A DNA stretch of 64,000 bases, from positions 1,751 through 65,750 of IMG/VR virus record IMGVR_UViG_3300010348_001013, one strand, 5' to 3'. Numbering within the stretch: position 1 is the first letter of the stretch; each line of letters starts with the position of its first letter. Position numbers and translations under genes: made by a program. The DNA comes from a virus. The notes under the pieces were generated by a model. That model was not told the DNA's origin. It searched no databases and was given only the letters and a program-made list of their open reading frames with translations. Positions 1-64,000 of this stretch are shown here, one piece after another.

Positions 1-2355
1 ATATCCAGGTTCTGTTATATTAGAAGTAACTGTTCCACTATAAATTGGTTTATCATTATTGTTGAATTTTAATGGAGTATATAATATAGTTATTATATCT
101 GTTGATGTTATATCGTGCGGGGCAATTATTGATACTTGTTTTAATTCTGGTGTGGTATCTAATGGAGTTGGTTCATAACATGCTGCTTCCTCTGGATATA
201 TTATAGAACCTATATATTTTTCATTATTTATATATATTGTTACTGTATTGTAAACATAAATATCATTAAGTGTAAATTGAATTGTGTCGTTTTTACTATA
301 TGTTAATTGAGTGAATGTTTTAGATTTGTATAGCGATTCATTTGAATAATAATAGGATATCCAATCATCGGTTGAAAACATATAACCAACATCTTGATTT
401 GGCTGATTTATATCTTCCCATATAAAGGGATCTTCGGTTTTTTTAAATCCATCTAATGGATCTTCTGATGTTGATTTTAATATAAAAAAACTAGTATTAT
501 CTATAATATTGTATTGATCAGGTGATAATCTTTTTATAATATATACTGGGGTTTCATCTGTGCTTAGCCCCATAATATATAATTCAGGAATAGTTAATTT
601 GTTGTAATCGCTTTTAATGAATATGTTGTTTTCATCAGAATATCTTATTATACTCATATCATTTAATGGTTTAGCGTATAGAATAATTTGGTTATTTCCT
701 GAGAGAATTAATGAGTTGGTGTCATCGCCAATACCAATGTGAAAATTATCAATATCAGGTTCATATAATCTGTATCCATTTATCATATTTGTTCTAAAAT
801 AGTTACCAGCAGTATCAAGTCTATTTCCATTTATGAATACTGTTTCATCTATTGTGTTGGTATCAATTTTAAATGGTAATACAAGAGTTACCGAACTATC
901 TATTGGTGATAGTGTAAATTGACTAAATACTGGAATTAATCTATTTTTGTTATATGCTGGAAAAATATAAGATGATTTATCATTTCCATAAATAACTTCA
1001 CTATATATGAAGGAATTAACATATTCTTTATCTTTAAGATATAACTTGGCTTCATCTTTATACTCTGGCTCAGATTGTAAATATTCTTCTAATTTTCTTG
1101 ATGAACTATCATCTAAAGTATTTATATATCCATTTATTGATATTGTACTATATGCTGGGGTAACAGAATATGTATATGTTTCAGAAAGATAGTAACTATT
1201 TTCAAGATAGATGTTATAGTTTGCGGCAATATAAGAGATACCAAATATATATTCATTTGTATCTTCTATTGATTTTTCTATTATTTTATCAGCAGGAGAT
1301 ATTGATTCCAATAAATTTCGTGTTTCATTGGTTGTTAGTTTAGTCATAACCTTTTTATATAAATCAGTAACAATGTTATATGATGTTGTATCATTAGAAA
1401 CCTGAATAAGATGATCCTTTATTGGATTATTTAATGTAAAAAATAGGATTAACGTCCTACAGGTAAACGTATTAGTATGAAATACCTGATACATATCATT
1501 ATAAATAGCATTCGATTTTATATTGGTTATTTCATTCCATGATTTTAAATTTTTAAGAACGTCAATATCTGTAGTATATTTATTAGTGTAGACCAATTTA
1601 TAAAAAGACAGTCTATTATTAGTAAATAATCGTAATTGTATTTCATTTAATGTGACAAACCCATTAAATTTAATCATTATACCGATAATAAATTTGTTTT
1701 TAACGTCATCTGTTATTGTTATGCCGAACGAATTAGTATTTTCGATACTTTCAATGTAATATGTTTTATAGAATGGTTTTAATATATTATTTTGATATGC
1801 TAACATTGAATCAGAAGAATAAACTGGTATTATATTTGTATTGAAACATATTATGTCTATATTACTTGTTTCTTGTGTTAAAAATGAAAAGGATCTAACT
1901 ACATCATTATATGCAACATACATATTGTTATTGATACTTATTTTATTTGCATTTATAATTTCATTTTTAGTAGTATCAAATATATTTATTTTATCTATGG
2001 TTGATGAAACGTTTACCAATTTTATCAATTCGTTAGTAAGAATAGAATAATTTGTTAATGATGCGATGAGATTTGATATTGTTGTTTCTATATTAGCTAT
2101 TCTATTATCCAATTCCTTTCCAATAGCATATAAAATATCAATGTCATCTTCCATATATTTAACGAAGTTATTATATTGATTTTTATTGAGGTTATCTTTA
2201 AATGGCGCATTTAACATTGTAGACTCGCCATATATTAGCTTGGTTAATATATTATTAATAGCTTCATTAATAGTTGTTTTATCTTTTGTTGTTATTCGGT
2301 TTTTTATCTTTTCTGTTAAAATCGCATTTGTTATTTCTATTATTGAATTATTCAT
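1..2355 (-). CDS. Putative tail/baseplate structural protein, runs off the window (3' partial)
   Basis: Absent from the ORF track because there is no stop in the window. ATG at 2355 with SD GAGGA upstream; starts MNNSIIEITNAILTEKIKNR and the same frame is open at the window edge (NNDKPIYSGTVTSNITEPGY). The interior was not fully translated. Function inferred from position in the tail operon. Confidence 0.7.
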   Translation of the reverse strand, partial: MNNSIIEITNAILTEKIKNRITTKDKTTINEAINNILTKLIYGESTMLNAPFKDNLNKNQYNNFVKYMEDDIDILYAIGKELDNRIANIETTISNLIASLTNYSILTNELIKLVNVSSTIDKINIFDTTKNEIINANKISINNNMYVAYNDVVRSFSFLTQETSNIDIICFNTNIIPVYSSDSMLAYQNNILKPFYKTYYIESIENTNSFGITITDDVKNKFIIGIMIKFNGFVTLNEIQLRLFTNNRLSFYKLVYTNKYTTDIDVLKNLKSWNEITNIKSNAIYNDMYQVFHTNTFTCRTLILFFTLNNPIKDHLIQVSNDTTSYNIVTDLYKKVMTKLTTNETRNLLESISPADKIIEKSIEDTNEYIFGISYIAANYNIYLENSYYLSETYTYSVTPAYSTISINGYINTLDDSSSRKLEEYLQSEPEYKDEAKLYLKDKEYVNSFIYSEVIYGNDKSSYIFPAYNKNRLIPVFSQFTLSPIDSSVTLVLPFKIDTNTIDETVFINGNRLDTAGNYFRTNMINGYRLYEPDIDNFHIGIGDDTNSLILSGNNQIILYAKPLNDMSIIRYSDENNIFIKSDYNKLTIPELYIMGLSTDETPVYIIKRLSPDQYNIIDNTSFFILKSTSEDPLDGFKKTEDPFIWEDINQPNQDVGYMFSTDDWISYYYSNESLYKSKTFTQLTYSKNDTIQFTLNDIYVYNTVTIYINNEKYIGSIIYPEEAACYEPTPLDTTPELKQVSIIAPHDITSTDIITILYTPLKFNNNDKPIYSGTVTSNITEPGY

Positions 2356-2364
2356 TTATATTCC

Positions 2365-4419
2365 TCAATCATTAATATAATTGATAATGCATCTTTTATC
2401 ATGAAACATTCTGTATGAAATTCTATCAGAGATGTGTTTTTTTACTACAAATTGGTTGTGGTCATCTAATTCATCGTATGGTTTATTAAACATCTTTCTT
2501 GACAAAATGTCAAGCATTTTATTAAAGACATTGACATTAAAAATATTGTTTATATTAATCGGATAAGAATTATAATATGCACTATCAAACCTTGATTGTA
2601 GTTCGCTTATATCTGAATTATTATTTTTTATATATCCTTGCCTATTTATATTATATACGGTAACACAATTAACATCCATTGTATTTAATAATGTAATTAT
2701 ACCAAGAATCATTATTGGAACTTTATGTTGATATCCATCTGTTTCATTATAAACCAAATAATCGTCTACTAAATAACGTTTTAACTCTGGAATAGATATA
2801 CCAATATCATTTGGAGTTCCCAGCACAATATTTGGATCTTCTAGTATTGTTTTTATAGTATCATATGTATAATACAATTCAATATTGTTTATATATCTAT
2901 CTAAGTAAAACGGAAATACTGACATTGGAGCAATTGGTATTAATGCTTCTTTTGCTACTATTCCTACAACAATAATTTTATTTATTATTCCATAGTTATG
3001 ATATGCGTGATATGGTGTTGGGTTAAGACAAAACGATTTATGAATTATTGTTTTCTTTCTATAAACATATGAGACTGTTATTATATCACTATCATATATT
3101 TCTTCGTTGAGTGTTACCAAATGTGATTCATCGTCGTAATCTACAATTTCTAGAATTAAGTTATTTCTAGTAACAGTTATACCACTAAATGTTTTATTAA
3201 TATTATTATATGTATAAATAATATCATCATGAGTAAGTTTTATTGTTTTATTACCAAGATTAATAGCCAGTCCAGTATATGCTTCATAAATATCGCCATT
3301 ATTTATGGTTGGATTTTTAATTTCATATGTCAAACCAGGAGTATCTGGCAATAATGGATTTGCTTCTTTCGATCTATAAATCATTCCATATGTTGTATTA
3401 ATATAAAAATGGTCATTTGTAATTATTTGTGTATCATCTGTTTGAATATTTAAAATAGTTGATGTATCTAACTCGTTAACAACAACATACCTTGAAAATG
3501 GACAACTATCTCCAATTAATATCGATGTTTGATAATTGTTATATTGACTTGGACTAACAAATTTATAAGATTGTTCCACTAAGGAAATATCATTTTCTAT
3601 TCTTCTGTAAACTTTTTCTGGGATTATTCTTTCTATAAAAGAAAATCCGTTATAAGCCATGTTCATAGAATATTTTGAATTAGTATATAACATTATATCA
3701 ACTAAAAAACTATTATCTTGTTCTTCTTTGATGATCAGTTCAGGTAAAACATATCTATTGTTTGTAATTTCATATATTATTGGATTTTGGGCTAATAAAT
3801 ATGCAACTTTGAATTGTCTTACGTTATTTGAGCCAGGAGTAAGATCACTAAAATATTTATAAGTAAAATATACAGTAAATGTTGAGTAATCAATAGTATA
3901 ATAATCTTTATTTACTAATACCGGAGTTTCTGATGTTATATCGTATATTTTTATTTTTCTATTTGCAGTTGGCACATTAGGATAATCAGTAATCGGTAAT
4001 GTACTTATTGATGTATGCATAATTCTAGAAGCAATAAAAGAATTATTAGGGTTGAATGTTATATCAAATGTTTGTTCCATTGCTGATAAAAGAGATTTAT
4101 TAATTAAATAATTATTTATTGTTGATTTGTATTTATAAAACAATGGAATATAATTCTGGTTATTTGCATCAAAAAAGAATTTATTTGTTATTAATATTGT
4201 ATTTGGAATATTAGTAATATTAAGAAAATAATTACTATCTCGCTCATATGCGTTTATATAATTTGTCTTACTAAGGACAAAAGAAACGTTTTCTTCGACT
4301 AAATATTCATAATTATCAATAACAAACATATCTTTAAAAGTCAATGTCTGGCTATTAACATAAGCAATTGGTAAATCGTATTGATTTATTGTATCCAAAG
4401 TTGTTAGTTTATAATTCAT
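2365..4419 (-). CDS. Putative virion structural (baseplate/tail) protein, 684 aa
   Basis: Long ORF with Tyr/Ile/Asn-rich, beta-type composition, tightly packed in the baseplate operon. Function from context only. Confidence 0.55.
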   Translation of the reverse strand: MNYKLTTLDTINQYDLPIAYVNSQTLTFKDMFVIDNYEYLVEENVSFVLSKTNYINAYERDSNYFLNITNIPNTILITNKFFFDANNQNYIPLFYKYKSTINNYLINKSLLSAMEQTFDITFNPNNSFIASRIMHTSISTLPITDYPNVPTANRKIKIYDITSETPVLVNKDYYTIDYSTFTVYFTYKYFSDLTPGSNNVRQFKVAYLLAQNPIIYEITNNRYVLPELIIKEEQDNSFLVDIMLYTNSKYSMNMAYNGFSFIERIIPEKVYRRIENDISLVEQSYKFVSPSQYNNYQTSILIGDSCPFSRYVVVNELDTSTILNIQTDDTQIITNDHFYINTTYGMIYRSKEANPLLPDTPGLTYEIKNPTINNGDIYEAYTGLAINLGNKTIKLTHDDIIYTYNNINKTFSGITVTRNNLILEIVDYDDESHLVTLNEEIYDSDIITVSYVYRKKTIIHKSFCLNPTPYHAYHNYGIINKIIVVGIVAKEALIPIAPMSVFPFYLDRYINNIELYYTYDTIKTILEDPNIVLGTPNDIGISIPELKRYLVDDYLVYNETDGYQHKVPIMILGIITLLNTMDVNCVTVYNINRQGYIKNNNSDISELQSRFDSAYYNSYPININNIFNVNVFNKMLDILSRKMFNKPYDELDDHNQFVVKKHISDRISYRMFHDKRCIINYIND

Positions 4420-4437
4420 TCATGTTTCCTTAGTCAT

Positions 4438-5295
4438 CTATTGGGGAAATTGTGATAATATTTCTGTTTCAATATTGTTAATTAGTGTCTGAATTTCAAA
4501 TATTTTATCTGCTGTATCTTCATATGATATTATCGGTGTAATAGTTTGATATTTTGTTATTGATGCCGGGTCAATTATTGTTTGTAAATATGCTGGATTA
4601 TTTTTTATTGTATTAATAGCATTGATTAATTCATTTATTATTACCAAAGAAAATAGACTATATGAATTTAAAATTTGCGGGGAAGTTGATATTAATGTAT
4701 TATTATATCCGCCTGTCCATGAAAATAATTCAATATTTGAACTAGCCTCGTTATTTATAAATGTGATAATATCATTTAAAGCCGTTCTTATTCTTATAAT
4801 ATAATTTGCATGTAATGCGGGGGCTTTTTTATTCAAAGAAACAGTAGGATGTAAATTCTTATATTCTGTAAAATTGACATCCCATTCTACTGGAATATAT
4901 GAAGCATAAATAAGTCCATTTGAGTGGTTAATAAAAAAAGATTCATTTATTGTAACAATATTGTTTGTAGAACCAAATGTATAATCGCTATCGCTTAATT
5001 TAGTAACTGCCCTGGTATTTGGATTAATGTGATAAATTGTAAAAGGAAAAATGTCAGAATCTGTAATATGTATATCGTGAAATATAAATGTTCTAGATAT
5101 GGTATATTTGGTAATAAAATCATTATTCCATAAATCAAAACCATTATCAGGATTGTTATAATAAGGAATGTCTTGTATAACATAGATAAATTCAAATTCT
5201 GGTTTGTTATTTTCAGGTGAATAAATATTATCATCTATTGGATTACAATATGGTTTATACCATAAAGTTTTTTGAAATGTCTCGTTAATGTACAT
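4438..5295 (-). CDS. Hypothetical, probably virion, protein, 285 aa
   Basis: ATG with SD AAGGA; operonic with its neighbours. Confidence 0.55.
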   Translation of the reverse strand: MYINETFQKTLWYKPYCNPIDDNIYSPENNKPEFEFIYVIQDIPYYNNPDNGFDLWNNDFITKYTISRTFIFHDIHITDSDIFPFTIYHINPNTRAVTKLSDSDYTFGSTNNIVTINESFFINHSNGLIYASYIPVEWDVNFTEYKNLHPTVSLNKKAPALHANYIIRIRTALNDIITFINNEASSNIELFSWTGGYNNTLISTSPQILNSYSLFSLVIINELINAINTIKNNPAYLQTIIDPASITKYQTITPIISYEDTADKIFEIQTLINNIETEILSQFPQ

Positions 5296-5306
5296 TATAT
5301 TATCCT

Positions 5307-8300
5307 TTAAACAATAAAATTACTTGAATTTTCCATAGCATTAAAATATGCTATTTTATCGTAAATTATTATATATGATCCAGCTGATAGTGTTTCATTT
5401 GTTCTTAATGTTATGGAATAATAACTATTAGCAATATTTCCTGTAATTTGATGAAATGAAATATTTGTTATAGAATATGAAATTGCTTTATCTATAATAG
5501 TATCATATGCTTTGTTAATATATATATTGTAATAATCTTCTGTTGATATTAAAAATAAACTATTTAAGTTATTTATGTTATATGGAACATGTATTGTAAA
5601 TGTGTTAATTTCTGATGATAGTGTGATTATTCTAGTCTCGTTTTCACATATATTATTTTTTGAAGGGTATACTACTAGATTTCTATAATAATCTGTGCTT
5701 TGTTCATATGGAAGTAATTTAATTGTTTTATATACGTGAGTATCATTACTAAGGTTTGTTGCTTTAATAACAACATAATTTTCCAATAAATTAAATGTTG
5801 GTGGAATGTATTCAAAATATATCTTACCCATTGAATCTGTAATAGCATTAAACTTAAATGTTATTAAACTATTTCGTTCGTATTTAAGTCCGCCTCTATT
5901 TAATGTAAATAATCTATATGTTCCATGCTTTCGTGCCTTTTTAATTATTGAATTCATAAAAAGATTTTTAGACATAACTGTTGTTCTACTCATTACCGGA
6001 TTTAAATAATTGGTAGTATTTGTATTGTCATATATTTTATATCTATAATCATTATTATCAGTTGTTTCATATATTTCACCAACATTATCATGAGTAAATG
6101 TTATTCTATCAAATCCACCCATTGTAATTTTTGACTCATTGTAATCGACATTTATTGTTCTATTTGTTGAATCCTGGTATATTCTATTCATTGAAATTTC
6201 TACCGGTATATTTGAAACTGGTTGATTTTTGTTATCACGAACCAATAGTATAATCGCAATTGTTGCACCGTTAGTATAATCATATTGTGTTTCAATTTGT
6301 AAAAGTCCACCGACCTGTCCACCGGTTTCTTCTGTTTCATTTGTTGAAAATGCCAAAAAATAGTTTGTTAAATTATTATAAAATGGATGGATGTTTAATG
6401 TTACAAAGTTACTTTTGGAATTAATGGAACTATTATATATAACAAACTTATTTACATGTATTTTTGGAATCAATATGACGTTCTCAATTGGATCGTATAT
6501 ATAATTTCTTGAATCTACTTTAAACAAATTTTCTGTTGGGATATCTGTTAATGAAATAATAATAATATATTTATCATCATAATGAGGGTCTAATAGATAT
6601 TTAAAATATTCCCCATCATCTGATAATGTCATATTATCTGTTGTTATTTTTACAGCTTTATATCTATTAAAATAAGCATATAGATATGTCTCATTATCAT
6701 TTCTTCCTATAAATATTCCATCCGATATTTTTGGAATCCAGTTAAAATATTTACTACCAGATAATGACAATAACGATTGATGTAATTCGTTATTTTCGTC
6801 AAAATCAAGAATGTTATTATCTATTATTATATCTTCCATTTGGATATTGCGAATAGATACCAGTTCCAATCCACCATATATTCTTCCACTAATAATATCA
6901 TCTGTTTTTGTAAAATATGAAGAAGATGACCAATGTGGTTCATATACCCCGGTCCCAGATTCCATTATATCTGCTTTTAATAACATACTATTAAAATTAG
7001 CATCTTTCCATGTATAAATATCATTCTCGGTTATATTTAATCTTTCGATATCATGATCAAAACGAATATATTGTTTTGAGAATTCATATGGAAATGAAAA
7101 GGAAACTTCAGCACGATTTAATGTTTCTGAATCTACACAAATAAAAGAAATAGTACTAAATTCAACATCAGTTAAATCATCAGTTTTAACAATAACTGTG
7201 TTTGAATTAATAATAATATTATCAGAACTAATATTAAAACCAGTATCAGTTTTTGCTGTTATTGCATAATTTGAAGATGGAACAAATGGAAATGTAAATA
7301 TCATATTGTCTGGCATTGAAACAACGTTTTCAACCCCGCAATCAATCATAATAATAGATTCTATAAATCTAATAGAATCATTACGTTCTAAGTTATATAT
7401 TGTATTTAATCTTGATCGCAATTGAAAATTATCTTCAAATGGATAATCGTAATAAATACCTGAATTATAGGCTGCAATAGTAAATATATTCCACAATCTT
7501 ACTGGAGAACTATACTGATTAATTTCAAATGACGAAACACAACAATTAACTCCGTCTATATCTGTCATATAATATCTATTAAAAAGATATCTTGTAAAAT
7601 ATAATGTAGACCCATCACATAATATAAAAGACCCATCATTATCAATTGCAAATGAAGATATATTTGTATTAACATTAATTGAATAATCTGGCATTGATGG
7701 AAATGACTTATTTAATAAGTTATATGCTTCAATTACACTATTCCTTAGTAAAAATAAATAGTCGTTAAAGATTTTAATACATTGACATCCTTTTGTTCCA
7801 AGTGGTAATGGAGCAATTATATATTCATCAGTATCTATAGATGAATAATAAAGTATTCCATTAAGTAATGCAAATTTTATTCCAAGTCGTTCATAGTTCA
7901 CAATATCTTGAAAATCATTTGAATAATAATAAAGATTTGCTGTTGATTTTTTAATACATTTTTCTGTTGTCATATATCTAAAACTAATGGTTACGTTTTT
8001 AGTTCCAGTTGGAACGACTAATACATTTGAAACTTTAAAAGTAGAACCAAGAAGTCCCCGAAAATAATCAATAATTTCTTCGGTTAATATGCCTTTATTA
8101 AAGATATCAAATGCTTTATAGTATTCATCCCAATCTGGTGCAGTGTTATCAATTCCAATATATGAAATTATTTCATCAAGATCATCATACCAGAATATTC
8201 CATCATTATTAATGTCAAATCTACTATCATATCCATCTGTTGTAGATTTGTATATTTTTCCAATAGTTGGATATGTTAAAAATGTTACTATATAATCAGG

Positions 8301-8861
8301 AAGTAAGTATATTTCATCATGCAAAAGTTCATCTGTGATAGTGATATTATACTCGTATGATTTATTAATTGTTTCTGTCCCAATGACATCTATTGGGGAA
8401 GTCTTTGTTGTTGATATATTATCATAGTTATATTCCGTTATTGAGTTATTATATATTGCATAAAGTCGGGGGGTATTTGTTGTTGTATCTACGTCTATAT
8501 TTTTAATAAATGCCTTTGCCGGGCTGTATTCTTTATATACATTTAATGATGATGGTATTCCACGAAGGAATTCTGCTTCATTTGCTACTTTTGTTGCTGT
8601 TAAAAGCGAAGTTTCATCTTCTATATTAGCATATGGTGTTATATATGCCATATATGGAATATTAGGATTTGTCTTAAATATATTATCTTCATTGAATATT
8701 TGATTTAATTCTTCTTTTGCCGAGTCATTAATATTAAGAATAGTATTAATGAATATTTCTGTTTCTGTTATAAACCGATTATTTAATCTGCACCATGATG
8801 GTGCGATATATGATAAATAACGTCTTGATATTGGATTATAAATGTTTAATATTCTAGACAT
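5307..8861 (-). CDS. Baseplate/tail protein with dockerin-like Ca-binding repeat and Ig-like segment, 1184 aa
   Basis: DINNDGIFWYDD and DIFNKGIL tandem loops; LVRDNKNQPVSNIPVEI resembles a Big_1-type Ig strand; directly downstream of the baseplate J-like gene. Confidence 0.55.
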   Translation of the reverse strand: MSRILNIYNPISRRYLSYIAPSWCRLNNRFITETEIFINTILNINDSAKEELNQIFNEDNIFKTNPNIPYMAYITPYANIEDETSLLTATKVANEAEFLRGIPSSLNVYKEYSPAKAFIKNIDVDTTTNTPRLYAIYNNSITEYNYDNISTTKTSPIDVIGTETINKSYEYNITITDELLHDEIYLLPDYIVTFLTYPTIGKIYKSTTDGYDSRFDINNDGIFWYDDLDEIISYIGIDNTAPDWDEYYKAFDIFNKGILTEEIIDYFRGLLGSTFKVSNVLVVPTGTKNVTISFRYMTTEKCIKKSTANLYYYSNDFQDIVNYERLGIKFALLNGILYYSSIDTDEYIIAPLPLGTKGCQCIKIFNDYLFLLRNSVIEAYNLLNKSFPSMPDYSINVNTNISSFAIDNDGSFILCDGSTLYFTRYLFNRYYMTDIDGVNCCVSSFEINQYSSPVRLWNIFTIAAYNSGIYYDYPFEDNFQLRSRLNTIYNLERNDSIRFIESIIMIDCGVENVVSMPDNMIFTFPFVPSSNYAITAKTDTGFNISSDNIIINSNTVIVKTDDLTDVEFSTISFICVDSETLNRAEVSFSFPYEFSKQYIRFDHDIERLNITENDIYTWKDANFNSMLLKADIMESGTGVYEPHWSSSSYFTKTDDIISGRIYGGLELVSIRNIQMEDIIIDNNILDFDENNELHQSLLSLSGSKYFNWIPKISDGIFIGRNDNETYLYAYFNRYKAVKITTDNMTLSDDGEYFKYLLDPHYDDKYIIIISLTDIPTENLFKVDSRNYIYDPIENVILIPKIHVNKFVIYNSSINSKSNFVTLNIHPFYNNLTNYFLAFSTNETEETGGQVGGLLQIETQYDYTNGATIAIILLVRDNKNQPVSNIPVEISMNRIYQDSTNRTINVDYNESKITMGGFDRITFTHDNVGEIYETTDNNDYRYKIYDNTNTTNYLNPVMSRTTVMSKNLFMNSIIKKARKHGTYRLFTLNRGGLKYERNSLITFKFNAITDSMGKIYFEYIPPTFNLLENYVVIKATNLSNDTHVYKTIKLLPYEQSTDYYRNLVVYPSKNNICENETRIITLSSEINTFTIHVPYNINNLNSLFLISTEDYYNIYINKAYDTIIDKAISYSITNISFHQITGNIANSYYSITLRTNETLSAGSYIIIYDKIAYFNAMENSSNFIV

Positions 8862-9981
8862 TAATGATCTCCGACACTACATATTTTTCATTCCACATAG
8901 GAATGAGATAAGTATTATCTATTGCTTGGATGTTGTTAATTAAAATATTAGTTATATGCCATTTACTGAGATCTACCCGTTCCCCCATTGGTGTGTTTTC
9001 AATGGTAGATTTTATTGCTTCGTTGTCTGTATCAGTTGTATAAATTGTTAATTCTAAATAGGTTGGAAAACAAATATTACAATTTCCAGTTGAATAATTC
9101 TCTAAAATAGCATTTGCAATTGGTTTAATAATATCATCATATGACTTATTGGTTGTTTCAATATAATATGTTGTTGATCCTAACCCATAAAGATTTTCGA
9201 ATTTATGAACATCTACAACATTAGCAATTCTATTAAGCTCACCAATAATAAAATCGTTGTTTTTAATTAATAACGATTGAATCTTAGTATTTAAAACATA
9301 TCTATATTCAGTATCATTCATCTCATTTGTTTGAATTGAAAGGACATATGTATTATTTATAGTAAATATATTACTATTATATACATTTAAATTAATATTG
9401 GATATTAAAAGAGGATTTATTTCAATGGATGTTATTGATGCTGGATATACTGGATAATTATATTCATTGTTCATTACCAAATAAATAGCCCCAGAGAATG
9501 TTGTATTACTTATAATAACGTTTGTTAATGGTCTATATGTATTTGAGTAAATATCCGAAATGTTTATTATTGCTTCTTTTGGAATTATAATTGGTTTAGT
9601 TATATCTTTAAATAGCGTAGCTTTATCGATTGTATTTGATATTCCAACTATAACATTATCGTCGGATAATGAGGTATGTCGATTAAATTTGGTTCTATTT
9701 ACACCAAATTTTTTACCTATAACATCTAAACCATTGGAAGAAGCACTATCTATTGAACGATCATTAATTATAGAACTAATTATTGCATCGTTTGAATAAA
9801 TGTCACTTAACAGACTAACAATGCTATCATAGTCTCTATTAGCTTCTAGATCTGAATATTTATTACCTGTAAAGGTTAAATAAACATAATCTCGAATATC
9901 ATTATTATTCATATTATATACTCCATTAAAATTATACAGAAATCTTTCTAGAATGTAAAACAATGTATTTATCTGGTTCAA
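8854..9981 (-). CDS. Baseplate J-like (wedge) protein, 375 aa
   Basis: IDSASSNGLDVIGKKFGVNR fits the J-family xxAxGxxLDxxGxxxGxxR motif; EMNDTEYRY fits ExDxxYR; ANVVDV...GLGSTTYYI follows. Confidence 0.7.
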   Translation of the reverse strand: MNQINTLFYILERFLYNFNGVYNMNNNDIRDYVYLTFTGNKYSDLEANRDYDSIVSLLSDIYSNDAIISSIINDRSIDSASSNGLDVIGKKFGVNRTKFNRHTSLSDDNVIVGISNTIDKATLFKDITKPIIIPKEAIINISDIYSNTYRPLTNVIISNTTFSGAIYLVMNNEYNYPVYPASITSIEINPLLISNINLNVYNSNIFTINNTYVLSIQTNEMNDTEYRYVLNTKIQSLLIKNNDFIIGELNRIANVVDVHKFENLYGLGSTTYYIETTNKSYDDIIKPIANAILENYSTGNCNICFPTYLELTIYTTDTDNEAIKSTIENTPMGERVDLSKWHITNILINNIQAIDNTYLIPMWNEKYVVSEIINV

Positions 9982-10891
9982 GCTCTCTATTCAATGTAAC
10001 AATTGATGAAATACAATTATCAAGTTTATATGGTTTATTTTCTTGTTTTATTGTGGCTGATTTTAAACCTACAGCATAAACATTATAATATGGAATTTGT
10101 AATGTTAGTGGGAAATATGAACTATATGATAACTCGTGAAAATCAACAATATTATTGTTATATGTATATCTATTTGGATTTATAATGTTTTGGTTTTTAT
10201 CAAGTATTGTTAATGAACCCAAAAAATATGTAATATTATCACTCATAACATAATTATTTTTACTTAAAACATCCACAACATTAATATATTTTGATACTTG
10301 CGTAATAACAATACTAATATAATTGTTTGTTATATAATTTTTAATATCAATAGGAACGTCTGAAAACTCATCATATGTATCAGCATGATAATTATCTAAT
10401 AGAGATTGTTTTATAATATAAACAGGAGGTGGAACATTGTAATTAAACACCAATAGGCTTTTATTTTCAGTAATAACAATTTCAGATTGTAAATCTATTG
10501 TGTTAGTTACAGGATATTCTAGATTTGTTGTTAGGGGTGGAATAATTCCCCCGGGAGCTGAAATATTCATATCCATAATTATATCATCTCGATATAAATT
10601 CAATTTAATGGATATATAATATATACCTGTACTATAATCTTGATTAGTTTCTATCGTTATAATATTATTTATTTCTTCATATGTATATTTAGTGTATATT
10701 TCTTCTATTGCTGCAATTTTTCCAAACAATTCGGCCTTAACATCCCCCGCCAATACAAAATATAATTGAAAATTAATCCCCACAAAAATTTCCCATAATC
10801 TCTGTTGAAGGGTATTATAATCATTTCCAAATAATGTTTTTTCACTTATTAATGTTAAATCACCATCCGAATTTCTGTTAAACAGCTTCAT
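9932..10891 (-). CDS. Putative baseplate wedge protein (gp25/sheath-initiator-like N-terminus), 319 aa
   Basis: N-terminal LFNRNSDGDLTL motif and position just upstream of the J-like gene; weak evidence. Confidence 0.4.
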   Translation of the reverse strand: MKLFNRNSDGDLTLISEKTLFGNDYNTLQQRLWEIFVGINFQLYFVLAGDVKAELFGKIAAIEEIYTKYTYEEINNIITIETNQDYSTGIYYISIKLNLYRDDIIMDMNISAPGGIIPPLTTNLEYPVTNTIDLQSEIVITENKSLLVFNYNVPPPVYIIKQSLLDNYHADTYDEFSDVPIDIKNYITNNYISIVITQVSKYINVVDVLSKNNYVMSDNITYFLGSLTILDKNQNIINPNRYTYNNNIVDFHELSYSSYFPLTLQIPYYNVYAVGLKSATIKQENKPYKLDNCISSIVTLNRELEPDKYIVLHSRKISV

Positions 10892-10992
10892 TAATATGTT
10901 CCCCGCTTATAATATTTCTGTTACAGCAATAATGAAAATCCCCAATAGATGACTCTGTCCCAATGCCCTTTCGTCCATGATATCTATTGGGG

Positions 10993-11526
10993 TCATTTAA
11001 TTTTGGCAATTTTTGTTGCTGATTCTGTTGTTTTATTTTTAGTTTCTTTAACTGCTTTTAATACTTCTTGTGATTTTCTGTTAGCCATTGTTTCTTTGTC
11101 AATTGAACTATTTAAATCGTCTAGAGTTGATGCTATTTTATTATTTGATGTTTTGATTGTCTCTGCTTTGGTTTTTGCATCATTCTCTATCTTTAGATTA
11201 TTATTTTTTATTTTTTCTAATTCCCGTTCATTATGTGAAGTTAATTGCGGGGCACTATTTGCCAGGGCAATCTTAGATAATATGTCTGATATTTGATATT
11301 TAGTTTTTAATTCCATTATTTTATCATAATATAAATTTATATTATCAATTGTTGGATTATCGTTATATGATTCAATCATGTAATATAGCGTATTAATTTC
11401 AATATCTGATAATTCGTCTATCAATGAATCCAGAGTTTCAATATTTAATATATATTTATCCTTTGAATCAGAAGTAGAACTGTACTTTTCGCTTAAAGTA
11501 TATTTAATATCTTCAATGTTTCTTAT
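10993..11526 (-). CDS. Hypothetical coiled-coil protein, 143 aa from TTG 11424 or about 177 aa from an inferred ATA start at 11526
   Basis: Frame is open from 11526; SD AGGAG lies 8 nt upstream of the ATA; K/E/N-rich helical C-terminus. Confidence 0.55.
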   Translation of the reverse strand: MRNIEDIKYTLSEKYSSTSDSKDKYILNIETLDSLIDELSDIEINTLYYMIESYNDNPTIDNINLYYDKIMELKTKYQISDILSKIALANSAPQLTSHNERELEKIKNNNLKIENDAKTKAETIKTSNNKIASTLDDLNSSIDKETMANRKSQEVLKAVKETKNKTTESATKIAKIK

Positions 11527-11547
11527 GACTATTACTCCTATATGATA

Positions 11548-12507
11548 TTATTCGTTTGCATTTAATTTGGATATATATTTATTTAATATTGTCTTTGAAT
11601 ATCTTTTTACTGTTGCTATTTTTGCCGAGTTATCATTATTCACACTACTCGAAGTTGACTGATTTGAAGTTTCGTCATTTGTATCGTCTGAGATTGTTGT
11701 TTTGATATTAATAGATTTTTTTATTGTGGATGTGGCGGTTTTTGAGGTATTATATAGAACATCAACAAAATTTATTAATCCCCCAACTATTGATATCATT
11801 TGCATTACGTTATTTACATTTGTAATTATTTTAATGAAATCTGGAGTTAATCCAACCCATGGAACAACGATATTTGAAATATTTAAACTTTGATTTACAA
11901 CATCTTCTTTTCCAGGTAACATATATGCTGTTTGTTTGTTAATGCTATTAGCTGTTAATTTACTTGTTGTTACTTTAACTTCACTATCATTTATATTAAT
12001 GCCACCATTTGACCCTTGGAGTACAATATTAGATTTTGATAGTCCTATAATAGGAGAATCTTCACCATTAATAAAATAAATTGCGGGGGACTCATCTGTT
12101 TCACCAGCTATCCCCGCATTATTTCTAATATAGTTGAATGACTTTGTTTGTAATATAGGTGTGGCCGTTACAAATTCAAACATGCAGTTATCATTATATA
12201 TAAATGAATCCAATCCGTTATATGATATCGAAACCTCGTATGTTGATATTGTATTGTAATCATAATGAATAATATTTTCATTTTTATAAATTGGTATACA
12301 ATATCTATATATTGTTTTAGGTGCGGTTTTGTCATAATCATCAAATAAATAAGGAATAGTAATTTGTAAATCAACATATGTTGTATATGTGGTCTCATCT
12401 TCATATATTCCTAGTGTTTCTTTGTTTGGAAAAATATTAGTTATCCATTGGGGAACGTTATTTCCTGTAATTAATGTTCCAATTAGTTTTGTTGATTTTT
12501 CTGCCAT
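11548..12507 (-). CDS. Hypothetical virion protein, possible baseplate spike, 319 aa
   Basis: Follows the hub-like gene; short beta-strand/Gly repeats (IIGLSKSNIVLQGSNGGININDSEVKV). Spike role is inference. Confidence 0.35.
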   Translation of the reverse strand: MAEKSTKLIGTLITGNNVPQWITNIFPNKETLGIYEDETTYTTYVDLQITIPYLFDDYDKTAPKTIYRYCIPIYKNENIIHYDYNTISTYEVSISYNGLDSFIYNDNCMFEFVTATPILQTKSFNYIRNNAGIAGETDESPAIYFINGEDSPIIGLSKSNIVLQGSNGGININDSEVKVTTSKLTANSINKQTAYMLPGKEDVVNQSLNISNIVVPWVGLTPDFIKIITNVNNVMQMISIVGGLINFVDVLYNTSKTATSTIKKSINIKTTISDDTNDETSNQSTSSSVNNDNSAKIATVKRYSKTILNKYISKLNANE

Positions 12508-12516
12508 TTGTTTTCT

Positions 12517-15500
12517 CTATTGTGTTAATTCTTCAATTTCTTCATTTGTTGCTGTTATTGTATTATTAATATCTTTATTTAGATTATATATGAAAGTAAA
12601 CATTTCGTCTTTTAAAGATGCTATAAATTTTTCTTGTTCTGTAATAAATTCGTCTGCTATCATTCCATCTAAATTAGCCATAAAAGGCATATTTTTATAA
12701 AATAAGCCGTTGATTATATATGGACTTGAAAGATCATTTTTATTTAATTGTGTTGCAATACCAACAAATGCCTGGTTTATTGTTTCTTTTATTATATATG
12801 CGCCGGAAATTATTCCAACTCCTTTTATTGCTTTATTAACGAGAAATTCAACTGTACTTTCTAACATGCGTGTGTTTCCATCATTTACCATTTTAAATAC
12901 AGTATTTGATAATGGTTTATTGACATCGCCAAATAAAATATCCATTTCTTTTTTGAAAATTGTTGTGTTGGCATCAGCTTCATTGGCGGCCATTTCGACA
13001 TTAGTATAAAATTGTGAAATTGATTCTTTAGAAGTATTTATAGCATCTGCTCCACCGTTGTTGCCAGCTGTTTTATTGAATTCTGTAAATAAACTAGATG
13101 TATTTTTACCTGTTTTATTTAGTGCAGAATTTAAAGTTTGTGCAGGATTATCAAAGATATTTATAAAATCCAGATTATTCATTGCTACCTCATCAATAAT
13201 GGAATCTATCACGTTATTAAGAGTTTTTTGATCTTTATATGCACCAAATATATCGTCAATAGATTGGTAATCGTTGTTTTGAATATGTTTATTAACGGTA
13301 GAATAGAATGTCTTTAATGTTTTTTCAGTGAACTTGTTCATTACTGCTTCAGAAATATCATTGATAATCTTTTCATCAATTGTTTTTTTTGAATTTGTTG
13401 CTAGTGATGAAAGAACCTTATTTGTATAGTTTTTAGCATATGTTTTTGTTGCCAATGTTTGATCATCTAAAAATTTATAGGACGTATATCTTAGATTCAT
13501 ATTTGTATTGTATGTCATTTTATATATATTGATTAAATTGGCTGTAAATTCTGGTAATTTTGCGGGGGATCGAATAAATACGTTAAATAATACTTGAACC
13601 CCAGTTTTAATGAATTTTACACTTGTTTCAAATATATTACTGGTTACTCCAAGCGCATCCATTGATCCAGCTATTTTTGTCATTACTGATGGTTTTGTTT
13701 TATTGAAAGATGCTGGGCTAAAATTATGTAACAATGAGTATGCCATTGCATATATATTTGATACTAATAAAAATGTTCCTGTGACAGATATTGCTTTATC
13801 TAGATCGGCTGCAAAAGTCATCACTTTATTGTTTACATCCTGATTTTTTTCCATTACTATAACAGCAGGAGTTAAAGTGGAAATATATCCAGCATCTATT
13901 GAATATGATGTTGTAACGTCTTTTATTTTAAAATAGCCATAAAGATCGTTCATTTCGTCATATAAATAACAAATATCACCAGGTTCATAATTCTTACCAA
14001 GAACTATTATGTTACCACTATAATAATCTTCAATGGTTTCTTTACCATATGCCAGAGCTACCAATTTTGGCTCTACTTGATAAGTGTATTTTTGTCCTTT
14101 TAATGCTGGAAAAATAACACCTTCTACTGGCCCGGCATTTATTGTGTTTGTTAATAATAATTGTTCTGGCAACGATTTACTAAATGGAAGATCTAATATT
14201 TTTGTTTGATTCGGAGCATTGCCTATATTATTTAACTTAACTTTATTTGAATCGTAATTACCATCATAAACCAATGATATTTTATTAGGACCTCTAGCTA
14301 GTTGTATATTATTAGCTATTATATTTAGCTTTGACATTAATATATGACATTGTCTAATTGGTCTATGCGATGGAGATGCCTTTAAGAACATTGAATATAA
14401 TTCATTCATTATAACATCAACATATTCATATAATAATGTGCTTGTATATAATGCTGCTGATTTATTAATGCGGTTTGAAGAATTAATATTAGCATAAATT
14501 CCACTACTATTAACATATATTCCATTATTATTATCTTTTATATTTGTTATTAAAGTTCCAATACCATTAATAAGTTTTAGATCCAATGATTTAATATGCT
14601 CATACAATGATGTATAATTACTAGCTAACATACTAATTACTTCATCGTATTCTTTTCGGTTATCTTTATTGAGAAAATAATTGTTATCTGCTTTTTCTTT
14701 TGTTGGAAATACAACTGATGCTCTACTTTTAAAATCCAATAAATTTAGAGCAAATAATATCAAGATATCGTCGATTGAAAAATTAAATGTTGTATTTATT
14801 GGCATGTCATTATCGCTATTTTTACCAAGTAAAACATTTACAATATTAGTTAATGAAGCATCATATGTCACGCCGTTATTATTTGTAATCCATAAATAAT
14901 AGTAAGTTGCAGCTGCTTTAGGTAGAATTTCAAAATATTTTTTATTGGCATCATTAAAATTTATTAATAATGTTTCAATATTTTCAGGTAAACCAAATAT
15001 TAAAGTGCATGTTACATACAAATTAATATAATTGTTACGAATACTTGTGTCAGGATTTTGAAATATTTTGGCTAAATCAGAAAAAAGATTCATTTCTATG
15101 GTTTTATTTCCTGTTGCAGAGTTCATATGTATCGTATTATTTGCTATAATGTTCATAAATGAATCAAAAAAGTCGCATATAATATATAGTGCTTCTTTCT
15201 TTATATCAATTGGCAATGAATCTAAATTATTAACAATTGTAAAAATATAATTAACCATCGCACTTTTATTATTGTTGACTTTATTAGTTTCTGAAGCAAA
15301 TATATCAAATATATTATCATCAGACTTTCCTATATCTATTTCACCAGTTTTTAATCTAGCTCCACTTATAGCGTATGCATCTAGCATTGATACCGCTCTT
15401 GTTACTTTGTAATTTAATACATCATACTTATTGGTATACTTATAATATCCATTCAACGGGCCAATATATATCGTTTCTCTTTCATCATATGGTCTTACAG

Positions 15501-18500
15501 CTATGGTATTGTTTTGAGTTCTCATAACTATTTTTTTGATATCTTCATATGGTGTTGTATTGTAGGAAAGAAAATAACTAGGAACCTTTGATGTTTTAAA
15601 TATCTTTCTAAATAGATTTGAAAACTTTTTCCATGTATTCATACTATATTCAGATTGTACTTTGATATTTTCTAATATATTTGATTTCTTCGAAACTATA
15701 TCATATGTTTTATCTGCCTCGTTTATAACTGGATTTATATTTAATATAAGTTCTTTTATAGAATCTGATATTTTTTCACTGATAGTTTTTTTTGTAGCAT
15801 TCGTTTGCATGAATTGAACTGCTGACGAATCAACATAAATACCACCAATATCTAAATAATTGTATTCAGATAATTTACCATATTTGTCGATTTCATACAA
15901 TATTTTACATAATAAATTATAAATAACATTTTCTGTTATAAAAACATCATCCCTTATTTTATATTTATAAACATCATCAACATGATATTTTGTATCCAAC
16001 ATAGCACCAGCAGAACTTTGAGCAATAATGGTTAATGGATTATTGCCTTGAATTTCAACAATCTCTCCAACAAATTCAGTATTATAATTTGGAGCTATTA
16101 AATTTCTACTAATTAGGACCTTTATTGTTGCTCCAGGTTGTAAATAAATTGAAGCATATGAATCATTACTAATTACTTTAACATTACCAGACTGTGTTAT
16201 CTTTGTAGTATTGGCATTATTTAGAGTTTTAAATGGATTATTAAGAACAAGTTTCATTGTGCGAATAGGATCTCTATCATGTTTTACAATATCCATACTT
16301 ATAACTGAATTATATGAATAAATTCCATCATAAAGTAGATATTCATTTTTTGTTTCTTTAATAAGATATATCTTGTAATATACACTATCGACTGCTGGGT
16401 TGAATCCCATATAGTCAACTTTATCAAATGAAAAATCATCCATAAATCCAGCCATTTTAGCATATGATGATGTTCCATATATACCAGAATTGGAATACAT
16501 ACTATCTTTTATTTGAACAATGTTGCTATCAATAAATTTATTGACTGCGATATAATTGTCTGAATTATCGTAATTAGAAAGTTTTTCGTCTGATGCATCC
16601 GCCATAATGGTTTCTATGGCTTCAATGTCTGCTGCAACATTATAATATTTCTTAAATACGTCTGCTAATTTGTCGTCATATTCGTTTTCTTTTGTTTTCG
16701 AACAGTTGTCTAATACACTATCAACACTTTTAATCAAATTTATACCATCGCTAATATTATCCAAGTTTACATTTGTATTAGTTATGCTGTCGAAATTTGG
16801 CTGCCATTTAAAGAATTCGTTATATAGATTGTTTATCTCTGGAATATTTGTTTTGTCTTGTAAATAATCTAACAATGAATTTTTAAATGTAATAAGGTTT
16901 TCTAAGAATTTATATAACTGTTGTGAAATAGAACCAAAATAATTGTTTATTATTGTTTGTTTTGATTCTGATTTTAGTTCCATATTTGAAAGCATTATGG
17001 CTTTCATCATTGTTCTTATTTGTTTATTTTTTAATGCAAATTCATTTGTAAATAAAACAGTAGAATTAAATATAGCGAATTTATTTTTGTTAGATACATG
17101 TCCATAAAAAATTGGAGATACGCTACATGGTAGCATTTTCATTTGCACAGAAAAAATAGAAGCTATTAATTTTTGTTGCATATAATTATTTATTGCTTGT
17201 AACTTTAATGTAATTTTCAACGATTCCGGTGTGTTATAATCAAGCACATTATTGGAAAAAATAAGATAATAAATTAGCCCAGTATTATATTTTAATTGCG
17301 AATATAATATTAAAGAAAACGTCAGTCTTGATGTATTGTTCATTGCTTCTTCAAGTGATTGTGCCACCATACTCAATGAGGAGATAGTTCTTTTCATTAT
17401 TCGTATAGCCTGGTATGATAATAGCATTACTATTACCAAACCTATACCCATTGTAGCACCGGATATTATTCCAAGAATTACCAAAGATAATCCTGCTAAA
17501 CTTACCATTGTATATGCAATAGAAAGAAATTGTTCAGGTTTAGAACCACCATTTCCAAATGCAATATTATAAAAATCAGTATTCAATAGTCTATCAATAT
17601 AAAATAAAGCAATATTTTTTGTTGAAATTGTTCCAAAAAAATTATTAATATCCTTTTTCCCGAGTTTGGTATTTGGACCAAAAGTTCGAAATATTGCGGT
17701 TGAAACTTCTGTAAAAAATCCAATATTTATATTATTGGATGTATGATTAAATATATATTCGTCTATTCTTAATTTTCTTCCATCAATTGTTATCGTTGAA
17801 TTAACATTAAAATTATTATTATTATAATCATTGATTCCTTTTATCATATCATGAATTTTATCGCCGCCTATCATTATTTGCATTCTATTAATATAATCAT
17901 TATCATCAGAAACCATTTGATTAATAATGGCTTCTTTTATATCTTTATGACTGTCTTTTGATGTAAATATATCAGCTTTATTATTAAATATATATGAAAA
18001 AACTAATATATCATCATATAAAATACTATCAAGTTCCAATGCTGCCACAAAAATATTAGCTAATTTGGAAATATGTTCGACATTATACAACAATGTTCTT
18101 GCTGCAACATAAATATTATTTAATCCACGACTTGTAGAATTACTATCTTTATATGATGTCAGATATGCTGATACATACTTAAATGCCCTATTGGTTTTAA
18201 TGAACTCTTTTATATTGTCTGAATTATCCTTTGAAAAATATTTAGATATTTGTTCTATCAATTTTTCATGATTATCATAAGAAGCTATGGTAACAGGAGG
18301 ATAAATACATAATTTTAAAGGAGGTGTAGAATTATCACCCAAATTTACATGGTTAGCATATTTTAGTTTTGATAAGACATATTTAACTTTATCATCTATT
18401 GGCATGTTTGTTAATGCATATTGGGTAAATACATTATTTTGTTCAACAATATTAACCAAATCAATCATCCAGGTATATCTTTCACTCTCACTACCACCTA

Positions 18501-21500
18501 ATGAAATATTATTAATAAGTGCTTTGTTTGCTACTACATTTTCAACAGAGAATCCTAATGAAAACAATGTTCTTAATACAACGCTATATTCATTATTAAG
18601 TAAATTGAAAAAAATAGCCACTCTTTCTTCTTGAGTTGGAATAACTAACTTATTATTTTCAATACCAAATTTAGCAACCATTGTATGATAAAGTTTATGA
18701 ATTACTCGTGGTAAACCAGTTAAAATTATAGTATCAAGAGGAATGGCTAGATAATTAATATTTTCATCCCCTTTGACTACATTTAAGGTATTAGATTGAA
18801 CTATAGATGCTGCCACATTGAATAATGAACCAATTGCTTGAATTAATACACATTTACCAACAGATCCTATCATCGAAGCTGATCCAGTTGCACTTATAGA
18901 TGCTATTGCATCCTGAATAACATTTCCGACAATATTAAAAACATTCCCTGTTAATGTTGCTAATTGACTTTGATATTTGTTATCATCTAATTGTGCGACT
19001 TCATCAAATGCGTTTATCGTTGCACCTACCATAATTGAATTGGATATATCCATAAAAAATTCACATATTGAAAACAGAACCAAAAGCTCACCTATCATAT
19101 TGTCTGAAAATTGGGTTGCTAAATTAATATATTTCAAATCGGTAGCATTAATATATTTCATATACCATTTAGCAATATTGGCATCAGGATATTCAGTTGA
19201 AAACAATGATGAAGCATATAACATTGCTATATGATCATCTACATCATATGATTTCGATTCTTTTACTATACTACCACTTGCATAATCATATTTGGTTGGT
19301 AAAATAGATATGATTAATTCACATGCAGAAGTCCCTTCAATCGCCTGTATTTGCATTTGGGAAACAGTACCACTATATATACCAACTGAATTTATGATTG
19401 GATTGGATATTGTTAGATTAATATTTCGAAGATCGGCAGTATCTTTTCTATATGCATCTGAAAGATCTGAAAGTATTGTATAATTTGTTTTTTTAGATGT
19501 TTGACTTGCGGTGTTATACAAAGTATCTAATGTAACTGTTTGGGTTCCTTGGATCTGGGTCAATAGGGTTGATGAAAGCTCTGCGGTATACGAATATTTG
19601 TTATCTATTGGGGAAAGTTGTGAAAATAGAGTTAATACGTCTATTATATCATTATCATTAGCTATATGGAAATATATTTTTATACCTTGTGCGGGGGTCC
19701 CCAGGTTTTGGTAAATGTAATCTGTCATTCCTTCCATTTTAATTGGAATAGATCCGACATTTGCTTCAATGAATTCTATTTTAGATACAGATGGCAAAAA
19801 ACTAATATTACTTATATTTTCGTTATGTTTTAATGTTAAGTCAATTAATTTTTTGGCTTTATTAGTACGTTGTTCATATGGAACGGAAATACCTAATACT
19901 GGAACTTTAGTTTTTTCTTTAGTTTGAAATGCTAAGATGTTCGTTATTTTATTAGCATATGAATATATTGCCGAGCCTATAAATGCTTCCAATATATATA
20001 CATCTGATTGTGTTATCGTAGGTGGAATTTTTGAATTAAGAAATGTTGCTGGCATTATGATACCAGTTGAATCGGCACAATTGATTGGGGTATATTTATT
20101 AAGTTCATTATCTATATATGTTTTTGAAATTACTTTGTATTTTGAAATCACATTGTAAATCAAATCATTGAATGATATGGATTTGTCCGATGTTAAAAAT
20201 GTCATATTAACATAGATATCGCTAGTAGAACAGGATACTTTTGAGTCCGATGTATTATAATAAAAATCCAATTTTATTTTTTTTACTTCGGATGATGTTA
20301 TTAATTTATTTACTTCAATAGATATTAAATCTATTATTTTATTATTGAATGTAAATGTTTCCGATATATTATATGTTGTTATAAATTTAAATATATAATT
20401 GGTCAAAAAGCTATTTAATAAATATTTATTGTTATTATTTAAATCATTCCCATTTAACGTTGATAATGTAAATTTATTTTCAATGTCAGCTAAAAAAGTT
20501 GCTGGGAGTACATATGGTTCTTTATTATAATAAAAAGTTTCGTTAACTTTATTTTTAAGATTTGAAAGCCTAAAATCCAAAAAAGTATAGTCTGTTTTAG
20601 TTGAAATTTTATTAAGAAATAAAGTAAATCCTAAATTTGATGAAGGTATTAAGCCACCAAAAGCTGGCATAAATAAATTAATTGGAGACTCTTTGTTGTT
20701 TTTTATGACTTTTATAGCTAAAATTAGATCCGATAATGTATTAATTGAGTTGAAATTGGCTAACTTAGCAATAGAAGATAATAATGATTTATGAATATTT
20801 AGAATATAATTAAATTGGAATAATATTTTATATAAATCTTCGCTTAGTGAATTATATTTATTAATAAATAGTTTTGCATCTGAAATGACATTTAACCTTA
20901 TTTGTGTGTTTATTGCATTTTTAGTTGCATCGATGAAACTATAGATATATTTTTGACTTTCTGTATCATTATCTAAATTTTCTAAATTAGTATCATTAAT
21001 AAACTGTTCAATTTTTAGCATAAAAAACAAAATCCATAATAGTGTTTGATCAGGAGTTCTTGCGTTGTAGTTTAAATTTTTATTTATCATAATTGGTTGG
21101 GGTAAATCTAATAAAAATTCATTAATAACAGCGAGTTGATTAATTATAACGTTTGGTTTATATAATTTAAATATAAAATCATTTAATGTTTCTAAAACCT
21201 CATTATCTTTCATATAAGAAATTTCTTGGGATTCTTTATAATAAATACTTTCAATAGGTACTAAGTTTCTATGTGAATTATATATATTACATATCCCAAG
21301 AAAAAGTTCAAATAAACTCTTTAGTTTTTCTTTTGATTCACTATCTATAAATGGATCATTATATATCTTTCTATATAAAAGAGGATATGTTTCATTATTT
21401 ATATCATTGTCATTAAATATACCATTAATGTCATCTTTATTATATCCTAAAACCAAAGCCGTTAATGCTATATATGGTAATGACTCGTACACATGATAAG

Positions 21501-21618
21501 TAAAATTAAGTTCAGATTTGTTTTCCTTATTAATATAAATGTCATAGAGTGCAATTATACAATCATTGAAAGATATTTCAAATGTTTCTATATCATGGAA
21601 TGTTAAATTAATATCCAT
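12517..21618 (-). CDS. Giant baseplate hub-like tail protein, 3033 aa
   Basis: C-terminal part has hub-type motifs (T4 gp27 / P2 gpD / Mu gp44 fold): LQPGATIKV...FVGEIVEIQG..LTIIAQS and YSGNIIVLGKNYEPGDICYLYD...GYFKIKDVTTSYSIDAGYISTL. Internal hydrophobic segments. Confidence 0.6.
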   Translation of the reverse strand: MDINLTFHDIETFEISFNDCIIALYDIYINKENKSELNFTYHVYESLPYIALTALVLGYNKDDINGIFNDNDINNETYPLLYRKIYNDPFIDSESKEKLKSLFELFLGICNIYNSHRNLVPIESIYYKESQEISYMKDNEVLETLNDFIFKLYKPNVIINQLAVINEFLLDLPQPIMINKNLNYNARTPDQTLLWILFFMLKIEQFINDTNLENLDNDTESQKYIYSFIDATKNAINTQIRLNVISDAKLFINKYNSLSEDLYKILFQFNYILNIHKSLLSSIAKLANFNSINTLSDLILAIKVIKNNKESPINLFMPAFGGLIPSSNLGFTLFLNKISTKTDYTFLDFRLSNLKNKVNETFYYNKEPYVLPATFLADIENKFTLSTLNGNDLNNNNKYLLNSFLTNYIFKFITTYNISETFTFNNKIIDLISIEVNKLITSSEVKKIKLDFYYNTSDSKVSCSTSDIYVNMTFLTSDKSISFNDLIYNVISKYKVISKTYIDNELNKYTPINCADSTGIIMPATFLNSKIPPTITQSDVYILEAFIGSAIYSYANKITNILAFQTKEKTKVPVLGISVPYEQRTNKAKKLIDLTLKHNENISNISFLPSVSKIEFIEANVGSIPIKMEGMTDYIYQNLGTPAQGIKIYFHIANDNDIIDVLTLFSQLSPIDNKYSYTAELSSTLLTQIQGTQTVTLDTLYNTASQTSKKTNYTILSDLSDAYRKDTADLRNINLTISNPIINSVGIYSGTVSQMQIQAIEGTSACELIISILPTKYDYASGSIVKESKSYDVDDHIAMLYASSLFSTEYPDANIAKWYMKYINATDLKYINLATQFSDNMIGELLVLFSICEFFMDISNSIMVGATINAFDEVAQLDDNKYQSQLATLTGNVFNIVGNVIQDAIASISATGSASMIGSVGKCVLIQAIGSLFNVAASIVQSNTLNVVKGDENINYLAIPLDTIILTGLPRVIHKLYHTMVAKFGIENNKLVIPTQEERVAIFFNLLNNEYSVVLRTLFSLGFSVENVVANKALINNISLGGSESERYTWMIDLVNIVEQNNVFTQYALTNMPIDDKVKYVLSKLKYANHVNLGDNSTPPLKLCIYPPVTIASYDNHEKLIEQISKYFSKDNSDNIKEFIKTNRAFKYVSAYLTSYKDSNSTSRGLNNIYVAARTLLYNVEHISKLANIFVAALELDSILYDDILVFSYIFNNKADIFTSKDSHKDIKEAIINQMVSDDNDYINRMQIMIGGDKIHDMIKGINDYNNNNFNVNSTITIDGRKLRIDEYIFNHTSNNINIGFFTEVSTAIFRTFGPNTKLGKKDINNFFGTISTKNIALFYIDRLLNTDFYNIAFGNGGSKPEQFLSIAYTMVSLAGLSLVILGIISGATMGIGLVIVMLLSYQAIRIMKRTISSLSMVAQSLEEAMNNTSRLTFSLILYSQLKYNTGLIYYLIFSNNVLDYNTPESLKITLKLQAINNYMQQKLIASIFSVQMKMLPCSVSPIFYGHVSNKNKFAIFNSTVLFTNEFALKNKQIRTMMKAIMLSNMELKSESKQTIINNYFGSISQQLYKFLENLITFKNSLLDYLQDKTNIPEINNLYNEFFKWQPNFDSITNTNVNLDNISDGINLIKSVDSVLDNCSKTKENEYDDKLADVFKKYYNVAADIEAIETIMADASDEKLSNYDNSDNYIAVNKFIDSNIVQIKDSMYSNSGIYGTSSYAKMAGFMDDFSFDKVDYMGFNPAVDSVYYKIYLIKETKNEYLLYDGIYSYNSVISMDIVKHDRDPIRTMKLVLNNPFKTLNNANTTKITQSGNVKVISNDSYASIYLQPGATIKVLISRNLIAPNYNTEFVGEIVEIQGNNPLTIIAQSSAGAMLDTKYHVDDVYKYKIRDDVFITENVIYNLLCKILYEIDKYGKLSEYNYLDIGGIYVDSSAVQFMQTNATKKTISEKISDSIKELILNINPVINEADKTYDIVSKKSNILENIKVQSEYSMNTWKKFSNLFRKIFKTSKVPSYFLSYNTTPYEDIKKIVMRTQNNTIAVRPYDERETIYIGPLNGYYKYTNKYDVLNYKVTRAVSMLDAYAISGARLKTGEIDIGKSDDNIFDIFASETNKVNNNKSAMVNYIFTIVNNLDSLPIDIKKEALYIICDFFDSFMNIIANNTIHMNSATGNKTIEMNLFSDLAKIFQNPDTSIRNNYINLYVTCTLIFGLPENIETLLINFNDANKKYFEILPKAAATYYYLWITNNNGVTYDASLTNIVNVLLGKNSDNDMPINTTFNFSIDDILILFALNLLDFKSRASVVFPTKEKADNNYFLNKDNRKEYDEVISMLASNYTSLYEHIKSLDLKLINGIGTLITNIKDNNNGIYVNSSGIYANINSSNRINKSAALYTSTLLYEYVDVIMNELYSMFLKASPSHRPIRQCHILMSKLNIIANNIQLARGPNKISLVYDGNYDSNKVKLNNIGNAPNQTKILDLPFSKSLPEQLLLTNTINAGPVEGVIFPALKGQKYTYQVEPKLVALAYGKETIEDYYSGNIIVLGKNYEPGDICYLYDEMNDLYGYFKIKDVTTSYSIDAGYISTLTPAVIVMEKNQDVNNKVMTFAADLDKAISVTGTFLLVSNIYAMAYSLLHNFSPASFNKTKPSVMTKIAGSMDALGVTSNIFETSVKFIKTGVQVLFNVFIRSPAKLPEFTANLINIYKMTYNTNMNLRYTSYKFLDDQTLATKTYAKNYTNKVLSSLATNSKKTIDEKIINDISEAVMNKFTEKTLKTFYSTVNKHIQNNDYQSIDDIFGAYKDQKTLNNVIDSIIDEVAMNNLDFINIFDNPAQTLNSALNKTGKNTSSLFTEFNKTAGNNGGADAINTSKESISQFYTNVEMAANEADANTTIFKKEMDILFGDVNKPLSNTVFKMVNDGNTRMLESTVEFLVNKAIKGVGIISGAYIIKETINQAFVGIATQLNKNDLSSPYIINGLFYKNMPFMANLDGMIADEFITEQEKFIASLKDEMFTFIYNLNKDINNTITATNEEIEELTQ

Positions 21619-23720
21619 TATTTGATCCTTTTTAGGATTTTCAATAACAAATTGAATTTGTTTTTTAATTCGTTTTGACCATTGACATCAGTGGCGTTAT
21701 ATGCTTCATAAAGAGCTTTTACAAACCCGGCATCAATATTAGATAATAAAACAATCATTAATCTTTTATGCTCTTTGTCTATGTTAATAGAATATGTAAA
21801 ATTAATATTTCCAAATAAACTATTTTCTGGAACATAGAAATGTATAGTATTTTCATTAAAGTTAATATTTTTATCAACTTGAAAAATTTCATATAATTCA
21901 TATATATTATGCCCTTTTTCGTTTACATAAAATAATGGGTTTTTAGGCAGTATTATAGCTCTATAACTTTTTTTATTAGTTTCTGAATAAATATTAATTA
22001 AATAATTTGAAGGATCTAACTCCAAAGGTATGCTTTGGAAATCAACTCCCTTATAACTAATTTTAGATGACGGATTATAGTCTAAGTGACTTATGGTTAC
22101 TGTTGCATTTTTTCCTAATGATTCATATTCGTAATACTTTCGCTGAGTTTCGTTTTCTAATTTTCTCAATAAATTATAACTATCATCTATTACAATTTTA
22201 TCAGTATCTGCAACTTTATCTGATACACCAGTCAACCAATAATCATTTGTTGTAAATAATACATTAATAAATAATTTAGTTGATCTTTTTTGATTAACTT
22301 GCATTGCATCAATGCTCGCTATTGCTGTTTTATATTCATATATAGTTCGCATTAATTCTGAAAATGATAAAAAATTTATGTATTTAAATGCATACACTAT
22401 TAATACTTGGCTGCTATTTGATGCACTCAAATTTGTTGATTTAGAATAATTATTAGGAAATTGAATTATGGCTTCATAAAATAACCATTGATTTGATGTA
22501 ATATCAACTATTGTTTTTGGTTTATCAGGTATAACATAATTATATAAATGGTTTACCTTGTTTATCACTTTAATATAGTTGATTAGTTCTTCTATTTGAG
22601 TTTCTCCTGGTTTTTGATTAGTTTCAACAAACATTCTGACTGAACTACTTGCTGCAGACGGCTTCATTACCGTTTTATCTGAATTAAATATCGGTGATTC
22701 ACTAAAAGCAACTGAATCAATGAAAAACAAAATTCTAATATAATATAAAAAATTAAATTTATTATTCTTTTGATCTGAAAAATAAGTTCCATAGAAATCA
22801 TTTACACAATCAATAGTCAACAATGGAGTTGCATATGTTAAATAATGATTTTTTAATTTTGTTCCTCCTTGTTGAATTCTAATCCTTGTATAATTCGCAT
22901 TATTATATTTAAATTCGTTTTTAAAACTAACTAAATAATAATCTTTACTAGTGTCCTTTGAATACTGTTCCGTTTTTGATTCGATTTTTATTTCTGGATA
23001 TTTTTTAATTGTTATTTGTCTAATAATAGATGTGTCCTTCGCCCATTTAAAATTAACGCTATTGTTTTTAAATAAATAACTAGGTTGATTATTTTGATCT
23101 TGGTCAGGAATAGCATACTCCAAAGTAAAATAGTTAAAATAAAATTCAATTCTATAAAGATCAAAACTAATACCATTTTCAAATGTTTGTGGTGACTTTA
23201 ATACGTAAAATGATATTGGATCAATTCTACCACTTGAGGATAGTTTACCATTGTTTTTAAGATATAACATTGAAGTAAAGAAAAAATGCCGCAAGATATC
23301 AATTGAATTGAGAGATAAAATACTCTGTGCAACATTGGTAATTTGTTCTATCTGAAACATATTCATTTCATCAGCATTATTATTAATTATTGTGTTATAT
23401 GCATTATTAATATCAAAAATAGCAGGAACAGTATCTTCATGATTATCTATAAACATTAAATTATTTACATAATTAAGTACTTTTTCTATTGTTTTGTTAC
23501 TATTTCCAGGTTTTTCATTAAAAGGATATATTGTTATTAAATAGGACAAAAAATTATATAAAACAGTATCCATATATGAAAATATTTTAGTTTTTTCATC
23601 GCTTGCACTATTGTAAAATGGTAAAGAATAAAAAGAAGCCGGAATATCAAATTGAGGCACATTAACTAAGTATTCATATGGAGTTTGTATAAAAGTATTA
23701 TTAGAATTTTCTGTTGCCAT
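21618..23720 (-). CDS. Hypothetical protein, about 700 aa
   Basis: ATG at 23720 (MATENS) has SD AAGGA and is preferred over the track's TTG at 23747; its stop overlaps the hub gene start. Confidence 0.6.
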   Translation of the reverse strand: MATENSNNTFIQTPYEYLVNVPQFDIPASFYSLPFYNSASDEKTKIFSYMDTVLYNFLSYLITIYPFNEKPGNSNKTIEKVLNYVNNLMFIDNHEDTVPAIFDINNAYNTIINNNADEMNMFQIEQITNVAQSILSLNSIDILRHFFFTSMLYLKNNGKLSSSGRIDPISFYVLKSPQTFENGISFDLYRIEFYFNYFTLEYAIPDQDQNNQPSYLFKNNSVNFKWAKDTSIIRQITIKKYPEIKIESKTEQYSKDTSKDYYLVSFKNEFKYNNANYTRIRIQQGGTKLKNHYLTYATPLLTIDCVNDFYGTYFSDQKNNKFNFLYYIRILFFIDSVAFSESPIFNSDKTVMKPSAASSSVRMFVETNQKPGETQIEELINYIKVINKVNHLYNYVIPDKPKTIVDITSNQWLFYEAIIQFPNNYSKSTNLSASNSSQVLIVYAFKYINFLSFSELMRTIYEYKTAIASIDAMQVNQKRSTKLFINVLFTTNDYWLTGVSDKVADTDKIVIDDSYNLLRKLENETQRKYYEYESLGKNATVTISHLDYNPSSKISYKGVDFQSIPLELDPSNYLINIYSETNKKSYRAIILPKNPLFYVNEKGHNIYELYEIFQVDKNINFNENTIHFYVPENSLFGNINFTYSINIDKEHKRLMIVLLSNIDAGFVKALYEAYNATDVNGQNELKNKFNLLLKILKRIK

Positions 23721-23734
23721 TTTTTTATCCTTTA

Positions 23735-25783
23735 TTAAAAGTGACAAATTACATCTAGTTCTTGTACATTTGATTGTATCATATTTGAATATATTTCTAA
23801 AAATGGATTTTTATATTGTTCGTTATCCATAAATCCTTCAATTGAGTTTTTCAAAGTAAATTCATCAGCAACATATTTATTATCGTACATCTGCATTATT
23901 TCAATACTTACTTTGCCGAGAAGTAATTCAATAACATAGTTATTGGTTTGTTCTTGGACAGATGATAATTTCATATTAATAATGTTACAATACACTGGAA
24001 CTAATCCATATAAAGAATCAACATAATCATATTTCATACCAGAATTTTTCGATTCAATCTTATATTTTGCTGGTTCGTTAAAAGTTAGAGTTAAATTATT
24101 CAGATTGGATGAAACAACACTTGCACCTAAAATCTTATTATAATAAGAGCCACACACATCATATGGCAAAAATAACTTTGCTAAAAATGAATTATAAAAA
24201 GGAATAACATTTGATATTATTTGCTGTGCCTTAATAAAACGCACTACTTCTAACATATGAAGACTATTAACAAATGATAATATAAACGTTGCTTCGTCAA
24301 GTTCTCCTTTTATCTCGTATATTATTTGTCCATTCTGATCCAAAGAAACTATTTGATCCTTATTTGTGATAACTGGTTCTCTTTTTCCTGCATATGTTGT
24401 TATATCACAATCATAATATGATAAATCAATAATGCCTATTCTATTATGAACTTTATATATTGAAGAAACATCGGCTATTTCTTGCCCTTTCTGTTTAATT
24501 TTATTCTCTAATGGCTTGGTAATGACTTCTACCATTTCATTGTTATATTTCTCGTCTTTTACAATATCACAATCTGCAAGAAATACACAATTACTATGTG
24601 ACAAATAATGACCATTCATTCTTGTATATGTATCTGGTTCAAGAAGTAATTGTTCCTTAGTTAATACTTTATCACCAACAAAAAAAACTAAAAGATTAGT
24701 TTTTAATGCTGAAATAATATTTGTTCGTAAAATATTTTCTGTATCATTTCTAATTAAATGTGCCAATTCTGAATATTTTCTAATCTTAGAAAAAACATAC
24801 AATGAATAATATTCATCAAATTCTGTTATAAATGGATATTGACTCAATGTTTCACTACATGCTTTAATCATTATATATTGATATAACATTAACTGATTAT
24901 CAGCAGAATAATCATCAGGATAGATAGCGATATTAGATGTTGATCCAGATTTTAAATCCAATATATAAACATTTGTTTCATATTTAAGATAAATATCTAC
25001 TATTCCATAAAACACTGCACTATAATTACTTGTTATATTTAGTGGCAATGATTTAATATGTAATTCTGATCTTGCAATAAATAAACTTTCATCAAATTCT
25101 TCCCCGTTTATTATATGATTATCAATATCAATATTATATTGAAACAATGAATTAAAAACATCTGACATTGATATGTAATATAAATTAAATACATCAATAC
25201 CGGATTTCAACAGGGTTTCACCATCATTAAACAGAGTTCTAATCACTTCTGGTTTCGGATTGTCGGTTTCTAAATCGGTTAGTGGAATCAAAATATCCAT
25301 GATTTCATGAAACTGTTGGTAATTACAATAGTTTTCCCGTGGTGCGAATATTAAATAAAGTAAAATTAAAAAGAATGGTTTATAAGTTAAATATTTGTCA
25401 GTTTCAGATTTATTAATACCTATTGCTTCTACCAATTGTGAATATTTATTTTTATACGGCCCGGCATACTCGTTCAAAAATAGATCAAGTTTCTCGTTTT
25501 GATTTTCAGCCACGCTTAATCTATTATATATTAAGTTATAAAATTTTATAAATATATCATTTACAAGATGTAGACATAAACCATCGTTTATTGCTGAACT
25601 ATTTGATGATAACTCACTATCACTAAGACCATTATCATCTTCTTTACTTCTATCATATGAAGAAGGTTCTGTTAAAATTGATGAAAACGAGTAATCTTCC
25701 CCCGCATATTTAGAATAAAATTTACCATTACATGCCATTAATTGATCTAAAGATGTATGTGATAGATAGAATGTTTTAGCCAT
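23735..25783 (-). CDS. PD-(D/E)XK nuclease, RecB/AddB/Cas4-like, with C-terminal extension, 682 aa
   Basis: LSHTSLDQLMAC, GLCLH, SELHI, YGIVDIY...ILDLKSG and QLMLY are the family motifs, in the expected order. Confidence 0.8.
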   Translation of the reverse strand: MAKTFYLSHTSLDQLMACNGKFYSKYAGEDYSFSSILTEPSSYDRSKEDDNGLSDSELSSNSSAINDGLCLHLVNDIFIKFYNLIYNRLSVAENQNEKLDLFLNEYAGPYKNKYSQLVEAIGINKSETDKYLTYKPFFLILLYLIFAPRENYCNYQQFHEIMDILIPLTDLETDNPKPEVIRTLFNDGETLLKSGIDVFNLYYISMSDVFNSLFQYNIDIDNHIINGEEFDESLFIARSELHIKSLPLNITSNYSAVFYGIVDIYLKYETNVYILDLKSGSTSNIAIYPDDYSADNQLMLYQYIMIKACSETLSQYPFITEFDEYYSLYVFSKIRKYSELAHLIRNDTENILRTNIISALKTNLLVFFVGDKVLTKEQLLLEPDTYTRMNGHYLSHSNCVFLADCDIVKDEKYNNEMVEVITKPLENKIKQKGQEIADVSSIYKVHNRIGIIDLSYYDCDITTYAGKREPVITNKDQIVSLDQNGQIIYEIKGELDEATFILSFVNSLHMLEVVRFIKAQQIISNVIPFYNSFLAKLFLPYDVCGSYYNKILGASVVSSNLNNLTLTFNEPAKYKIESKNSGMKYDYVDSLYGLVPVYCNIINMKLSSVQEQTNNYVIELLLGKVSIEIMQMYDNKYVADEFTLKNSIEGFMDNEQYKNPFLEIYSNMIQSNVQELDVICHF

Positions 25784-25944
25784 ATGTCCTCATTTTTTTG
25801 ACCCCCGCACAGCCAAAAAGTCATCTATTGGGGAAATCTCTTTTTTTATTAAAGGTAACAAATTGTGATCATTAAAAGATAACAAGAGGAGATCATTTTA
25901 ACATCCCCAATAGATGTCCGTTGTCTATACTTCCTGTATCTGTG

Positions 25945-28900
25945 TTATGTATTAAATATAGATGCGGGGGCCTGTTTATTTAATTTATTTCCGTAATATT
26001 TTGTTTGGTTACCAATAAAAGCCAGATCTGCTTGATCTGAATATTCTTTATGTTTTGCTAATTTAAAAGTATTCTCTGGTTTTACTAATTGTATTCTAGT
26101 TTTGTATTTATGTAAAGAATTCTTTTCTTGATGTAATCCATAATCAAAATAATCCAGATTTGATGTGTTATCAATGGATTTGATTGGAGATATAGAACCA
26201 CCATTAATTAAAGATAGAACAGAAGATGCTAAAAATGCACCAGTTAATATTGCGGGGGCACCAGATGCAACTGGTAATACTTTTTTCATATTTATCATTT
26301 CTGATTTTTCTTTATTAAACAATGACATTAAATCTACAACCCCACCTTTTCTTGCATTGTTTATGAAATTTAATGCACTGTTTATCCAGGGAACTGTTAG
26401 ATCTGGATTTAATATTTTTGGATCTTTAATTCTATCTATTTCATTAGATAGATAATTTAAATATTCTTCCGGATAAACTGCTCTAATTCCTTGTTCTGCC
26501 CTTGATACGGTTTTTATCCTTTCGTCGTTAGATAATTGCCTTTCAATTAGCATTAATGATGATAAAAATTTATCAGAACCACTATCTAATGATTCTAATA
26601 ATACATTAGCATTTTCTATGTTCTGAAATGGTTGACCTATTTTAGTTTTAATATGTTCCAACCCTGCTTGTATTCTTATTGCATCTTTTAATGCTATAGA
26701 TATACCACCAATATCAATATTTATATTTCCACTTTCACCATTTTTTAATCTCGTGGTTCCTTCTTGTATTATTGCTTTGTAAAAATCATTAAAATCTCGT
26801 AGTGTTAATTCTTCACGTTCTCCTATTCTATAACGTGGCTTGCCATAACCAGTTGGTCTAGAAGATGCTTGTTTTGAATTAATATAAGATATTACTTTAC
26901 TTTGAAAATCAGTTGTCATATTATATCTTGAATCCATTAGTGTTATTTTATAATCGCCGTCTTTTATTTGTTTTAATATTTTTGCTACTTGATCAACTTT
27001 TTCTCTATTAATAGAATTTAAAACAGAACCCAATTCATTTAATTTTCCCATTATACCATCTGCAAAATTCAAAAATCCATGTTTTGAATCTATTGCTGTG
27101 TTATTTATAACATCGTAAAATGCATCTATTGATTCAATTGTAAATTTATCAGATATTAAATTTTGTGCTGTGACTAATCTATTAAATAGTTTAAGAGTTA
27201 CCTTCGGTGGAATAACTTTAGTATTTGTGTATGCCTGGAATGCTTCTTCTGATAACGTACCATTGATTACATTATTTACGTTTTTTAATATTTGGTCGTA
27301 ATTTACAGTTTCTGGGGTAACACCCATCTGTAATAAAATATCATTAGATATTTTTGTACGTAGATTTTCTACCTCCTCAGATGTTTTGCCTAAATTAATT
27401 ATTCCAATTGCTATTCTCATCTCATTAACATGTGATGACATGATATTGGTTTCAGCTCCTAGTTTCATTAGCGTTGAGTTTAATATTTCTGTTGTTTTTT
27501 TATCTAGAGTTTGATCAGAAGGATCATAGCCTGCATGTGTTATTAGTAAATCTCTTATGTAATCTTTTACACTAACAGATCTTATTTCTTGATCTCTATT
27601 TTTTGTAGTTAATATATATTTATCTAGAATTGGTGCATATATTGCTTTTGTATTGTTTTGTTTTGATTCTGGAATGAAAGCAAAATTCTTTATGTTATTG
27701 TATATAACATCTTCTAGGTTGCCTTTTACAACTGTATCTTTTTGCCCTGCTGACAATATTATTTTTTCAAATTCATTATAATCTAATTTGGAAATATCAA
27801 TTTTCTTTTCAGCGCTTGCTTCAAGTAATGTTTTTAATACTTCAGTTTCAGAAAGAAATACCTTCATAACATCAGAATCAAAGTCCTGGTGCATCATTTT
27901 TCCTATTGCATTAGAAGGTTGAATGTTTTCTATTTGCATATTTTTAGTGGCTCCTATTGTCAATACAGTTGCCAATTGTGATTTTGTTGTATGTTCTGGT
28001 TCTCTTGATACTACTCCTAGTGCTCCTCTTTGTTTAACATATTCTACATATAAGTCAACTAATTTTTTTAATGCGGGGGTATTTTGTTCAATATCCAATC
28101 CTAATGCTTTTGTATAAGATTCAAGTGCTGTTGATGTTATTCCTCTTACTGCTCCTTCAGAAATAAAAACTTTATTTAATGGATTATAAAGCATTTCTCG
28201 CATTAATTGTTGTTCAACTAAACTATTGACTGAAATCCCATTAATATTATAAGGATGTGTAATTCTATCAAGTACATCTAATAAATATGAAGCAGTTCTA
28301 TGATTTATACCATTAGAAAATATTTCATTCTTTTTAAAGTAATTTGTTCTATCAGACAAATAGTTAAATGCATGAACTAATTTAGTGGTTTCTAGTGATG
28401 ATTCTTTGTCATTCTTAATGATTTTAAAAGCGTTATATAAATATTGATTTAAACTAGTTTTTGCACTATCTTCTAAGTCATCGGCAAATCCTGCTGGATC
28501 TATAAATTGATATGCTGGAATTATTGATGAAGTTGATGTAACTTTCATTGCCATTGCTGGGGCACCTTCTTTCCCGCTTAACCCATTCACATATTCTAAT
28601 GTAAGATCACGCATGGATTGTTGTAATGATTTATCTATTTGTCCTACCATTATATTATATGTATTTAAATTGTTAATTTCATCGATATTAACTGGTTCTC
28701 CTTTTGAAACTTTATGATTGATTTCGTTAATTCTGTTAGTTAATTCAGACCTAGCAGATTTCAATAATAATATACGAGTTTGAACTTGATATAGTGAATT
28801 TAATCTTGGATGTGTATCATATCCGCTACTTACTGTAGTTAATACTTTGTCAGCATATGCTGGTATTAATGGCATATACCCGCTGAATTTTTTATCTCCA

Positions 28901-31900
28901 GCACTTAATGTAATACGAGTTTTTGGAGATTGAATGGCATTTAAATCCAACATTGTAAATTTGTTTGCAATATTTTCTGATCCATATACCTGTTCAATTG
29001 CTTCAAAAAAGGCTGTTGCAGTTCGTTGTTGTTCATTAATGGCTTCGTCTGCTAATCTTAATATATTTCCTTCACTAATCTGTTGGCGATTTAATTCGTT
29101 TGTTTGAATACTGGATCTAATACGCTCTATGAATGCATTTGTAAATTCTGTAGCTTCACGCATTACTTTAGCATTGGCAGCATTCTCAGAAGCAGATTCA
29201 ACATTAGGATATTTGATAGCTGTGTCTGTTTGTGAAGATACTGCAATTCTGTTATGTATCTCGGCAGTTTTGTCAAAAATATTCTGAATTATTTTGGTTG
29301 CATCTACTATTTCAACCGGTAATCCTTTTATAACTTTTAACTTAGAAATCTTATTACCTAATCCTTCATCAAACAAAGTTGCATAGTTATATTGTAGTCT
29401 ATCTGCAAAAACAAAATTGTCTTCCATGTGTGAAATAGAATATTTAAAGAAATTAGGCATATTGAAAGAAGATAAGAATAAATTATATTGATTTAATTTA
29501 GCACCTTTAGTTCGATTTGATTTTACGGTTGACCAATTTTTGGCTACTTGATTTGAATATATCGCATATTTTTCTTCTGTTGTAATTATTGGTGCTAAAT
29601 CTGCAACAAATGCCATTTGGCCATTTGGAAAAGCATATGCCATTGCTAATGGATAATTACTCATTATAATTGGTTGATTAACATTATTATCAGGAACACT
29701 AGATAAATCTCTTATGATATCGCTTTTTGTTATTTCAATTCTATTTTTATACATTGGATAATTTGTCTCTATTATTTTATTTGATGAACTTATTATTTTA
29801 TCAATCAGTGGTGTTGGTTGATTTTTACTATTTGCTTCTCTATATAGTTCTAAGAGAAAATTATTAAATTTGTCACCAAGATGATATTTTTGCTCTAAAA
29901 TAATTGGGTCCGATGTTCTTAATGCAATTTGAAAATATTCCTTACCATTATTACTAACAAAATTGATATCACTTATTAAATCACTATAATCTTTTTTATT
30001 AATGCCAAATATATCTCTAAATAGTAATTTGTATGTTTCTTTAAGCATTCTATTAAAATCACCAACAGCTATTTTTTTAGAACTTGAATTAACAGAATTT
30101 AATTTATCTTTTATTATTTCCATTAAAGTATTAAATAATCCAGTTGCTAGTTGCATAGGTTGTCTTATAGAATCTTGAATTATTGATACATATGGAACTG
30201 CTGTCTTAGCAATTGGTAAAGAAAATTCAGTAGGAGCTAATATTGAAAGATTATTGAAAGCTAAAAGATATCCTTCTTTGAATTGACCATTAGCAATTGA
30301 TGCTTGAGTTTTTAATGCTGGATCGGCTTTCTCAAATATTTTAGTTGTTTGTTCATTATATGCTGGATTGTAGTAATATTTTGAAATTCTAATTGATTTA
30401 TCTAAGTTCTTTTTACCTTCAACAGTCAAAATCATCCTTTTTCCTTCAATATCATTGATTTCATTTATTGAAGTTATTGTATCAAATGTATTACCATTAG
30501 AATCATTCATTTCTTTGTTAATAAATTTTAGTAATTTCTCATTATATTCGCTTTCGCCAATATTTTTATTACCTATTGCAAATTGTCTATAGAAATTTGC
30601 ATATTGTTCATATGTCAATTCTATAGATTTAGTGATTGTGTGAAATGGTTTTTCTGTTTTAAGTGCTCTTTTTCCATAAGCAGTTAAAAATATGGATCCT
30701 TCTGATATTCCATACGCTTGTGTTGACAGCGTGCTTGAATCACTTGATGATATTTTAGGAAAAAATAATGAAAAGCCTCTTAACATTGCTGGTGATCTAT
30801 GTCCTAATTCTGCTGGTGTTATAAATAATGATCTTGATTTTGTTCTAAAATTAGATTCAGAATATGCTGCTGTTTTTATTCCTGGGGGCTTTGATCCTGG
30901 TGTTGCACCAACAAAATATTCAGGTGATCCTTTATATATTGTAAAACTTGTTATTGATCTATTTCCTGCCTGAAGAGCAACATTTCCAATTGATAAGAAT
31001 TTCTGAAACGAATCATATAGAGATTCTATGTTTGTTAATTGTTTGGTATTTCGTAAATGTTGAAGATTTAATAATGCCGTCTCCATACTTGTAAGCATAT
31101 TATAATAGTCATTTCCTATTAATACATTCTGCCCGGAATATTGTTTTATCTTATTTATTATACTTTGAACTAATATTAATTGATTTTCCAGCGATTTATT
31201 AAATCTTGAGCTTGTTTTAATTTGTTCAGATGTTTTAAATATCTGGACTGGACTATTAATATTTGTAATAAGATTTTCAACCATAACACCATAAGATTCT
31301 AGGAGACGATTATATGTATCTTCATATAATTTATTTATCTGTTTAGCATCATATTGACCTGTTTTGTTTGCAATATTCAAAAGATTTGCTAGTAATTTAT
31401 TTATTTTTTCATTCAATAGAGAACCAAATGATGTTATTTGTGTTTCAGATGGATATCTAAAATGAGTATCTTCTATACCAGCTTGAACCGCATTAAATTG
31501 AAATGCTCCTTTATTACCTGCGAGTTTATTACTAACTTTTGCCTTTCCTGCTCCTCTAAATGTGTATCTTCCCTGCCTATTGGCTAAAATGTCTCCTGGT
31601 GACGTCATCATTAATGGAATATTTAAATCGTTTTTAGCATTAAGATATTTAAATTCAAATGTTTGGGTTCTGAAAAAATCAATTGCAGACGCAATATATT
31701 GGTTTATTTCGTCTTCTGTTACCTGTAATGCTGCATTACCATTCTGTGATCGCATTAATTTTATTTGTTGCAATGCTAGATCTTGTGCTTTTTTAGTTAT
31801 TCTTATATTTCCATTATCATCTACAGATTCAGATGCAATTTTGAATAATGTATTACTATAAAATGTTTTAAATTTATTTATAAGCGAATTTACGAATGTT

Positions 31901-33396
31901 TCCTGGTTAGTCCTTGTGGTTTTAACATTTCCATTAAAATAGTCATCCAAATCCATATAAAACAATGGAAATTGACTATTAGGAGTATGTACAACTATGC
32001 GTTTCTGTTTTCCAGCTTCTGTTAAAACATTATCATAATCAATAACAGTAGAAACAAATTGACCAATTGAAAGTAAATCATTATCGTTTAATTTATTCCA
32101 TACGTTTGTTCTTAATGGAGAAACTTCGCCAACCAAATGTGTAACAACTGGATCAAATAATTTTCTTCTTAATGCAATATAATTATCATTAAGTTTAACA
32201 GATCTATCACTAATTCTAAAAGTATCGTATAAGCGTTTTGTTTCTCTTAACACACTGTTAAGATACGGTTTTTTTATTGATCTAATAGTCGAGTTAATAT
32301 ATTCATCTGTAATAGCAGTTAAGTTATCTTTTTCTTCCTTTGTGCCAGCAAGTAAAGTAGCTATTATATATTGTGTATTATGATCAACGATAGTATTTAT
32401 AGAACGAACCATTTTTCTATCAGTATAAGATACATTGTGAAAAAACTTAGTTATTTCTTTTCTTATTGCTCTTCTTGCCATTTGTTGACTATAATGGTGG
32501 GTTTTAAGATATTCGCCTATCTTATCAACGATCAAATCAAAAGATTTAATGTTTGCCTGTTGTTCTACATTTCTTAGTTCTTTTACAACTCGTGTTAGAT
32601 TGTTTACGGTTTCAGCCGAATTGACGTTTAAATTATTCAAATTTTCTGGCGGGGTTGCCCCGGCATTTTTAAACGATGTATTTAATTGTGAAATAAATGA
32701 TCCTCTAGATTGTGATAGAAATTGTAGATCAATCGGAGATTCACTATGAATTTTTTCAACATATTGATATGCATTGTTTGTGGCTTTTAAATCTTCTGTT
32801 GAAAATTCTAATGCAAACTTAAGATATTCTTGTGGAATATCTTTCAAAAACTCCATATTTTTAGCTCTAGCCTCTTGTTTTATAACATTAATATAAGGCA
32901 CCGACAATCGTAGTAAAAGTGATGGATCAGCATAATATTTTTTTATTGCATCCTTAGATGAGAATACTTGAACATCTGATGTTTCCCTTAATTTATTTTT
33001 TATTAATTTCATTTCTTTATATACATAACTATTCTCAACTTTGTGCAAATTATTAACATAGTCAGACGTAAAATGTAATGAGCCTTCTGGTCTTGGTTTT
33101 AAAGTAATTGATGTTCTTAGTGCTTCTGATGCCGTTTGACTGTGCAAATTAGTAGCATTTTTACGTAAATCATATTCAAACTGATTATTACGGGACATTG
33201 TAAAGCGATATAGATTTTTTGTTCCATAATCAAGAACTTTTCTTACTGGACTAAGTAAAATTAATGAAGCAGCACCAATACGACCAATAGTCTGAATTGT
33301 AAATTTCTGTTTTCTTTCGTTTTCGTATTTGGAATATTCTTGATTTCTATTGATCAACGTATCTCTGTACAAATTGTAACTATCCAAATAGCTCAT
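25945..33396 (-). CDS. Giant single-chain two-barrel (beta'-like) RNA polymerase, probably virion-packaged, 2483 aa
   Basis: LSGKEG (aa ~1606-1611), VVSREPEH (R ~1798) and MHQDFDSDVMKVF (D 1838-1842) match beta' GKQG, NRAP and NADFDGDQMAVH in order. Confidence 0.75.
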   Translation of the reverse strand: MSYLDSYNLYRDTLINRNQEYSKYENERKQKFTIQTIGRIGAASLILLSPVRKVLDYGTKNLYRFTMSRNNQFEYDLRKNATNLHSQTASEALRTSITLKPRPEGSLHFTSDYVNNLHKVENSYVYKEMKLIKNKLRETSDVQVFSSKDAIKKYYADPSLLLRLSVPYINVIKQEARAKNMEFLKDIPQEYLKFALEFSTEDLKATNNAYQYVEKIHSESPIDLQFLSQSRGSFISQLNTSFKNAGATPPENLNNLNVNSAETVNNLTRVVKELRNVEQQANIKSFDLIVDKIGEYLKTHHYSQQMARRAIRKEITKFFHNVSYTDRKMVRSINTIVDHNTQYIIATLLAGTKEEKDNLTAITDEYINSTIRSIKKPYLNSVLRETKRLYDTFRISDRSVKLNDNYIALRRKLFDPVVTHLVGEVSPLRTNVWNKLNDNDLLSIGQFVSTVIDYDNVLTEAGKQKRIVVHTPNSQFPLFYMDLDDYFNGNVKTTRTNQETFVNSLINKFKTFYSNTLFKIASESVDDNGNIRITKKAQDLALQQIKLMRSQNGNAALQVTEDEINQYIASAIDFFRTQTFEFKYLNAKNDLNIPLMMTSPGDILANRQGRYTFRGAGKAKVSNKLAGNKGAFQFNAVQAGIEDTHFRYPSETQITSFGSLLNEKINKLLANLLNIANKTGQYDAKQINKLYEDTYNRLLESYGVMVENLITNINSPVQIFKTSEQIKTSSRFNKSLENQLILVQSIINKIKQYSGQNVLIGNDYYNMLTSMETALLNLQHLRNTKQLTNIESLYDSFQKFLSIGNVALQAGNRSITSFTIYKGSPEYFVGATPGSKPPGIKTAAYSESNFRTKSRSLFITPAELGHRSPAMLRGFSLFFPKISSSDSSTLSTQAYGISEGSIFLTAYGKRALKTEKPFHTITKSIELTYEQYANFYRQFAIGNKNIGESEYNEKLLKFINKEMNDSNGNTFDTITSINEINDIEGKRMILTVEGKKNLDKSIRISKYYYNPAYNEQTTKIFEKADPALKTQASIANGQFKEGYLLAFNNLSILAPTEFSLPIAKTAVPYVSIIQDSIRQPMQLATGLFNTLMEIIKDKLNSVNSSSKKIAVGDFNRMLKETYKLLFRDIFGINKKDYSDLISDINFVSNNGKEYFQIALRTSDPIILEQKYHLGDKFNNFLLELYREANSKNQPTPLIDKIISSSNKIIETNYPMYKNRIEITKSDIIRDLSSVPDNNVNQPIIMSNYPLAMAYAFPNGQMAFVADLAPIITTEEKYAIYSNQVAKNWSTVKSNRTKGAKLNQYNLFLSSFNMPNFFKYSISHMEDNFVFADRLQYNYATLFDEGLGNKISKLKVIKGLPVEIVDATKIIQNIFDKTAEIHNRIAVSSQTDTAIKYPNVESASENAANAKVMREATEFTNAFIERIRSSIQTNELNRQQISEGNILRLADEAINEQQRTATAFFEAIEQVYGSENIANKFTMLDLNAIQSPKTRITLSAGDKKFSGYMPLIPAYADKVLTTVSSGYDTHPRLNSLYQVQTRILLLKSARSELTNRINEINHKVSKGEPVNIDEINNLNTYNIMVGQIDKSLQQSMRDLTLEYVNGLSGKEGAPAMAMKVTSTSSIIPAYQFIDPAGFADDLEDSAKTSLNQYLYNAFKIIKNDKESSLETTKLVHAFNYLSDRTNYFKKNEIFSNGINHRTASYLLDVLDRITHPYNINGISVNSLVEQQLMREMLYNPLNKVFISEGAVRGITSTALESYTKALGLDIEQNTPALKKLVDLYVEYVKQRGALGVVSREPEHTTKSQLATVLTIGATKNMQIENIQPSNAIGKMMHQDFDSDVMKVFLSETEVLKTLLEASAEKKIDISKLDYNEFEKIILSAGQKDTVVKGNLEDVIYNNIKNFAFIPESKQNNTKAIYAPILDKYILTTKNRDQEIRSVSVKDYIRDLLITHAGYDPSDQTLDKKTTEILNSTLMKLGAETNIMSSHVNEMRIAIGIINLGKTSEEVENLRTKISNDILLQMGVTPETVNYDQILKNVNNVINGTLSEEAFQAYTNTKVIPPKVTLKLFNRLVTAQNLISDKFTIESIDAFYDVINNTAIDSKHGFLNFADGIMGKLNELGSVLNSINREKVDQVAKILKQIKDGDYKITLMDSRYNMTTDFQSKVISYINSKQASSRPTGYGKPRYRIGEREELTLRDFNDFYKAIIQEGTTRLKNGESGNINIDIGGISIALKDAIRIQAGLEHIKTKIGQPFQNIENANVLLESLDSGSDKFLSSLMLIERQLSNDERIKTVSRAEQGIRAVYPEEYLNYLSNEIDRIKDPKILNPDLTVPWINSALNFINNARKGGVVDLMSLFNKEKSEMINMKKVLPVASGAPAILTGAFLASSVLSLINGGSISPIKSIDNTSNLDYFDYGLHQEKNSLHKYKTRIQLVKPENTFKLAKHKEYSDQADLAFIGNQTKYYGNKLNKQAPASIFNT

Positions 33397-33490
33397 CTGT
33401 TAAATGCTCCATTAATCATCTATTGGGGATTTTATATTTCAATTCAGTTAATTATATAATAAAAGGTATTAAATGTCTTGTGTGTTTTGT

Positions 33491-33519
33491 TTTACAAATT
33501 TATCAATAAATGATAATAT
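33491..33519 (+). promoter_or_regulatory. Sigma70/sigmaA-type promoter
   Basis: TTTACA-N17-TAATAT with extended TG; SD AGGAG and ATG 33536 follow. Confidence 0.5.
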
Positions 33520-33535
33520 ATACTCAGGAGTAATC

Positions 33536-35047
33536 ATGAAAAACAAATATGTTAAAAAGAATTATTTAACATCGTCTTATTATGATTATAGAAACTATTT
33601 TAATAACGAATTGGATCCGATGCTTTCTGAAAATAATGTCATTGATTACATGAATACAATAGTTAATGGTGTGATCACTAAGAATGCTTTTGTAAAATTT
33701 CCTACAATGGCTTATATGATTCCAAGATTCTATCAAATTATGGATGTTACAAGACGAACAGGATTTGCTCCATCGGAAATAAGCGGTAATAAATTAGTAA
33801 ATTCCTATGGTAGAAATGTTGCAGCTAGAAATCGTGATTATGTTAATGATAGATTTGGCGGGGGGACATCGTCTGGACCTCGTATTAAATATCTAAATAA
33901 AATGGCAGCAATGGCAGTTGGTGCTAGAGCTATGAACAATATGATTGAATCGGATGCTTTTAGAGATCTATTATATAGAGATAAGAGTAATACCGAAATA
34001 ATTGCTGACAGTCTTAAACTTGCCGGGGGATTAACGGCGACAACATTAGCAGTAAGAGCTATTAATAATATTGAACCTATTTTGGGTGGATTATATAGTG
34101 GATTTTTACAAACTGTAAGTGAAACACCAATAGAAAATAGTTTTGAAGGTGCTATTGAAAGTGGATTGAAAGGTATAAGATCGATTCCTAATAAAGTAAC
34201 AAATGCTATGAATACTATAGCAAAGAAAAACTTGACAATAGATAATGAAATTGTTAAAGGATATCGTAGTGCTGTTTTAAGGCAAGAAATTCCAGAAACT
34301 GCTGAAATTCTTAGAAGAAATCAATATGAACTGAGAACTTTAGCAGATAAAACTATCGAAACAAGATATGGTGCCAATCCATTTAAGAAAGGAAAATATA
34401 ATAGAAATCTATTAAATGAAATGACAGATGATATATTTGAGAGAATACAAAAAGCCTCTGTTGGAAATACAGCAGAAGCAGCTTCTGAGAAAGTTGTGAC
34501 TAAATTATGGACAAGAATAAAAAACACAATATCTGATATTGCGGGGTTTAATATAGAAAAAACACCACTTGAAAGTGGAAATATTGCAAGAAAAAGTGAT
34601 GTAAAGAAAATAGTAAAAAGTGTTTTGGAATCAAGTAATGAGAAAGCTGTATCGGAATATGCAGAACCATTGAGAAAGAATATTGCCGGGAATTTTGAAG
34701 TCATAATGGATTATGAAAGATCTATTCTTACCAAACAAAGAAACGCTAAATTGTTAACATATGGAAAGAATTTATATTTGGGTGGTGTAGTTGCAAGTTC
34801 ATTTAGTAATTATATTTCTGATACAAGAAAAGCAAATAATTTTGTTAATGGAATACTTTCTGAAATGACAATGGGTTTTAGAAACGGTAATACTTTTGGA
34901 TCGAATAATCCATCTTTTTCGATGTCTTCAGAAGCTGCAATGTCAGAACGACAAAGAGCCATTACGGCAATACAAAATTCACATTTAAATGCCAGAGTTT
35001 ATATAGGACAAGAAGCAAAATTAAGATTTCAATCAGAAGGATTTTAA
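33536..35047 (+). CDS. Hypothetical basic helical protein, candidate internal virion protein, about 503 aa
   Basis: ATG 33536 with SD AGGAG is preferred over 33473. Ala/Gly-rich hydrophobic helices; C-terminal RQRAITAIQNSHLNAR..IGQEA segment. Confidence 0.6.
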   Translation: MKNKYVKKNYLTSSYYDYRNYFNNELDPMLSENNVIDYMNTIVNGVITKNAFVKFPTMAYMIPRFYQIMDVTRRTGFAPSEISGNKLVNSYGRNVAARNRDYVNDRFGGGTSSGPRIKYLNKMAAMAVGARAMNNMIESDAFRDLLYRDKSNTEIIADSLKLAGGLTATTLAVRAINNIEPILGGLYSGFLQTVSETPIENSFEGAIESGLKGIRSIPNKVTNAMNTIAKKNLTIDNEIVKGYRSAVLRQEIPETAEILRRNQYELRTLADKTIETRYGANPFKKGKYNRNLLNEMTDDIFERIQKASVGNTAEAASEKVVTKLWTRIKNTISDIAGFNIEKTPLESGNIARKSDVKKIVKSVLESSNEKAVSEYAEPLRKNIAGNFEVIMDYERSILTKQRNAKLLTYGKNLYLGGVVASSFSNYISDTRKANNFVNGILSEMTMGFRNGNTFGSNNPSFSMSSEAAMSERQRAITAIQNSHLNARVYIGQEAKLRFQSEGF

Positions 35048-38000
35048 AAACGAATCCAATTTAAGTTTGGTTGATATCTAAATTGTTGTTTACCAGCATA
35101 ATTGCTAAGTTCAAATATTGGAATATTTGGAACAGATGGATATTGAAAATATGAAGGAACATATTCATCAGAATATGCATATTGAATTGCATTGTTTTTA
35201 GTATTATACTCAAGTGCATTTCTATCAATATATCTATTAGTATTTGAATTAGTCGGTGTTAGATTTAAAACACTATCTCTAACTGCATTATATGTTAAGT
35301 AATTTCGTTCATTTTCATGTGATGTATAACGAGGAAGATTGAGATATACATCTGGTGCACTATTATATACCATGTCAGATTTAATTAAACTAAATGATCT
35401 AGGAAATGCATTTTTTGCATAACTTTTATTTGGATAATTTATATAATGTTCTTGCATAGCATTACTATTTATTGCGTCGGTCAATGTTGATAAAATAACT
35501 GGTGATTTATCAACTTTATTTATATGAATTGGCATTTGTTTATTAATATGGGCAGCTCTGTTTATATCTTTTTGTTCTACTTCTGTGATATTTTTTGAAA
35601 TAATTCCAGGTTCTTGTGATGCAACAATATCTATTAATTCGTATGGCGGATATCCTTTATCAGAAATTGCTTGTGACACTTCATGTGCGGCAACTAACAT
35701 ATTATCTGTTCTTATTTGTGAAGCATTAAAACTTGGAGTTGCTTCTCCTGGTTTTACTGATGCTACTTCTTGAACATTAACTGGTTCCATTGCCGATCCA
35801 TATCCAGTATAAAATTTTCTATTAATGACAGTATATATATTATCATGTCTCATTGTTTCTAAGTAATTATTATTTCTAGGATTGGCTGATACTTTCTTTA
35901 TATTTCTTCTTTTTCTTGGATGGTTTACCGCCAATTTTGCAATAAACCCAGTTGTAATTATTGCACCTGCGCCAACTCCAAAAAGAATAGCATTAGTAGG
36001 ATTATTGACAATATTATCCATAAACAATTTAGATAATTTTGTAATACCAGCAACTGTTTTGTTAACTAACTTCCTGGTTGCATACTGACCAAGAATCGCC
36101 TGTGATGCACCAACATTGCGTTTTAAACGAGCATTAGCACCAGAACCAAAATCACTAAAAAACATTCTATTAGCAATTGTCCATGTTGAAACATTGTGTG
36201 ATATGGCTTCAGGAACATATGTTCTTTCACGTTCCTGTTTTTTATAAGTATATGCTGCTTCTTTTTCAATGTCTTTTTGTTTTTGTTTATTGAACCATGA
36301 TTCACCTATTTTCATGGCACCTAAAAACAAGATACTCGGAACAGTACTAGCATATGTAGGCGATGCACTACGAATAATATCATTTATACTTGTATCTGCC
36401 ATTTGTTGTCGATATCCGCTTATAAAATGAGATGCCTTTAGTTCGTTATTGATGTTTTTAACTAATTTAATTCTCTCAGATTCAGATATATCGCCCTCGT
36501 CAGCAAGATCGTTCAATAATACGTTTGTTAGAATAGAAACATATGTGTCAAATGTCATATTTTTTGTTGGTGATTGTTTATCAATAATTCTGCTATCAAA
36601 AATACGTATAGATGTTTTTTGATTTAGTATTTTTTTATCTTTTTGAATCTTATCAAACTCAATTTGAAACCATTTTGAAGGTTTATATCGACTTTTGGAT
36701 GTTTTGTTAACTATACTAAATTGATATTTTTCTAGAATTTCGTCAATGACATTTTGTTCTAAATTAAACGATCCTAACACAGTTTGCCCAAATTTTCTCA
36801 TATATTCCAATTCTTGTTCCTGTGTTTTATATTTTTCATGTGTTTGATAAACTTCATTTAATGCACTTGCAATTATCGGAAATGCGGTACCTTTAGTTGT
36901 CTTGTTAAATTCAATAAATGCTGTATTTCTATTAAATTGTCCTGGTTTTTTTAATATATCGTGTCTAGTTTTTTGAACAGTTAAATATAGGTCTGTAATA
37001 TTACGATGTAAATCAAAATTACTGATTTCATCAATATGTTCACCAAATGAATTAGCAGCTGCCCTAATTAACTCTTCGTCTATTGTATCCCTGACATCAA
37101 AATGTGTTTCTCTATTGCTATTTTTAATTCCAAATGCATCGAGAAGAGAATAAAGATTTTGAACACTATATCCAGTGGAATATTTACTACCAACACTTAA
37201 ATTAAGTTGAGCTTCTTTAATTTTTGTATTAGATATGCCGACTTTTTTCATATAAGGCAAAAGATAATATGATGCCACTTTCATATTAGATGCTGAGCCA
37301 AATAATGCAGATGAAGTATTTAGTAAACTTGACATAATCTCAGATCTAATATCCCTTGATGGAATATTATAAGTTTTATCGAAACCTGCCAGGTTTGTTA
37401 ATGCTTTTTCGATGATATCGTTATCAAATCGACCAAATGATGATAGAATTAGTTTAGGTGCCCGGCCTATTTTTTGTTTTTCGCCATTAACAACATCTGT
37501 AAAAAAGATACTATTTAAAATATTGTTTATATTTTCTCTATGTAATTCTACATTTTTATATGCATTTTTATATTCATCGCTTTCGACATTTTGAATTTTA
37601 TTCAAGGCTGCCAATGCTTTATCAAGTTCTGCTTTTTCAGAATAAAACGATTTAATTGTTGCTACGGTTTCTCTTTGTAAAATATCAGCGAATTTATCTT
37701 TACTGCTATCTGTTTCTGGAATTGTCTTTGGATTTGATAAACTTTTTAAACTTGTCAATACTAAAAATTCCATTGATTTGTCGCCGGCTTTATTTAAAAT
37801 AATAGTACTTTTACTAATTGGATATGCTTTTGGAACAATATTCTGATCTAATGGATTTATTCCACTTTGTAAATCAGTCATTTTTTTAAGTGCATCTATT
37901 TCTGCCGGGGCTAATTTTCCTTGATTGCGTATTGCCTTTTCAACTAAATATTCTATTGCTTTTGAAAAATTATATGGTAATTCAATACTTGAATATCCTG

Positions 38001-41000
38001 TTTTGGAAACATATGATGTATTATAAGTAAAATTTGTTTTTTGATTAAATGCATCAAGTATATTTTCTCGACATACGTTATCTAACTCATTTAATTTAAA
38101 TAATGGATTTTTATCAGGAGGAGAATGTGCAGCAGCATATATTTGTTTAAAAGCAAACGCCGCAGATGTTTTATCTGTATGTTTGTTTTTCATTGTTGGG
38201 TTAATTAACATATTACTAGGTAAAATATACTTGTTAGCTACGTCTATACGATCGTTTTTATTTGGTGATACTAAAGTTTTAAAAAGGTTTTGGAAAAGAG
38301 ATTTTTGTTTATAAGTTACAGGAATACTAAATGATTGCTTTTGTTTTCCATTTAGAATTGAAACACCAAAATAAGCATTAGCAACATTACCTGTAATATT
38401 ATTAACATAACCAGTATCTTTTGTTGAAGACAACATTCCTTTTATTATTCTAGTATATTGTTCATATTCTGACTTATTTCTAGATAACTTAATTAAAGTA
38501 TTTTGAATAATATTAGAAGTATTATTAATAGCTTCAAACATTTCATGTAAATAAGGTTCACTAAATAATGTTGCTTCTGATAAACTAACCACTGAATATG
38601 GAATCTTTTTTGATGGATCGCCTGCAAATTTGGCATTATAATTGCGTCTTGTACTAGCGTTTCTATTAAGCATAAATCTTTCATATTTTTTATAATTTAA
38701 TGTGCGATCTTTATAATATCTTCTGTTAACATTTTCTATTGCTTTTGTATTGAGAATTGTAATTGTTTTGTTTCTATATTTATTAACGGTATAATTTTTT
38801 CTAGCAACATATTGTGGAACCGAATTCATCAATACTGGAGTGAATGTCATTGATATTACTTTATTAATGTTGGTATCACTCATATACAAATCTTCAGTCA
38901 ATGTTTCACTATCAACAATAACCTCTCTTCCATACATTATGTTATTTATTGATCTGAATCCACTTCCAACAGAAACAATTCCAATTTTAGATAAATCATT
39001 TGGACCAACATTAGAAGCACTAATATTGAAATTATCTTTATTATATGTTTGAAGAAATCTATTCAAATCACTGTAATCCATTCCGTCTTGCGAACCATGA
39101 TAGGTATCATAAACTATATAACTATTAGCTGTTTTCTTTATTATAAAATCAAATGAATTATTTGCATCATTTGAATCTTTAACAGTAATTCTTAAAAATG
39201 GTCTATTTTTACTCAATCCAATCTTTTGTATCTTATCTAATGTTAATTGAATTCTCTCATTATGCAGGGGCTTAATATTGTTTGGATCAAAAATTGCTCC
39301 ACCGCCCTTGTTATCTTGAGACGTCTTCTGAACATCGTTAATTTTCTTTAATGTAATAATTTCTTGAGGAATTGGTTGTGGTCGATTATTCGTAGAATAG
39401 ACACTTTGTCTGGCTATATTATATGCATCAACTGAAGGGATATAACCACCCTTTAAATTAGTTTGAAATCTTGATTGTTCAAATAATTTTAAAAGGGCAC
39501 TATTATTGTTTGCATTTTTTGCTTGTATTTTATTTTCTAAAGGTTTAATATATAATGAATTGAAATATTTATTTACATATCTTGTTAAATGTCTTGCTGC
39601 ACTATTACTTGAAATCCTTTTTTCAACTTCACTTGATTGTGATTGAATAATACTATCTACTATAATTTTAGCAATATTTTCAGGCGCAACCCCAACTTTA
39701 GCAAAGTTTTTCAACACAATTTTATTAGTTTTTAATTGATGTGTTAATTCTATTAGGTTTTCATTTGCAATTCTACTTGCTTTACCAATAACTCTTGATG
39801 TTACTTGATTTTCTATTGCTGTTATTATTTTCTCGTATTCTTCGGCAGTTAATTCAATTTTCTTGCCTTTATTAGTTCTTAGTAGGTTCTCATATAATGC
39901 ATCTAGAAATTCCGTTGTCGTCATTTTGTTTATATTCATTATAGACGACATTTTATTAATCAAAACATCTCTAGCACTATTATTTTTAATATCTTTTATC
40001 ATTGCTGCTGGGTCGTTATAAATGTTTTGAATAGCAGGTTTTTCGGTTTTCTTAAAATAACCTTGTGCTAGTTTGTTTTGAAGATCCTTGGCGACATTTA
40101 AATATTCCTCATTATATTTGTCAATGAATATATTTTTAACATTATCAACCACTTCAGAAATACGTGCAGTTAATGTATTATTGGCAACATTTAAACTATA
40201 TGTATTAGAATATACTCTATTATCTAAAAGATTATCAAGATCACGGATTGCCTTAGCAAATTCGTTTTTAATATTAATATCAAGACCATTATTTGATGTT
40301 AAAATCTTTGGAATATTTATAATTTCTTCTGTTGCTAAAATATTGTTATTAACTATTTTCATTCCAACAATATCATTAGCAATTTGGGATTTAATATTCT
40401 GAATAGATCTAGTTATATTGTCCAGATCTTTCTCTGACAATTTATTACCTTTTGCAATTATAAAATTATCATAAACTTTATTAATATTTTGTTGAATTTT
40501 AGCAATGGTATTTTTATAGACGGCATCAACATTATTATCTTGTTCTGTCAATAGAGACACAATATTATCTACGATTTCAATAACATCAGAATCCTTATAC
40601 CAATGATTTGAATTGTATTCTTTTGAAGTTTTTAAATTATTTATAGCATATTGAATATTATATAAGTGGTGATTTATATTATAAATAGTTCCGGCAAACG
40701 TGACATCTTTAACAACTCGTTTGTTATTCTGACCTATTGTAAATATAGATGAATCATTAAAAAACTTTGAAAGTGCATCTTCTAGAAGATAATAATATGT
40801 TAATATACTTCCATTATTGAATTTTGGATCAACAAATTTTGCTTTAACGGTTGTTTTATCAATATAAGTTAAACTTTCTTTAAATTCTTCTGTTGCTAAT
40901 TCAATATTATTATCAATTTTTGTTTTAATATTATCATATATTATATAAAGTTTATCAGTTAGGTTACGAAATTTAATAATTTTATAAGATTTACTTATTT

Positions 41001-41070
41001 GATCTTCAAGATCAATTAATGAATTGTTAAATATTGCAATTAAAGGATTCGAACTTGGCTTAAATGGCAT
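35044..41070 (-). CDS. Giant putative internal virion protein with split DEDDh (DnaQ-like) exonuclease, 2008 aa
   Basis: VIVDSETL (ExoI), SFGRFDNDII (ExoII), YSVQNL...IKNSNRETHFDVRD (ExoIII); C-terminal hydrophobic helices and a duplicated motif. Confidence 0.55.
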   Translation of the reverse strand: MPFKPSSNPLIAIFNNSLIDLEDQISKSYKIIKFRNLTDKLYIIYDNIKTKIDNNIELATEEFKESLTYIDKTTVKAKFVDPKFNNGSILTYYYLLEDALSKFFNDSSIFTIGQNNKRVVKDVTFAGTIYNINHHLYNIQYAINNLKTSKEYNSNHWYKDSDVIEIVDNIVSLLTEQDNNVDAVYKNTIAKIQQNINKVYDNFIIAKGNKLSEKDLDNITRSIQNIKSQIANDIVGMKIVNNNILATEEIINIPKILTSNNGLDINIKNEFAKAIRDLDNLLDNRVYSNTYSLNVANNTLTARISEVVDNVKNIFIDKYNEEYLNVAKDLQNKLAQGYFKKTEKPAIQNIYNDPAAMIKDIKNNSARDVLINKMSSIMNINKMTTTEFLDALYENLLRTNKGKKIELTAEEYEKIITAIENQVTSRVIGKASRIANENLIELTHQLKTNKIVLKNFAKVGVAPENIAKIIVDSIIQSQSSEVEKRISSNSAARHLTRYVNKYFNSLYIKPLENKIQAKNANNNSALLKLFEQSRFQTNLKGGYIPSVDAYNIARQSVYSTNNRPQPIPQEIITLKKINDVQKTSQDNKGGGAIFDPNNIKPLHNERIQLTLDKIQKIGLSKNRPFLRITVKDSNDANNSFDFIIKKTANSYIVYDTYHGSQDGMDYSDLNRFLQTYNKDNFNISASNVGPNDLSKIGIVSVGSGFRSINNIMYGREVIVDSETLTEDLYMSDTNINKVISMTFTPVLMNSVPQYVARKNYTVNKYRNKTITILNTKAIENVNRRYYKDRTLNYKKYERFMLNRNASTRRNYNAKFAGDPSKKIPYSVVSLSEATLFSEPYLHEMFEAINNTSNIIQNTLIKLSRNKSEYEQYTRIIKGMLSSTKDTGYVNNITGNVANAYFGVSILNGKQKQSFSIPVTYKQKSLFQNLFKTLVSPNKNDRIDVANKYILPSNMLINPTMKNKHTDKTSAAFAFKQIYAAAHSPPDKNPLFKLNELDNVCRENILDAFNQKTNFTYNTSYVSKTGYSSIELPYNFSKAIEYLVEKAIRNQGKLAPAEIDALKKMTDLQSGINPLDQNIVPKAYPISKSTIILNKAGDKSMEFLVLTSLKSLSNPKTIPETDSSKDKFADILQRETVATIKSFYSEKAELDKALAALNKIQNVESDEYKNAYKNVELHRENINNILNSIFFTDVVNGEKQKIGRAPKLILSSFGRFDNDIIEKALTNLAGFDKTYNIPSRDIRSEIMSSLLNTSSALFGSASNMKVASYYLLPYMKKVGISNTKIKEAQLNLSVGSKYSTGYSVQNLYSLLDAFGIKNSNRETHFDVRDTIDEELIRAAANSFGEHIDEISNFDLHRNITDLYLTVQKTRHDILKKPGQFNRNTAFIEFNKTTKGTAFPIIASALNEVYQTHEKYKTQEQELEYMRKFGQTVLGSFNLEQNVIDEILEKYQFSIVNKTSKSRYKPSKWFQIEFDKIQKDKKILNQKTSIRIFDSRIIDKQSPTKNMTFDTYVSILTNVLLNDLADEGDISESERIKLVKNINNELKASHFISGYRQQMADTSINDIIRSASPTYASTVPSILFLGAMKIGESWFNKQKQKDIEKEAAYTYKKQERERTYVPEAISHNVSTWTIANRMFFSDFGSGANARLKRNVGASQAILGQYATRKLVNKTVAGITKLSKLFMDNIVNNPTNAILFGVGAGAIITTGFIAKLAVNHPRKRRNIKKVSANPRNNNYLETMRHDNIYTVINRKFYTGYGSAMEPVNVQEVASVKPGEATPSFNASQIRTDNMLVAAHEVSQAISDKGYPPYELIDIVASQEPGIISKNITEVEQKDINRAAHINKQMPIHINKVDKSPVILSTLTDAINSNAMQEHYINYPNKSYAKNAFPRSFSLIKSDMVYNSAPDVYLNLPRYTSHENERNYLTYNAVRDSVLNLTPTNSNTNRYIDRNALEYNTKNNAIQYAYSDEYVPSYFQYPSVPNIPIFELSNYAGKQQFRYQPNLNWIRF

Positions 41071-41085
41071 TGATTACTCCGAACC

Positions 41086-42093
41086 TTATTCTGATGAATT
41101 TTCATCTTTAATAGAATTATCATTAGTATTTACTCGTTCATATATTGTAACATACTCCCCATCTGTTCCATATTTATTTTTAGCTTTTTCCATGTTTGTT
41201 TTCTCTTCTATAATTTGCTTATTTCGTTGATTAACACGGTCTTTTAGCTCATCAATATCTTCATCAGAAGAATCAACATTTTTATTAATAAGTTTATATT
41301 TAGCTGATATTTCAGGTGTCAATAATAATTGTCTTAGTATTGTATCTCTTCTAGATTGAATTTTTTCATGAATAATAGACGAAGCAGATTCTCCTGGAAT
41401 ATAAGTAATTTCTCCAGATCGTAATACAACACACGATGCCTCTGGATCAACAAGTCCGTTTGTTGACATTTCATTATCCATCATAATATCATAAAGATCT
41501 GTTTCAATTAATGAAACAATCAAACGATAAATTACTATATCATATCTTACACTATTATATTCATCTTTGTTATTATTATCTTGCGGGGTCAATCTTGATG
41601 ATATTGCTTCTAACCATTGGTCACGCAAGTTCATTGCTAATCCCATAGCTAATGGGCATGGTTTTCCAAATGGTTGTTTGTTCATAGCAATAAATGGACA
41701 ATTTAAATTCTTAAATAAACATGTTTTATCCCCACATTTAGGTATAATATGCATAATATATGGATCCAATTCGACTTTTGCCAAATAGGAATCTACCATT
41801 GTTTTCTCATCACTAGTCAAATGCATTTCGTCAAGAATCTCTTTTATTTCTAAACATAAAAGATTATTAGATTTACTAAATCCTGTAATTTGTTGATGAA
41901 CATTGGTTGTTGGTAATGCTTCATTTTGATTTAATAAAACATCATCTGTAACTGGTTCATCTGGTCGTTGCACATCTATTGGGGAATTCTTCGATTCGGC
42001 CTTTTTTGATGATATTTTGGATATTGTTTTTGACGCATTTGGCAAATCAGCAGATAGTGTTTTAATGTTCTTAGTTGGTTTTTTATTTGACAT
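41086..42093 (-). CDS. Cys-cluster protein, candidate terminase small subunit, 335 aa
   Basis: CGDKTCLFKNLNCP...PFGKPCP four-Cys cluster, helical C-terminus, close to terL. TerS role is inference. Confidence 0.4.
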   Translation of the reverse strand: MSNKKPTKNIKTLSADLPNASKTISKISSKKAESKNSPIDVQRPDEPVTDDVLLNQNEALPTTNVHQQITGFSKSNNLLCLEIKEILDEMHLTSDEKTMVDSYLAKVELDPYIMHIIPKCGDKTCLFKNLNCPFIAMNKQPFGKPCPLAMGLAMNLRDQWLEAISSRLTPQDNNNKDEYNSVRYDIVIYRLIVSLIETDLYDIMMDNEMSTNGLVDPEASCVVLRSGEITYIPGESASSIIHEKIQSRRDTILRQLLLTPEISAKYKLINKNVDSSDEDIDELKDRVNQRNKQIIEEKTNMEKAKNKYGTDGEYVTIYERVNTNDNSIKDENSSE

Positions 42094-42175
42094 AATTTTA
42101 GTTGGCGGGGGTATTTCCCCTGCCGCTCCTTTAATTTTGATGTTTTCATTTGGTTTTGTTTAAATAAAATAAACG

Positions 42176-42469
42176 TTAACCTTGTTGAATTTCATCATTT
42201 GGAAATAATTTGAATTCTTTTGTTAAAAGCTGATTTTTTAGCTTTTCAATGTTGTTTGTTTTTACAAATTGTTTAATTGCAATTGTGTAAAAAGATAATT
42301 CAGCATCTGGAGTATCAAGTAATTCATCAATTTCTTTTTTGTCTAACATATAAATAAATGAATTATTTAACCCATCTCCATTAATACTAATGTTAAACGT
42401 ATATCTGTCTGTTACAAAATTATAATCGGACAATTTAACTTCTTGAACTTTAGTTTCTTGTAGATTCAT
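42176..42469 (-). CDS. Hypothetical protein, 97 aa
   Basis: ATG with SD AAGGA and its own upstream promoter. Confidence 0.55.
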   Translation of the reverse strand: MNLQETKVQEVKLSDYNFVTDRYTFNISINGDGLNNSFIYMLDKKEIDELLDTPDAELSFYTIAIKQFVKTNNIEKLKNQLLTKEFKLFPNDEIQQG

Positions 42470-42510
42470 GTGTTGCCATCCTTTGTAATGTGTATTTTAA
42501 TTTCAATACA

Positions 42511-42539
42511 ATATTATCATATAAAATATTGTGTGTAAA
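42511..42539 (-). promoter_or_regulatory. Sigma70-type promoter (leftward)
   Basis: Minus strand TTTACA-N17-TAATAT with extended TG; same hexamers as the promoter at 33491. Confidence 0.55.
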
Positions 42540-42548
42540 TTTTGTATT

Positions 42549-42577
42549 ATGACACTTTTTATTTATTATAATATAAT
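42549..42577 (+). promoter_or_regulatory. Sigma70-type promoter for terL (rightward)
   Basis: ATGACA-N17-TATAAT, then SD GGAG and ATG 42593. Confidence 0.55.
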
Positions 42578-42592
42578 TTTAACGGAGACAGT

Positions 42593-44332
42593 ATGAAAGA
42601 AAAATTGACATTAGATGAGATAGAATTATTATATAGTAGTCGTGAAATAAGTGAAACCACGTATAAATTGTTACTTGAAACTTATATACCATCTGTATTT
42701 ATTGAAAGAAATGTTCATGATCCAGATAATCCAGATCAATTAATTAAACTTCGTGATTATCAAAAGATTGCGCTTGATTCAGATAGTCATATAAAAGTAT
42801 TATTATTTGGAAGACAAACAGGAAAATCTGTAACGTTATTTGCTGATATGGCATATCATGGGATGAATAAACTATATAAAAATAAAACATTATTATTTTT
42901 TGCGCCAAATAAAGTTCACATTAATAATGTCTTAGGAGATAAAGTTTATAAGACATTTATTTCTAATGAAGATATGAAAAGATATATAGTTAGCAAAAAA
43001 AATGATTTATATTACGAAATCGTTTTTACTAACGGAACTGTAATTAGAGGCATTGCGGTAAATCAAAATCCAATAGGTGCAAGATCCCATACTGGTGATA
43101 TAATATATATTGATGAAGCACAATATATTGAACAAGAAGCATATAATGCATTAAGTGGTGTTTCATTATCCAGACCAGATGCATACTGGTGGTATTCGTC
43201 TACACCGGGAATTAGTAGTGGAATGTTTTATGATATGTGTAATTCGGATTTATCCGAGGTATTCTATGTTCCGGCTACTTTAATACCAAACTGGGATAAA
43301 AATGCAGAAAAAAAAGCCAGAGCTCTATATCCAATTGAATCAGTATATCAAGCTGAAGTTATGGCTAGGTTTATATCGCCTGAATCAAGTATATTTCCGT
43401 CGTATGCTGTTGATCTTGCAATTAACAAAGGTTATATGGAAAAAAATGGAGTAAAAATTCCATATGATAGTAATACATGGATGGAAAGGTTTCCAAATAC
43501 TGGAATTTTTTCAATAGGCGTAGACTGGAATGGTGTTTCAAATGGTGTACATATCGTAGTAATGTCAAAAATAGATGGAAATTTCGTAGAAGTAGAAAAA
43601 GTTATTATACAGGCAGTTAATTTTATTCAACATAAAGCTATTGATAAAATAATAGAATTAATAGTTAAATATAGACCACTTATAGTTTGTGTCGATAAAG
43701 GATTCGGCGGGTCTCAAATAGAAGATCTTTTATTACGAGGAATAAAAGACCCTACTTTACATATCAAAGAAATTTTAAAACCGGTAGGATTTAATGATCA
43801 ATTAGAAACAAGAGATCCAGAAAGTGGTATAATAGTAAATAAACAGACAAAAACATATATGATTATGGAAACTGTTAGATTATTCACAGAAGAACGTGTA
43901 ATATTAATGCCAGAAGAAAGTGAAAAATTTATGTTAGGTGATCAATTAAAAGCATATTCAATAGGAAGTATACTATATAACGGGGCATTAAATTTTAAAA
44001 CAAAAGAATCAGATCATACACTAGATGCATTCTGTTTAGCAGTATTTGGTTTATTAGAAAAAACCGAACATATATTAGATAAAGGAAACATTCTCTCAAC
44101 TATTGATGCTGGGAAAAATGTGACTATTTTAAATAATGGACCAAATGTTAATAGTATCATTGATAATATTATAAATTCAATGATGGAAACATCACCAGAT
44201 ATTGATGGCGATGCATTATATGATGAAATAGCATCATCTTGGTTTAATAATATTAAAGTAATTCAGCGTTCACGAATAGAACCAAACACAATAAATAAAA
44301 TAGCACAAACATCAAAAAGAAATAGATTATAA
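42593..44332 (+). CDS. terL: Terminase large subunit
   Basis: Q motif LRDYQ, Walker A GRQTGKS, Walker B IIYIDEA, motif III SSTP, RNase H-like GVDWN, VDKGFG and DHTLDA. Confidence 0.95.
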   Translation: MKEKLTLDEIELLYSSREISETTYKLLLETYIPSVFIERNVHDPDNPDQLIKLRDYQKIALDSDSHIKVLLFGRQTGKSVTLFADMAYHGMNKLYKNKTLLFFAPNKVHINNVLGDKVYKTFISNEDMKRYIVSKKNDLYYEIVFTNGTVIRGIAVNQNPIGARSHTGDIIYIDEAQYIEQEAYNALSGVSLSRPDAYWWYSSTPGISSGMFYDMCNSDLSEVFYVPATLIPNWDKNAEKKARALYPIESVYQAEVMARFISPESSIFPSYAVDLAINKGYMEKNGVKIPYDSNTWMERFPNTGIFSIGVDWNGVSNGVHIVVMSKIDGNFVEVEKVIIQAVNFIQHKAIDKIIELIVKYRPLIVCVDKGFGGSQIEDLLLRGIKDPTLHIKEILKPVGFNDQLETRDPESGIIVNKQTKTYMIMETVRLFTEERVILMPEESEKFMLGDQLKAYSIGSILYNGALNFKTKESDHTLDAFCLAVFGLLEKTEHILDKGNILSTIDAGKNVTILNNGPNVNSIIDNIINSMMETSPDIDGDALYDEIASSWFNNIKVIQRSRIEPNTINKIAQTSKRNRL

Positions 44333-44380
44333 TTTACATGTATATACAGTCATCTATTGGGGAATGATGCGGGGGTTATT

Positions 44381-47227
44381 GTGTCAGATAAAAAGAATAT
44401 ATTTTATAGACCAAATATTAACAATTATTTTGAAACAATTAAACAAACAAGTACAAAAGAAGATATTATCAATATTATTAATGAAACTGATTATATAAAA
44501 AAAGCCGGGGTAACAAAAGATTTAGAATCATTAAGTTTAGAAGAACTTAATGAATTATTAAAGCAATACGATAAGATAAAAATATTAAATGATAGTAAAA
44601 TTAAAAATGATTATCCTGCAATTAATTCTCTAATTAATGCTGGGGTATTAGATGAAGACGAAGCTATTGTTTTAATTCAATTATCTAATGATATGAAAGA
44701 TCTGAAAAACAAATTGAATATATTACAAAATATTGACATTGAAGCAATAGGAGATACTGTTTTAGAAAATGTTCCAGATAATATTCTTCAAGAATTAAAC
44801 ATATTTTTTGGAAGTAATTTGATATCAGTTAAAGAAACTGATGATACTAATTCAGTTTTAATCACAACTTCACAATTAAAATGTCTAACCAAAGCATTAA
44901 ATAACAATCCTAAAATGGTAGATAAAACAAAAACACCAGATGAGATGGCAACTGATATTGAAGATAAAATAAATAAAGCAATTCCAAAGATTAAGTTATA
45001 TTTTCCATTGGTATTACTTGTTTATATGTTATTAACAAAAGCGATATCATTAGTAATTGGTGAAATAAATAAACTTTTTAGATGTAAATTTAAATTGGAT
45101 AATGTTACATGGGATTGGAAGGTTCTAGGTGTAGATATTGGTGGTGAAGTATCTAAATGGATTAATAACAATATTATTATGCCAATAAATTTCTTTTTTA
45201 ATGTAACAGTTTCAAACTTGTTGTCCGAAATTGAATATGTTCCACTAAAAATAATAACATCTGGGTTTTCTCTTACAATGAATGCTGATAAAAAATCTAG
45301 TGTTATAGTAGGAAAAGAAGATACAGTTATTACAAGTAGTGACATCAATAAATTAGGGCAAGAATATCAATTTATAAATAAATACACCATTTATGATTGT
45401 AAACTAATGTATGTTAGAATTGTTAATTCCTATATTCAATACACATCAAAAGAAAATGGTATTTTACAAAGTAAAGTATTTTGCGGGGCTAATATAAAAT
45501 TTCCAAGCTGTGATCCAAACATTACTATAAGTTTACCATTTATTTCATTTGTCACTGGTACTGGAATCAGTGGTAACAATGGAATGATCTCAACTAGTGG
45601 TTCATTATCTAAATGTCTGACAGATTTAATAGCAGCAAACGTTGCAGTACAAACAGTTGGGACAAGTGATGGTGTTTGTAGTAACGACTATAACTGGAAT
45701 ACAGCATATGCAAATACTGCATCATTAATAGCACAAGATATTCTTGAATATATATCAATGGCAAATACCAACCAAGCAGCATATTATACTAATCTTGCAA
45801 ACTCAATAAAAGAATGGAAAAAATTAAACAGTGCCGAATTACAAACAGCATTTTATACCTCGGCATCATCTATTTCAAATATAATAGGCAATATCAAAAA
45901 CGGGTTTAATAATAATGAAACACGAAACAATGTACGAACACAATTACAAGTTATTCTGGAATTACTTGTAAATATAGATGCCGGGATAACTGATCTCATG
46001 AATAATGCAATTAATCCATTTATAAAAAACATTTTTTGTTGTATAGTTTTTATTTTATTGAGTATTGCTTCCATAATAGTTAATTATGTTGTTCTTTATG
46101 GGAACCCAGATAAATATGGAGAAACTTTAAAAGATTATGAATCTATGGTAAATAATATTAGAGCATTTCTTAGTAAAGAAGGTAGAGTTGAAATAAACAC
46201 AAATAAAATAAGCGAAAATGCTAATTTAAAACGTGCATTGACTCTAATTCAAGCTCTTGGAGATATTTTAGAAAGCATAGGCGTAATGATGCAAGGACAA
46301 CAATTATCTTTATCTCTTGATACTACAATGATACATGATTTAATAGATCAAATAATATCAGAATTTGCAACATTCTTTTCAACGATGACGCACTCAACTA
46401 TAAATAGTTATTTATCAATGATAGGAGTTGTTTCATTAAATGTCCCTGAAATTAAAGAATACATTGAAACAGATTGCTATCAAGCTAAGTTTTTTATTAA
46501 CTTAATTGATGCAGTAACAATGAAAATTCCAACATATTTTGATTCTTTTATTGCAGAAACATTTTCACTACCAATGTTAAAAAACTTCAAATCAACGATT
46601 ACTTTGTCAACGGAATCATACTCGGCAAGTATTATGATAGAAATGTCAAGATTATTAAAAATGTTATCAAATTATGTATTTACTGCTGGTTTATGTTATA
46701 GTGATGAACAAATTATAAACAACGCAATTAGTGATATAATTTCAGAGGAAGAGGAAACTATATTTTATGCTAATAATATCTACGAAAATGCTGTTACCGC
46801 AACTGATATTGAACAAACTGATTTAATTACAACAGAAATAGATATAGATGATATTCATGTTGATTATAATGTTAATCATTATGGTAAATATGAATTTAAT
46901 AACATTCTACAACCAATTTATGCCGGCAATACAATGCCAGAAATATTATTAGATGGTTCAAATTCGACATATGGACATATTTATGATAAATTAATTCATA
47001 AAAATGGAGCGTTTACTGAATTTGCAAATGAATCAATAAAATCTAATCCAATGATATTACATAATATTAAATCATTGGAAACTGTTTCTACAATTGATAT
47101 GAATAAAATTATAAAAAAAGATAATGTTTCTAGTATTGATTGGAATTATCTTGAACAAAATAATCTTTCGTTATCTAAATATGAAATTAGAGACAAAATT
47201 ATGGAATTATTAAATATTGCCAAATAA
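44381..47227 (+). CDS. Hypothetical helical protein with hydrophobic segments, about 948 aa
   Basis: Long ORF between terL and portal; GTG 44381 is preceded by GGGGG (track start is TTG 44357); two TM-like stretches. Confidence 0.6.
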   Translation: MSDKKNIFYRPNINNYFETIKQTSTKEDIINIINETDYIKKAGVTKDLESLSLEELNELLKQYDKIKILNDSKIKNDYPAINSLINAGVLDEDEAIVLIQLSNDMKDLKNKLNILQNIDIEAIGDTVLENVPDNILQELNIFFGSNLISVKETDDTNSVLITTSQLKCLTKALNNNPKMVDKTKTPDEMATDIEDKINKAIPKIKLYFPLVLLVYMLLTKAISLVIGEINKLFRCKFKLDNVTWDWKVLGVDIGGEVSKWINNNIIMPINFFFNVTVSNLLSEIEYVPLKIITSGFSLTMNADKKSSVIVGKEDTVITSSDINKLGQEYQFINKYTIYDCKLMYVRIVNSYIQYTSKENGILQSKVFCGANIKFPSCDPNITISLPFISFVTGTGISGNNGMISTSGSLSKCLTDLIAANVAVQTVGTSDGVCSNDYNWNTAYANTASLIAQDILEYISMANTNQAAYYTNLANSIKEWKKLNSAELQTAFYTSASSISNIIGNIKNGFNNNETRNNVRTQLQVILELLVNIDAGITDLMNNAINPFIKNIFCCIVFILLSIASIIVNYVVLYGNPDKYGETLKDYESMVNNIRAFLSKEGRVEINTNKISENANLKRALTLIQALGDILESIGVMMQGQQLSLSLDTTMIHDLIDQIISEFATFFSTMTHSTINSYLSMIGVVSLNVPEIKEYIETDCYQAKFFINLIDAVTMKIPTYFDSFIAETFSLPMLKNFKSTITLSTESYSASIMIEMSRLLKMLSNYVFTAGLCYSDEQIINNAISDIISEEEETIFYANNIYENAVTATDIEQTDLITTEIDIDDIHVDYNVNHYGKYEFNNILQPIYAGNTMPEILLDGSNSTYGHIYDKLIHKNGAFTEFANESIKSNPMILHNIKSLETVSTIDMNKIIKKDNVSSIDWNYLEQNNLSLSKYEIRDKIMELLNIAK

Positions 47228-47245
47228 ATTTAAAGGACAAAAATA

Positions 47246-48856
47246 ATGCTTTTGCAAAGAAAGAAAAAACCAAATATTTATGAACTTGACAGTATGCTAC
47301 AAGAAATTAAAACATCATTAAATAAAGTTCACGATGATATTAATTCAAAATCATCAGTTGAAAGATACGATGCAATGGCACAATTTACAAGTAGTAAATT
47401 TGAAAACAAACAGTTTATTGATAGACTAAGAGCTGTAACTGGCTTATCAGAAGAAACATTAATTAAATATAAAAATTTTAATACCTTTTTTGAAAACAGC
47501 CAGGATAAAGATGATTATAAGCTCCCAATAGTTGATTTGTGTCGTGTTGAACGAGCGTATTATTTTGGAGACACATTATTACACAGACGAAAAAGAATAT
47601 TTCTAGAAAAAGCATTTAATGAAGGATATTATCTGGAAAGTCAAAATCAATCAACCAAAGCATATATTGAAAAACGACTGGCATACAATGAATTAATAAC
47701 AGAAAAAAAATGCTGGGATTTATATAATGAAATAATGTCTGATATTATAATGTATGATTATGCTTTGTTGGGATTAAAAAGAAATGATGACTATTCCCCT
47801 GGCTATTCTTATACGATTGGAAGCAAATCATATGAACCAATTTATGCTTTTGATAGATTAGACGTTCCTGTTACATTGTTTTCATGTAAAGATGGAAAGT
47901 ATTTAAGTGCAAAAATGTTCCCAGCACTAAGAAATAAATATATCCCCAATAGAAAAAACTCCCTGCCATTCTTTTATAATTATTTATCAAAATTTTCATC
48001 TGCAACTTATAAACTACAAAATGATCCAATAGAATCCGATTCAGTTCCAATATCAATGGAAAATATTATAATGGCAAGTGATGTAAAACCAGCAGGTCAT
48101 ATTTATCCAATACCAAGTGCTGCAATGTTTATAGAAGATCTACAATTATTGAGAGATGCCGAGGAAGCATTGAGAGAAGTAATATTTCAGGCAGGATTTC
48201 CATTATTACATTTTAAAATAGGATCTGATATGGTTCCAATGAGACCAAATGAAGATCGTTCATTATCATCAAAAATCAAAGCAATGGATAAGAATGCTGT
48301 TTTAATTACAGATCATAGAACTCAAGGTCAACAATTATTAACTGAAGTATATAACCTATCCAAGGATTTGTCATATCTCTGGCAACGTGTTATTGTTGGT
48401 TTGGATTTATCCGACGTTGCATTGGGAATTGGTTCATCAACAAATAAAGGGACTGCTGATATAACAGATAAAATAACTCTTGATGTTACAAAACGCTATC
48501 AAAACATATTTTCAAATTTAATGGAAAAACTATTTGATCAGATGTTACTTGAAGGTGGTCTTAAATTATATAATTTGACTTCTGAAAACAAAGTTTATTT
48601 CAGATTCTCAGAAATAGATATTAATAAAGCAATTTTAAAAGAAAATCACATTTCACAATTATTTATGCAAAACATGATAGATCATAACGAAGCAAGAGCA
48701 AAAATTGGATTATTCAATAAACCAGACGAATCCCAGATGTATGCTAACAAGTACGCTGGAACCAAGTCATCTATTGGGGATCTTGTTAATAATGAAGTTC
48801 AGCCTGAAAATCAGTATGGTAAAAAACAGTCAGCTGCTGAACCTACAAAGAATTGA
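47246..48856 (+). CDS. Portal protein
   Basis: 536 aa, downstream of terL; portal-like segments GFPLLHFKIG, IVGLDLSDVALG.G...NKGTA, FRFSEID and IDHNEARAKIG. Confidence 0.8.
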   Translation: MLLQRKKKPNIYELDSMLQEIKTSLNKVHDDINSKSSVERYDAMAQFTSSKFENKQFIDRLRAVTGLSEETLIKYKNFNTFFENSQDKDDYKLPIVDLCRVERAYYFGDTLLHRRKRIFLEKAFNEGYYLESQNQSTKAYIEKRLAYNELITEKKCWDLYNEIMSDIIMYDYALLGLKRNDDYSPGYSYTIGSKSYEPIYAFDRLDVPVTLFSCKDGKYLSAKMFPALRNKYIPNRKNSLPFFYNYLSKFSSATYKLQNDPIESDSVPISMENIIMASDVKPAGHIYPIPSAAMFIEDLQLLRDAEEALREVIFQAGFPLLHFKIGSDMVPMRPNEDRSLSSKIKAMDKNAVLITDHRTQGQQLLTEVYNLSKDLSYLWQRVIVGLDLSDVALGIGSSTNKGTADITDKITLDVTKRYQNIFSNLMEKLFDQMLLEGGLKLYNLTSENKVYFRFSEIDINKAILKENHISQLFMQNMIDHNEARAKIGLFNKPDESQMYANKYAGTKSSIGDLVNNEVQPENQYGKKQSAAEPTKN

Positions 48857-49541
48857 TGATTTTATATGTTTTACATGATTTAAATTTGGAATTAGATTTG
48901 TTTACACAATAACCATTTGAAATACATAATGGCCCTGCTTTATTAAATGATAGCGGGGCTATATTTTTAACAATTTTAAGAATTTCGATAGCCATTTCCC
49001 TTATTTCCCATTGTGCTGTATTACAAGCTCGTTGTTCGAAAAAATTAAACAATGATCTCCCGTTCATTGTCATTATCAGATTGGTACATGTTGCATTTGG
49101 CAATACAAATCTAGCATCTTCACAAGGTATGTTTAAATTGGTTAGTTTATTATAGGTATCAATTATTTGGTTCATTAATACATTATATAATTCTAATGCT
49201 TGAGGGCTATTAGTAATTGATGCGGGGGTCACAAATTTAAATTGGTCAGGTGTTATTCTGACATGACGTTGTGATTGTTGTGAATATGATGCTATTCTAT
49301 GTCTAACTAACTGATGCGATAGGGCCCGGCTAACATTTTCTATTAGAAAAGTAAATGTTATGTGTTCAAAAGGAGAAAGATGTTTATGTTCTAACAAATA
49401 ATTAATTAAACGTTCAACTTCTTTGTTACTATTAGCTAATTCATATACTTCCCCAATAGATTCTTTCATGTAACATAAATGAGCAGCCATTGCTACCTTT
49501 TTATCAGGCGAAATCGTATGATCAATTAGTGTTATTTTCAT
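48843..49541 (-). CDS. thyX: FAD-dependent thymidylate synthase
   Basis: HLSPFEH, ThyX signature RHRIASYSQQSQR, EDARFVLP, AQWEIR. Confidence 0.97.
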   Translation of the reverse strand: MKITLIDHTISPDKKVAMAAHLCYMKESIGEVYELANSNKEVERLINYLLEHKHLSPFEHITFTFLIENVSRALSHQLVRHRIASYSQQSQRHVRITPDQFKFVTPASITNSPQALELYNVLMNQIIDTYNKLTNLNIPCEDARFVLPNATCTNLIMTMNGRSLFNFFEQRACNTAQWEIREMAIEILKIVKNIAPLSFNKAGPLCISNGYCVNKSNSKFKSCKTYKIINSL

Positions 49542-49550
49542 ATCTTTTAT

Positions 49551-49868
49551 TTAACCTGCCATTGTTGAATTATTGTTCATAATTAAATCTATGTTTATAA
49601 TATATTCGGTTGGTCTTGTCCCTTTTCCTTTTCTATAAACACGAATATATTTATTATCAATTAGTTCTTTTAAATACCGTCTTACCGTTTCAATATTTCC
49701 TTGACCTTTAAAGAAATTAGAAATTTCTTTTAGAGATATCTTGACCTTATTATTGTTGTCTGACATGACTATTAGATATTCTAGTATATCGGCTTGTCTT
49801 TTGCGTTTTGTCATACATGCACAAGCCTGGTGAATTAAATTAACTTCATTTTTATTTAATTTTTTCAT
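49551..49868 (-). CDS. Winged helix-turn-helix DNA-binding protein, 105 aa
   Basis: ISLKEIS...ETVRRYLKELIDNKYIRV..GKG.RPTEYII is a typical wHTH; SD GAGGT. Confidence 0.8.
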   Translation of the reverse strand: MKKLNKNEVNLIHQACACMTKRKRQADILEYLIVMSDNNNKVKISLKEISNFFKGQGNIETVRRYLKELIDNKYIRVYRKGKGTRPTEYIINIDLIMNNNSTMAG

Positions 49869-50329
49869 ATATTTTTACCTCTAAAAAATAGATAGCATAT
49901 TTCAACAAAAAAGTCAAGTATTTTTTATTAAATTTAATCAAAATTTTAGACGTTATTTCTTACTGCAATGTTAAAACTTATGTATCTAATTGGTAATATT
50001 GGTTAGAATGAACATTTTTTAAACCTTGTTTCTTAAAAATCATTTTAAATGCCCATTTTTTGGCTCTTGTTTCTTACTTGCGTCTTATTCTATATTAAAA
50101 ATATTTAATAAATATTATAACAATATAAAATATGTTGTTATATGTTAAATTAAGTTAAATAGTGTTAAGCAGATCTAAAATTGTTAAAAAAATTAACGGA
50201 AAATCTTAAAATTTGATCATTAATAAAATTATATTACTTTTAACAACTTTTAACAAGTGCGGGATGTAAATCACTGGATTACAATGTTTTTACTATCGGT
50301 CGTAAATCCTTAATAAAAACCAATGTAGC

Positions 50330-50376
50330 CTCTTTTTTTATTTTCTATTGGGGAAAAATAGAAAATAAAAAAAGAG
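50330..50376. repeat. Perfect 20-bp inverted repeat, 7-nt loop GGGGAAA
   Basis: CTCTTTTTTTATTTTCTATT (50330-50349) and AATAGAAAATAAAAAAAGAG (50357-50376). Confidence 0.9.
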
Positions 50377-50504
50377 AGAGCATGATTTCCGTTATAAATC
50401 CTAGGTTCGGTGGAATTTTGTATAGTACCTAGGATACCTAGGTAACTTAGTACTAGGGACCTAAGCTATATTTTCTTTTTCTTTCTTAATACTTAGTACT
50501 AGTT

Positions 50505-50550
50505 AAATTAAATAATAGTTATATTTTATTATATAACTATTATTTAATTT
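50505..50550. repeat. Perfect 20-bp inverted repeat, 6-nt loop
   Basis: AAATTAAATAATAGTTATAT (50505-50524) and ATATAACTATTATTTAATTT (50531-50550). Confidence 0.9.
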
Positions 50551-50782
50551 GTCTGTTAACCGTATATTCTTTCCTTTTATTCTCTCTCTTTGTGTTACTT
50601 TCTCTCTCTGTTTTTCCTTTCTTATTCTTTCTTTTTCTTTTACGGGGGTTAGATTTTTTATAAGTTTTAATATCTTTTAATTAATATTAATATTTATTAA
50701 TTTCTTACAACTTTGAATTATTAATAATTTTTTTTCAACTATATTTCATTTTTAACTAAATTTTCAATTAATTATAAAAAAA

Positions 50783-50811
50783 TAGACAGCTAAATTAAAT
50801 TATGATATAAT
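50783..50811 (+). promoter_or_regulatory. Sigma70-type promoter
   Basis: TAGACA-N17-TATAAT with extended TG. Confidence 0.6.
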
Positions 50812-50936
50812 CTTGGTAGATGAATGAACTATGTTAAACCCCCCCGCTATAACTATTTTTATTCAACGTTTCAATAATAACCCCGCAAAACTCCCCAATA
50901 GATGAAAAAAAAGAATAGATTTTGAATAAATATTAC

Positions 50937-50964
50937 TTGACATTGCTTTTTTAACTGATATAAC
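50937..50964 (+). promoter_or_regulatory. Sigma70-type promoter for the head operon
   Basis: TTGACA-N16-TATAAC with extended TG; SD GGAGG at 50990-50994. Confidence 0.5.
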
Positions 50965-51003
50965 TTAAATATAACATATATACTTACTTGGAGGTATAAT
51001 ACT

Positions 51004-52506
51004 ATGCCCGACACAATAATTAATAATATTGCTAAAGACTTGGTTTGTGATGTTAAATTAGTCGATGCAACAAGTCAAACTGATAATAAAAAGCTATACG
51101 AGAACATATACAATAAAACAGTTAAAGAATTGGAATTATTTCTTGATAAAAATATTCTTGAAACTAAACAAATATTAGTTCTTGTTGATACTGCAACTGT
51201 TTACAATAAGCCAAATAAAAATTACAGAATATATGAAAAATATAATGGCAGCGATGAATATTTTGGTATTATCGGTGCAAAAAGTTGGTTGGAACCGTTT
51301 AATAAACCACTATTAATCGAACATTTGGATGGTAGTAATTTTTTTGATGGACCCAGTACACCAATTGGAAGAGTGTTATATACTACTGATAATGACAATG
51401 TAAATTATGTTGGTTCATATGTAAGCGATAAGGATGCAATCGATAAAATAAGAGATAAAAGATTTTGGTCAAAATCAGTAGGATTTTATGTCTATAGGCC
51501 AAAATGTTCAATATGTGGTTCAGATATTGATATTGAATACGCATATTCAGGTCTAAAATGTACCGGTAATAAACAAAAAGGAAAAGACATCATTCAGCAT
51601 GAAATTGGAACAAAATATGACAATCAAGTAGCATATCTTGTATGTAATCAAGTATTCAAAGAAATATCATATGTTTCCAACCCCGCAACTCCAGAATCTA
51701 AAACAGAATATTTTAAAATTTATGGCAGTGATAGTGAGAAAAGCGGGTATAATATAAATAGCATTAGCGATAACGTTAATAAAAATATTATGGTTTACGA
51801 ATATGACACTATTAAAAAGTTTTATATGCCGGGCAATGATATTAATAATAAAACATCAACAAAAACCCCGGCAAATATAAATGATAACAAAAATGATAAA
51901 AATGTAGACGACAATCCTAATAAAGATAAAATAGAAAGCGAAAAATCTAATTCTAAAAAGGAGAAAACTAACATGTCAGATATGGAAAAACACGATAATT
52001 CAGAATTGTTATCAAAAATAGATAATATTCTGAATTCAATAGAAGCTAAAGTTGATTCTTTTGAAGAGAAAATCGTTAAAGCACAGGCAACAATTCAGGA
52101 AAAAGACAATGAATTCAAACAATTACAAGAGACCGTTAAAATTTTAACTGCCTCAATTGATACACTTAAGGAGGAAAACGGACTGTTTTATAAAACCTCA
52201 TTAATTGACAAGATTAAAAAATTAATTACTGACTTACCTGGATTCGTTGTTCCTGAGGATAGCGTTCTTGAAAAGAAATCAATTGATGAGCTTGAATCGT
52301 TTATAACCCTAATTGAATGCCGTTCTGATTTTTTAACCAAAGAAAAGAACGATAAACAAACAAATGAACCAAAGTCTGAACAGGTGGAACCAAAAATAAA
52401 AGACAATGTTAATATTCCGGCTAAACAGGAATCGGTTTCAACTGACAAAATTGATCCATTGTTTGTTAAGAGAGTAAAAATTCTAAAGAATAAACAAAAT
52501 AATTAA
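51004..52506 (+). CDS. Prohead protease with C-terminal scaffold-like coiled coil
   Basis: PLLIEH, PIGRV, DAIDKI.DKRFWSKSVG, CSICG, KEISYVSNPA; charged coiled-coil tail; upstream of the capsid genes. Confidence 0.85.
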   Translation: MPDTIINNIAKDLVCDVKLVDATSQTDNKKLYENIYNKTVKELELFLDKNILETKQILVLVDTATVYNKPNKNYRIYEKYNGSDEYFGIIGAKSWLEPFNKPLLIEHLDGSNFFDGPSTPIGRVLYTTDNDNVNYVGSYVSDKDAIDKIRDKRFWSKSVGFYVYRPKCSICGSDIDIEYAYSGLKCTGNKQKGKDIIQHEIGTKYDNQVAYLVCNQVFKEISYVSNPATPESKTEYFKIYGSDSEKSGYNINSISDNVNKNIMVYEYDTIKKFYMPGNDINNKTSTKTPANINDNKNDKNVDDNPNKDKIESEKSNSKKEKTNMSDMEKHDNSELLSKIDNILNSIEAKVDSFEEKIVKAQATIQEKDNEFKQLQETVKILTASIDTLKEENGLFYKTSLIDKIKKLITDLPGFVVPEDSVLEKKSIDELESFITLIECRSDFLTKEKNDKQTNEPKSEQVEPKIKDNVNIPAKQESVSTDKIDPLFVKRVKILKNKQNN

Positions 52507-52521
52507 TATTAAGGAGATTTT

Positions 52522-53622
52522 ATGAGCATTTTCATGGAATTTACAAATAGCGAACCAAACAAACCTTTAGGCCCAGGCAGTGGTATTACCATTCGTTCAA
52601 TACGACATAGTCCTTTGGCCGATGCTTCAACCATTGTGAGAACACTCCCAGGTGCAGTTATGGGGCATCCTGGACTTCCAATTCAACGTGTTCTAAATAC
52701 TAATTTACGAAACGAACAACTCGGTCTTCAGTTACCAGCTGGAACTATTGTTTCAATAGATCCAATAAAAAGTGGAGATATTTATATAGGTAAAGATGTT
52801 GACGGAGAAGCATTTAAAATTGATAGAGATCATTTCTATGGTTATGATGAAACCGTATTAGGTTGGATCAGACCAGCAGCATATACAACTAGTACTGATA
52901 TTGAGTTTTTGGCTACAAGTTATGATGTTGCATTTAATAGGATTTTATGGACCGATGGAACTGATTTGGAGGCAGGAGTAACAAAAACTTTGACCATTAC
53001 ATCAGATTCTGCAACTGGAATTGAAGAATATGCAAAAAGACCAGCTGGTATATTGCTAGGTGATCTATATTTTGATCCTGTTGGTATGTATGCAGCATAT
53101 GACTTGCCTTTTATCAAAGGATCTGCAATTGCAACTACTTGTTATATAACTATTCCATATGTAATAAATGATGCAGATTACAAAATGGCAACAGATGAAG
53201 CAGGATATCAATCTGTATTAGGATTATATGCATTTTTGGTTATTCCAGATGCATCAGCTTCATATATTAATGGAGCACTGGTTCAATCTGATAAATATGG
53301 AAACTATGTAACAACCACAAATCCAGTAACATATACTGTTGCGAGCGATGGTGGTGATGTTGTTATTTATGATCCTATTACTGTTGGTTCAATAGTTTCA
53401 TTAGACAATAGGATGCCAAGACAACTTTTGAATGGTGTACAGGTTGATCCACAATTTGCGTTAACTGGCACATCTACAGGTGGTATATATGGCTATCTGT
53501 TTGATTTTGTTAAGAAAATAATAGTAGCATCTGGTGTAAAAGCATCTCCAACTGTTGAAGATATCCAGGGATATATTCAGAGCGGGGATTTTGGTCTTGC
53601 TACAATTAATGTTAATATTTAA
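52522..53622 (+). CDS. Putative head structural/decoration protein, 366 aa
   Basis: Sits between protease and capsid; strong SD AAGGAG; Gly/Ala/Thr-rich. Confidence 0.55.
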   Translation: MSIFMEFTNSEPNKPLGPGSGITIRSIRHSPLADASTIVRTLPGAVMGHPGLPIQRVLNTNLRNEQLGLQLPAGTIVSIDPIKSGDIYIGKDVDGEAFKIDRDHFYGYDETVLGWIRPAAYTTSTDIEFLATSYDVAFNRILWTDGTDLEAGVTKTLTITSDSATGIEEYAKRPAGILLGDLYFDPVGMYAAYDLPFIKGSAIATTCYITIPYVINDADYKMATDEAGYQSVLGLYAFLVIPDASASYINGALVQSDKYGNYVTTTNPVTYTVASDGGDVVIYDPITVGSIVSLDNRMPRQLLNGVQVDPQFALTGTSTGGIYGYLFDFVKKIIVASGVKASPTVEDIQGYIQSGDFGLATINVNI

Positions 53623-53634
53623 GGAGTGAATAAT

Positions 53635-55032
53635 ATGATTAAATATAATCCAATTTTATCAGATACTTTTAAAGAACGTTTTCAGAAAATCAAGGTAGCC
53701 GATTTAGCCAAGATTGATGTTAACAATGAGGAAGATCGAAAAAGAGTGACAGATAAACAAGAAGAGTTTGATGAAAGTGCAAAGTTCGTTAGTGATCTTT
53801 GCCATGCAATTGATTCAAATGGTTTGATGCCAGATGGTTCATACATAACTCTTAGAGATTTTGTAACATCGAATGAAATTAAACAATTTGTTGAGCCGGT
53901 AATTGAAACTTATATCAGAAATCCTATTTCTCCTGTAACACAGATTGCTAATTTGTTTGATGAGATTCCTGTTGTCAAAGCTGTTGATGTTGACGTCAAA
54001 TCTTTTGGTAGTTTTGATGTTGCTGAAGTTGCTGAAGGTGGCACTGTTCCAATGAGAATCTTTGATGTAAACGCAACTGGTGAAAGACTAGCATTGGGTT
54101 TCAAAAAATATGGTGTTGGTATTGGTATGACCCAAGAAGCAATAGATGCTGATAGCTGGGGTTTTCTTTCATACTGGATGCAAGAAGCTAGAAATGCTTT
54201 TGCTAGAAATAGAGAAAGAAAGGCGATGGTTGCACTTGATCTTAAGTCAATTATAATTCAAGATAACAATGGACCATCACAACTCGGCCCAACAAGAGGT
54301 AGAGGTATCAGTGGTGCTTTTAATGGAACATTGTCTCCAGCAGATCTTGCAATGGATCTGGCATGGGCAAACATGAGAGACATTTATTATGATACAATTA
54401 TGATCAATCCAATGGCATATATGATGTTTAAACTCTATTTTACTGAGTCAACTACAAGATTACCATCTGATATTAACTTTTACAAACCAGCTAGAGGTAA
54501 AGCTGCTCCTGGTTGGCCATATACAAATAACAAATTCTTTAAACGAGGTCCTGGTGCTTTTGGTAATCCTACTATGACTGACCCTCTTGGACTGCTTGAA
54601 AATGGTTTTCCAACTCTTGCTATGTATGGTGCTACATTTGAGGAAGATATATTTGATACTGGTTCTCCAATAAAAATAATTGTTTCTCCATGGGTTCCAT
54701 ATAAAGCAATAACTGCCGGGGATGCAAAGGATAAATACTTAACCAATCTATATTTAATTGATTCTAATAATGTTGGTGCCTTCTTTAATAGATTTGGTCC
54801 AAAAGTAACCGAATGGGATTCTCCTGCCAATGATGTCAACTTTTGGAAAATAGTTGAGCAATTTGGTATTGGCATATATAATAAAGGCAGTGGTGTTGGT
54901 GTAATTAAGAATATCGTTATTGATTCCAGCTACGATTTTAATTTTACATATAACATCACAACTGAACCAGCAGCTTATCCTGCATACGCTGGTGGCGATC
55001 CTGATGCTATGTTTACTGGATTGTTTGCTTAG
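53635..55032 (+). CDS. Major capsid protein (HK97-fold)
   Basis: VAEVAEGGTVP, KKYGVGIGMTQEAI, ARNRERKA, DTIMINP, IIVSPWVP. ATG 53635 is 8 nt after AAGGAG; a hairpin follows the gene. Confidence 0.9.
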   Translation: MIKYNPILSDTFKERFQKIKVADLAKIDVNNEEDRKRVTDKQEEFDESAKFVSDLCHAIDSNGLMPDGSYITLRDFVTSNEIKQFVEPVIETYIRNPISPVTQIANLFDEIPVVKAVDVDVKSFGSFDVAEVAEGGTVPMRIFDVNATGERLALGFKKYGVGIGMTQEAIDADSWGFLSYWMQEARNAFARNRERKAMVALDLKSIIIQDNNGPSQLGPTRGRGISGAFNGTLSPADLAMDLAWANMRDIYYDTIMINPMAYMMFKLYFTESTTRLPSDINFYKPARGKAAPGWPYTNNKFFKRGPGAFGNPTMTDPLGLLENGFPTLAMYGATFEEDIFDTGSPIKIIVSPWVPYKAITAGDAKDKYLTNLYLIDSNNVGAFFNRFGPKVTEWDSPANDVNFWKIVEQFGIGIYNKGSGVGVIKNIVIDSSYDFNFTYNITTEPAAYPAYAGGDPDAMFTGLFA

Positions 55033-55050
55033 TATACGAATAAATTAATC

Positions 55051-55086
55051 AAGGACAGCGGGGTTAGAGCCCCGCTTGATCCTTTA
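55051..55086 (+). terminator. Stem-loop after the major capsid gene, probable terminator
   Basis: AGCGGGG (55057-55063) pairs with CCCCGCT (55070-55076), extended by AAGGA/TCCTT; short T tail. Confidence 0.6.
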
Positions 55087-55123
55087 ATTATGGTAATTAA
55101 ATCAATTCTAAGGATGGTTAAAA

Positions 55124-56044
55124 ATGAGTAAAGAAAAAATTGTTAACGGAAATGAGCAAAAAGAAAAAACCGAAAACATTAGCACTGACGAACAGCATCA
55201 ATTGGGGAAAATTAAAAATGAAGCTGATAATAATGCCAGTGTTAAAGCAGCTAATCAAATTGAAACAAAAGACAATTTAGACTCTAGTACTGTAAATGAA
55301 ACTGGTTCTAATAAAAAAGAGAATAAAAAAACTAAGGTATATGATGTTAAATTATCCCTGCAAAATGGTGCAATACGATGGGAAAAACGAAATGTTGTAT
55401 TAACTAAAAAGAATCCTACTGCTATAGTTAAATCAGACGATATTGTGCTTTATGAAATAATAAATGCCGGGGTCAGGGGAATGGTTGATAATGACATTCT
55501 CATTAACGATAAACCGGTTACATTTTATTTAAATAAGCTATTAAACAAGAATATACCAGATGAATTTCACGTAAAATTAAACGATCACTCTTTATATTTT
55601 AGAGTTGGAGACGTGGTTTTATCTAGGATTGGCGGGAATAAAATAGATCATGTGTTTAAAAAAACAGATCCCAATCTAATGACAATTATTAAAGGGTTAC
55701 TTTTAAAAGAAATAGTAATTGTTAAGCCAAAAGAAAAGATTGAAGAACCCAAAGAAGTTGAAGATATTAAAGATGTAATAAACGTTGAAAATGCTAAAGT
55801 CGAAATATGTGGCATAATAAACGATATGTTTATATCTAGGGAATTATCATCTTCTGTAATTGAACGCATTTTTAATAATTATTCAGATATAATAGATTTG
55901 AAAGAATTTCTGCCAACAGTAATTCTTGCCGAATTTGAGAGAGCAAAAGAACTCACTAAAGAAAATGATATCCCAATTATTGAAAAACTCTATAATGAGA
56001 CAATGAAAGAATTTGATAAGATAATAAATAAAATATCTAAATAA
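55124..56044 (+). CDS. Hypothetical protein, 306 aa
   Basis: ATG with SD AAGGA; charged low-complexity N-terminus. Confidence 0.6.
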   Translation: MSKEKIVNGNEQKEKTENISTDEQHQLGKIKNEADNNASVKAANQIETKDNLDSSTVNETGSNKKENKKTKVYDVKLSLQNGAIRWEKRNVVLTKKNPTAIVKSDDIVLYEIINAGVRGMVDNDILINDKPVTFYLNKLLNKNIPDEFHVKLNDHSLYFRVGDVVLSRIGGNKIDHVFKKTDPNLMTIIKGLLLKEIVIVKPKEKIEEPKEVEDIKDVINVENAKVEICGIINDMFISRELSSSVIERIFNNYSDIIDLKEFLPTVILAEFERAKELTKENDIPIIEKLYNETMKEFDKIINKISK

Positions 56045-56059
56045 ACATATGGAAAGGCA

Positions 56060-57256
56060 ATGGCATTATTAAATATATTATCCATTGATCCAGAAAATAA
56101 TTCAACAATTTATATTAATCAGCAATTTAAGATAGTGTTTGACAAACAATTAGATCAGTCAAATCTATCCGATTCAATAATGCTAGCAAATGAACATTCT
56201 GTTTTAGTGCCATTAACAATAACATATTCAACCAAAACAATAGATGGAAATGTTGTAGGCGTTGTTAAAGTTGTTCCGAATGTCTTACTCGATATGAATA
56301 CTAAACATACATTGGTATTGCGGGGAGACTTTAATGTAAATGATAATTATTATGATGGTATAAAATCCATTGATAATGATGTATTAAATGGAAATATACT
56401 ATTCAATTATACAACAAACACATTAACATACACACCCCCAAGCGAAGAAGACAATCCTGAAATAATTCCACCAGACGTAGAACAAACAACATTTATTACT
56501 GATATACATTTTAAACCAACAAAGTATCCTAAGACAATATTTACTAAGGTTGAACCGTATATATATGTTATTGTTCCCGACGCAATAACCAAAACAACAA
56601 CGGAGTATTTTCACGTATATTCAGATAATTTGCTTAGCGGGGGTAATAGCGAAGAAGACATTACAATCGAGTCTCAAGATAATTATGTGTTTATAACATT
56701 AAATAATTTTGTTAATTCAGATAATACTTTTAGAAACCGTAAGATTACAATATATTTAGACGAAGGTGCGATAGAAACCAATATGGGTGTTACCCCCGCA
56801 ATTTCTTATTATTATTATTCCCCAATAGATGTCTTTTTCATAACACCCGAGTCCGTGAGATCACATTTAGCAAATGGTGATTCTCTTAGTGATGATGAAG
56901 TATATTCAATTGTTTATAAAGAATCAATAGCAATTTATACAAATCCAGCGTTTTTTTCAACTTCATATCCAACGGTATTTTTTTATTTAAGTGAGAAGTA
57001 TATTTTATTGAAACTTAATAAAGAAAGAATGGCCGGGACAATTATGTCATCAAATGGTATAAAATCTCAAACTTTGCTTGGTGCTAGTATAACATTTCAT
57101 TCACCAAGTGAAAATAATGTCCAAATGACATTATTAAACAATGAACTTTATACCATTGAAACTGAAATGAAGGCTTTATTGAATAGATATGGATGTAGTG
57201 CTGTTAAGAGTTTATATGATATTGGATATCCGATAGAATGGCGAAGTGATGTATAA
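56060..57256 (+). CDS. Ig-like domain protein / putative head-tail connector, 398 aa
   Basis: N-terminal ILSIDPENN...IVFDKQLDQSNL...VPNVLLDMNTKHTLVL resembles Big_5; helical adaptor-like C-terminus (KSQTLLGASITF). Confidence 0.55.
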   Translation: MALLNILSIDPENNSTIYINQQFKIVFDKQLDQSNLSDSIMLANEHSVLVPLTITYSTKTIDGNVVGVVKVVPNVLLDMNTKHTLVLRGDFNVNDNYYDGIKSIDNDVLNGNILFNYTTNTLTYTPPSEEDNPEIIPPDVEQTTFITDIHFKPTKYPKTIFTKVEPYIYVIVPDAITKTTTEYFHVYSDNLLSGGNSEEDITIESQDNYVFITLNNFVNSDNTFRNRKITIYLDEGAIETNMGVTPAISYYYYSPIDVFFITPESVRSHLANGDSLSDDEVYSIVYKESIAIYTNPAFFSTSYPTVFFYLSEKYILLKLNKERMAGTIMSSNGIKSQTLLGASITFHSPSENNVQMTLLNNELYTIETEMKALLNRYGCSAVKSLYDIGYPIEWRSDV

Positions 57257-57268
57257 AACGGAGAAAGA

Positions 57269-57688
57269 ATGTTTAATCCAATGGATTTTTTAATTAATCA
57301 ATCGTTTGACGGCAATTATAGATTTGCTTCATATGTTCTAGTTGAAGTAAAGAATAATAAAGAAGACGTTGCTACTAGGAAATTTCTTATAAAAACACGC
57401 ATAGGTGAAATTTCTAGAGTCACAACTTCTGAAACTGTTGAAAATCTTGGTGAAGCTATTCTAGAAGAGAGATATATGATAGTTCGTAAAGAGGATATTA
57501 ATTTATTTAGTGGTGGGGGAGGGGAATTTATTTATTTACTTTCTAATGCTAACGATAAGAATCTGACTGTTGATAATGCGGTTAAAATAAATACAATAGG
57601 AACCGTTTACAGAACAAATAAAATGATACTAATACATGGTCTCGATAATTCTATTGAATATGCACTAATGCCAATTGAAGAAGTTTAA
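57269..57688 (+). CDS. Putative head closure/neck protein, 139 aa
   Basis: Size and position between connector and tail completion genes; SD GGAG. Confidence 0.4.
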   Translation: MFNPMDFLINQSFDGNYRFASYVLVEVKNNKEDVATRKFLIKTRIGEISRVTTSETVENLGEAILEERYMIVRKEDINLFSGGGGEFIYLLSNANDKNLTVDNAVKINTIGTVYRTNKMILIHGLDNSIEYALMPIEEV

Positions 57689-57689
57689 T

Positions 57690-58382
57690 ATGGATATAAA
57701 AAATAGTAATATTGTTAAAGTTGATTATCATACTGTTTCAAATGCTGTTAGATGTACAACTTTAATTGAGTTTTTAATAAGAGCTCTTATATCAGCTAAT
57801 AATGTTGTTCCTACACTTTTTCCGAGAAAAACATTATTGCTTAATGAATATAACGAGACATATTTATTAAACTTAAAAAGTCAAACGTCCAGTAAAACAT
57901 TGCCAGATATAATATTAATGGCAATCATTAGAGACGAACCAGCAGGAATTGGAGGATCTCCGTTTGAAGGTGTCAGAGATGTAACATATCATAATACTCC
58001 TGATAGTGCAATAGTAGAAGATAAAGAAAGTGAAAAGAAATATGAAATGAATATACAATGGAGAGATGTATTAGTATCGTTTAAATGTTTTAGTAAATCG
58101 GACAATTTAGCATATCGTCTAATGAAAACGTTGGAACATAATTTATATTACATGAGAAAATTATTTGGTAAATATGGTATAAATACCTCGTTTTCTTATG
58201 GTATGCCAATTGATAATAGAAGTTATAATGAAAATATAGATAAAATTTTAGGATTGTCATATAAAGAATTAATTTTTTATTTTAAAATTCAAGACATAAT
58301 GTTAATGCCAGTTGATGCATATCTTGATGATATAACAATCGAAGCATTAGACGAGAGTGTTAGCATAATAGAAAATATTTAA
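57690..58382 (+). CDS. Putative tail completion/terminator protein, about 230 aa
   Basis: Directly upstream of the sheath; QWRDVLVSFKCFSKSDNLAYRLMKTLE pattern. ATG 57690 or TTG 57675. Confidence 0.5.
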   Translation: MDIKNSNIVKVDYHTVSNAVRCTTLIEFLIRALISANNVVPTLFPRKTLLLNEYNETYLLNLKSQTSSKTLPDIILMAIIRDEPAGIGGSPFEGVRDVTYHNTPDSAIVEDKESEKKYEMNIQWRDVLVSFKCFSKSDNLAYRLMKTLEHNLYYMRKLFGKYGINTSFSYGMPIDNRSYNENIDKILGLSYKELIFYFKIQDIMLMPVDAYLDDITIEALDESVSIIENI

Positions 58383-58403
58383 TTAATAAACAAGGAGAAT
58401 TTC

Positions 58404-60866
58404 ATGGCTAATATTATATCAAACTTTATTGATGGCTCCAATCCATCATTATCAACAGCAGTTTCACCTAGAAAGGCTGTGATTATATTTGGTCTTGCCA
58501 CTAAGGGTAAAATGTACCAACGAATAAAAATAACTCCCGACACTGTTGGGGAAATATTTGGAACTATTCCAGATTATACAGATCCAGCTCAAAAAGACTT
58601 TTATAATAGATCTTTGGTAAGAGAGGCTTTTGATTTATTTACTTTAATATGGGATTATGAATCACAAGTTCTTCAAGAATATGATTTTTATGGTATTAGA
58701 ATAGGTCAATCAAAATCGGCAACATTAGATATCGACGAAATGCCATTAAAAGATAGGTTTAATGAAACTTTACAAGCAGTTAAGTCGATTACAATTACAG
58801 CTAATGAAGCTAATGAGGAAGCTAATACTTGGTCGGTTATAATTGAAGGAAATACTTCACCAGAATCAATAACTTTAAAATGTGGATTAGTGACTGATAC
58901 TGTCTATTTTAGTGATTCTGAATCATATGATAGTAAAACATTTACAAACATTGCCGATGCTATTAATTATTTTAATACTGTTTCTGAATTAAGAAATTAT
59001 GTAACATTATCTTATGAAACAGTTTCTACTAATAGTGTTATCCCAGTAACAAAAACCGGGGAAGTAATTAATAGACATTATAACCTTTTCTCAGACGCAA
59101 AAAGCGGTTCAACATTTAGTTTACATAGAAAGATTAAATCAATAGTATCAGCTTCTCTAAATGGAATAGCAACATATCAATCAGAAAGCGTTGGATTATC
59201 TATTTTATATCTTACAAAAACCCCAATTAAATCAACAGCTACTGATACTATCATAACTTCTAAATTTGTTATTACAGATGAAATTGTGTATACTGTTCCA
59301 GTTGCGGATATTGGTAAAGGAAAGATAGCAGACACAGCACCAAATAATGTTTTAAAATATTTTACTGACACTGTTTATAAAGCCGCTGTTCCTAACGTTA
59401 CATTTACATCTGTTAAAAAAATATCAGCATTAGGGGTTGAAACAGTTATTACTGATGATTCAGATGAAGACGATTATTATATTTTTACTGATTCTACTGG
59501 CACTATTGAATTTATAAATATTGCTGGTTATGCTTTAGGAGATACTTACAAAGTTTCATATACATATGATATTGATTTGGTTGAAGCACAAACAACCAAT
59601 GATATTGTTTTAAGTGTTAAAAATCAGTACTTTGTATATGGTTCAGAAATACGTTTTAATGCCGCTTTACCTAATATTATTTCAATAACATATCTTTCAA
59701 GTACTGAATTAAGTGAATATTCTGATTATACAATAAATGAATTAACCGGGGATTTGGTAATTCAAAATTCATTAGAAATGGTAGATACCGATGAATTATC
59801 ATTTGTTTTTAATTGTATCCCAGCATTTCCTAAGATTACTGCTGAAACAAATCTATCTGGTGGAACAACTGATGTTAAATTAACTGAAACAGCTTATCGT
59901 GATTCTATTTTAAAAGGTTTTAATGCATCATATGGTCTTGTTGCTAGATATATTCAGGTAGCGGGGATGTATGTTGATTCGACCGCAGCTATCATGAACG
60001 CAGTAACAGGCAAACCAGAGGTTAAACTTGTTGACTATTTACAAAGGACAAAAGATTATCTTACTTATAAAAACACAAACGTTTGTCATTGTGAATGTGT
60101 TATTGGTAATAAAAGATTTGAAGCAGAAGACTATGCAAATCTTACTCTTGCTAAAAACAATTATTTGGCTAATTTAATTGCTGTTGATGCAAAACATTAT
60201 AATAACATGGCAGAGGCTACTTCGGCATTTGCTTCCATGTTTATTATTTTGGCTCCTCATATGGGAGAAAAAGCACAACCTTCCATCAGACCAGCAACAA
60301 TGTCTATGTATTTTGATTCTGCTACTCATATTCTTGCTGCAAAACTTATTAATAGTGTAGTAAATCCTTTAGGTTATCCTATAATTACTTTAAACTCTGC
60401 ACCATCTGCTATTGCAAGTTTAGCATTTGATACCGATATCAATATTTTCAATAGAATGAAGAGTATGAGATACTGTTTTGCATATTATTACTACCAGTTA
60501 GATGGAACAATAGTAATAAAATACTTTGATGCACCAACAGCAGCAAATGTTAAATCTCAATACAGACGACAAGGCCTTAATGCAATATTGTATGATGCTA
60601 TTGATAGATGTAGAGCATATATTATACCTCATATTGGAAAACCTATATCTGACAATGGTATAGCTTTAAGATTGGGACTTAACAATCTAATGAAAAATTA
60701 TTATGTAAATAATTCAATTTTACGAGATGCTGAAGTGACAATAAATTTTGTTGGTGATACAATAACTAAAGAAGCAAAAATTGGATTAAAAGTTTATAGT
60801 TTCGCTGAATTGATTGGTGCTGAAATTGAAACATCAGTTGATAAAGGCGAAGTAATTGAAGAATAA
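58404..60866 (+). CDS. Tail sheath protein, 820 aa
   Basis: N-terminal VIIFGLATKG, LSGGT motif, C-terminal sheath pattern (IIPHIGKP...LRDAEVTI...LKVYSFAELIGAEIETSV); upstream of the tube gene. Confidence 0.8.
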   Translation: MANIISNFIDGSNPSLSTAVSPRKAVIIFGLATKGKMYQRIKITPDTVGEIFGTIPDYTDPAQKDFYNRSLVREAFDLFTLIWDYESQVLQEYDFYGIRIGQSKSATLDIDEMPLKDRFNETLQAVKSITITANEANEEANTWSVIIEGNTSPESITLKCGLVTDTVYFSDSESYDSKTFTNIADAINYFNTVSELRNYVTLSYETVSTNSVIPVTKTGEVINRHYNLFSDAKSGSTFSLHRKIKSIVSASLNGIATYQSESVGLSILYLTKTPIKSTATDTIITSKFVITDEIVYTVPVADIGKGKIADTAPNNVLKYFTDTVYKAAVPNVTFTSVKKISALGVETVITDDSDEDDYYIFTDSTGTIEFINIAGYALGDTYKVSYTYDIDLVEAQTTNDIVLSVKNQYFVYGSEIRFNAALPNIISITYLSSTELSEYSDYTINELTGDLVIQNSLEMVDTDELSFVFNCIPAFPKITAETNLSGGTTDVKLTETAYRDSILKGFNASYGLVARYIQVAGMYVDSTAAIMNAVTGKPEVKLVDYLQRTKDYLTYKNTNVCHCECVIGNKRFEAEDYANLTLAKNNYLANLIAVDAKHYNNMAEATSAFASMFIILAPHMGEKAQPSIRPATMSMYFDSATHILAAKLINSVVNPLGYPIITLNSAPSAIASLAFDTDINIFNRMKSMRYCFAYYYYQLDGTIVIKYFDAPTAANVKSQYRRQGLNAILYDAIDRCRAYIIPHIGKPISDNGIALRLGLNNLMKNYYVNNSILRDAEVTINFVGDTITKEAKIGLKVYSFAELIGAEIETSVDKGEVIEE

Positions 60867-60879
60867 TAGGAGGAAATAA

Positions 60880-61635
60880 ATGGCTTCAGCAGGTGCAGCT
60901 TTTACAAAAGCATATTCATCCAATTCAGGATGTGATATGATAATGAGATTTGATAACTGGCAAGTAAATACAGTTGTTGGTTTAACAGTATCAGTAACAA
61001 GAGAAAAGGTTCCGGTTTATACAATGGGAAATAAAAACCCTAGATCTATTTCTAGAGGAAAAAGATCTCTAGCTGGATCAGTTCAAATGCAAGTTTTTGA
61101 TAGGGAACCAATGTATGAATTGATGCAAGATGAAAATCATCAGTTTTATGCTCATGGTGATGATATAAATTGGTTAACCAACCTTAAAAACAATCCGTTT
61201 AAGTCTGCTGTACAAACCAACGAACCAGTTCAGGTAGTTAAAACTCCGGCTAGATATCTTGATGAAATGTTACCGGTTGATATTACAATCGTTATGGCAA
61301 ACGAATATGGAAACCTTGGATGGGGTGCAATTGTTGGTGTTGAATTTATCAACGAAGCAACTTCATATTCTATGGATGATGCTTCTACACAAACAGCAAC
61401 AACTTATTTAGCATTACACAAGGAACATTTTAGACCAATAGATGTAACATCACCAGCTACCGGATTTACTACAGCTAGTATTTATACTTTGGGTCAAATT
61501 ATAGAAAACTATGCGGAAAATGGTGCTGCTGGATTTGGAATAACAGAATCTAACGTTGTAATTGGTCAAGAAGGAACAACGGCTGACACAGAATACGGCG
61601 TACCAGAATGGATGAGAGAGGAATCAACTCCTTAA
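60880..61635 (+). CDS. Tail tube protein, 251 aa
   Basis: YSSNSGCD, SVTREKVPVYTMG...PRSISRGKRSLAGS, DEMLPVDITI..ANEYG, GVEFINE; directly after the sheath; SD AGGAGG. Confidence 0.75.
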   Translation: MASAGAAFTKAYSSNSGCDMIMRFDNWQVNTVVGLTVSVTREKVPVYTMGNKNPRSISRGKRSLAGSVQMQVFDREPMYELMQDENHQFYAHGDDINWLTNLKNNPFKSAVQTNEPVQVVKTPARYLDEMLPVDITIVMANEYGNLGWGAIVGVEFINEATSYSMDDASTQTATTYLALHKEHFRPIDVTSPATGFTTASIYTLGQIIENYAENGAAGFGITESNVVIGQEGTTADTEYGVPEWMREESTP

Positions 61636-61663
61636 TCATCAATAGTTTTTATTTGTACTATAT

Positions 61664-61692
61664 TTGACAATATCATTATTATATGTTATTAT
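61664..61692 (+). promoter_or_regulatory. Sigma70-type promoter
   Basis: TTGACA-N17-TATTAT with extended TG. Confidence 0.6.
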
Positions 61693-61693
61693 T

Positions 61694-61726
61694 AGGCGGA
61701 TATTTAATTAATTATCCGCCTTTTTT
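61694..61726 (+). terminator. Rho-independent terminator after the tail tube gene
   Basis: AGGCGGATA / TATCCGCCT stem followed by a T run. Confidence 0.85.
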
Positions 61727-61768
61727 ATAAAACTAACCTATTTTTAATTAGACATAAAGGTTAAACAA

Positions 61769-63028
61769 ATGTCAGAATTATTATCATTTGAAAAACAATA
61801 TAATAAAACGTCTAGATCATTTCAATCTTTTAATAAATTATTGTATTCAGTAATTAAAGAAAAAATAGCTGGAACTGCTCAATCTGATAATTTTATTAAA
61901 TCCATACAATCAAACAATACAAGTTATTCTAACTATAAAGATGTTATTAATCTAGTAGTTAATACATTTTCAGATTTTGAGGCAATAAGAACCGTTACTC
62001 CTGATTTTTGTACAATGCTATACGATAGTTTTACAGCTATTAAAATAAATGATATAAATTTTACAAGTGTCCGGGCAACTATAAATATAATTTATAATGA
62101 TGAAACTACATACGAATTATCCAATGTAAATACAGAAAGTTATTTTTCGGCATTTGTTATATTACAATTGCTTTGTTATTATAAAGTAATCAGTAATAAT
62201 AATATTACATCTAAAACAATATATGCGGCACCTTCATTTGATGACCTAAAGAGCATATTTAATATTACAATAACAACCAACACTACTGTAATGATATATA
62301 ATAGTGAAAATATTAATGTTGATACATCACTAAATACATATAGTAAGTTAATTCAGAATAATCCACACTTATTAACTAATTCTTTATACCAGAACTATAG
62401 TGCTGGCTCGTTTAATGCATCTAATACTGAAATATATATAGTATTTAAAGATGCTATCAATAATACTTATACCCATGAAAAATTAAATAGTGGAATCACA
62501 ATATCACATTCTATGCAGAGACAAATCGTCGAAATGCCATCAGCAGGAAAAACAGGAAATAATATTAAAGCATATGGCACTAGAAAAATAGCAGGAACTA
62601 TAGAATTAAGCGATCCATCGTCTGGTTTAATAACTAATTATGCTAATAGAATATACTCAATAAATCAATATTTTAGTGAGCAAAACAAAGAAATGAATAA
62701 AGATTTACTTAAATTTGTTAAAGGAACAAATTTATATCCAGATCAATTTCCTCCATTTCATATATATTCATATAGCATTCCAGAAAACGGAGCAATAGGT
62801 TATATACTATTTAAAGCAATATATGGAATTCGTATAGTTGGTGAGGGTGTTGTAACAACCGAAATGGATAATGTTATAAATAAAACATGGGAATTTATAG
62901 CAGAAGGATTTGAACCAGATATTCTTTTAGCGATTGATAGTGCTTCCTTTAGTTTTTATCTCTCAGCATTTGATCAATTATCAGAAGTTCGTTCAAAAGA
63001 CTATTTTACTCCCCGTATTAATTTTTAA
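61769..63028 (+). CDS. Tail-tube-like paralog with N-terminal extension, 419 aa
   Basis: YGTRKIAGTI, PDQFPPFHI and IYGIRIVGEG align by eye with RGKRSLAGSV, LDEMLPVDI and IVGVEFINEA of the tube. Confidence 0.65.
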   Translation: MSELLSFEKQYNKTSRSFQSFNKLLYSVIKEKIAGTAQSDNFIKSIQSNNTSYSNYKDVINLVVNTFSDFEAIRTVTPDFCTMLYDSFTAIKINDINFTSVRATINIIYNDETTYELSNVNTESYFSAFVILQLLCYYKVISNNNITSKTIYAAPSFDDLKSIFNITITTNTTVMIYNSENINVDTSLNTYSKLIQNNPHLLTNSLYQNYSAGSFNASNTEIYIVFKDAINNTYTHEKLNSGITISHSMQRQIVEMPSAGKTGNNIKAYGTRKIAGTIELSDPSSGLITNYANRIYSINQYFSEQNKEMNKDLLKFVKGTNLYPDQFPPFHIYSYSIPENGAIGYILFKAIYGIRIVGEGVVTTEMDNVINKTWEFIAEGFEPDILLAIDSASFSFYLSAFDQLSEVRSKDYFTPRINF

Positions 63029-63045
63029 ATAGGAGTTACATTTAA

Positions 63046-64000
63046 ATGTCAAACGACATTCAATCGAGAATAGTACCAACTTTAGCCCAAAGTATCTTTG
63101 GTTTAATATTAGGTTCCAAAGTTAACGACGAAATTATGCTTGACTATGATTCAATGATAGACTTAACAAAGATTTCAACTCCTTGTTATTTCGAAAAAAC
63201 AATAGCAAACCAAAGAGCACCACAGTTTCCTTATAATATAGCAACGTCTGATAACATTGCAAATGGTAAATTGCTTTCAGAAAGTAAAATAGCATTTGCA
63301 ACAGCAGATGAATATGAATTAGAAAAAATATTACAGCAAAATAATTATAAATATATTTATGATCCAACAGATAAAAGATATACATATATCATGACTAAGG
63401 ATAATTTACCAGGTTCACAGATAATTACTTCGGTAAATAAAATGCCCCCAATAACAGGCAAACAGAAATTATGTTTTTTTACAGTAAAACAAAATATAGA
63501 CAACGATGACACGTTTTCAAGCGAATCTCTTGGTTCGCAAAATGCAAATATTGAAATATTGTATGGTGTTGAATTTGTATCAAACATGTCTAAAATTGAT
63601 GCTGATAAACCTAATTTTGTATTTTATACATTTCTATTTCAGGAAGCTATCAATTATGCTGATATTAAAAACAAAAGTAAAAAACTACAACTTCTTAATT
63701 ATGAGCTTGTAAGAGAAGAAAGTAGCTATTTAAAACTTATAAATCGTACAAGATTTAATGAGATAGAAGAAACACTTTATATCAGTGAATATAATGATAT
63801 CTATACTATGAATGATTCAATAACAATTGCCGGGGAAGTTAGAGAAGATCAGGGAAATGCCGTATCTCAGGAATCTGTGAATAATGAAATAACTAATAGA
63901 GCAGAAGTAACCAATGAAAATTTAGCGACAGAAACAATACCAACCGAAGAACAACCATCTGAAGAAAACCCAAGTCCAGAACAACCAGTCTCAAACGAAC
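63046..64000 (+). CDS. Third tail-tube-like paralog, 3' partial
   Basis: Not in the track (no stop). ATG 63046 after AGGAG (MSNDIQSR); contains PQFPYN...IANGKLLSES, NKMPPI and ILYGVEFVSN...YTF; frame open at the edge. Confidence 0.6.
   Translation, partial: MSNDIQSRIVPTLAQSIFGLILGSKVNDEIMLDYDSMIDLTKISTPCYFEKTIANQRAPQFPYNIATSDNIANGKLLSESKIAFATADEYELEKILQQNNYKYIYDPTDKRYTYIMTKDNLPGSQIITSVNKMPPITGKQKLCFFTVKQNIDNDDTFSSESLGSQNANIEILYGVEFVSNMSKIDADKPNFVFYTFLFQEAINYADIKNKSKKLQLLNYELVREESSYLKLINRTRFNEIEETLYISEYNDIYTMNDSITIAGEVREDQGNAVSQESVNNEITNRAEVTNENLATETIPTEEQPSEENPSPEQPVSNE

Follow-up and report, generated by a model that had tools for sequence, protein, structure and literature searches.

A 15-Nucleotide Word Repeated at Gene Boundaries of an Uncultured Digester Phage: A Candidate Regulator-Binding Site

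1. Genome Context and the Repeated Word

The phage considered here is uncultured, comes from anaerobic digesters, and is almost entirely unannotated; the nearest isolated phages share only 22-28% terminase identity with it, and its terminase does not place it among crAss-like phages. It is nevertheless widespread: public runs that contain it number 20 and come from 12 studies, covering digesters, wastewater, and soil, and about half of a searched 9.1-kb stretch is present in four metatranscriptome runs. The window, that is, the whole 64,000-nt stretch of DNA that was analyzed, corresponds to bases 1751-65750 of the 65,750-nt virus record G000. The genome is about 96% coding, and non-coding DNA makes up 2341 nt, or 3.56% of the record. 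The only large non-coding region, 49869-51003 (1135 nt), contains two perfect 20-bp palindromes together with direct repeats and adjoins the gene of a replication-initiator-like wHTH protein.

One word, ATCTATTGGGG, is present in 14 exact copies in the window and in 15 in the whole record, ten on the + strand and five on the - strand (Table 1). The first-pass annotation of this DNA had listed the 14 copies, and our search of the window found every coordinate and strand again. It also found the two 10-mer copies, 47944(-) and 50343(+), and the two one-mismatch copies, 12443(+) and 55197(+), that had been reported with them. We detected an extra one-mismatch copy at 898(+), which may be due to chance. 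The 15th exact copy lies outside the window at record 1317-1327(+) and has an inverted one-mismatch partner at record 1275(-).

The conserved word is longer than the exact core. On the C-rich strand it reads T-CCCCAATAGAT-G-W-C, about 15 nt in all, and is asymmetric. Among the 15 exact copies, A follows GGGG in 14, C precedes ATCT in 12, and G stands three bases before ATCT in 11. The size of this word fits a protein footprint.

Table 1. Copies of the word and associated features, in window positions.
Feature	Position	Strand	Context
Exact copy of ATCTATTGGGG	4436..4446	+	- (sense) strand reads CCCCAATAGAT and includes stop TAG of ORF 4438-5295; ends 17 nt before ATG of ORF 2365-4419
Second module ATTGGGACAG	8375-8384		After copy 8388 in sense direction
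Exact copy	8388..8398	+	Inside ORF 5307-8861; SPID, residue 155 of 1184
Inverted-pair cassette	10940..10992	10940(-), 10982(+)	31-nt spacer; gap of ORFs 10993-11424 / 9932-10891
One-mismatch copy ATCCATTGGGG	12443..12453	+	Inside ORF 11548-12507
Exact copy	19603..19613	+	Inside 3033-aa ORF; SPID, residue 669
Inverted pair, opposite order	25823..25915	25823(+), 25905(-)	71-nt spacer; in 161-nt gap, 2483-aa ORF to ORF 23735-25783
Exact copy	33418..33428	+	76-nt divergent gap, 33397-33472; ends 21 nt upstream of ATG of 2483-aa ORF (25945-33396, - strand) and 44 nt upstream of ATG of ORF 33473-35047 (+ strand)
Exact copy	41974..41984	+	Inside ORF 41086-42093; SPID, residue 37 of 335, variable N-terminal segment
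Exact copy	44352..44362	+	48-nt gap after TerL; same-strand GCGGGG 6 nt on
10-mer copy TTCTATTGGGG	47944..47954	-	Inside portal ORF
Exact copy	48769..48779	+	Variable C-terminal portal tail; SIGD, residue 508 of 536; 64 nt past stop of convergent thyX gene
Exact copy	49451..49461	-	Inside thyX; SIGE, residue 27
Perfect 20-bp palindrome	50330..50376	+	Left arm and 7-nt loop (GGGGAAA) contain 10-mer copy 50343-50353
Exact copy	50893..50903	-	Inside 1135-nt non-coding region; same-strand GCGGGG 6 nt beyond
One-mismatch copy ATCAATTGGGG	55197..55207	+	Inside ORF 55124-56044
Exact copy	56820..56830	-	Inside ORF 56060-57256; SPID, residue 254 of 398; same-strand GCGGGG 20 nt beyond

2. Excess and Placement of the Copies

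How many copies should such a genome hold by chance? In a codon-aware null of 300 rounds, with synonymous codons permuted per ORF and intergenic bases shuffled as well, copies averaged 0.28 and never exceeded three, against 15 observed, which is an excess of about 50-fold. The hand estimate of 0.01 expected copies in the first-pass annotation was too low, but the enrichment holds under the codon-preserving shuffle proposed there as a check. With one mismatch allowed, the window has 19 copies versus 0.91 expected, and none of 100 dinucleotide shuffles reaches 19. A control search with the reversed word gave no match in the whole record. The word family ranks first among repeated non-simple k-mers for k from 9 to 12.

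The copies are also placed unevenly. Eight of the 15 lie wholly in non-coding DNA (about 16-fold enrichment; binomial P = 1.3e-8), and six lie inside genes. Within the window, eight of 14 are at gene boundaries, as had been claimed: seven are wholly intergenic and the eighth, 4436, covers a stop codon. The word is present in six of the 11 gaps of at least 40 nt and also in the short (18-nt) gap at 4420; gaps free of it have classical hairpin terminators (55033-55123, 61636-61768) or sigma-A-like promoters (42470-42592). From the word to the next ATG there are 17, 21, 39, 61, 90, or 100 nt, and the Shine-Dalgarno sequence is outside the word.

The word is under selection and is concentrated in intergenic DNA. 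The earlier proposal of a selected signal read in a sequence-specific manner is well supported by the 50-fold excess, the non-coding enrichment, and the conserved flanks.

3. Inverted Pairs and Their Folding

Three loci are inverted pairs, and two of them represent the same cassette of about 55-60 nt set between unrelated genes. Its second copy, at record 1275-1328, lies beyond the window and separates a stop codon from the start that follows. The proteins encoded downstream of the two cassettes are dissimilar (BLASTP E = 2.3). A shortened form of the cassette is found at 8375-8398.

As sense RNA, the pair 10940/10982 folds into an 11-bp stem followed by AUUUU (-23.1 kcal/mol, z -3.25), and the pair 25823/25905 gives a long stem and then a U-run in the sense direction (-37.3 kcal/mol, z -3.28). 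Such folds could mean that the word acts in RNA, where pair hairpins would terminate, attenuate, or process polycistronic virion-gene transcripts, with each single copy being either a half-site or the remnant of a pair. Both stems, of 11-16 bp, are indeed followed by a U-run, the cassette recurs between a stop codon and a start, and T4-type PeSL cassettes are reported also to join GGGG...CCCC stem-loops with regulatory function (PMC2839356). However, ten of the 15 exact copies are unpartnered, and the five single-copy sites that were folded are structureless (z-scores +1.16 to -1.13). At record 1275-1328 the sole difference between the arms is uncompensated and the fold is unexceptional (z -1.32). 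Loops of 31 and 71 nt are atypical of intrinsic terminators, and with respect to the mRNA the single copies point either way. We therefore regard an RNA role as improbable. The lack of RNA structure at the folded single copies suggests that the word itself is what is read.

The centers of the two window pairs are 42 and 82 bp apart, or about 4 and 8 helical turns. In the large non-coding region, the palindrome 50330..50376 has a strong predicted fold (-24.1 kcal/mol, z -6.24), and copy 50893 forms with the site 50334-50354 a 21-nt inverted repeat that is 86%-complementary.

4. Copies within Genes, Relatives, and Other Genomes

The peptides described in the first-pass annotation are encoded as stated there: SPID in four genes, at 8388, 19603, 41974, and 56820, SIGD at 48769, and SIGE at 49451. 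The common SPID frame is uninformative, because the C-rich strand has TAG and TGA in the other two frames and only one frame is open. Judging from the protein alignments, coding copies appear to occupy places where change is tolerated. The N-terminal segment of the 335-aa protein varies between relatives, as does the portal tail, and the thyX copy precedes the stretch (residues 40-200) over which the protein aligns to solved ThyX structures.

Comparison with relatives covered two of the six coding copies, those of the portal and the 335-aa protein. At the portal copy, 48769, three relatives of 51-70% identity have other residues; the alignment is gapless there for the two closest and has a one-residue gap for the third. 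Copy 41974 is absent from relatives at 57-70% BLASTP identity, one of which has a one-residue gap. The relatives' proteins carry the peptide SIG[DE] at other variable positions. Variable segments free of insertions point to substitution rather than a jumping element, and these two copies arose in place by substitution. The absence of the word from the same places in relatives, at both compared sites, is not favorable to an operator.

Strains were compared using the assembled contigs of four public runs. In one other strain, two copies are preserved intact next to indels at 44340, 44366, and 50904; near copy 44352, other strains diverge in sequence at 44309 and 44489. No joints at word copies were detected in these contigs.

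Among 185,579 species genomes, a 17-mer form of the word had 19 matches, all of them single. The 11-mer reached at most seven copies per genome in 401 genomes (including one unpublished genome, G097) of the class of a Clostridium sp. genome. No second word copy was present at 133 foreign loci, and the cassette was found in no second genome. Clustered word copies are specific to this phage among the genomes searched.

These data bear on another suggestion, in which a small selfish or recombination cassette of a MITE-like or PeSL-like type spreads between gene boundaries and the word forms its end. The cassette seen twice between unrelated genes with dissimilar downstream proteins, its shortened form, and the strain divergence near copy 44352 would agree with such spread. 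Against it, both compared coding copies show substitution with at most a one-residue gap, most copies share nothing past the 15-nt word, target-site duplications were not seen, the contigs of the four runs have no joints at copies, and the cassette was not found in another genome. The chance that this explanation is right seems very slight.

5. Orientation and Spacing

The first-pass annotation gave correct orientation counts for exact copies on either side of about 50.4 kb. Relative to genes, the C-rich form is sense in seven of the ten exact single copies of the window and opposite in three (44352, 48769, 49451), so neither orientation of the word follows gene direction. This independence from transcription argues against a promoter or a strict stoperator, and co-orientation in only seven of ten also fits an operator poorly.

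A phage RNAP promoter had been put forward earlier. In the form considered here, the word would be a promoter or core element for phage-specific transcription machinery, either a putative giant virion RNAP or a sigma-like factor. Some positions are compatible with this, since ORFs 2365-4419, 25945-33396, 23735-25783, and 51004-52506 have the C-rich word 17, 21, 39, and 100 nt, respectively, ahead of their ATGs, and by inspection the gaps at 4420 and 33397 have no good sigma-A-like promoter for the first two of these ORFs. The one hint of an RNAP is a weak Atlas lead (score 0.80) from the 2483-aa protein to clusters carrying RNA_pol_Rpb1_2 (PF00623); this protein has no sequence match in Pfam, PHROGs, or PDB, and a search of the record for the sigma domain Sigma70_r2 found no match. 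When imperfect copies are included, the C-rich form is sense in 13 of 20 and antisense in seven, and the G-rich form is about half and half. Two of the pairs would be promoters facing each other 31 nt apart, and six of 15 copies are intragenic. For phi14:2 gp66, the one virion RNAP of this general type that has been studied, early transcripts reportedly have no common upstream motif, and the enzyme serves early genes (bioRxiv 10.1101/2020.03.07.982082), whereas the window holds virion genes. All this disfavors a phage RNAP promoter, which we consider quite improbable.

With respect to the strand alone, a different regularity emerges. The exact single copies are all + left of 48.8 kb and all - right of 49.4 kb (7 versus 3, or 8 versus 3 when record copy 1317 is counted), and a perfect two-block pattern has a chance of 0.020 (n = 10) or 0.011 (n = 11). 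The spacing is rather even, with a CV of 0.54 versus a random mean of 0.89, and only 2.3% of random sets are as even. A plain operator predicts neither the polarity nor this spacing. Another G-run word, GCGGGG, is present 35 times in the window, with a strand split of 18:6 left of 49.2 kb and 6:5 right of it. It follows just downstream on the same strand at four of the 17 copies of the 10-mer core, a number reached in none of 5000 random placements.

These patterns define the main rival: the word would be a polar signal at the DNA level, read by the machinery of replication, recombination, or nicking, with its copies in two opposed groups around 49-51 kb. Candidates would include a site-specific nick site, a polar signal for forks or translocases, and a word that acts like Chi on the host AddAB/RecBCD nuclease; intergenic placement would then be the cheapest fit for an exact 15-nt word in a 96%-coding genome. 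The strand blocks, the even spacing, and the coupling to GCGGGG speak for it. The switch of strand lies 0.4-1 kb from the non-coding region with its palindromes, direct repeats, and nearby wHTH gene, and within that region copies 50343(+) and 50893(-) face apart. Nick-associated 9-nt words are known in phages, but those described lie on one strand without intergenic enrichment (PMC11780129), whereas here the enrichment is about 16-fold and both strands are used. The polarity is broken by the imperfect copies 47944(-) on the left and 55197(+) on the right, and the exact copy 49451(-) is left of the origin-like region. Cumulative GC skew, proposed in the first-pass annotation for comparison with orientation, has no turning point near 49 kb. 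Known Chi and KOPS words have 5-8 nt and are frequent in the host; the present word, of 11-15 nt, is much longer, is strongly intergenic, and has at most seven copies per genome in the 401 genomes. Nor would inverted pairs be expected. We regard a polar signal as possible but, on balance, unlikely.

A further reading, doubtful though worth stating, makes the word a polar 15-nt DNA signal without a described counterpart in phages, repeated at roughly regular intervals of 2.4-8.6 kb in opposed strand blocks that point away from the origin-like region near 49-51 kb and often coupled to GCGGGG. Its possible readers would be a Chi-like nuclease system, primosome or clamp loading, or a programmed nick. 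Between related phages the word would stay the same and its position would shift, as the SIG[DE] peptides at other variable positions of relatives' proteins may indicate. If the strand polarity is real, the word would represent a new type of signal for orienting a phage genome.

6. A Candidate Regulator-Binding Site

Tentatively, we favor as the most likely explanation that the word is a candidate binding site of a phage regulator, with a predicted function at gene boundaries. Two copies occupy operator-like positions. One lies in the divergent gap 33397-33472, and the other, 50893, is 33 nt upstream of a promoter-like TTGACA-N16-(TGa)TATAAC before the head operon. Under this explanation the asymmetric word of about 15 bp would be the site of a sequence-specific DNA-binding protein, probably phage-encoded, acting on gene expression at the gene boundaries of virion-gene operons, where it could repress, activate, or serve as a roadblock or insulator. 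In the inverted pairs, with centers about 4 and 8 turns apart, proteins could bind cooperatively along the same face of the helix. We infer that a protein reads the word as DNA, as we do the identity of that protein and its effect on transcription. The six copies deep in long genes have no obvious regulatory target, which is unfavorable to an operator.

Which protein might bind the word? The binder was not found among the domains searched, which also weighs against an operator: HTH_3 has no match in the record, and neither Pfam nor PHROGs gave a repressor-like match in this record, which is about 56% complete by CheckV (about 44% missing). Its gene may be in the missing part of the genome or among the unannotated ORFs. 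The only wHTH protein of the record weakly resembles replication-initiator WH1 and DnaD-type domains, and the non-coding repeats adjoining its gene look more like iterons, so the idea that the word is the operator of this protein is not supported. The overall proposal of the first-pass annotation stands in part: a selected, specific signal is retained, an RNAP promoter is disfavored, the wHTH operator does not find support, and a polar Chi/KOPS-like site is possible though unlikely.

A single 15-nt word is found at most of the few gene boundaries of a 40-kb block of virion genes. It thereby offers a handle for finding a regulator or a replication or recombination reader, and would help to define transcription units where homology gives no help.

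7. Comparison with Known Systems

Like the present word, Neisseria DUS, Pasteurellaceae USS, and Chi/KOPS are exact short words spread through genes at tolerant codons, with inverted pairs at gene ends and possible orientation polarity. Those words are chromosome-wide in the host, whereas ours has at most seven copies per genome in the 401 genomes and, in its 17-mer form, only single matches in the 185,579 species genomes.

The cassette resembles T4-type PeSLs and the halovirus HF2 repeats, which are reported to be likewise repeated, intergenic, and set between unrelated genes (PMC2839356, PMC8707807). PeSL stems typically pair GGGG with CCCC, as do the three inverted pairs here, but PeSLs have about 100 bp with a sigma-70-like promoter, and no such promoter was seen in our cassettes (PMC2839356). 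Most copies here, unlike PeSLs, are bare 15-nt words, six of them inside genes.

The start-associated sequences (SAS) and extended SAS of Cluster K mycobacteriophages are also asymmetric (13 bp), located at gene boundaries, and absent from host genomes; some overlap the upstream stop codon, and a subset has inverted repeats (PMC3203893). They stand 3-7 bp from the start codon, contain the Shine-Dalgarno core, and occur in non-structural genes and in one orientation (PMC3203893), whereas our word is 17-100 nt away, has no Shine-Dalgarno sequence, and differs in the other two features as well.

The nick word WACTRTGAC belongs to Pseudomonas phage Rembedalsseter and tf-like phages, whose DNA has localized single-strand interruptions; nick-associated words are also known from T5 and phiKMV-like phages. 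Such words are, like ours, lineage-specific and exact, with about 13-15 copies per genome, far above chance; they occupy one strand and are 88% in coding DNA, in contrast to ten + and five - copies here and 8-9 of 15 in the 3.6% that is non-coding (PMC11780129).

Functionally, if our proposal holds, the word may be closest to the operator/stoperator sites of Cluster A mycobacteriophages, exemplified by those of L5 gp71 and the TipsytheTRex repressor (PMC9283540). Stoperator orientation is reported to track transcription strictly (PMC9283540), whereas three of ten exact single copies here are opposite. The word also differs in its six copies deep in genes and its inverted pairs, and no HTH repressor was found in the available 56% of the genome. 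In both systems, however, asymmetric sites of 13-15 bp are numerous genome-wide and well conserved, and they occupy promoter regions and short intergenic spaces, with some of them touching stop codons (PMC9283540).

Excess and Extent of the Dispersed Word

The dispersed 11-nt word ATCTATTGGGG occurs as 14 exact copies in the window, and our search confirmed all the coordinates and strands given for them in the first-pass annotation. Shorter, imperfect 10-mer copies lie at 47944 (-) and 50343 (+), and one-mismatch copies at 898, 12443, and 55197. Altogether, 19 copies with at most one mismatch were seen against 0.91 expected, a number reached in none of 100 dinucleotide shuffles. The whole IMG/VR record (65,750 nt), of which the window takes up bases 1751-65750, is classed as linear and is 56% complete by CheckV estimate; it has 15 exact copies, 10 on the plus strand and 5 on the minus strand. 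The fifteenth lies at record positions 1317-1327 and has an inverted partner with one mismatch at record position 1275. The reversed word, used as a control, has no match in the record. The excess noticed in the first-pass annotation also stands under a codon-preserving null model, in which synonymous codons were shuffled per ORF and intergenic bases were shuffled as well (300 replicates; mean 0.28 copies, maximum 3, versus 15 observed). When k-mers were ranked, the word family was the top repeated non-simple k-mer at each k from 9 to 12.

Conservation extends into the flanks of the 15 exact copies: A follows GGGG in 14, C precedes ATCT in 12, and G stands three bases before ATCT in 11. This puts the length of the functional word at about 15 nt; its C-rich strand is T-CCCCAATAGAT-G-W-C, a non-palindromic sequence.

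Position of the Copies Relative to Genes

By our own ORF-based gene map, non-coding DNA makes up 2341 nt, or 3.56% of the record, and 8 of the 15 exact copies are wholly non-coding (binomial P = 1.3e-8). A ninth copy (4436) includes the stop TAG of the upstream gene. The word is present in 6 of the 11 gaps of at least 40 nt, and also in an 18-nt gap at 4420; the word-free gaps carry classical GC-hairpin terminators (55033-55123, 61636-61768) or sigma-A-like promoters (42470-42592). In the C-rich orientation, the distance from the end of the word to the start codon is 17 nt for ORF 2365-4419, 21 nt for ORF 25945-33396, 39 nt for ORF 23735-25783, and 100 nt for ORF 51004-52506. From the strong intergenic enrichment and these operator-like positions, we tentatively read the word as a putative protein-binding site through which gene expression would be affected at gene boundaries.

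For ORF 41086-42093, whose ATG we place at 42093, the public gene call P0010 (362 aa) has a start 27 codons further upstream. Given this earlier start, the 82-nt gap 42094-42175, with its GGCGGGGG...CCCCTGCC hairpin, may be coding, which would leave slightly less non-coding DNA and make the intergenic enrichment stronger.

Six copies are intragenic, and four of them encode the peptide SPID. We considered a frame-locked SPID peptide as a signal and dropped it: the frame is shared for a trivial reason, since TAG and TGA close the other two frames of the C-rich strand.

Inverted Pairs

At three loci the word forms inverted pairs. Two of them (record 1275/1318 and window 10940/10982) are occurrences of a single cassette, about 55-60 nt long and with a conserved 31-nt spacer, flanked by unrelated genes; the downstream proteins are dissimilar (BLASTP E = 2.3). 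A shortened form of the cassette at 8375-8398 has a second module, ATTGGGACAG, in common with it. In the third pair, 25823/25905, the order of the arms is reversed and the spacer is 71 nt.

Folded as sense RNA, the 10940/10982 pair (-23.1 kcal/mol, z -3.25) and the 25823/25905 pair (-37.3 kcal/mol, z -3.28) each give a long stem and then a U-run. The record-1275 cassette has an uncompensated arm mismatch and an unexceptional fold (z -1.32). No structure was found at the five single-copy sites folded as RNA. A perfect 20-bp palindrome includes the 10-mer copy at 50343 as its tip and loop. A role as an RNA hairpin fits the three inverted pairs, and those only; we consider it improbable. By simple arithmetic, the centre-to-centre distances of 42 and 82 bp in the pairs correspond to about 4 and 8 helical turns. 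Further reasons for reading the word as a binding site are its asymmetric footprint, of a size that fits a protein, the structureless single copies and the helically phased pairs.

Orientation, Spacing, and a Companion Word

How is the word oriented with respect to transcription? Among the 10 single exact copies, that is, those outside the inverted pairs, the C-rich form is in the mRNA sense in seven and opposite in three (44352, 48769, 49451). A promoter for a phage RNA polymerase (RNAP), one of the readings offered in the first-pass annotation, is disfavoured by this gene-independent orientation, by the face-to-face arrangement of the cassette pairs, and by the six intragenic copies. The 2483-aa ORF (25945-33396, minus strand), a putative giant RNAP, had no Pfam, PHROG or PDB sequence match, and an Atlas feature search with the residues around its DFDSD motif gave RNA_pol_Rpb1_2 clusters only at a score of 0.80. 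The one virion RNAP of this broad kind to have been characterised is described as giving early transcripts without a common upstream motif (bioRxiv 10.1101/2020.03.07.982082).

By strand, the exact single copies form two blocks, all plus up to 48.8 kb and all minus from 49.4 kb, but cumulative GC skew does not turn at the boundary. The chance of a perfect two-block pattern is 0.020 (n = 10) or 0.011 (n = 11); the imperfect copies at 47944 and 55197 violate it. The strand switch is near the only large non-coding region, an origin-like stretch at 49869-51003 (1135 nt), which adjoins the wHTH gene, has two perfect 20-bp palindromes and several direct repeats (see the table of features), and contains two word copies pointing away from each other. 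Over 50389-50932, contigs from RNA runs, which are assembled and strandless, are deeper than over the adjacent thyX and wHTH genes. Contigs break near 50376 and 50515, at the positions of the two palindromes, and do so in a DNA run too; we attribute these breaks to assembly and not to the ends of transcripts.

The 13 loci are somewhat more evenly spaced than random ones (CV 0.54 versus a random mean of 0.89; 2.3% of random sets were as even). Another G-run word, (T)TGCGGGG(G)T, is also dispersed: 35 GCGGGG copies, an excess, lie between window positions 117 and 63834, for example at 44369-44375 and 50881-50886. Their strand ratio is 18:6 up to 49.2 kb and 6:5 beyond it, and about eight are intergenic. 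Four hairpin-forming GCGGGG/CCCCGC inverted pairs were detected, such as the terminator-like one past the capsid gene (55060-55075). At 4 of 17 copies of the 10-mer core, GCGGGG follows within 40 nt downstream on the same strand; in 5000 random placements the mean was 0.19 and none reached 4. Since both words are intergenic-enriched, the association is weaker, roughly P = 0.02 by our own estimate. The sites 44349-44388 (+) and 50867-50906 (-) have 27 of 40 bases in common.

As the main rival to a binding site, the word could be a polar signal in the DNA itself, for example a Chi-like word, a nick site or a loading site. Such a signal would account for the two strand blocks, the spacing and the coupling to GCGGGG, and is at odds with the rarity of the word in the bacterial genomes searched (at most 7 copies per class genome) and with its intergenic enrichment, which known phage nick words do not show in the sections of the source cited here (PMC11780129). 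On balance, we think such a signal rather unlikely.

Origin and Turnover of the Copies

The portal copy (48769), which encodes SIGD, lies in a variable C-terminal tail, where other residues are found in relatives at 70%, 51%, and 51% identity; the alignment is gap-free for the two closest and has a one-residue gap for the third. The 41974 copy (SPID) lies in a variable N-terminal segment of the 335-aa protein of ORF 41086-42093, whose relatives at 70% and 57% BLASTP identity are without the word, one of them with a one-residue gap at the site. These alignments, covering 2 of the 6 coding copies, indicate that the word arose in situ, by substitution where the proteins tolerate change and not by insertion, and that its positions are not conserved across the distance to the compared relatives. 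Spread as a mobile cassette is contradicted at the two sites where insertion was testable, and we regard it as very improbable. The thyX copy is N-terminal of the portion that aligns to solved ThyX structures.

In seven proteins of relatives (3493 residues), SIG[DE] or SPID was seen twice versus 0.22 expected in shuffles (P = 0.02). Both cases are SIGE, the G-rich reading: residue 36 of P0005, a relative of the portal, and residue 32 of P0013, a relative of the ORF 41086-42093 protein. Both sites are at variable positions, where this phage has other residues. This is a weak hint that relatives may use the same word at shifted places.

Four public sequencing runs (three RNA, one DNA) were compared as assembled contigs, from which RNA starts, ends and strand are not readable and whose uncovered parts prove nothing. 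No change inside a copy was present among the base differences listed, and no joints or molecule ends were found at copies in these contigs. The strain of run X5 has indels at 44340 and 44366, on both sides of the 44352 copy, and in runs X15 and X16 a change in A-run length at 50904 abuts the 50893 copy.

Contigs of other samples match up to 44309 (X15, X16) or 44489 (X5) and continue in unlike sequence, with more loose contig ends at 44964, 45831, and 47110. The 956-aa gene after TerL appears to have been exchanged, or to vary strongly, from strain to strain.

Genome Features, Host Signals, and Distribution

Features located in the window
Feature	Position	Strand	Remark
Large terminase	42593-44332
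Portal	47246-48856
ThyX	48843-49541	-
wHTH protein, 105 aa	49551-49868	-	Weak replication-initiator or DnaD-like matches
Major capsid protein	53626-55032
Perfect 20-bp palindromes	50330-50376, 50505-50550		In 49869-51003
Direct repeats	50007, 50048		In 49869-51003; 29-nt units, 41 nt apart; ACTTAGTACTAG twice
Other repeats			In 49869-51003; threefold CCTAGG cluster; CT-rich tract

The giant ORFs (3033, 2483, and 2008 aa) and most other ORFs matched nothing in Pfam or PHROGs. Scans for tRNA (ARAGORN) and Rfam families found none, and a promoter and terminator scan gave counts close to shuffle expectation. Residues 19-50 of ORF 61769-63028 have a weak, sub-threshold match to Pfam Trans_coact, a phage late-transcription coactivator (E = 0.011, 16 bits versus a cut-off of 25). 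The closest isolated phages by terminase are Moorella phage MTATph1 and Bacillus jumbo phages (22-28% identity); by this marker, therefore, the phage is not crAss-like.

Ribosome-binding sites of GGAG or GGAGG type stand ahead of genes, with strong SD sites before most of them, and upstream of the head operon TTGACA-N16-(TGa)TATAAC (50937-50964) is followed by GGAGG and ATG (50990-51006). From these signals we infer a Firmicute-like host, and they suggest that host RNAP may transcribe the head genes. The phage is present in 20 public runs from 12 studies of digesters, biogas fermenters, wastewater, activated sludge and soil; the four RNA runs among them contain about half of the words sampled from a 9.1-kb search stretch.

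Specificity of the Word

By protein, homologues were found for TerL (77% and 60% identity) and portal (70% and 51%). No close relative was detected in viral contigs by TerL, TerL alignment (27-31% matches), the 2483-aa protein or portal alignment, nor in genome contigs. Metagenome contigs gave only a 7.6-kb fragment, L123, which is 99% identical and keeps the 41974 copy. The 14-mer form has single, scattered matches among the viral-contig matches listed, the inverted-pair pattern with a 20-50-nt spacer has none, and the 17-mer form has 19 single matches in 185,579 species genomes. A second copy was present at 0 of 133 foreign loci (111 viral-pattern loci, taken from the matches listed, 3 TerL-alignment and 19 genome-contig loci).

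We also searched 401 genomes, one of them (G097) unpublished, drawn from the class of a genome with a contig titled Clostridium sp. CAG:217. At least one copy occurs in 231 of them and none has more than 7; word density is at most about 2 per Mb, versus 228 per Mb in the phage. Thus, none of the genomes searched has the word as often as the phage; an equally frequent word in the host's chromosome would, by the first-pass annotation, have counted against its reading.

Comparison with Known Systems

A literature search by description gave no related account of such words among the matches listed. To our knowledge, none of the IHF, DnaA, Spo0A, and CcpA boxes is like the word.

As a putative binding site, the word is like the operator/stoperator sites of Cluster A mycobacteriophages in its way of working, as these are presented in the sections of the source cited here, where an orientation rule is their defining feature (PMC9283540). 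Because the present word, unlike the Cluster A stoperators, fails the orientation rule, and because the 56% of the genome at hand yielded no repressor, we do not class it with this operator/stoperator family.

Follow-up and report, generated by a model that had tools for sequence, protein, structure and literature searches.

A giant tail-module protein of a contractile-tailed phage probably carries a very diverged RNA polymerase catalytic barrel

RESULTS

A 2483-residue reading frame in a virion gene block

The window analyzed here is a stretch of 64,000 nucleotides of viral DNA (IMG/VR record IMGVR_UViG_3300010348_001013, positions 1,751 to 65,750); the contig is estimated to be 56% complete. 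On the minus strand of the window lies P0001 (25945..33396), a candidate virion RNA polymerase reading frame of 2483 amino acids that starts with ATG and has two full-length homologs, P0003 and P0004. The sequence-only reading of this DNA had described P0001 as a single-chain, two-barrel RNA polymerase with four motifs, and both the frame and all four motifs lie at the coordinates that it gave. The motifs, all on the minus strand, are YGISEGSIFLT (aa 895-905, 30682..30714, position checked), which had been proposed as a beta-barrel motif and found no support here; LSGKEG (aa 1606-1611, nt 28564-28581), which opens a conserved block (aa 1606-1636, LSGKEG...KVTSTSSIIPAYQFIDPAG, 28489..28581); SREP (aa 1797-1800, 27997..28008); and DFDSD (aa 1838-1842, 27871..27885), a candidate Mg-binding Asp triad with Ser at position 4. 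A motif scan of the 2483 residues found DFDSD to be the sole D-x-D-x-D anywhere in P0001. The Arg of SREP (R1798) and the first Asp (D1838) are 40 residues apart versus 35 in E. coli beta-prime, which reproduces the earlier claim of 40 against about 35. The spacing is also 40 in gp034 of the Bacillus jumbo myovirus KLEB27-3 and is 39 in one jumbo-phage beta-prime and in gp66 of phage phi14:2.

Hydrophobic helices had been proposed at both termini, and as 15-residue windows they are real and conserved in all three family members, where the two most hydrophobic windows lie at the N terminus and about 100 aa before the C terminus. The N-terminal segment of P0001 (aa 37-51, IGRIGAASLILLSPV; 33244..33288, minus strand) is its second most hydrophobic window and is matched in P0003 and P0004, with G41, A43, L47, L48, and P50 invariant. 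The C-terminal window (aa 2383-2397) is part of a hydrophobic, Gly/Ala-rich segment (aa 2376-2397; 26206..26271, minus strand).

The neighbors of P0001 match particle genes of contractile-tailed Bacillus jumbo phages, in line with its earlier placement among the virion genes of a phage with a contractile tail. The terminase is most like those of Moorella, Bacillus, and Acinetobacter jumbo myoviruses, and the tube, portal, protease, and capsid proteins match those of KLEB27-3. The tail tube protein, which provides the contractile-tail context (60880..61635, plus strand), shows 37% identity to Bacillus myovirus tail tube or virion structural proteins (tblastn, E 1e-28 to 1e-29) and matches the KLEB27-3 tube protein at 4.4e-36 (BLASTP). 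Downstream of P0001, a 3033-aa giant (12517..21618, minus strand) is homologous in two segments (BLASTP, E 4.7e-12 and 1.2e-4) to KLEB27-3 gp035, a "putative baseplate protein" that follows gp034 (2434 aa) in that genome. The tape-measure slot of KLEB27-3 is gp031, three genes upstream of gp034, and this slot falls beyond the end of the present contig. Judged by these gene matches, the source phage is not crAss-like.

Homologs and conserved residues

An exhaustive phmmer search of 1.84 billion representatives with aa 880-2079 found only two homologs, P0003 (2480 aa, 48-54% identity to P0001) and P0004 (2253 aa, 28%). A word-indexed search with P0001 returned two proteins, one of them its own cluster, and the same search with P0004 returned P0004 itself and nothing else. 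There were no related loci in viral contigs or in genome contigs, and the metagenome contigs contained one 3.9-kb fragment (L002), identical to P0001. With so few homologs found, no deeper alignment was available.

Across P0001, P0003, and P0004, S-R-E-P-x-H and D1838, D1840, S1841, and D1842 are invariant, the loop of P0004 reading DKDSD. The variant loop that had been proposed, with Ser at position 4, is thus confirmed, and all three aspartates, on whose conservation the sequence-only reading depended, are kept in each member. R1798 and P1800 are the counterparts of the Arg and Pro of the catalytic barrel, both of which are on the universal invariant-residue list given in PMC2919709, and R-x-P together with D-x-D-S-D makes up 5 of the 8 residues reported there as invariant across two-barrel polymerases. 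Within the block at aa 1606-1636, K1609, G1611, K1618, V1619, S1621, S1624, P1627, Q1630, F1631, P1634, and G1636 are invariant in 3/3 members, as are E899, G900, I902, L904, and T905 in YGISEGSIFLT; in a family of three, about 450 columns are invariant anyway.

Standard searches and structure models

A PHROGs search of P0001 returned no polymerase. Pfam hmmscan found nothing relevant at E<=1, nor at E<=10 with all three family members, and neither a peptidase nor any other Pfam domain was assigned to P0001; across the contig, PF00623, PF00562, and PF05183 had no candidate at E<=10 or E<=1. Searches of the PDB by phmmer and with two profiles returned no polymerase catalytic subunit. The full-length profile did match the RNA polymerase alpha N-terminal domain (E 1.2, profile positions 1326-1437), which we treated as chance, and the 77-column core profile matched a lone catharanthine synthase (E 1). 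By tblastn against 50,697 phage records, whole P0001 had no match, and its 91-aa core had two non-polymerase matches at E<=10 (E 3-5). AlphaFold2 models of aa 1480-2130 and aa 1590-1875 had mean pLDDT values of 39.6 and 37.4 and were unusable; both of these low-confidence models (pLDDT <40) are mostly helix over the barrel region.

Profile-profile link to the beta-prime catalytic barrel

Similarity to the beta-prime barrel was detected by profile-profile comparison with hhalign. The query was a 550-column core from the three-sequence alignment of the P0001 family, and the target was a beta-prime barrel profile that we built around the motif from 7 bacterial and 11 jumbo-phage sequences. The two matched with Prob 51.8, P 1.5e-4, and a score of 38.9, and both motifs were in register, SREP on NRxP and DFDSD on DFDGD. 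None of 90 column shuffles reached this score, which lies about 10 SD above them (maximum, 21.3). Shuffles that retained DFDSD or DFDSDVMKVF also fell short, with maxima of 24.6 and 29.6 (n=45 each), so the flanks contribute signal beyond the motif. The family of the crystallised crAss enzyme, used as a positive control in the same test, gave P 0.002 and a score of 32.0. The full-length P0001 family alignment had its best match at the same site (P 0.0021), a profile widened with three rows from the gp034 family (below) gave Prob 82.5 and P 9.8e-6, and a narrow proteobacterial beta-prime profile, later replaced by the more diverse one, also aligned the motif in register (P 0.0044). The hhalign probabilities for the barrel link are moderate, at 52-83%.

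HMMER with the proteobacterial beta-prime model did no better on P0001 than on 300 shuffled decoys per protein. Among the 45 stop-to-stop frames of at least 100 aa in the window, P0001 was the top match to the barrel model, over aa 1765-1852, with a non-significant E of 0.077. When look-alikes of aa 1590-1900 were sought with a protein language model, the named clusters at ranks 2 and 3 carried PF00623 (RNA_pol_Rpb1_2; scores 0.89 and 0.88), and all ten of the best named matches belonged to the PF00623 family or clan, a lead that is not independent of the motif.

A giant family with the same barrel in related phages

The gp034 family comprises vB_BauM_KLEB27-3 gp034, vB_BceM_WH1 gp095, Edson 0920, and about 30 unnamed clusters, with lengths of 2400-2550 aa. 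It matched the barrel profile at P 4.4e-7 with 3 sequences and 6.1e-8 with 31 (hhalign), and in 3/3 phage records PF00623 matched the gp034-type protein below cut-off (E 7e-5 to 9.4e-4). A tblastn search with gp034 found 3 Bacillus phages, in a collection from which the genome of P0001 itself is possibly absent. Our literature search found no paper that names gp034-type proteins as polymerases, and GenBank lists them as structural or hypothetical.

When the P0001 and gp034 families were compared at full length, the top match joined their barrel regions (175 columns, Prob 53.7, P 1.3e-4, score 56.3), covering aa 1674-1849 of P0001 (27850..28377, minus strand). None of 22 shuffles reached this score (maximum, 25.6). 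The next match had P 0.22, three other giants of the window gave P 0.29-0.73 against the gp034 family (hhalign), and BLASTP of P0001 against the gp034 type in a 4-sequence set gave E 0.028-0.09. In position and size, P0001 corresponds to the "structural proteins" of the gp034 type, whose beta-prime barrel is clearer.

The best reading of the alignments is that a beta-prime-type catalytic barrel half, with R-x-P and the Asp triad, lies at aa ~1674-1852, and P0001 very probably carries a very diverged catalytic barrel of the cell-type RNA polymerases. The second half of the double-psi barrel, with R-x-P and the triad, would be aa 1791-1852 (27841..28026, minus strand; hhalign). We consider it very unlikely that these are chance motif matches in a large, fast-evolving orphan protein with no polymerase ancestry. 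That explanation would fit the negative HMMER, BLAST, Pfam, and PDB searches, the unusable AlphaFold2 models, and a three-member family with about 450 columns invariant regardless, but it is at odds with a profile-profile score about 10 SD over column shuffles and well over those that retain the motif. Nor would it predict that the top match lands on the barrel in a family of the same size that is syntenic and was identified independently, or that the language-model neighbors carry PF00623.

The second barrel

The part of the two-barrel assignment that concerns the catalytic barrel stands on the profile match, while no second barrel was found. Beta-barrel profiles (whole, N half, and C half) had no match in P0001 (P 0.15-0.47), none of them aligned to YGISEGSIFLT, and a beta-barrel model found nothing in any of the 45 window frames (HMMER). 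On the crystallised crAss control the same profiles gave P 0.069-0.5 and missed its second barrel, and they missed the gp034 family as well; since the control was missed too, the absence of a match in P0001 says little. LSGKEG, which had been equated with the GKQG of bacterial beta-prime, aligned to it in register, but its score of 13.0 is below the maximum of 13.8 among 60 shuffles (hhalign), and the equation was not upheld. For the first half of the catalytic barrel, two alignments point to two different stretches and neither is significant; the block at aa 1606-1636 is a possible, non-significant candidate (hhalign).

Three other stretches were tried as beta-barrel motifs and rejected. KLAGNKG (aa 624-630) aligned insignificantly to GDKMAGRHGNKG, and its Lys residues are not conserved in P0003 and P0004; YGVMVENLITN (aa 702-712) and PGSKPPGIKT (aa 833-842) were picked by eye and are unsupported.

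These results raise the possibility of a split enzyme, in which P0001 would supply the Asp-bearing barrel alone and its Lys-bearing partner would reside in another giant of the block (e.g., the 2008-aa or the 3033-aa protein) or in the 44% of the genome that is missing. We regard this as unlikely. It would explain why no second barrel was found in P0001, jumbo-phage polymerases are described as comprising several chains (PMC7824862), the barrel of P0001 is closer to the multisubunit beta-prime than to the single-chain crAss type, and the contig is estimated to be only 56% complete. However, the beta-barrel model was blank in all 45 window frames and PF00562 has no candidate in the contig, although such blanks say little when the single-chain crAss control has its second barrel missed as well. 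The roughly 1600 residues upstream of the barrel in P0001 leave ample space for a second one.

A dispersed motif, ATCTATTGGGG, was considered as a promoter for the P0001 enzyme. Its copies occur in both orientations, 6 of the 14 fall within ORFs, and their distance to gene starts varies; for these reasons we do not claim the promoter reading.

DISCUSSION

To our knowledge, cell-type RNA polymerases carried in the virion have been proven in few phage groups, namely, phiKZ/AR9 (multisubunit), the crAss-like phages (gp66), and Thermus phage P23-45 (gp96). On the strength of the sequence comparisons, we consider it fairly probable that P0001 is a further, very diverged member of the two-barrel RNA polymerase superfamily, forming a tail/baseplate giant in a contractile-tailed phage related to the Bacillus jumbo myoviruses 0305phi8-36, KLEB27-3, and WH1. 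Residues ~1790-1850 would form a beta-prime-type double-psi barrel half that contains R1798, P1800, and a Mg-binding triad of D1838, D1840, and D1842, with Ser at loop position 4, where Gly is usual. P0001 would be assembled into the particle, as suggested by the GenBank product names of its distant counterparts. At infection it would be expelled via the tail, perhaps aided by the conserved hydrophobic segments at both ends, and would then make the first phage transcripts without the host enzyme. Host-independent first transcripts have described precedents in phi14:2 gp66 (10.1101/2020.03.07.982082) and P23-45 gp96 (PMC10770324).

Alternatively, P0001 may be a structural giant of the tail or baseplate in which the polymerase-like barrel, instead of serving transcription, is a relic or functions in some other nucleotidyl transfer or in metal binding (priming, DNA synthesis, or binding). 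This we judge quite unlikely. Its counterparts are annotated as structural proteins only, the Gly that all cellular enzymes have is replaced by Ser, no polymerase parts are recognizable in the remainder of the 2483 aa, and 0305phi8-36-type phages are described as having a separate YonO-like polymerase (PMC2147016, PMC7824862). On the other hand, all five of the known-invariant barrel residues persist in members with as little as 28% identity, an argument for selection on catalysis; crAss gp66 is reported to work with a residue other than Gly at position 4, and virion proteins that hide active polymerases have been described (10.1101/2020.03.07.982082, PMC10770324). As described in 10.1101/2020.03.07.982082, position 4 is Gly in cellular enzymes and Ile or Val in crAss enzymes, and gp66 is active despite its non-Gly residue; among the enzymes described in the sources consulted, we found no precedent for Ser at this position, so activity of P0001 cannot be assumed.

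A broader proposal, to which we give somewhat less than an even chance, is that P0001, P0003, and P0004 represent a deep and fast-evolving branch within a class of RNA polymerases, as yet undescribed, that is housed in ~2500-residue tail/baseplate proteins of contractile-tailed phages. This branch would have a Gly-to-Ser active site unlike that of the cellular (Gly) or crAss (Ile/Val) enzymes and would be delivered through the contracting tail, aided by a membrane-active segment at each end. If P0001 and the gp034-type giants are active, a large contractile-tailed lineage injects transcription machinery that is hidden in "structural" tail-module proteins. Injected cell-type polymerases would then be general across a large-myovirus lineage, beyond the crAss-like and Thermus phages, and would account for host-independent early transcription in these phages. 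They would also add very diverged sequences to the history of the two-barrel fold and, within the most conserved loop in transcription, a naturally occurring Gly-to-Ser change. For annotation, such enzymes slip past Pfam, PHROGs, and BLAST, and AlphaFold2 could not fold P0001 from two relatives; its barrel was detected through profile-profile comparison together with gene order and signature motifs.

Among the known virion polymerases, phi14:2 gp66 resembles P0001 in several respects. It is described as a giant virion protein (2180 aa) that is barely similar to cellular enzymes (10.1101/2020.03.07.982082), position 4 of its Asp loop is not Gly, its Arg and Asp are 39 residues apart, and its gene adjoins those of other giant virion proteins. 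The comparison with gp66 that the sequence-only reading had recommended nevertheless showed no similarity: tblastn of P0001 against phage records found none, and hhalign gave P 0.42 against gp66 alone and P 0.13-0.44 against the 10-sequence family. The nearer relatives are the giants of Bacillus jumbo myoviruses. Position 4 is Ile or Val in 10/10 crAss sequences, whose loops read DFD[IV]D in nine cases and DYDID in Fpv1, whereas it is Ser in P0001, and with these profiles the barrel of P0001 is nearer to the beta-prime type than that of gp66 is.

P23-45 gp96 is described as a virion two-barrel RNA polymerase fused to the tape measure (10.1101/2022.12.01.518664 = PMC10770324) and is thought to traverse the tail and transcribe the first genes (PMC10770324). 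Like P0001, it is a giant tail-associated virion protein with membrane segments that was found via its D-x-D-x-D signature and is otherwise without detectable polymerase similarity. It differs in that its DFDGD, at aa 779-783 of 5002, lies in the N-terminal fifth, whereas the P0001 barrel is at aa ~1800-1850 of 2483; gp96 also has a metallopeptidase domain and occupies the tape-measure slot of a long non-contractile tail, while the P0001 lineage is contractile tailed. No gp96 entry was matched in PDB sequence searches with P0001.

The phiKZ/AR9 enzymes share with P0001 a beta-prime-type barrel with R-x-P-[ST], have an Arg-to-Asp spacing of 39, and are described as packaged in contractile-tailed particles (PMC7598289, PMC7824862). 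They consist of 4-5 chains of ~400-1400 aa that Pfam and BLAST recognize, whereas P0001 is one chain of 2483 aa that neither recognizes. NCgl1702 of Corynebacterium glutamicum is, by its description, a 2169-aa beta::beta-prime-like giant with only ~40 residues reminiscent of the two-barrel core and an otherwise orphan sequence, and a phage or mobile-element origin has been proposed for it (PMC2919709). NCgl1702 is reported to have both barrels, switch 2, and the funnel (PMC2919709), whereas one half-barrel is seen in P0001.

The closest counterpart is the gp034 family. Its members are 2400-2550 aa long, against 2483 aa for P0001, and, like P0001, they precede a homologous baseplate giant within the tail/baseplate block; in both, the barrel is about three quarters along the chain and the Arg-to-Asp spacing is 40. 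A hydrophobic Gly/Ala segment ~100-120 aa before the C terminus is present in 3/3 members checked, and terminase, portal, protease, capsid, and tube proteins are common to both phage types. In contrast, R-x-P...D-x-D-G-D is found in 30/31 gp034-type proteins, whereas P0001 and its two homologs have D-x-D-S-D, and beyond ~175 columns the two families have no detectable similarity. Two extra genes (682 and 709 aa) separate P0001 from the baseplate giant, the N-terminal hydrophobic segment is absent from the top windows of the gp034 family, and PF00623 sees gp034, below threshold, but not P0001. By these sequence comparisons, P0001 is an extreme, Ser-bearing outlier among the gp034-like tail-module giants.

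A giant protein with two homologues

The candidate virion RNA polymerase P0001 is encoded on the minus strand (25945-33396; ATG start, 2,483 residues) of a window with a G+C content of about 27%; the source record is linear, comprises 65,750 bases, of which the window covers 64,000, and is estimated to be 56% complete. The four motifs on which the sequence-only reading built a single-chain, two-barrel RNA polymerase all lie exactly where it had placed them, namely YGISEGSIFLT (aa 895-905), LSGKEG (aa 1606-1611), SREP (aa 1797-1800), and DFDSD (aa 1838-1842), the last being the sole D-x-D-x-D in the protein. The spacing from the Arg to the first Asp is indeed 40, versus 35 in Escherichia coli beta-prime.

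P0001 had no match in PHROGs, in Pfam, in a phmmer search of all PDB chains, or in a tblastn search of 50,697 phage records. An exhaustive phmmer search with aa 880-2079 against 1.84 billion cluster representatives returned two homologues only, P0003 (2,480 aa, 48-54% identical to P0001) and P0004 (2,253 aa, 28% identical). In contig collections from viruses, metagenomes, and genomes, the sole further match was a 3.9-kb fragment that agrees exactly with P0001. This fragment (L002, 3,882 bases) encodes P0001 residues 1175-2373 at 100% identity and, because it is a short, separate metagenome contig, the phage has been sampled at least twice.

In the three-way alignment of P0001, P0003, and P0004, S-R-E-P-x-H and D-x-D-S-D are invariant (the loop reads DKDSD in P0004), as are K1609 and G1611. 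Eight residues are described as invariant in all two-barrel polymerases in the portion of Ruprich-Robert and Thuriaux (PMC2919709) available to us, and the R-x-P and three Asp residues of the P0001 family account for five of these eight. AlphaFold2, supplied with three sequences only, gave mean pLDDT values of 39.6 (aa 1480-2130) and 37.4 (aa 1590-1875), too low for a fold comparison.

Profile evidence for a catalytic barrel

A three-sequence alignment of the P0001 core (550 columns around the motif) was compared by hhalign with a beta-prime barrel profile consisting of 7 bacterial and 11 jumbo-phage sequences. The resulting match (Prob 51.8, P = 1.5e-4, score 38.9) sets SREP on NRxP and DFDSD on DFDGD, and the full-length alignment (2,466 columns) has its top match there as well (P = 0.0021). 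A crAss-type control, a 10-sequence alignment whose founder has been crystallised, reached only P = 0.002 and a score of 32.0 in the same test. Column shuffles of the core scored at most 21.3 (n = 90), and the reversed alignment scored 17.0. Shuffles that retained only DFDSD reached 24.6, and those that retained DFDSDVMKVF reached 29.6 (n = 45 for each); the flanks thus contribute roughly one-third of the score.

HMMER searches, by contrast, were unconvincing. A diverse barrel model did rank P0001 first of 45 window frames (aa 1765-1852), but with E = 0.077; a narrow beta-prime model scored it no better than decoys; and Pfam PF00623 (RNA polymerase Rpb1 domain 2) returned no candidate over the contig at E <= 10. 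Among the language-model look-alikes of aa 1590-1900, PF00623 clusters ranked second and third (scores, 0.89 and 0.88), a lead that depends on the motif. No polymerase catalytic subunit was listed in two P0001 profile searches of the PDB. With the full-length family profile, PDB matches were confined to the alpha-subunit N-terminal domain of bacterial RNA polymerase. They cover profile positions 1326-1437, or about aa 1340-1450 of P0001 (window about 29050-29380, minus strand), at E = 1.2 and 9 bits; curious as they are given the polymerase reading, these matches are non-significant and probably due to chance.

The proposal that both barrels reside in one chain was examined with beta profiles built from the E. 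coli subunit and 11 phage subunits, used whole or as half-profiles, which found no match in P0001, in the gp034 family described below, or in the crAss positive control; because the control is missed as well, the test is blind. YGISEGSIFLT, suggested as a counterpart of a beta motif, is partially conserved in the homologues, with no tie to beta. LSGKEG, equated with GKQG of beta-prime, did align on GKQG, but its score of 13.0 is non-significant against a shuffle maximum of 13.8. Comparison with the gp034 family would instead place the first half of the catalytic barrel, with low confidence, at about aa 1700-1725.

The gp034 family of Bacillus jumbo phages

Giant proteins of similar size, annotated as structural or hypothetical, occur in Bacillus jumbo myoviruses that are in culture, and these proteins carry a barrel of the beta-prime type. 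The 2,434-aa "structural protein" gp034 of KLEB27-3 (L119:35003-42307), encoded directly before gp035, contains NRYPT followed by ADYDGD; its Arg-to-Asp spacing is 40. This pattern (NRYPT, 40 residues, AD[YH]DGD) is kept in its homologues from WH1 (gp095, a "virion structural protein"; L120:358-7905) and Edson (L121:463-8010). A large protein collection holds 30 clusters of the family (1,809-2,546 aa, 29 of them 2,400-2,546 aa), all "hypothetical" where named, bar one "DNA polymerase III epsilon subunit-like."

The family matched the barrel profile in hhalign with P = 4.4e-7 (3 sequences) and P = 6.1e-8 (31 sequences). PF00623 was precomputed on 2 of the 30 clusters, was found below the gathering score in all three phage records (E = 7e-5 to 9.4e-4 per genome), and gave E values of 0.015 and 0.09 in hmmscan of gp034-type proteins. 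When three gp034-family rows were added to the barrel profile, the P0001 core matched it with Prob 82.5 and P = 9.8e-6. When the full-length P0001 family was set against the 31-sequence gp034 family, also at full length, the strongest match fell on the barrel regions (P0001 aa 1674-1849 against gp034-family 1763-1944; 175 columns, P = 1.3e-4, score 56.3). None of 22 shuffles exceeded 25.6 in this comparison; against the gp034 family, P values were 0.29-0.73 for three further giants encoded in the window.

Phage lineage and genomic neighborhood

The nearest terminases are those of Moorella phage MTATph1, of Bacillus phages WH1, KLEB27-3, Edson, and 0305phi8-36, and of Acinetobacter ME3, and the tail tube protein (60880-61635) is homologous to those of the same Bacillus phage group. 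The phage is not crAss-like. BLASTP against the first 50 kb of KLEB27-3 matched the terminase, portal, prohead protease, major capsid protein, and two tube paralogues, and a 3,033-aa ORF (12517-21618) matched gp035, a "putative baseplate protein" (E = 4.7e-12). The placement of P0001 in a virion gene block of a contractile-tailed phage therefore holds by homology. The 820-aa ORF preceding the tail tube ORF had no match; a sheath would suit its position.

Two minus-strand genes are among the neighbors of P0001. The 2,008-aa giant (35044-41070) is without a Pfam or PHROG match and gave P = 0.29 against the gp034 family; in WH1, this place upstream of gp095 is taken by a 2,025-aa virion protein. 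A Pfam exonuclease match is absent from the 2,008-aa giant as well as from gp034 and WH1 gp095. The 682-aa protein (23735-25783) has a weak PD-(D/E)XK nuclease match below the cut-off (E = 0.0022). Elsewhere, a thymidylate synthase gene (48843-49868, minus strand; phrog_85, E = 2e-63) and a gene for a small replication initiator- or DnaD-like protein lie between the portal and capsid genes on the opposite strand.

The motif ATCTATTGGGG, with an extended consensus of about CATCTATTGGGGA(A/T), occurs in 14 exact copies and in 19 with up to one mismatch, versus 0.91 expected (window 4436-56830; for example, at 25823+, 25905-, and 33418+). An inverted pair occupies the 161-nt gap directly downstream of P0001, and one copy lies in the 76-nt gap upstream. 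The copies are unlike a simple promoter, since they occur in both orientations, 6 of 14 are within ORFs, and their distance to gene starts is variable. The listed TTG start of a 956-aa ORF (44357-47227, plus strand) falls inside a copy (44352-44362); the real start is probably further downstream.

Discussion

Our results support the polymerase reading in part. We consider it fairly probable that P0001, a giant from the particle gene block of a phage with a contractile tail, carries an RNA polymerase catalytic barrel. This support does not extend to a second barrel, and the protein is not crAss-related.

The variant loop noted at the outset is real, with Ser at position 4 in P0001 and both homologues. 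According to the parts of 10.1101/2020.03.07.982082 available to us, this position holds Gly in every polymerase studied before and either Ile or Val in the enzymes of crAss-like phages; a non-Gly loop needs refolding for Mg binding. It is Ile or Val in 10 of 10 crAss-type sequences compared and Gly in 30 of 31 gp034-family proteins. Among the enzymes compared here or described in the cited work, the Ser loop is confined to the small branch of P0001.

In the available text of PMC2147016 and PMC7824862, the polymerase described for 0305phi8-36 is orf99, a YonO-like protein encoded outside the structural arm, and Iyer and colleagues (PMC7824862) state that jumbo phages lack a polymerase of their own, except phiKZ-type phages and two others. 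In a limited literature search, which included the accessible part of PMC4870245, the giant structural proteins of KLEB27-3/WH1-type phages were nowhere described as containing a beta-prime-type barrel. Flavobacterium phage Fpv1 (L093, NC_031914), placed outside Crassvirales by its record (Fipvunavirus), encodes a roughly 4,400-aa "virion structural protein" with FRTPT...DYDID; because this is a homologue of gp66, the crAss-type virion polymerase extends beyond Crassvirales.

Presence in the virion, ejection, and activity may be proposed for P0001 by analogy with the virion polymerases phi14:2 gp66 (10.1101/2020.03.07.982082) and P23-45 gp96 (10.1101/2022.12.01.518664), as far as the available text of these reports goes, and from the product names that distant counterparts bear in GenBank. 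The giants of KLEB27-3, WH1, and Edson offer cultivable systems for testing the virion polymerase idea. In both the P0001 and gp034 families, a hydrophobic stretch rich in Gly and Ala lies some 100 aa ahead of the C terminus. We read P0001 as the very diverged positional counterpart of gp034, with homology seen over the barrel only.
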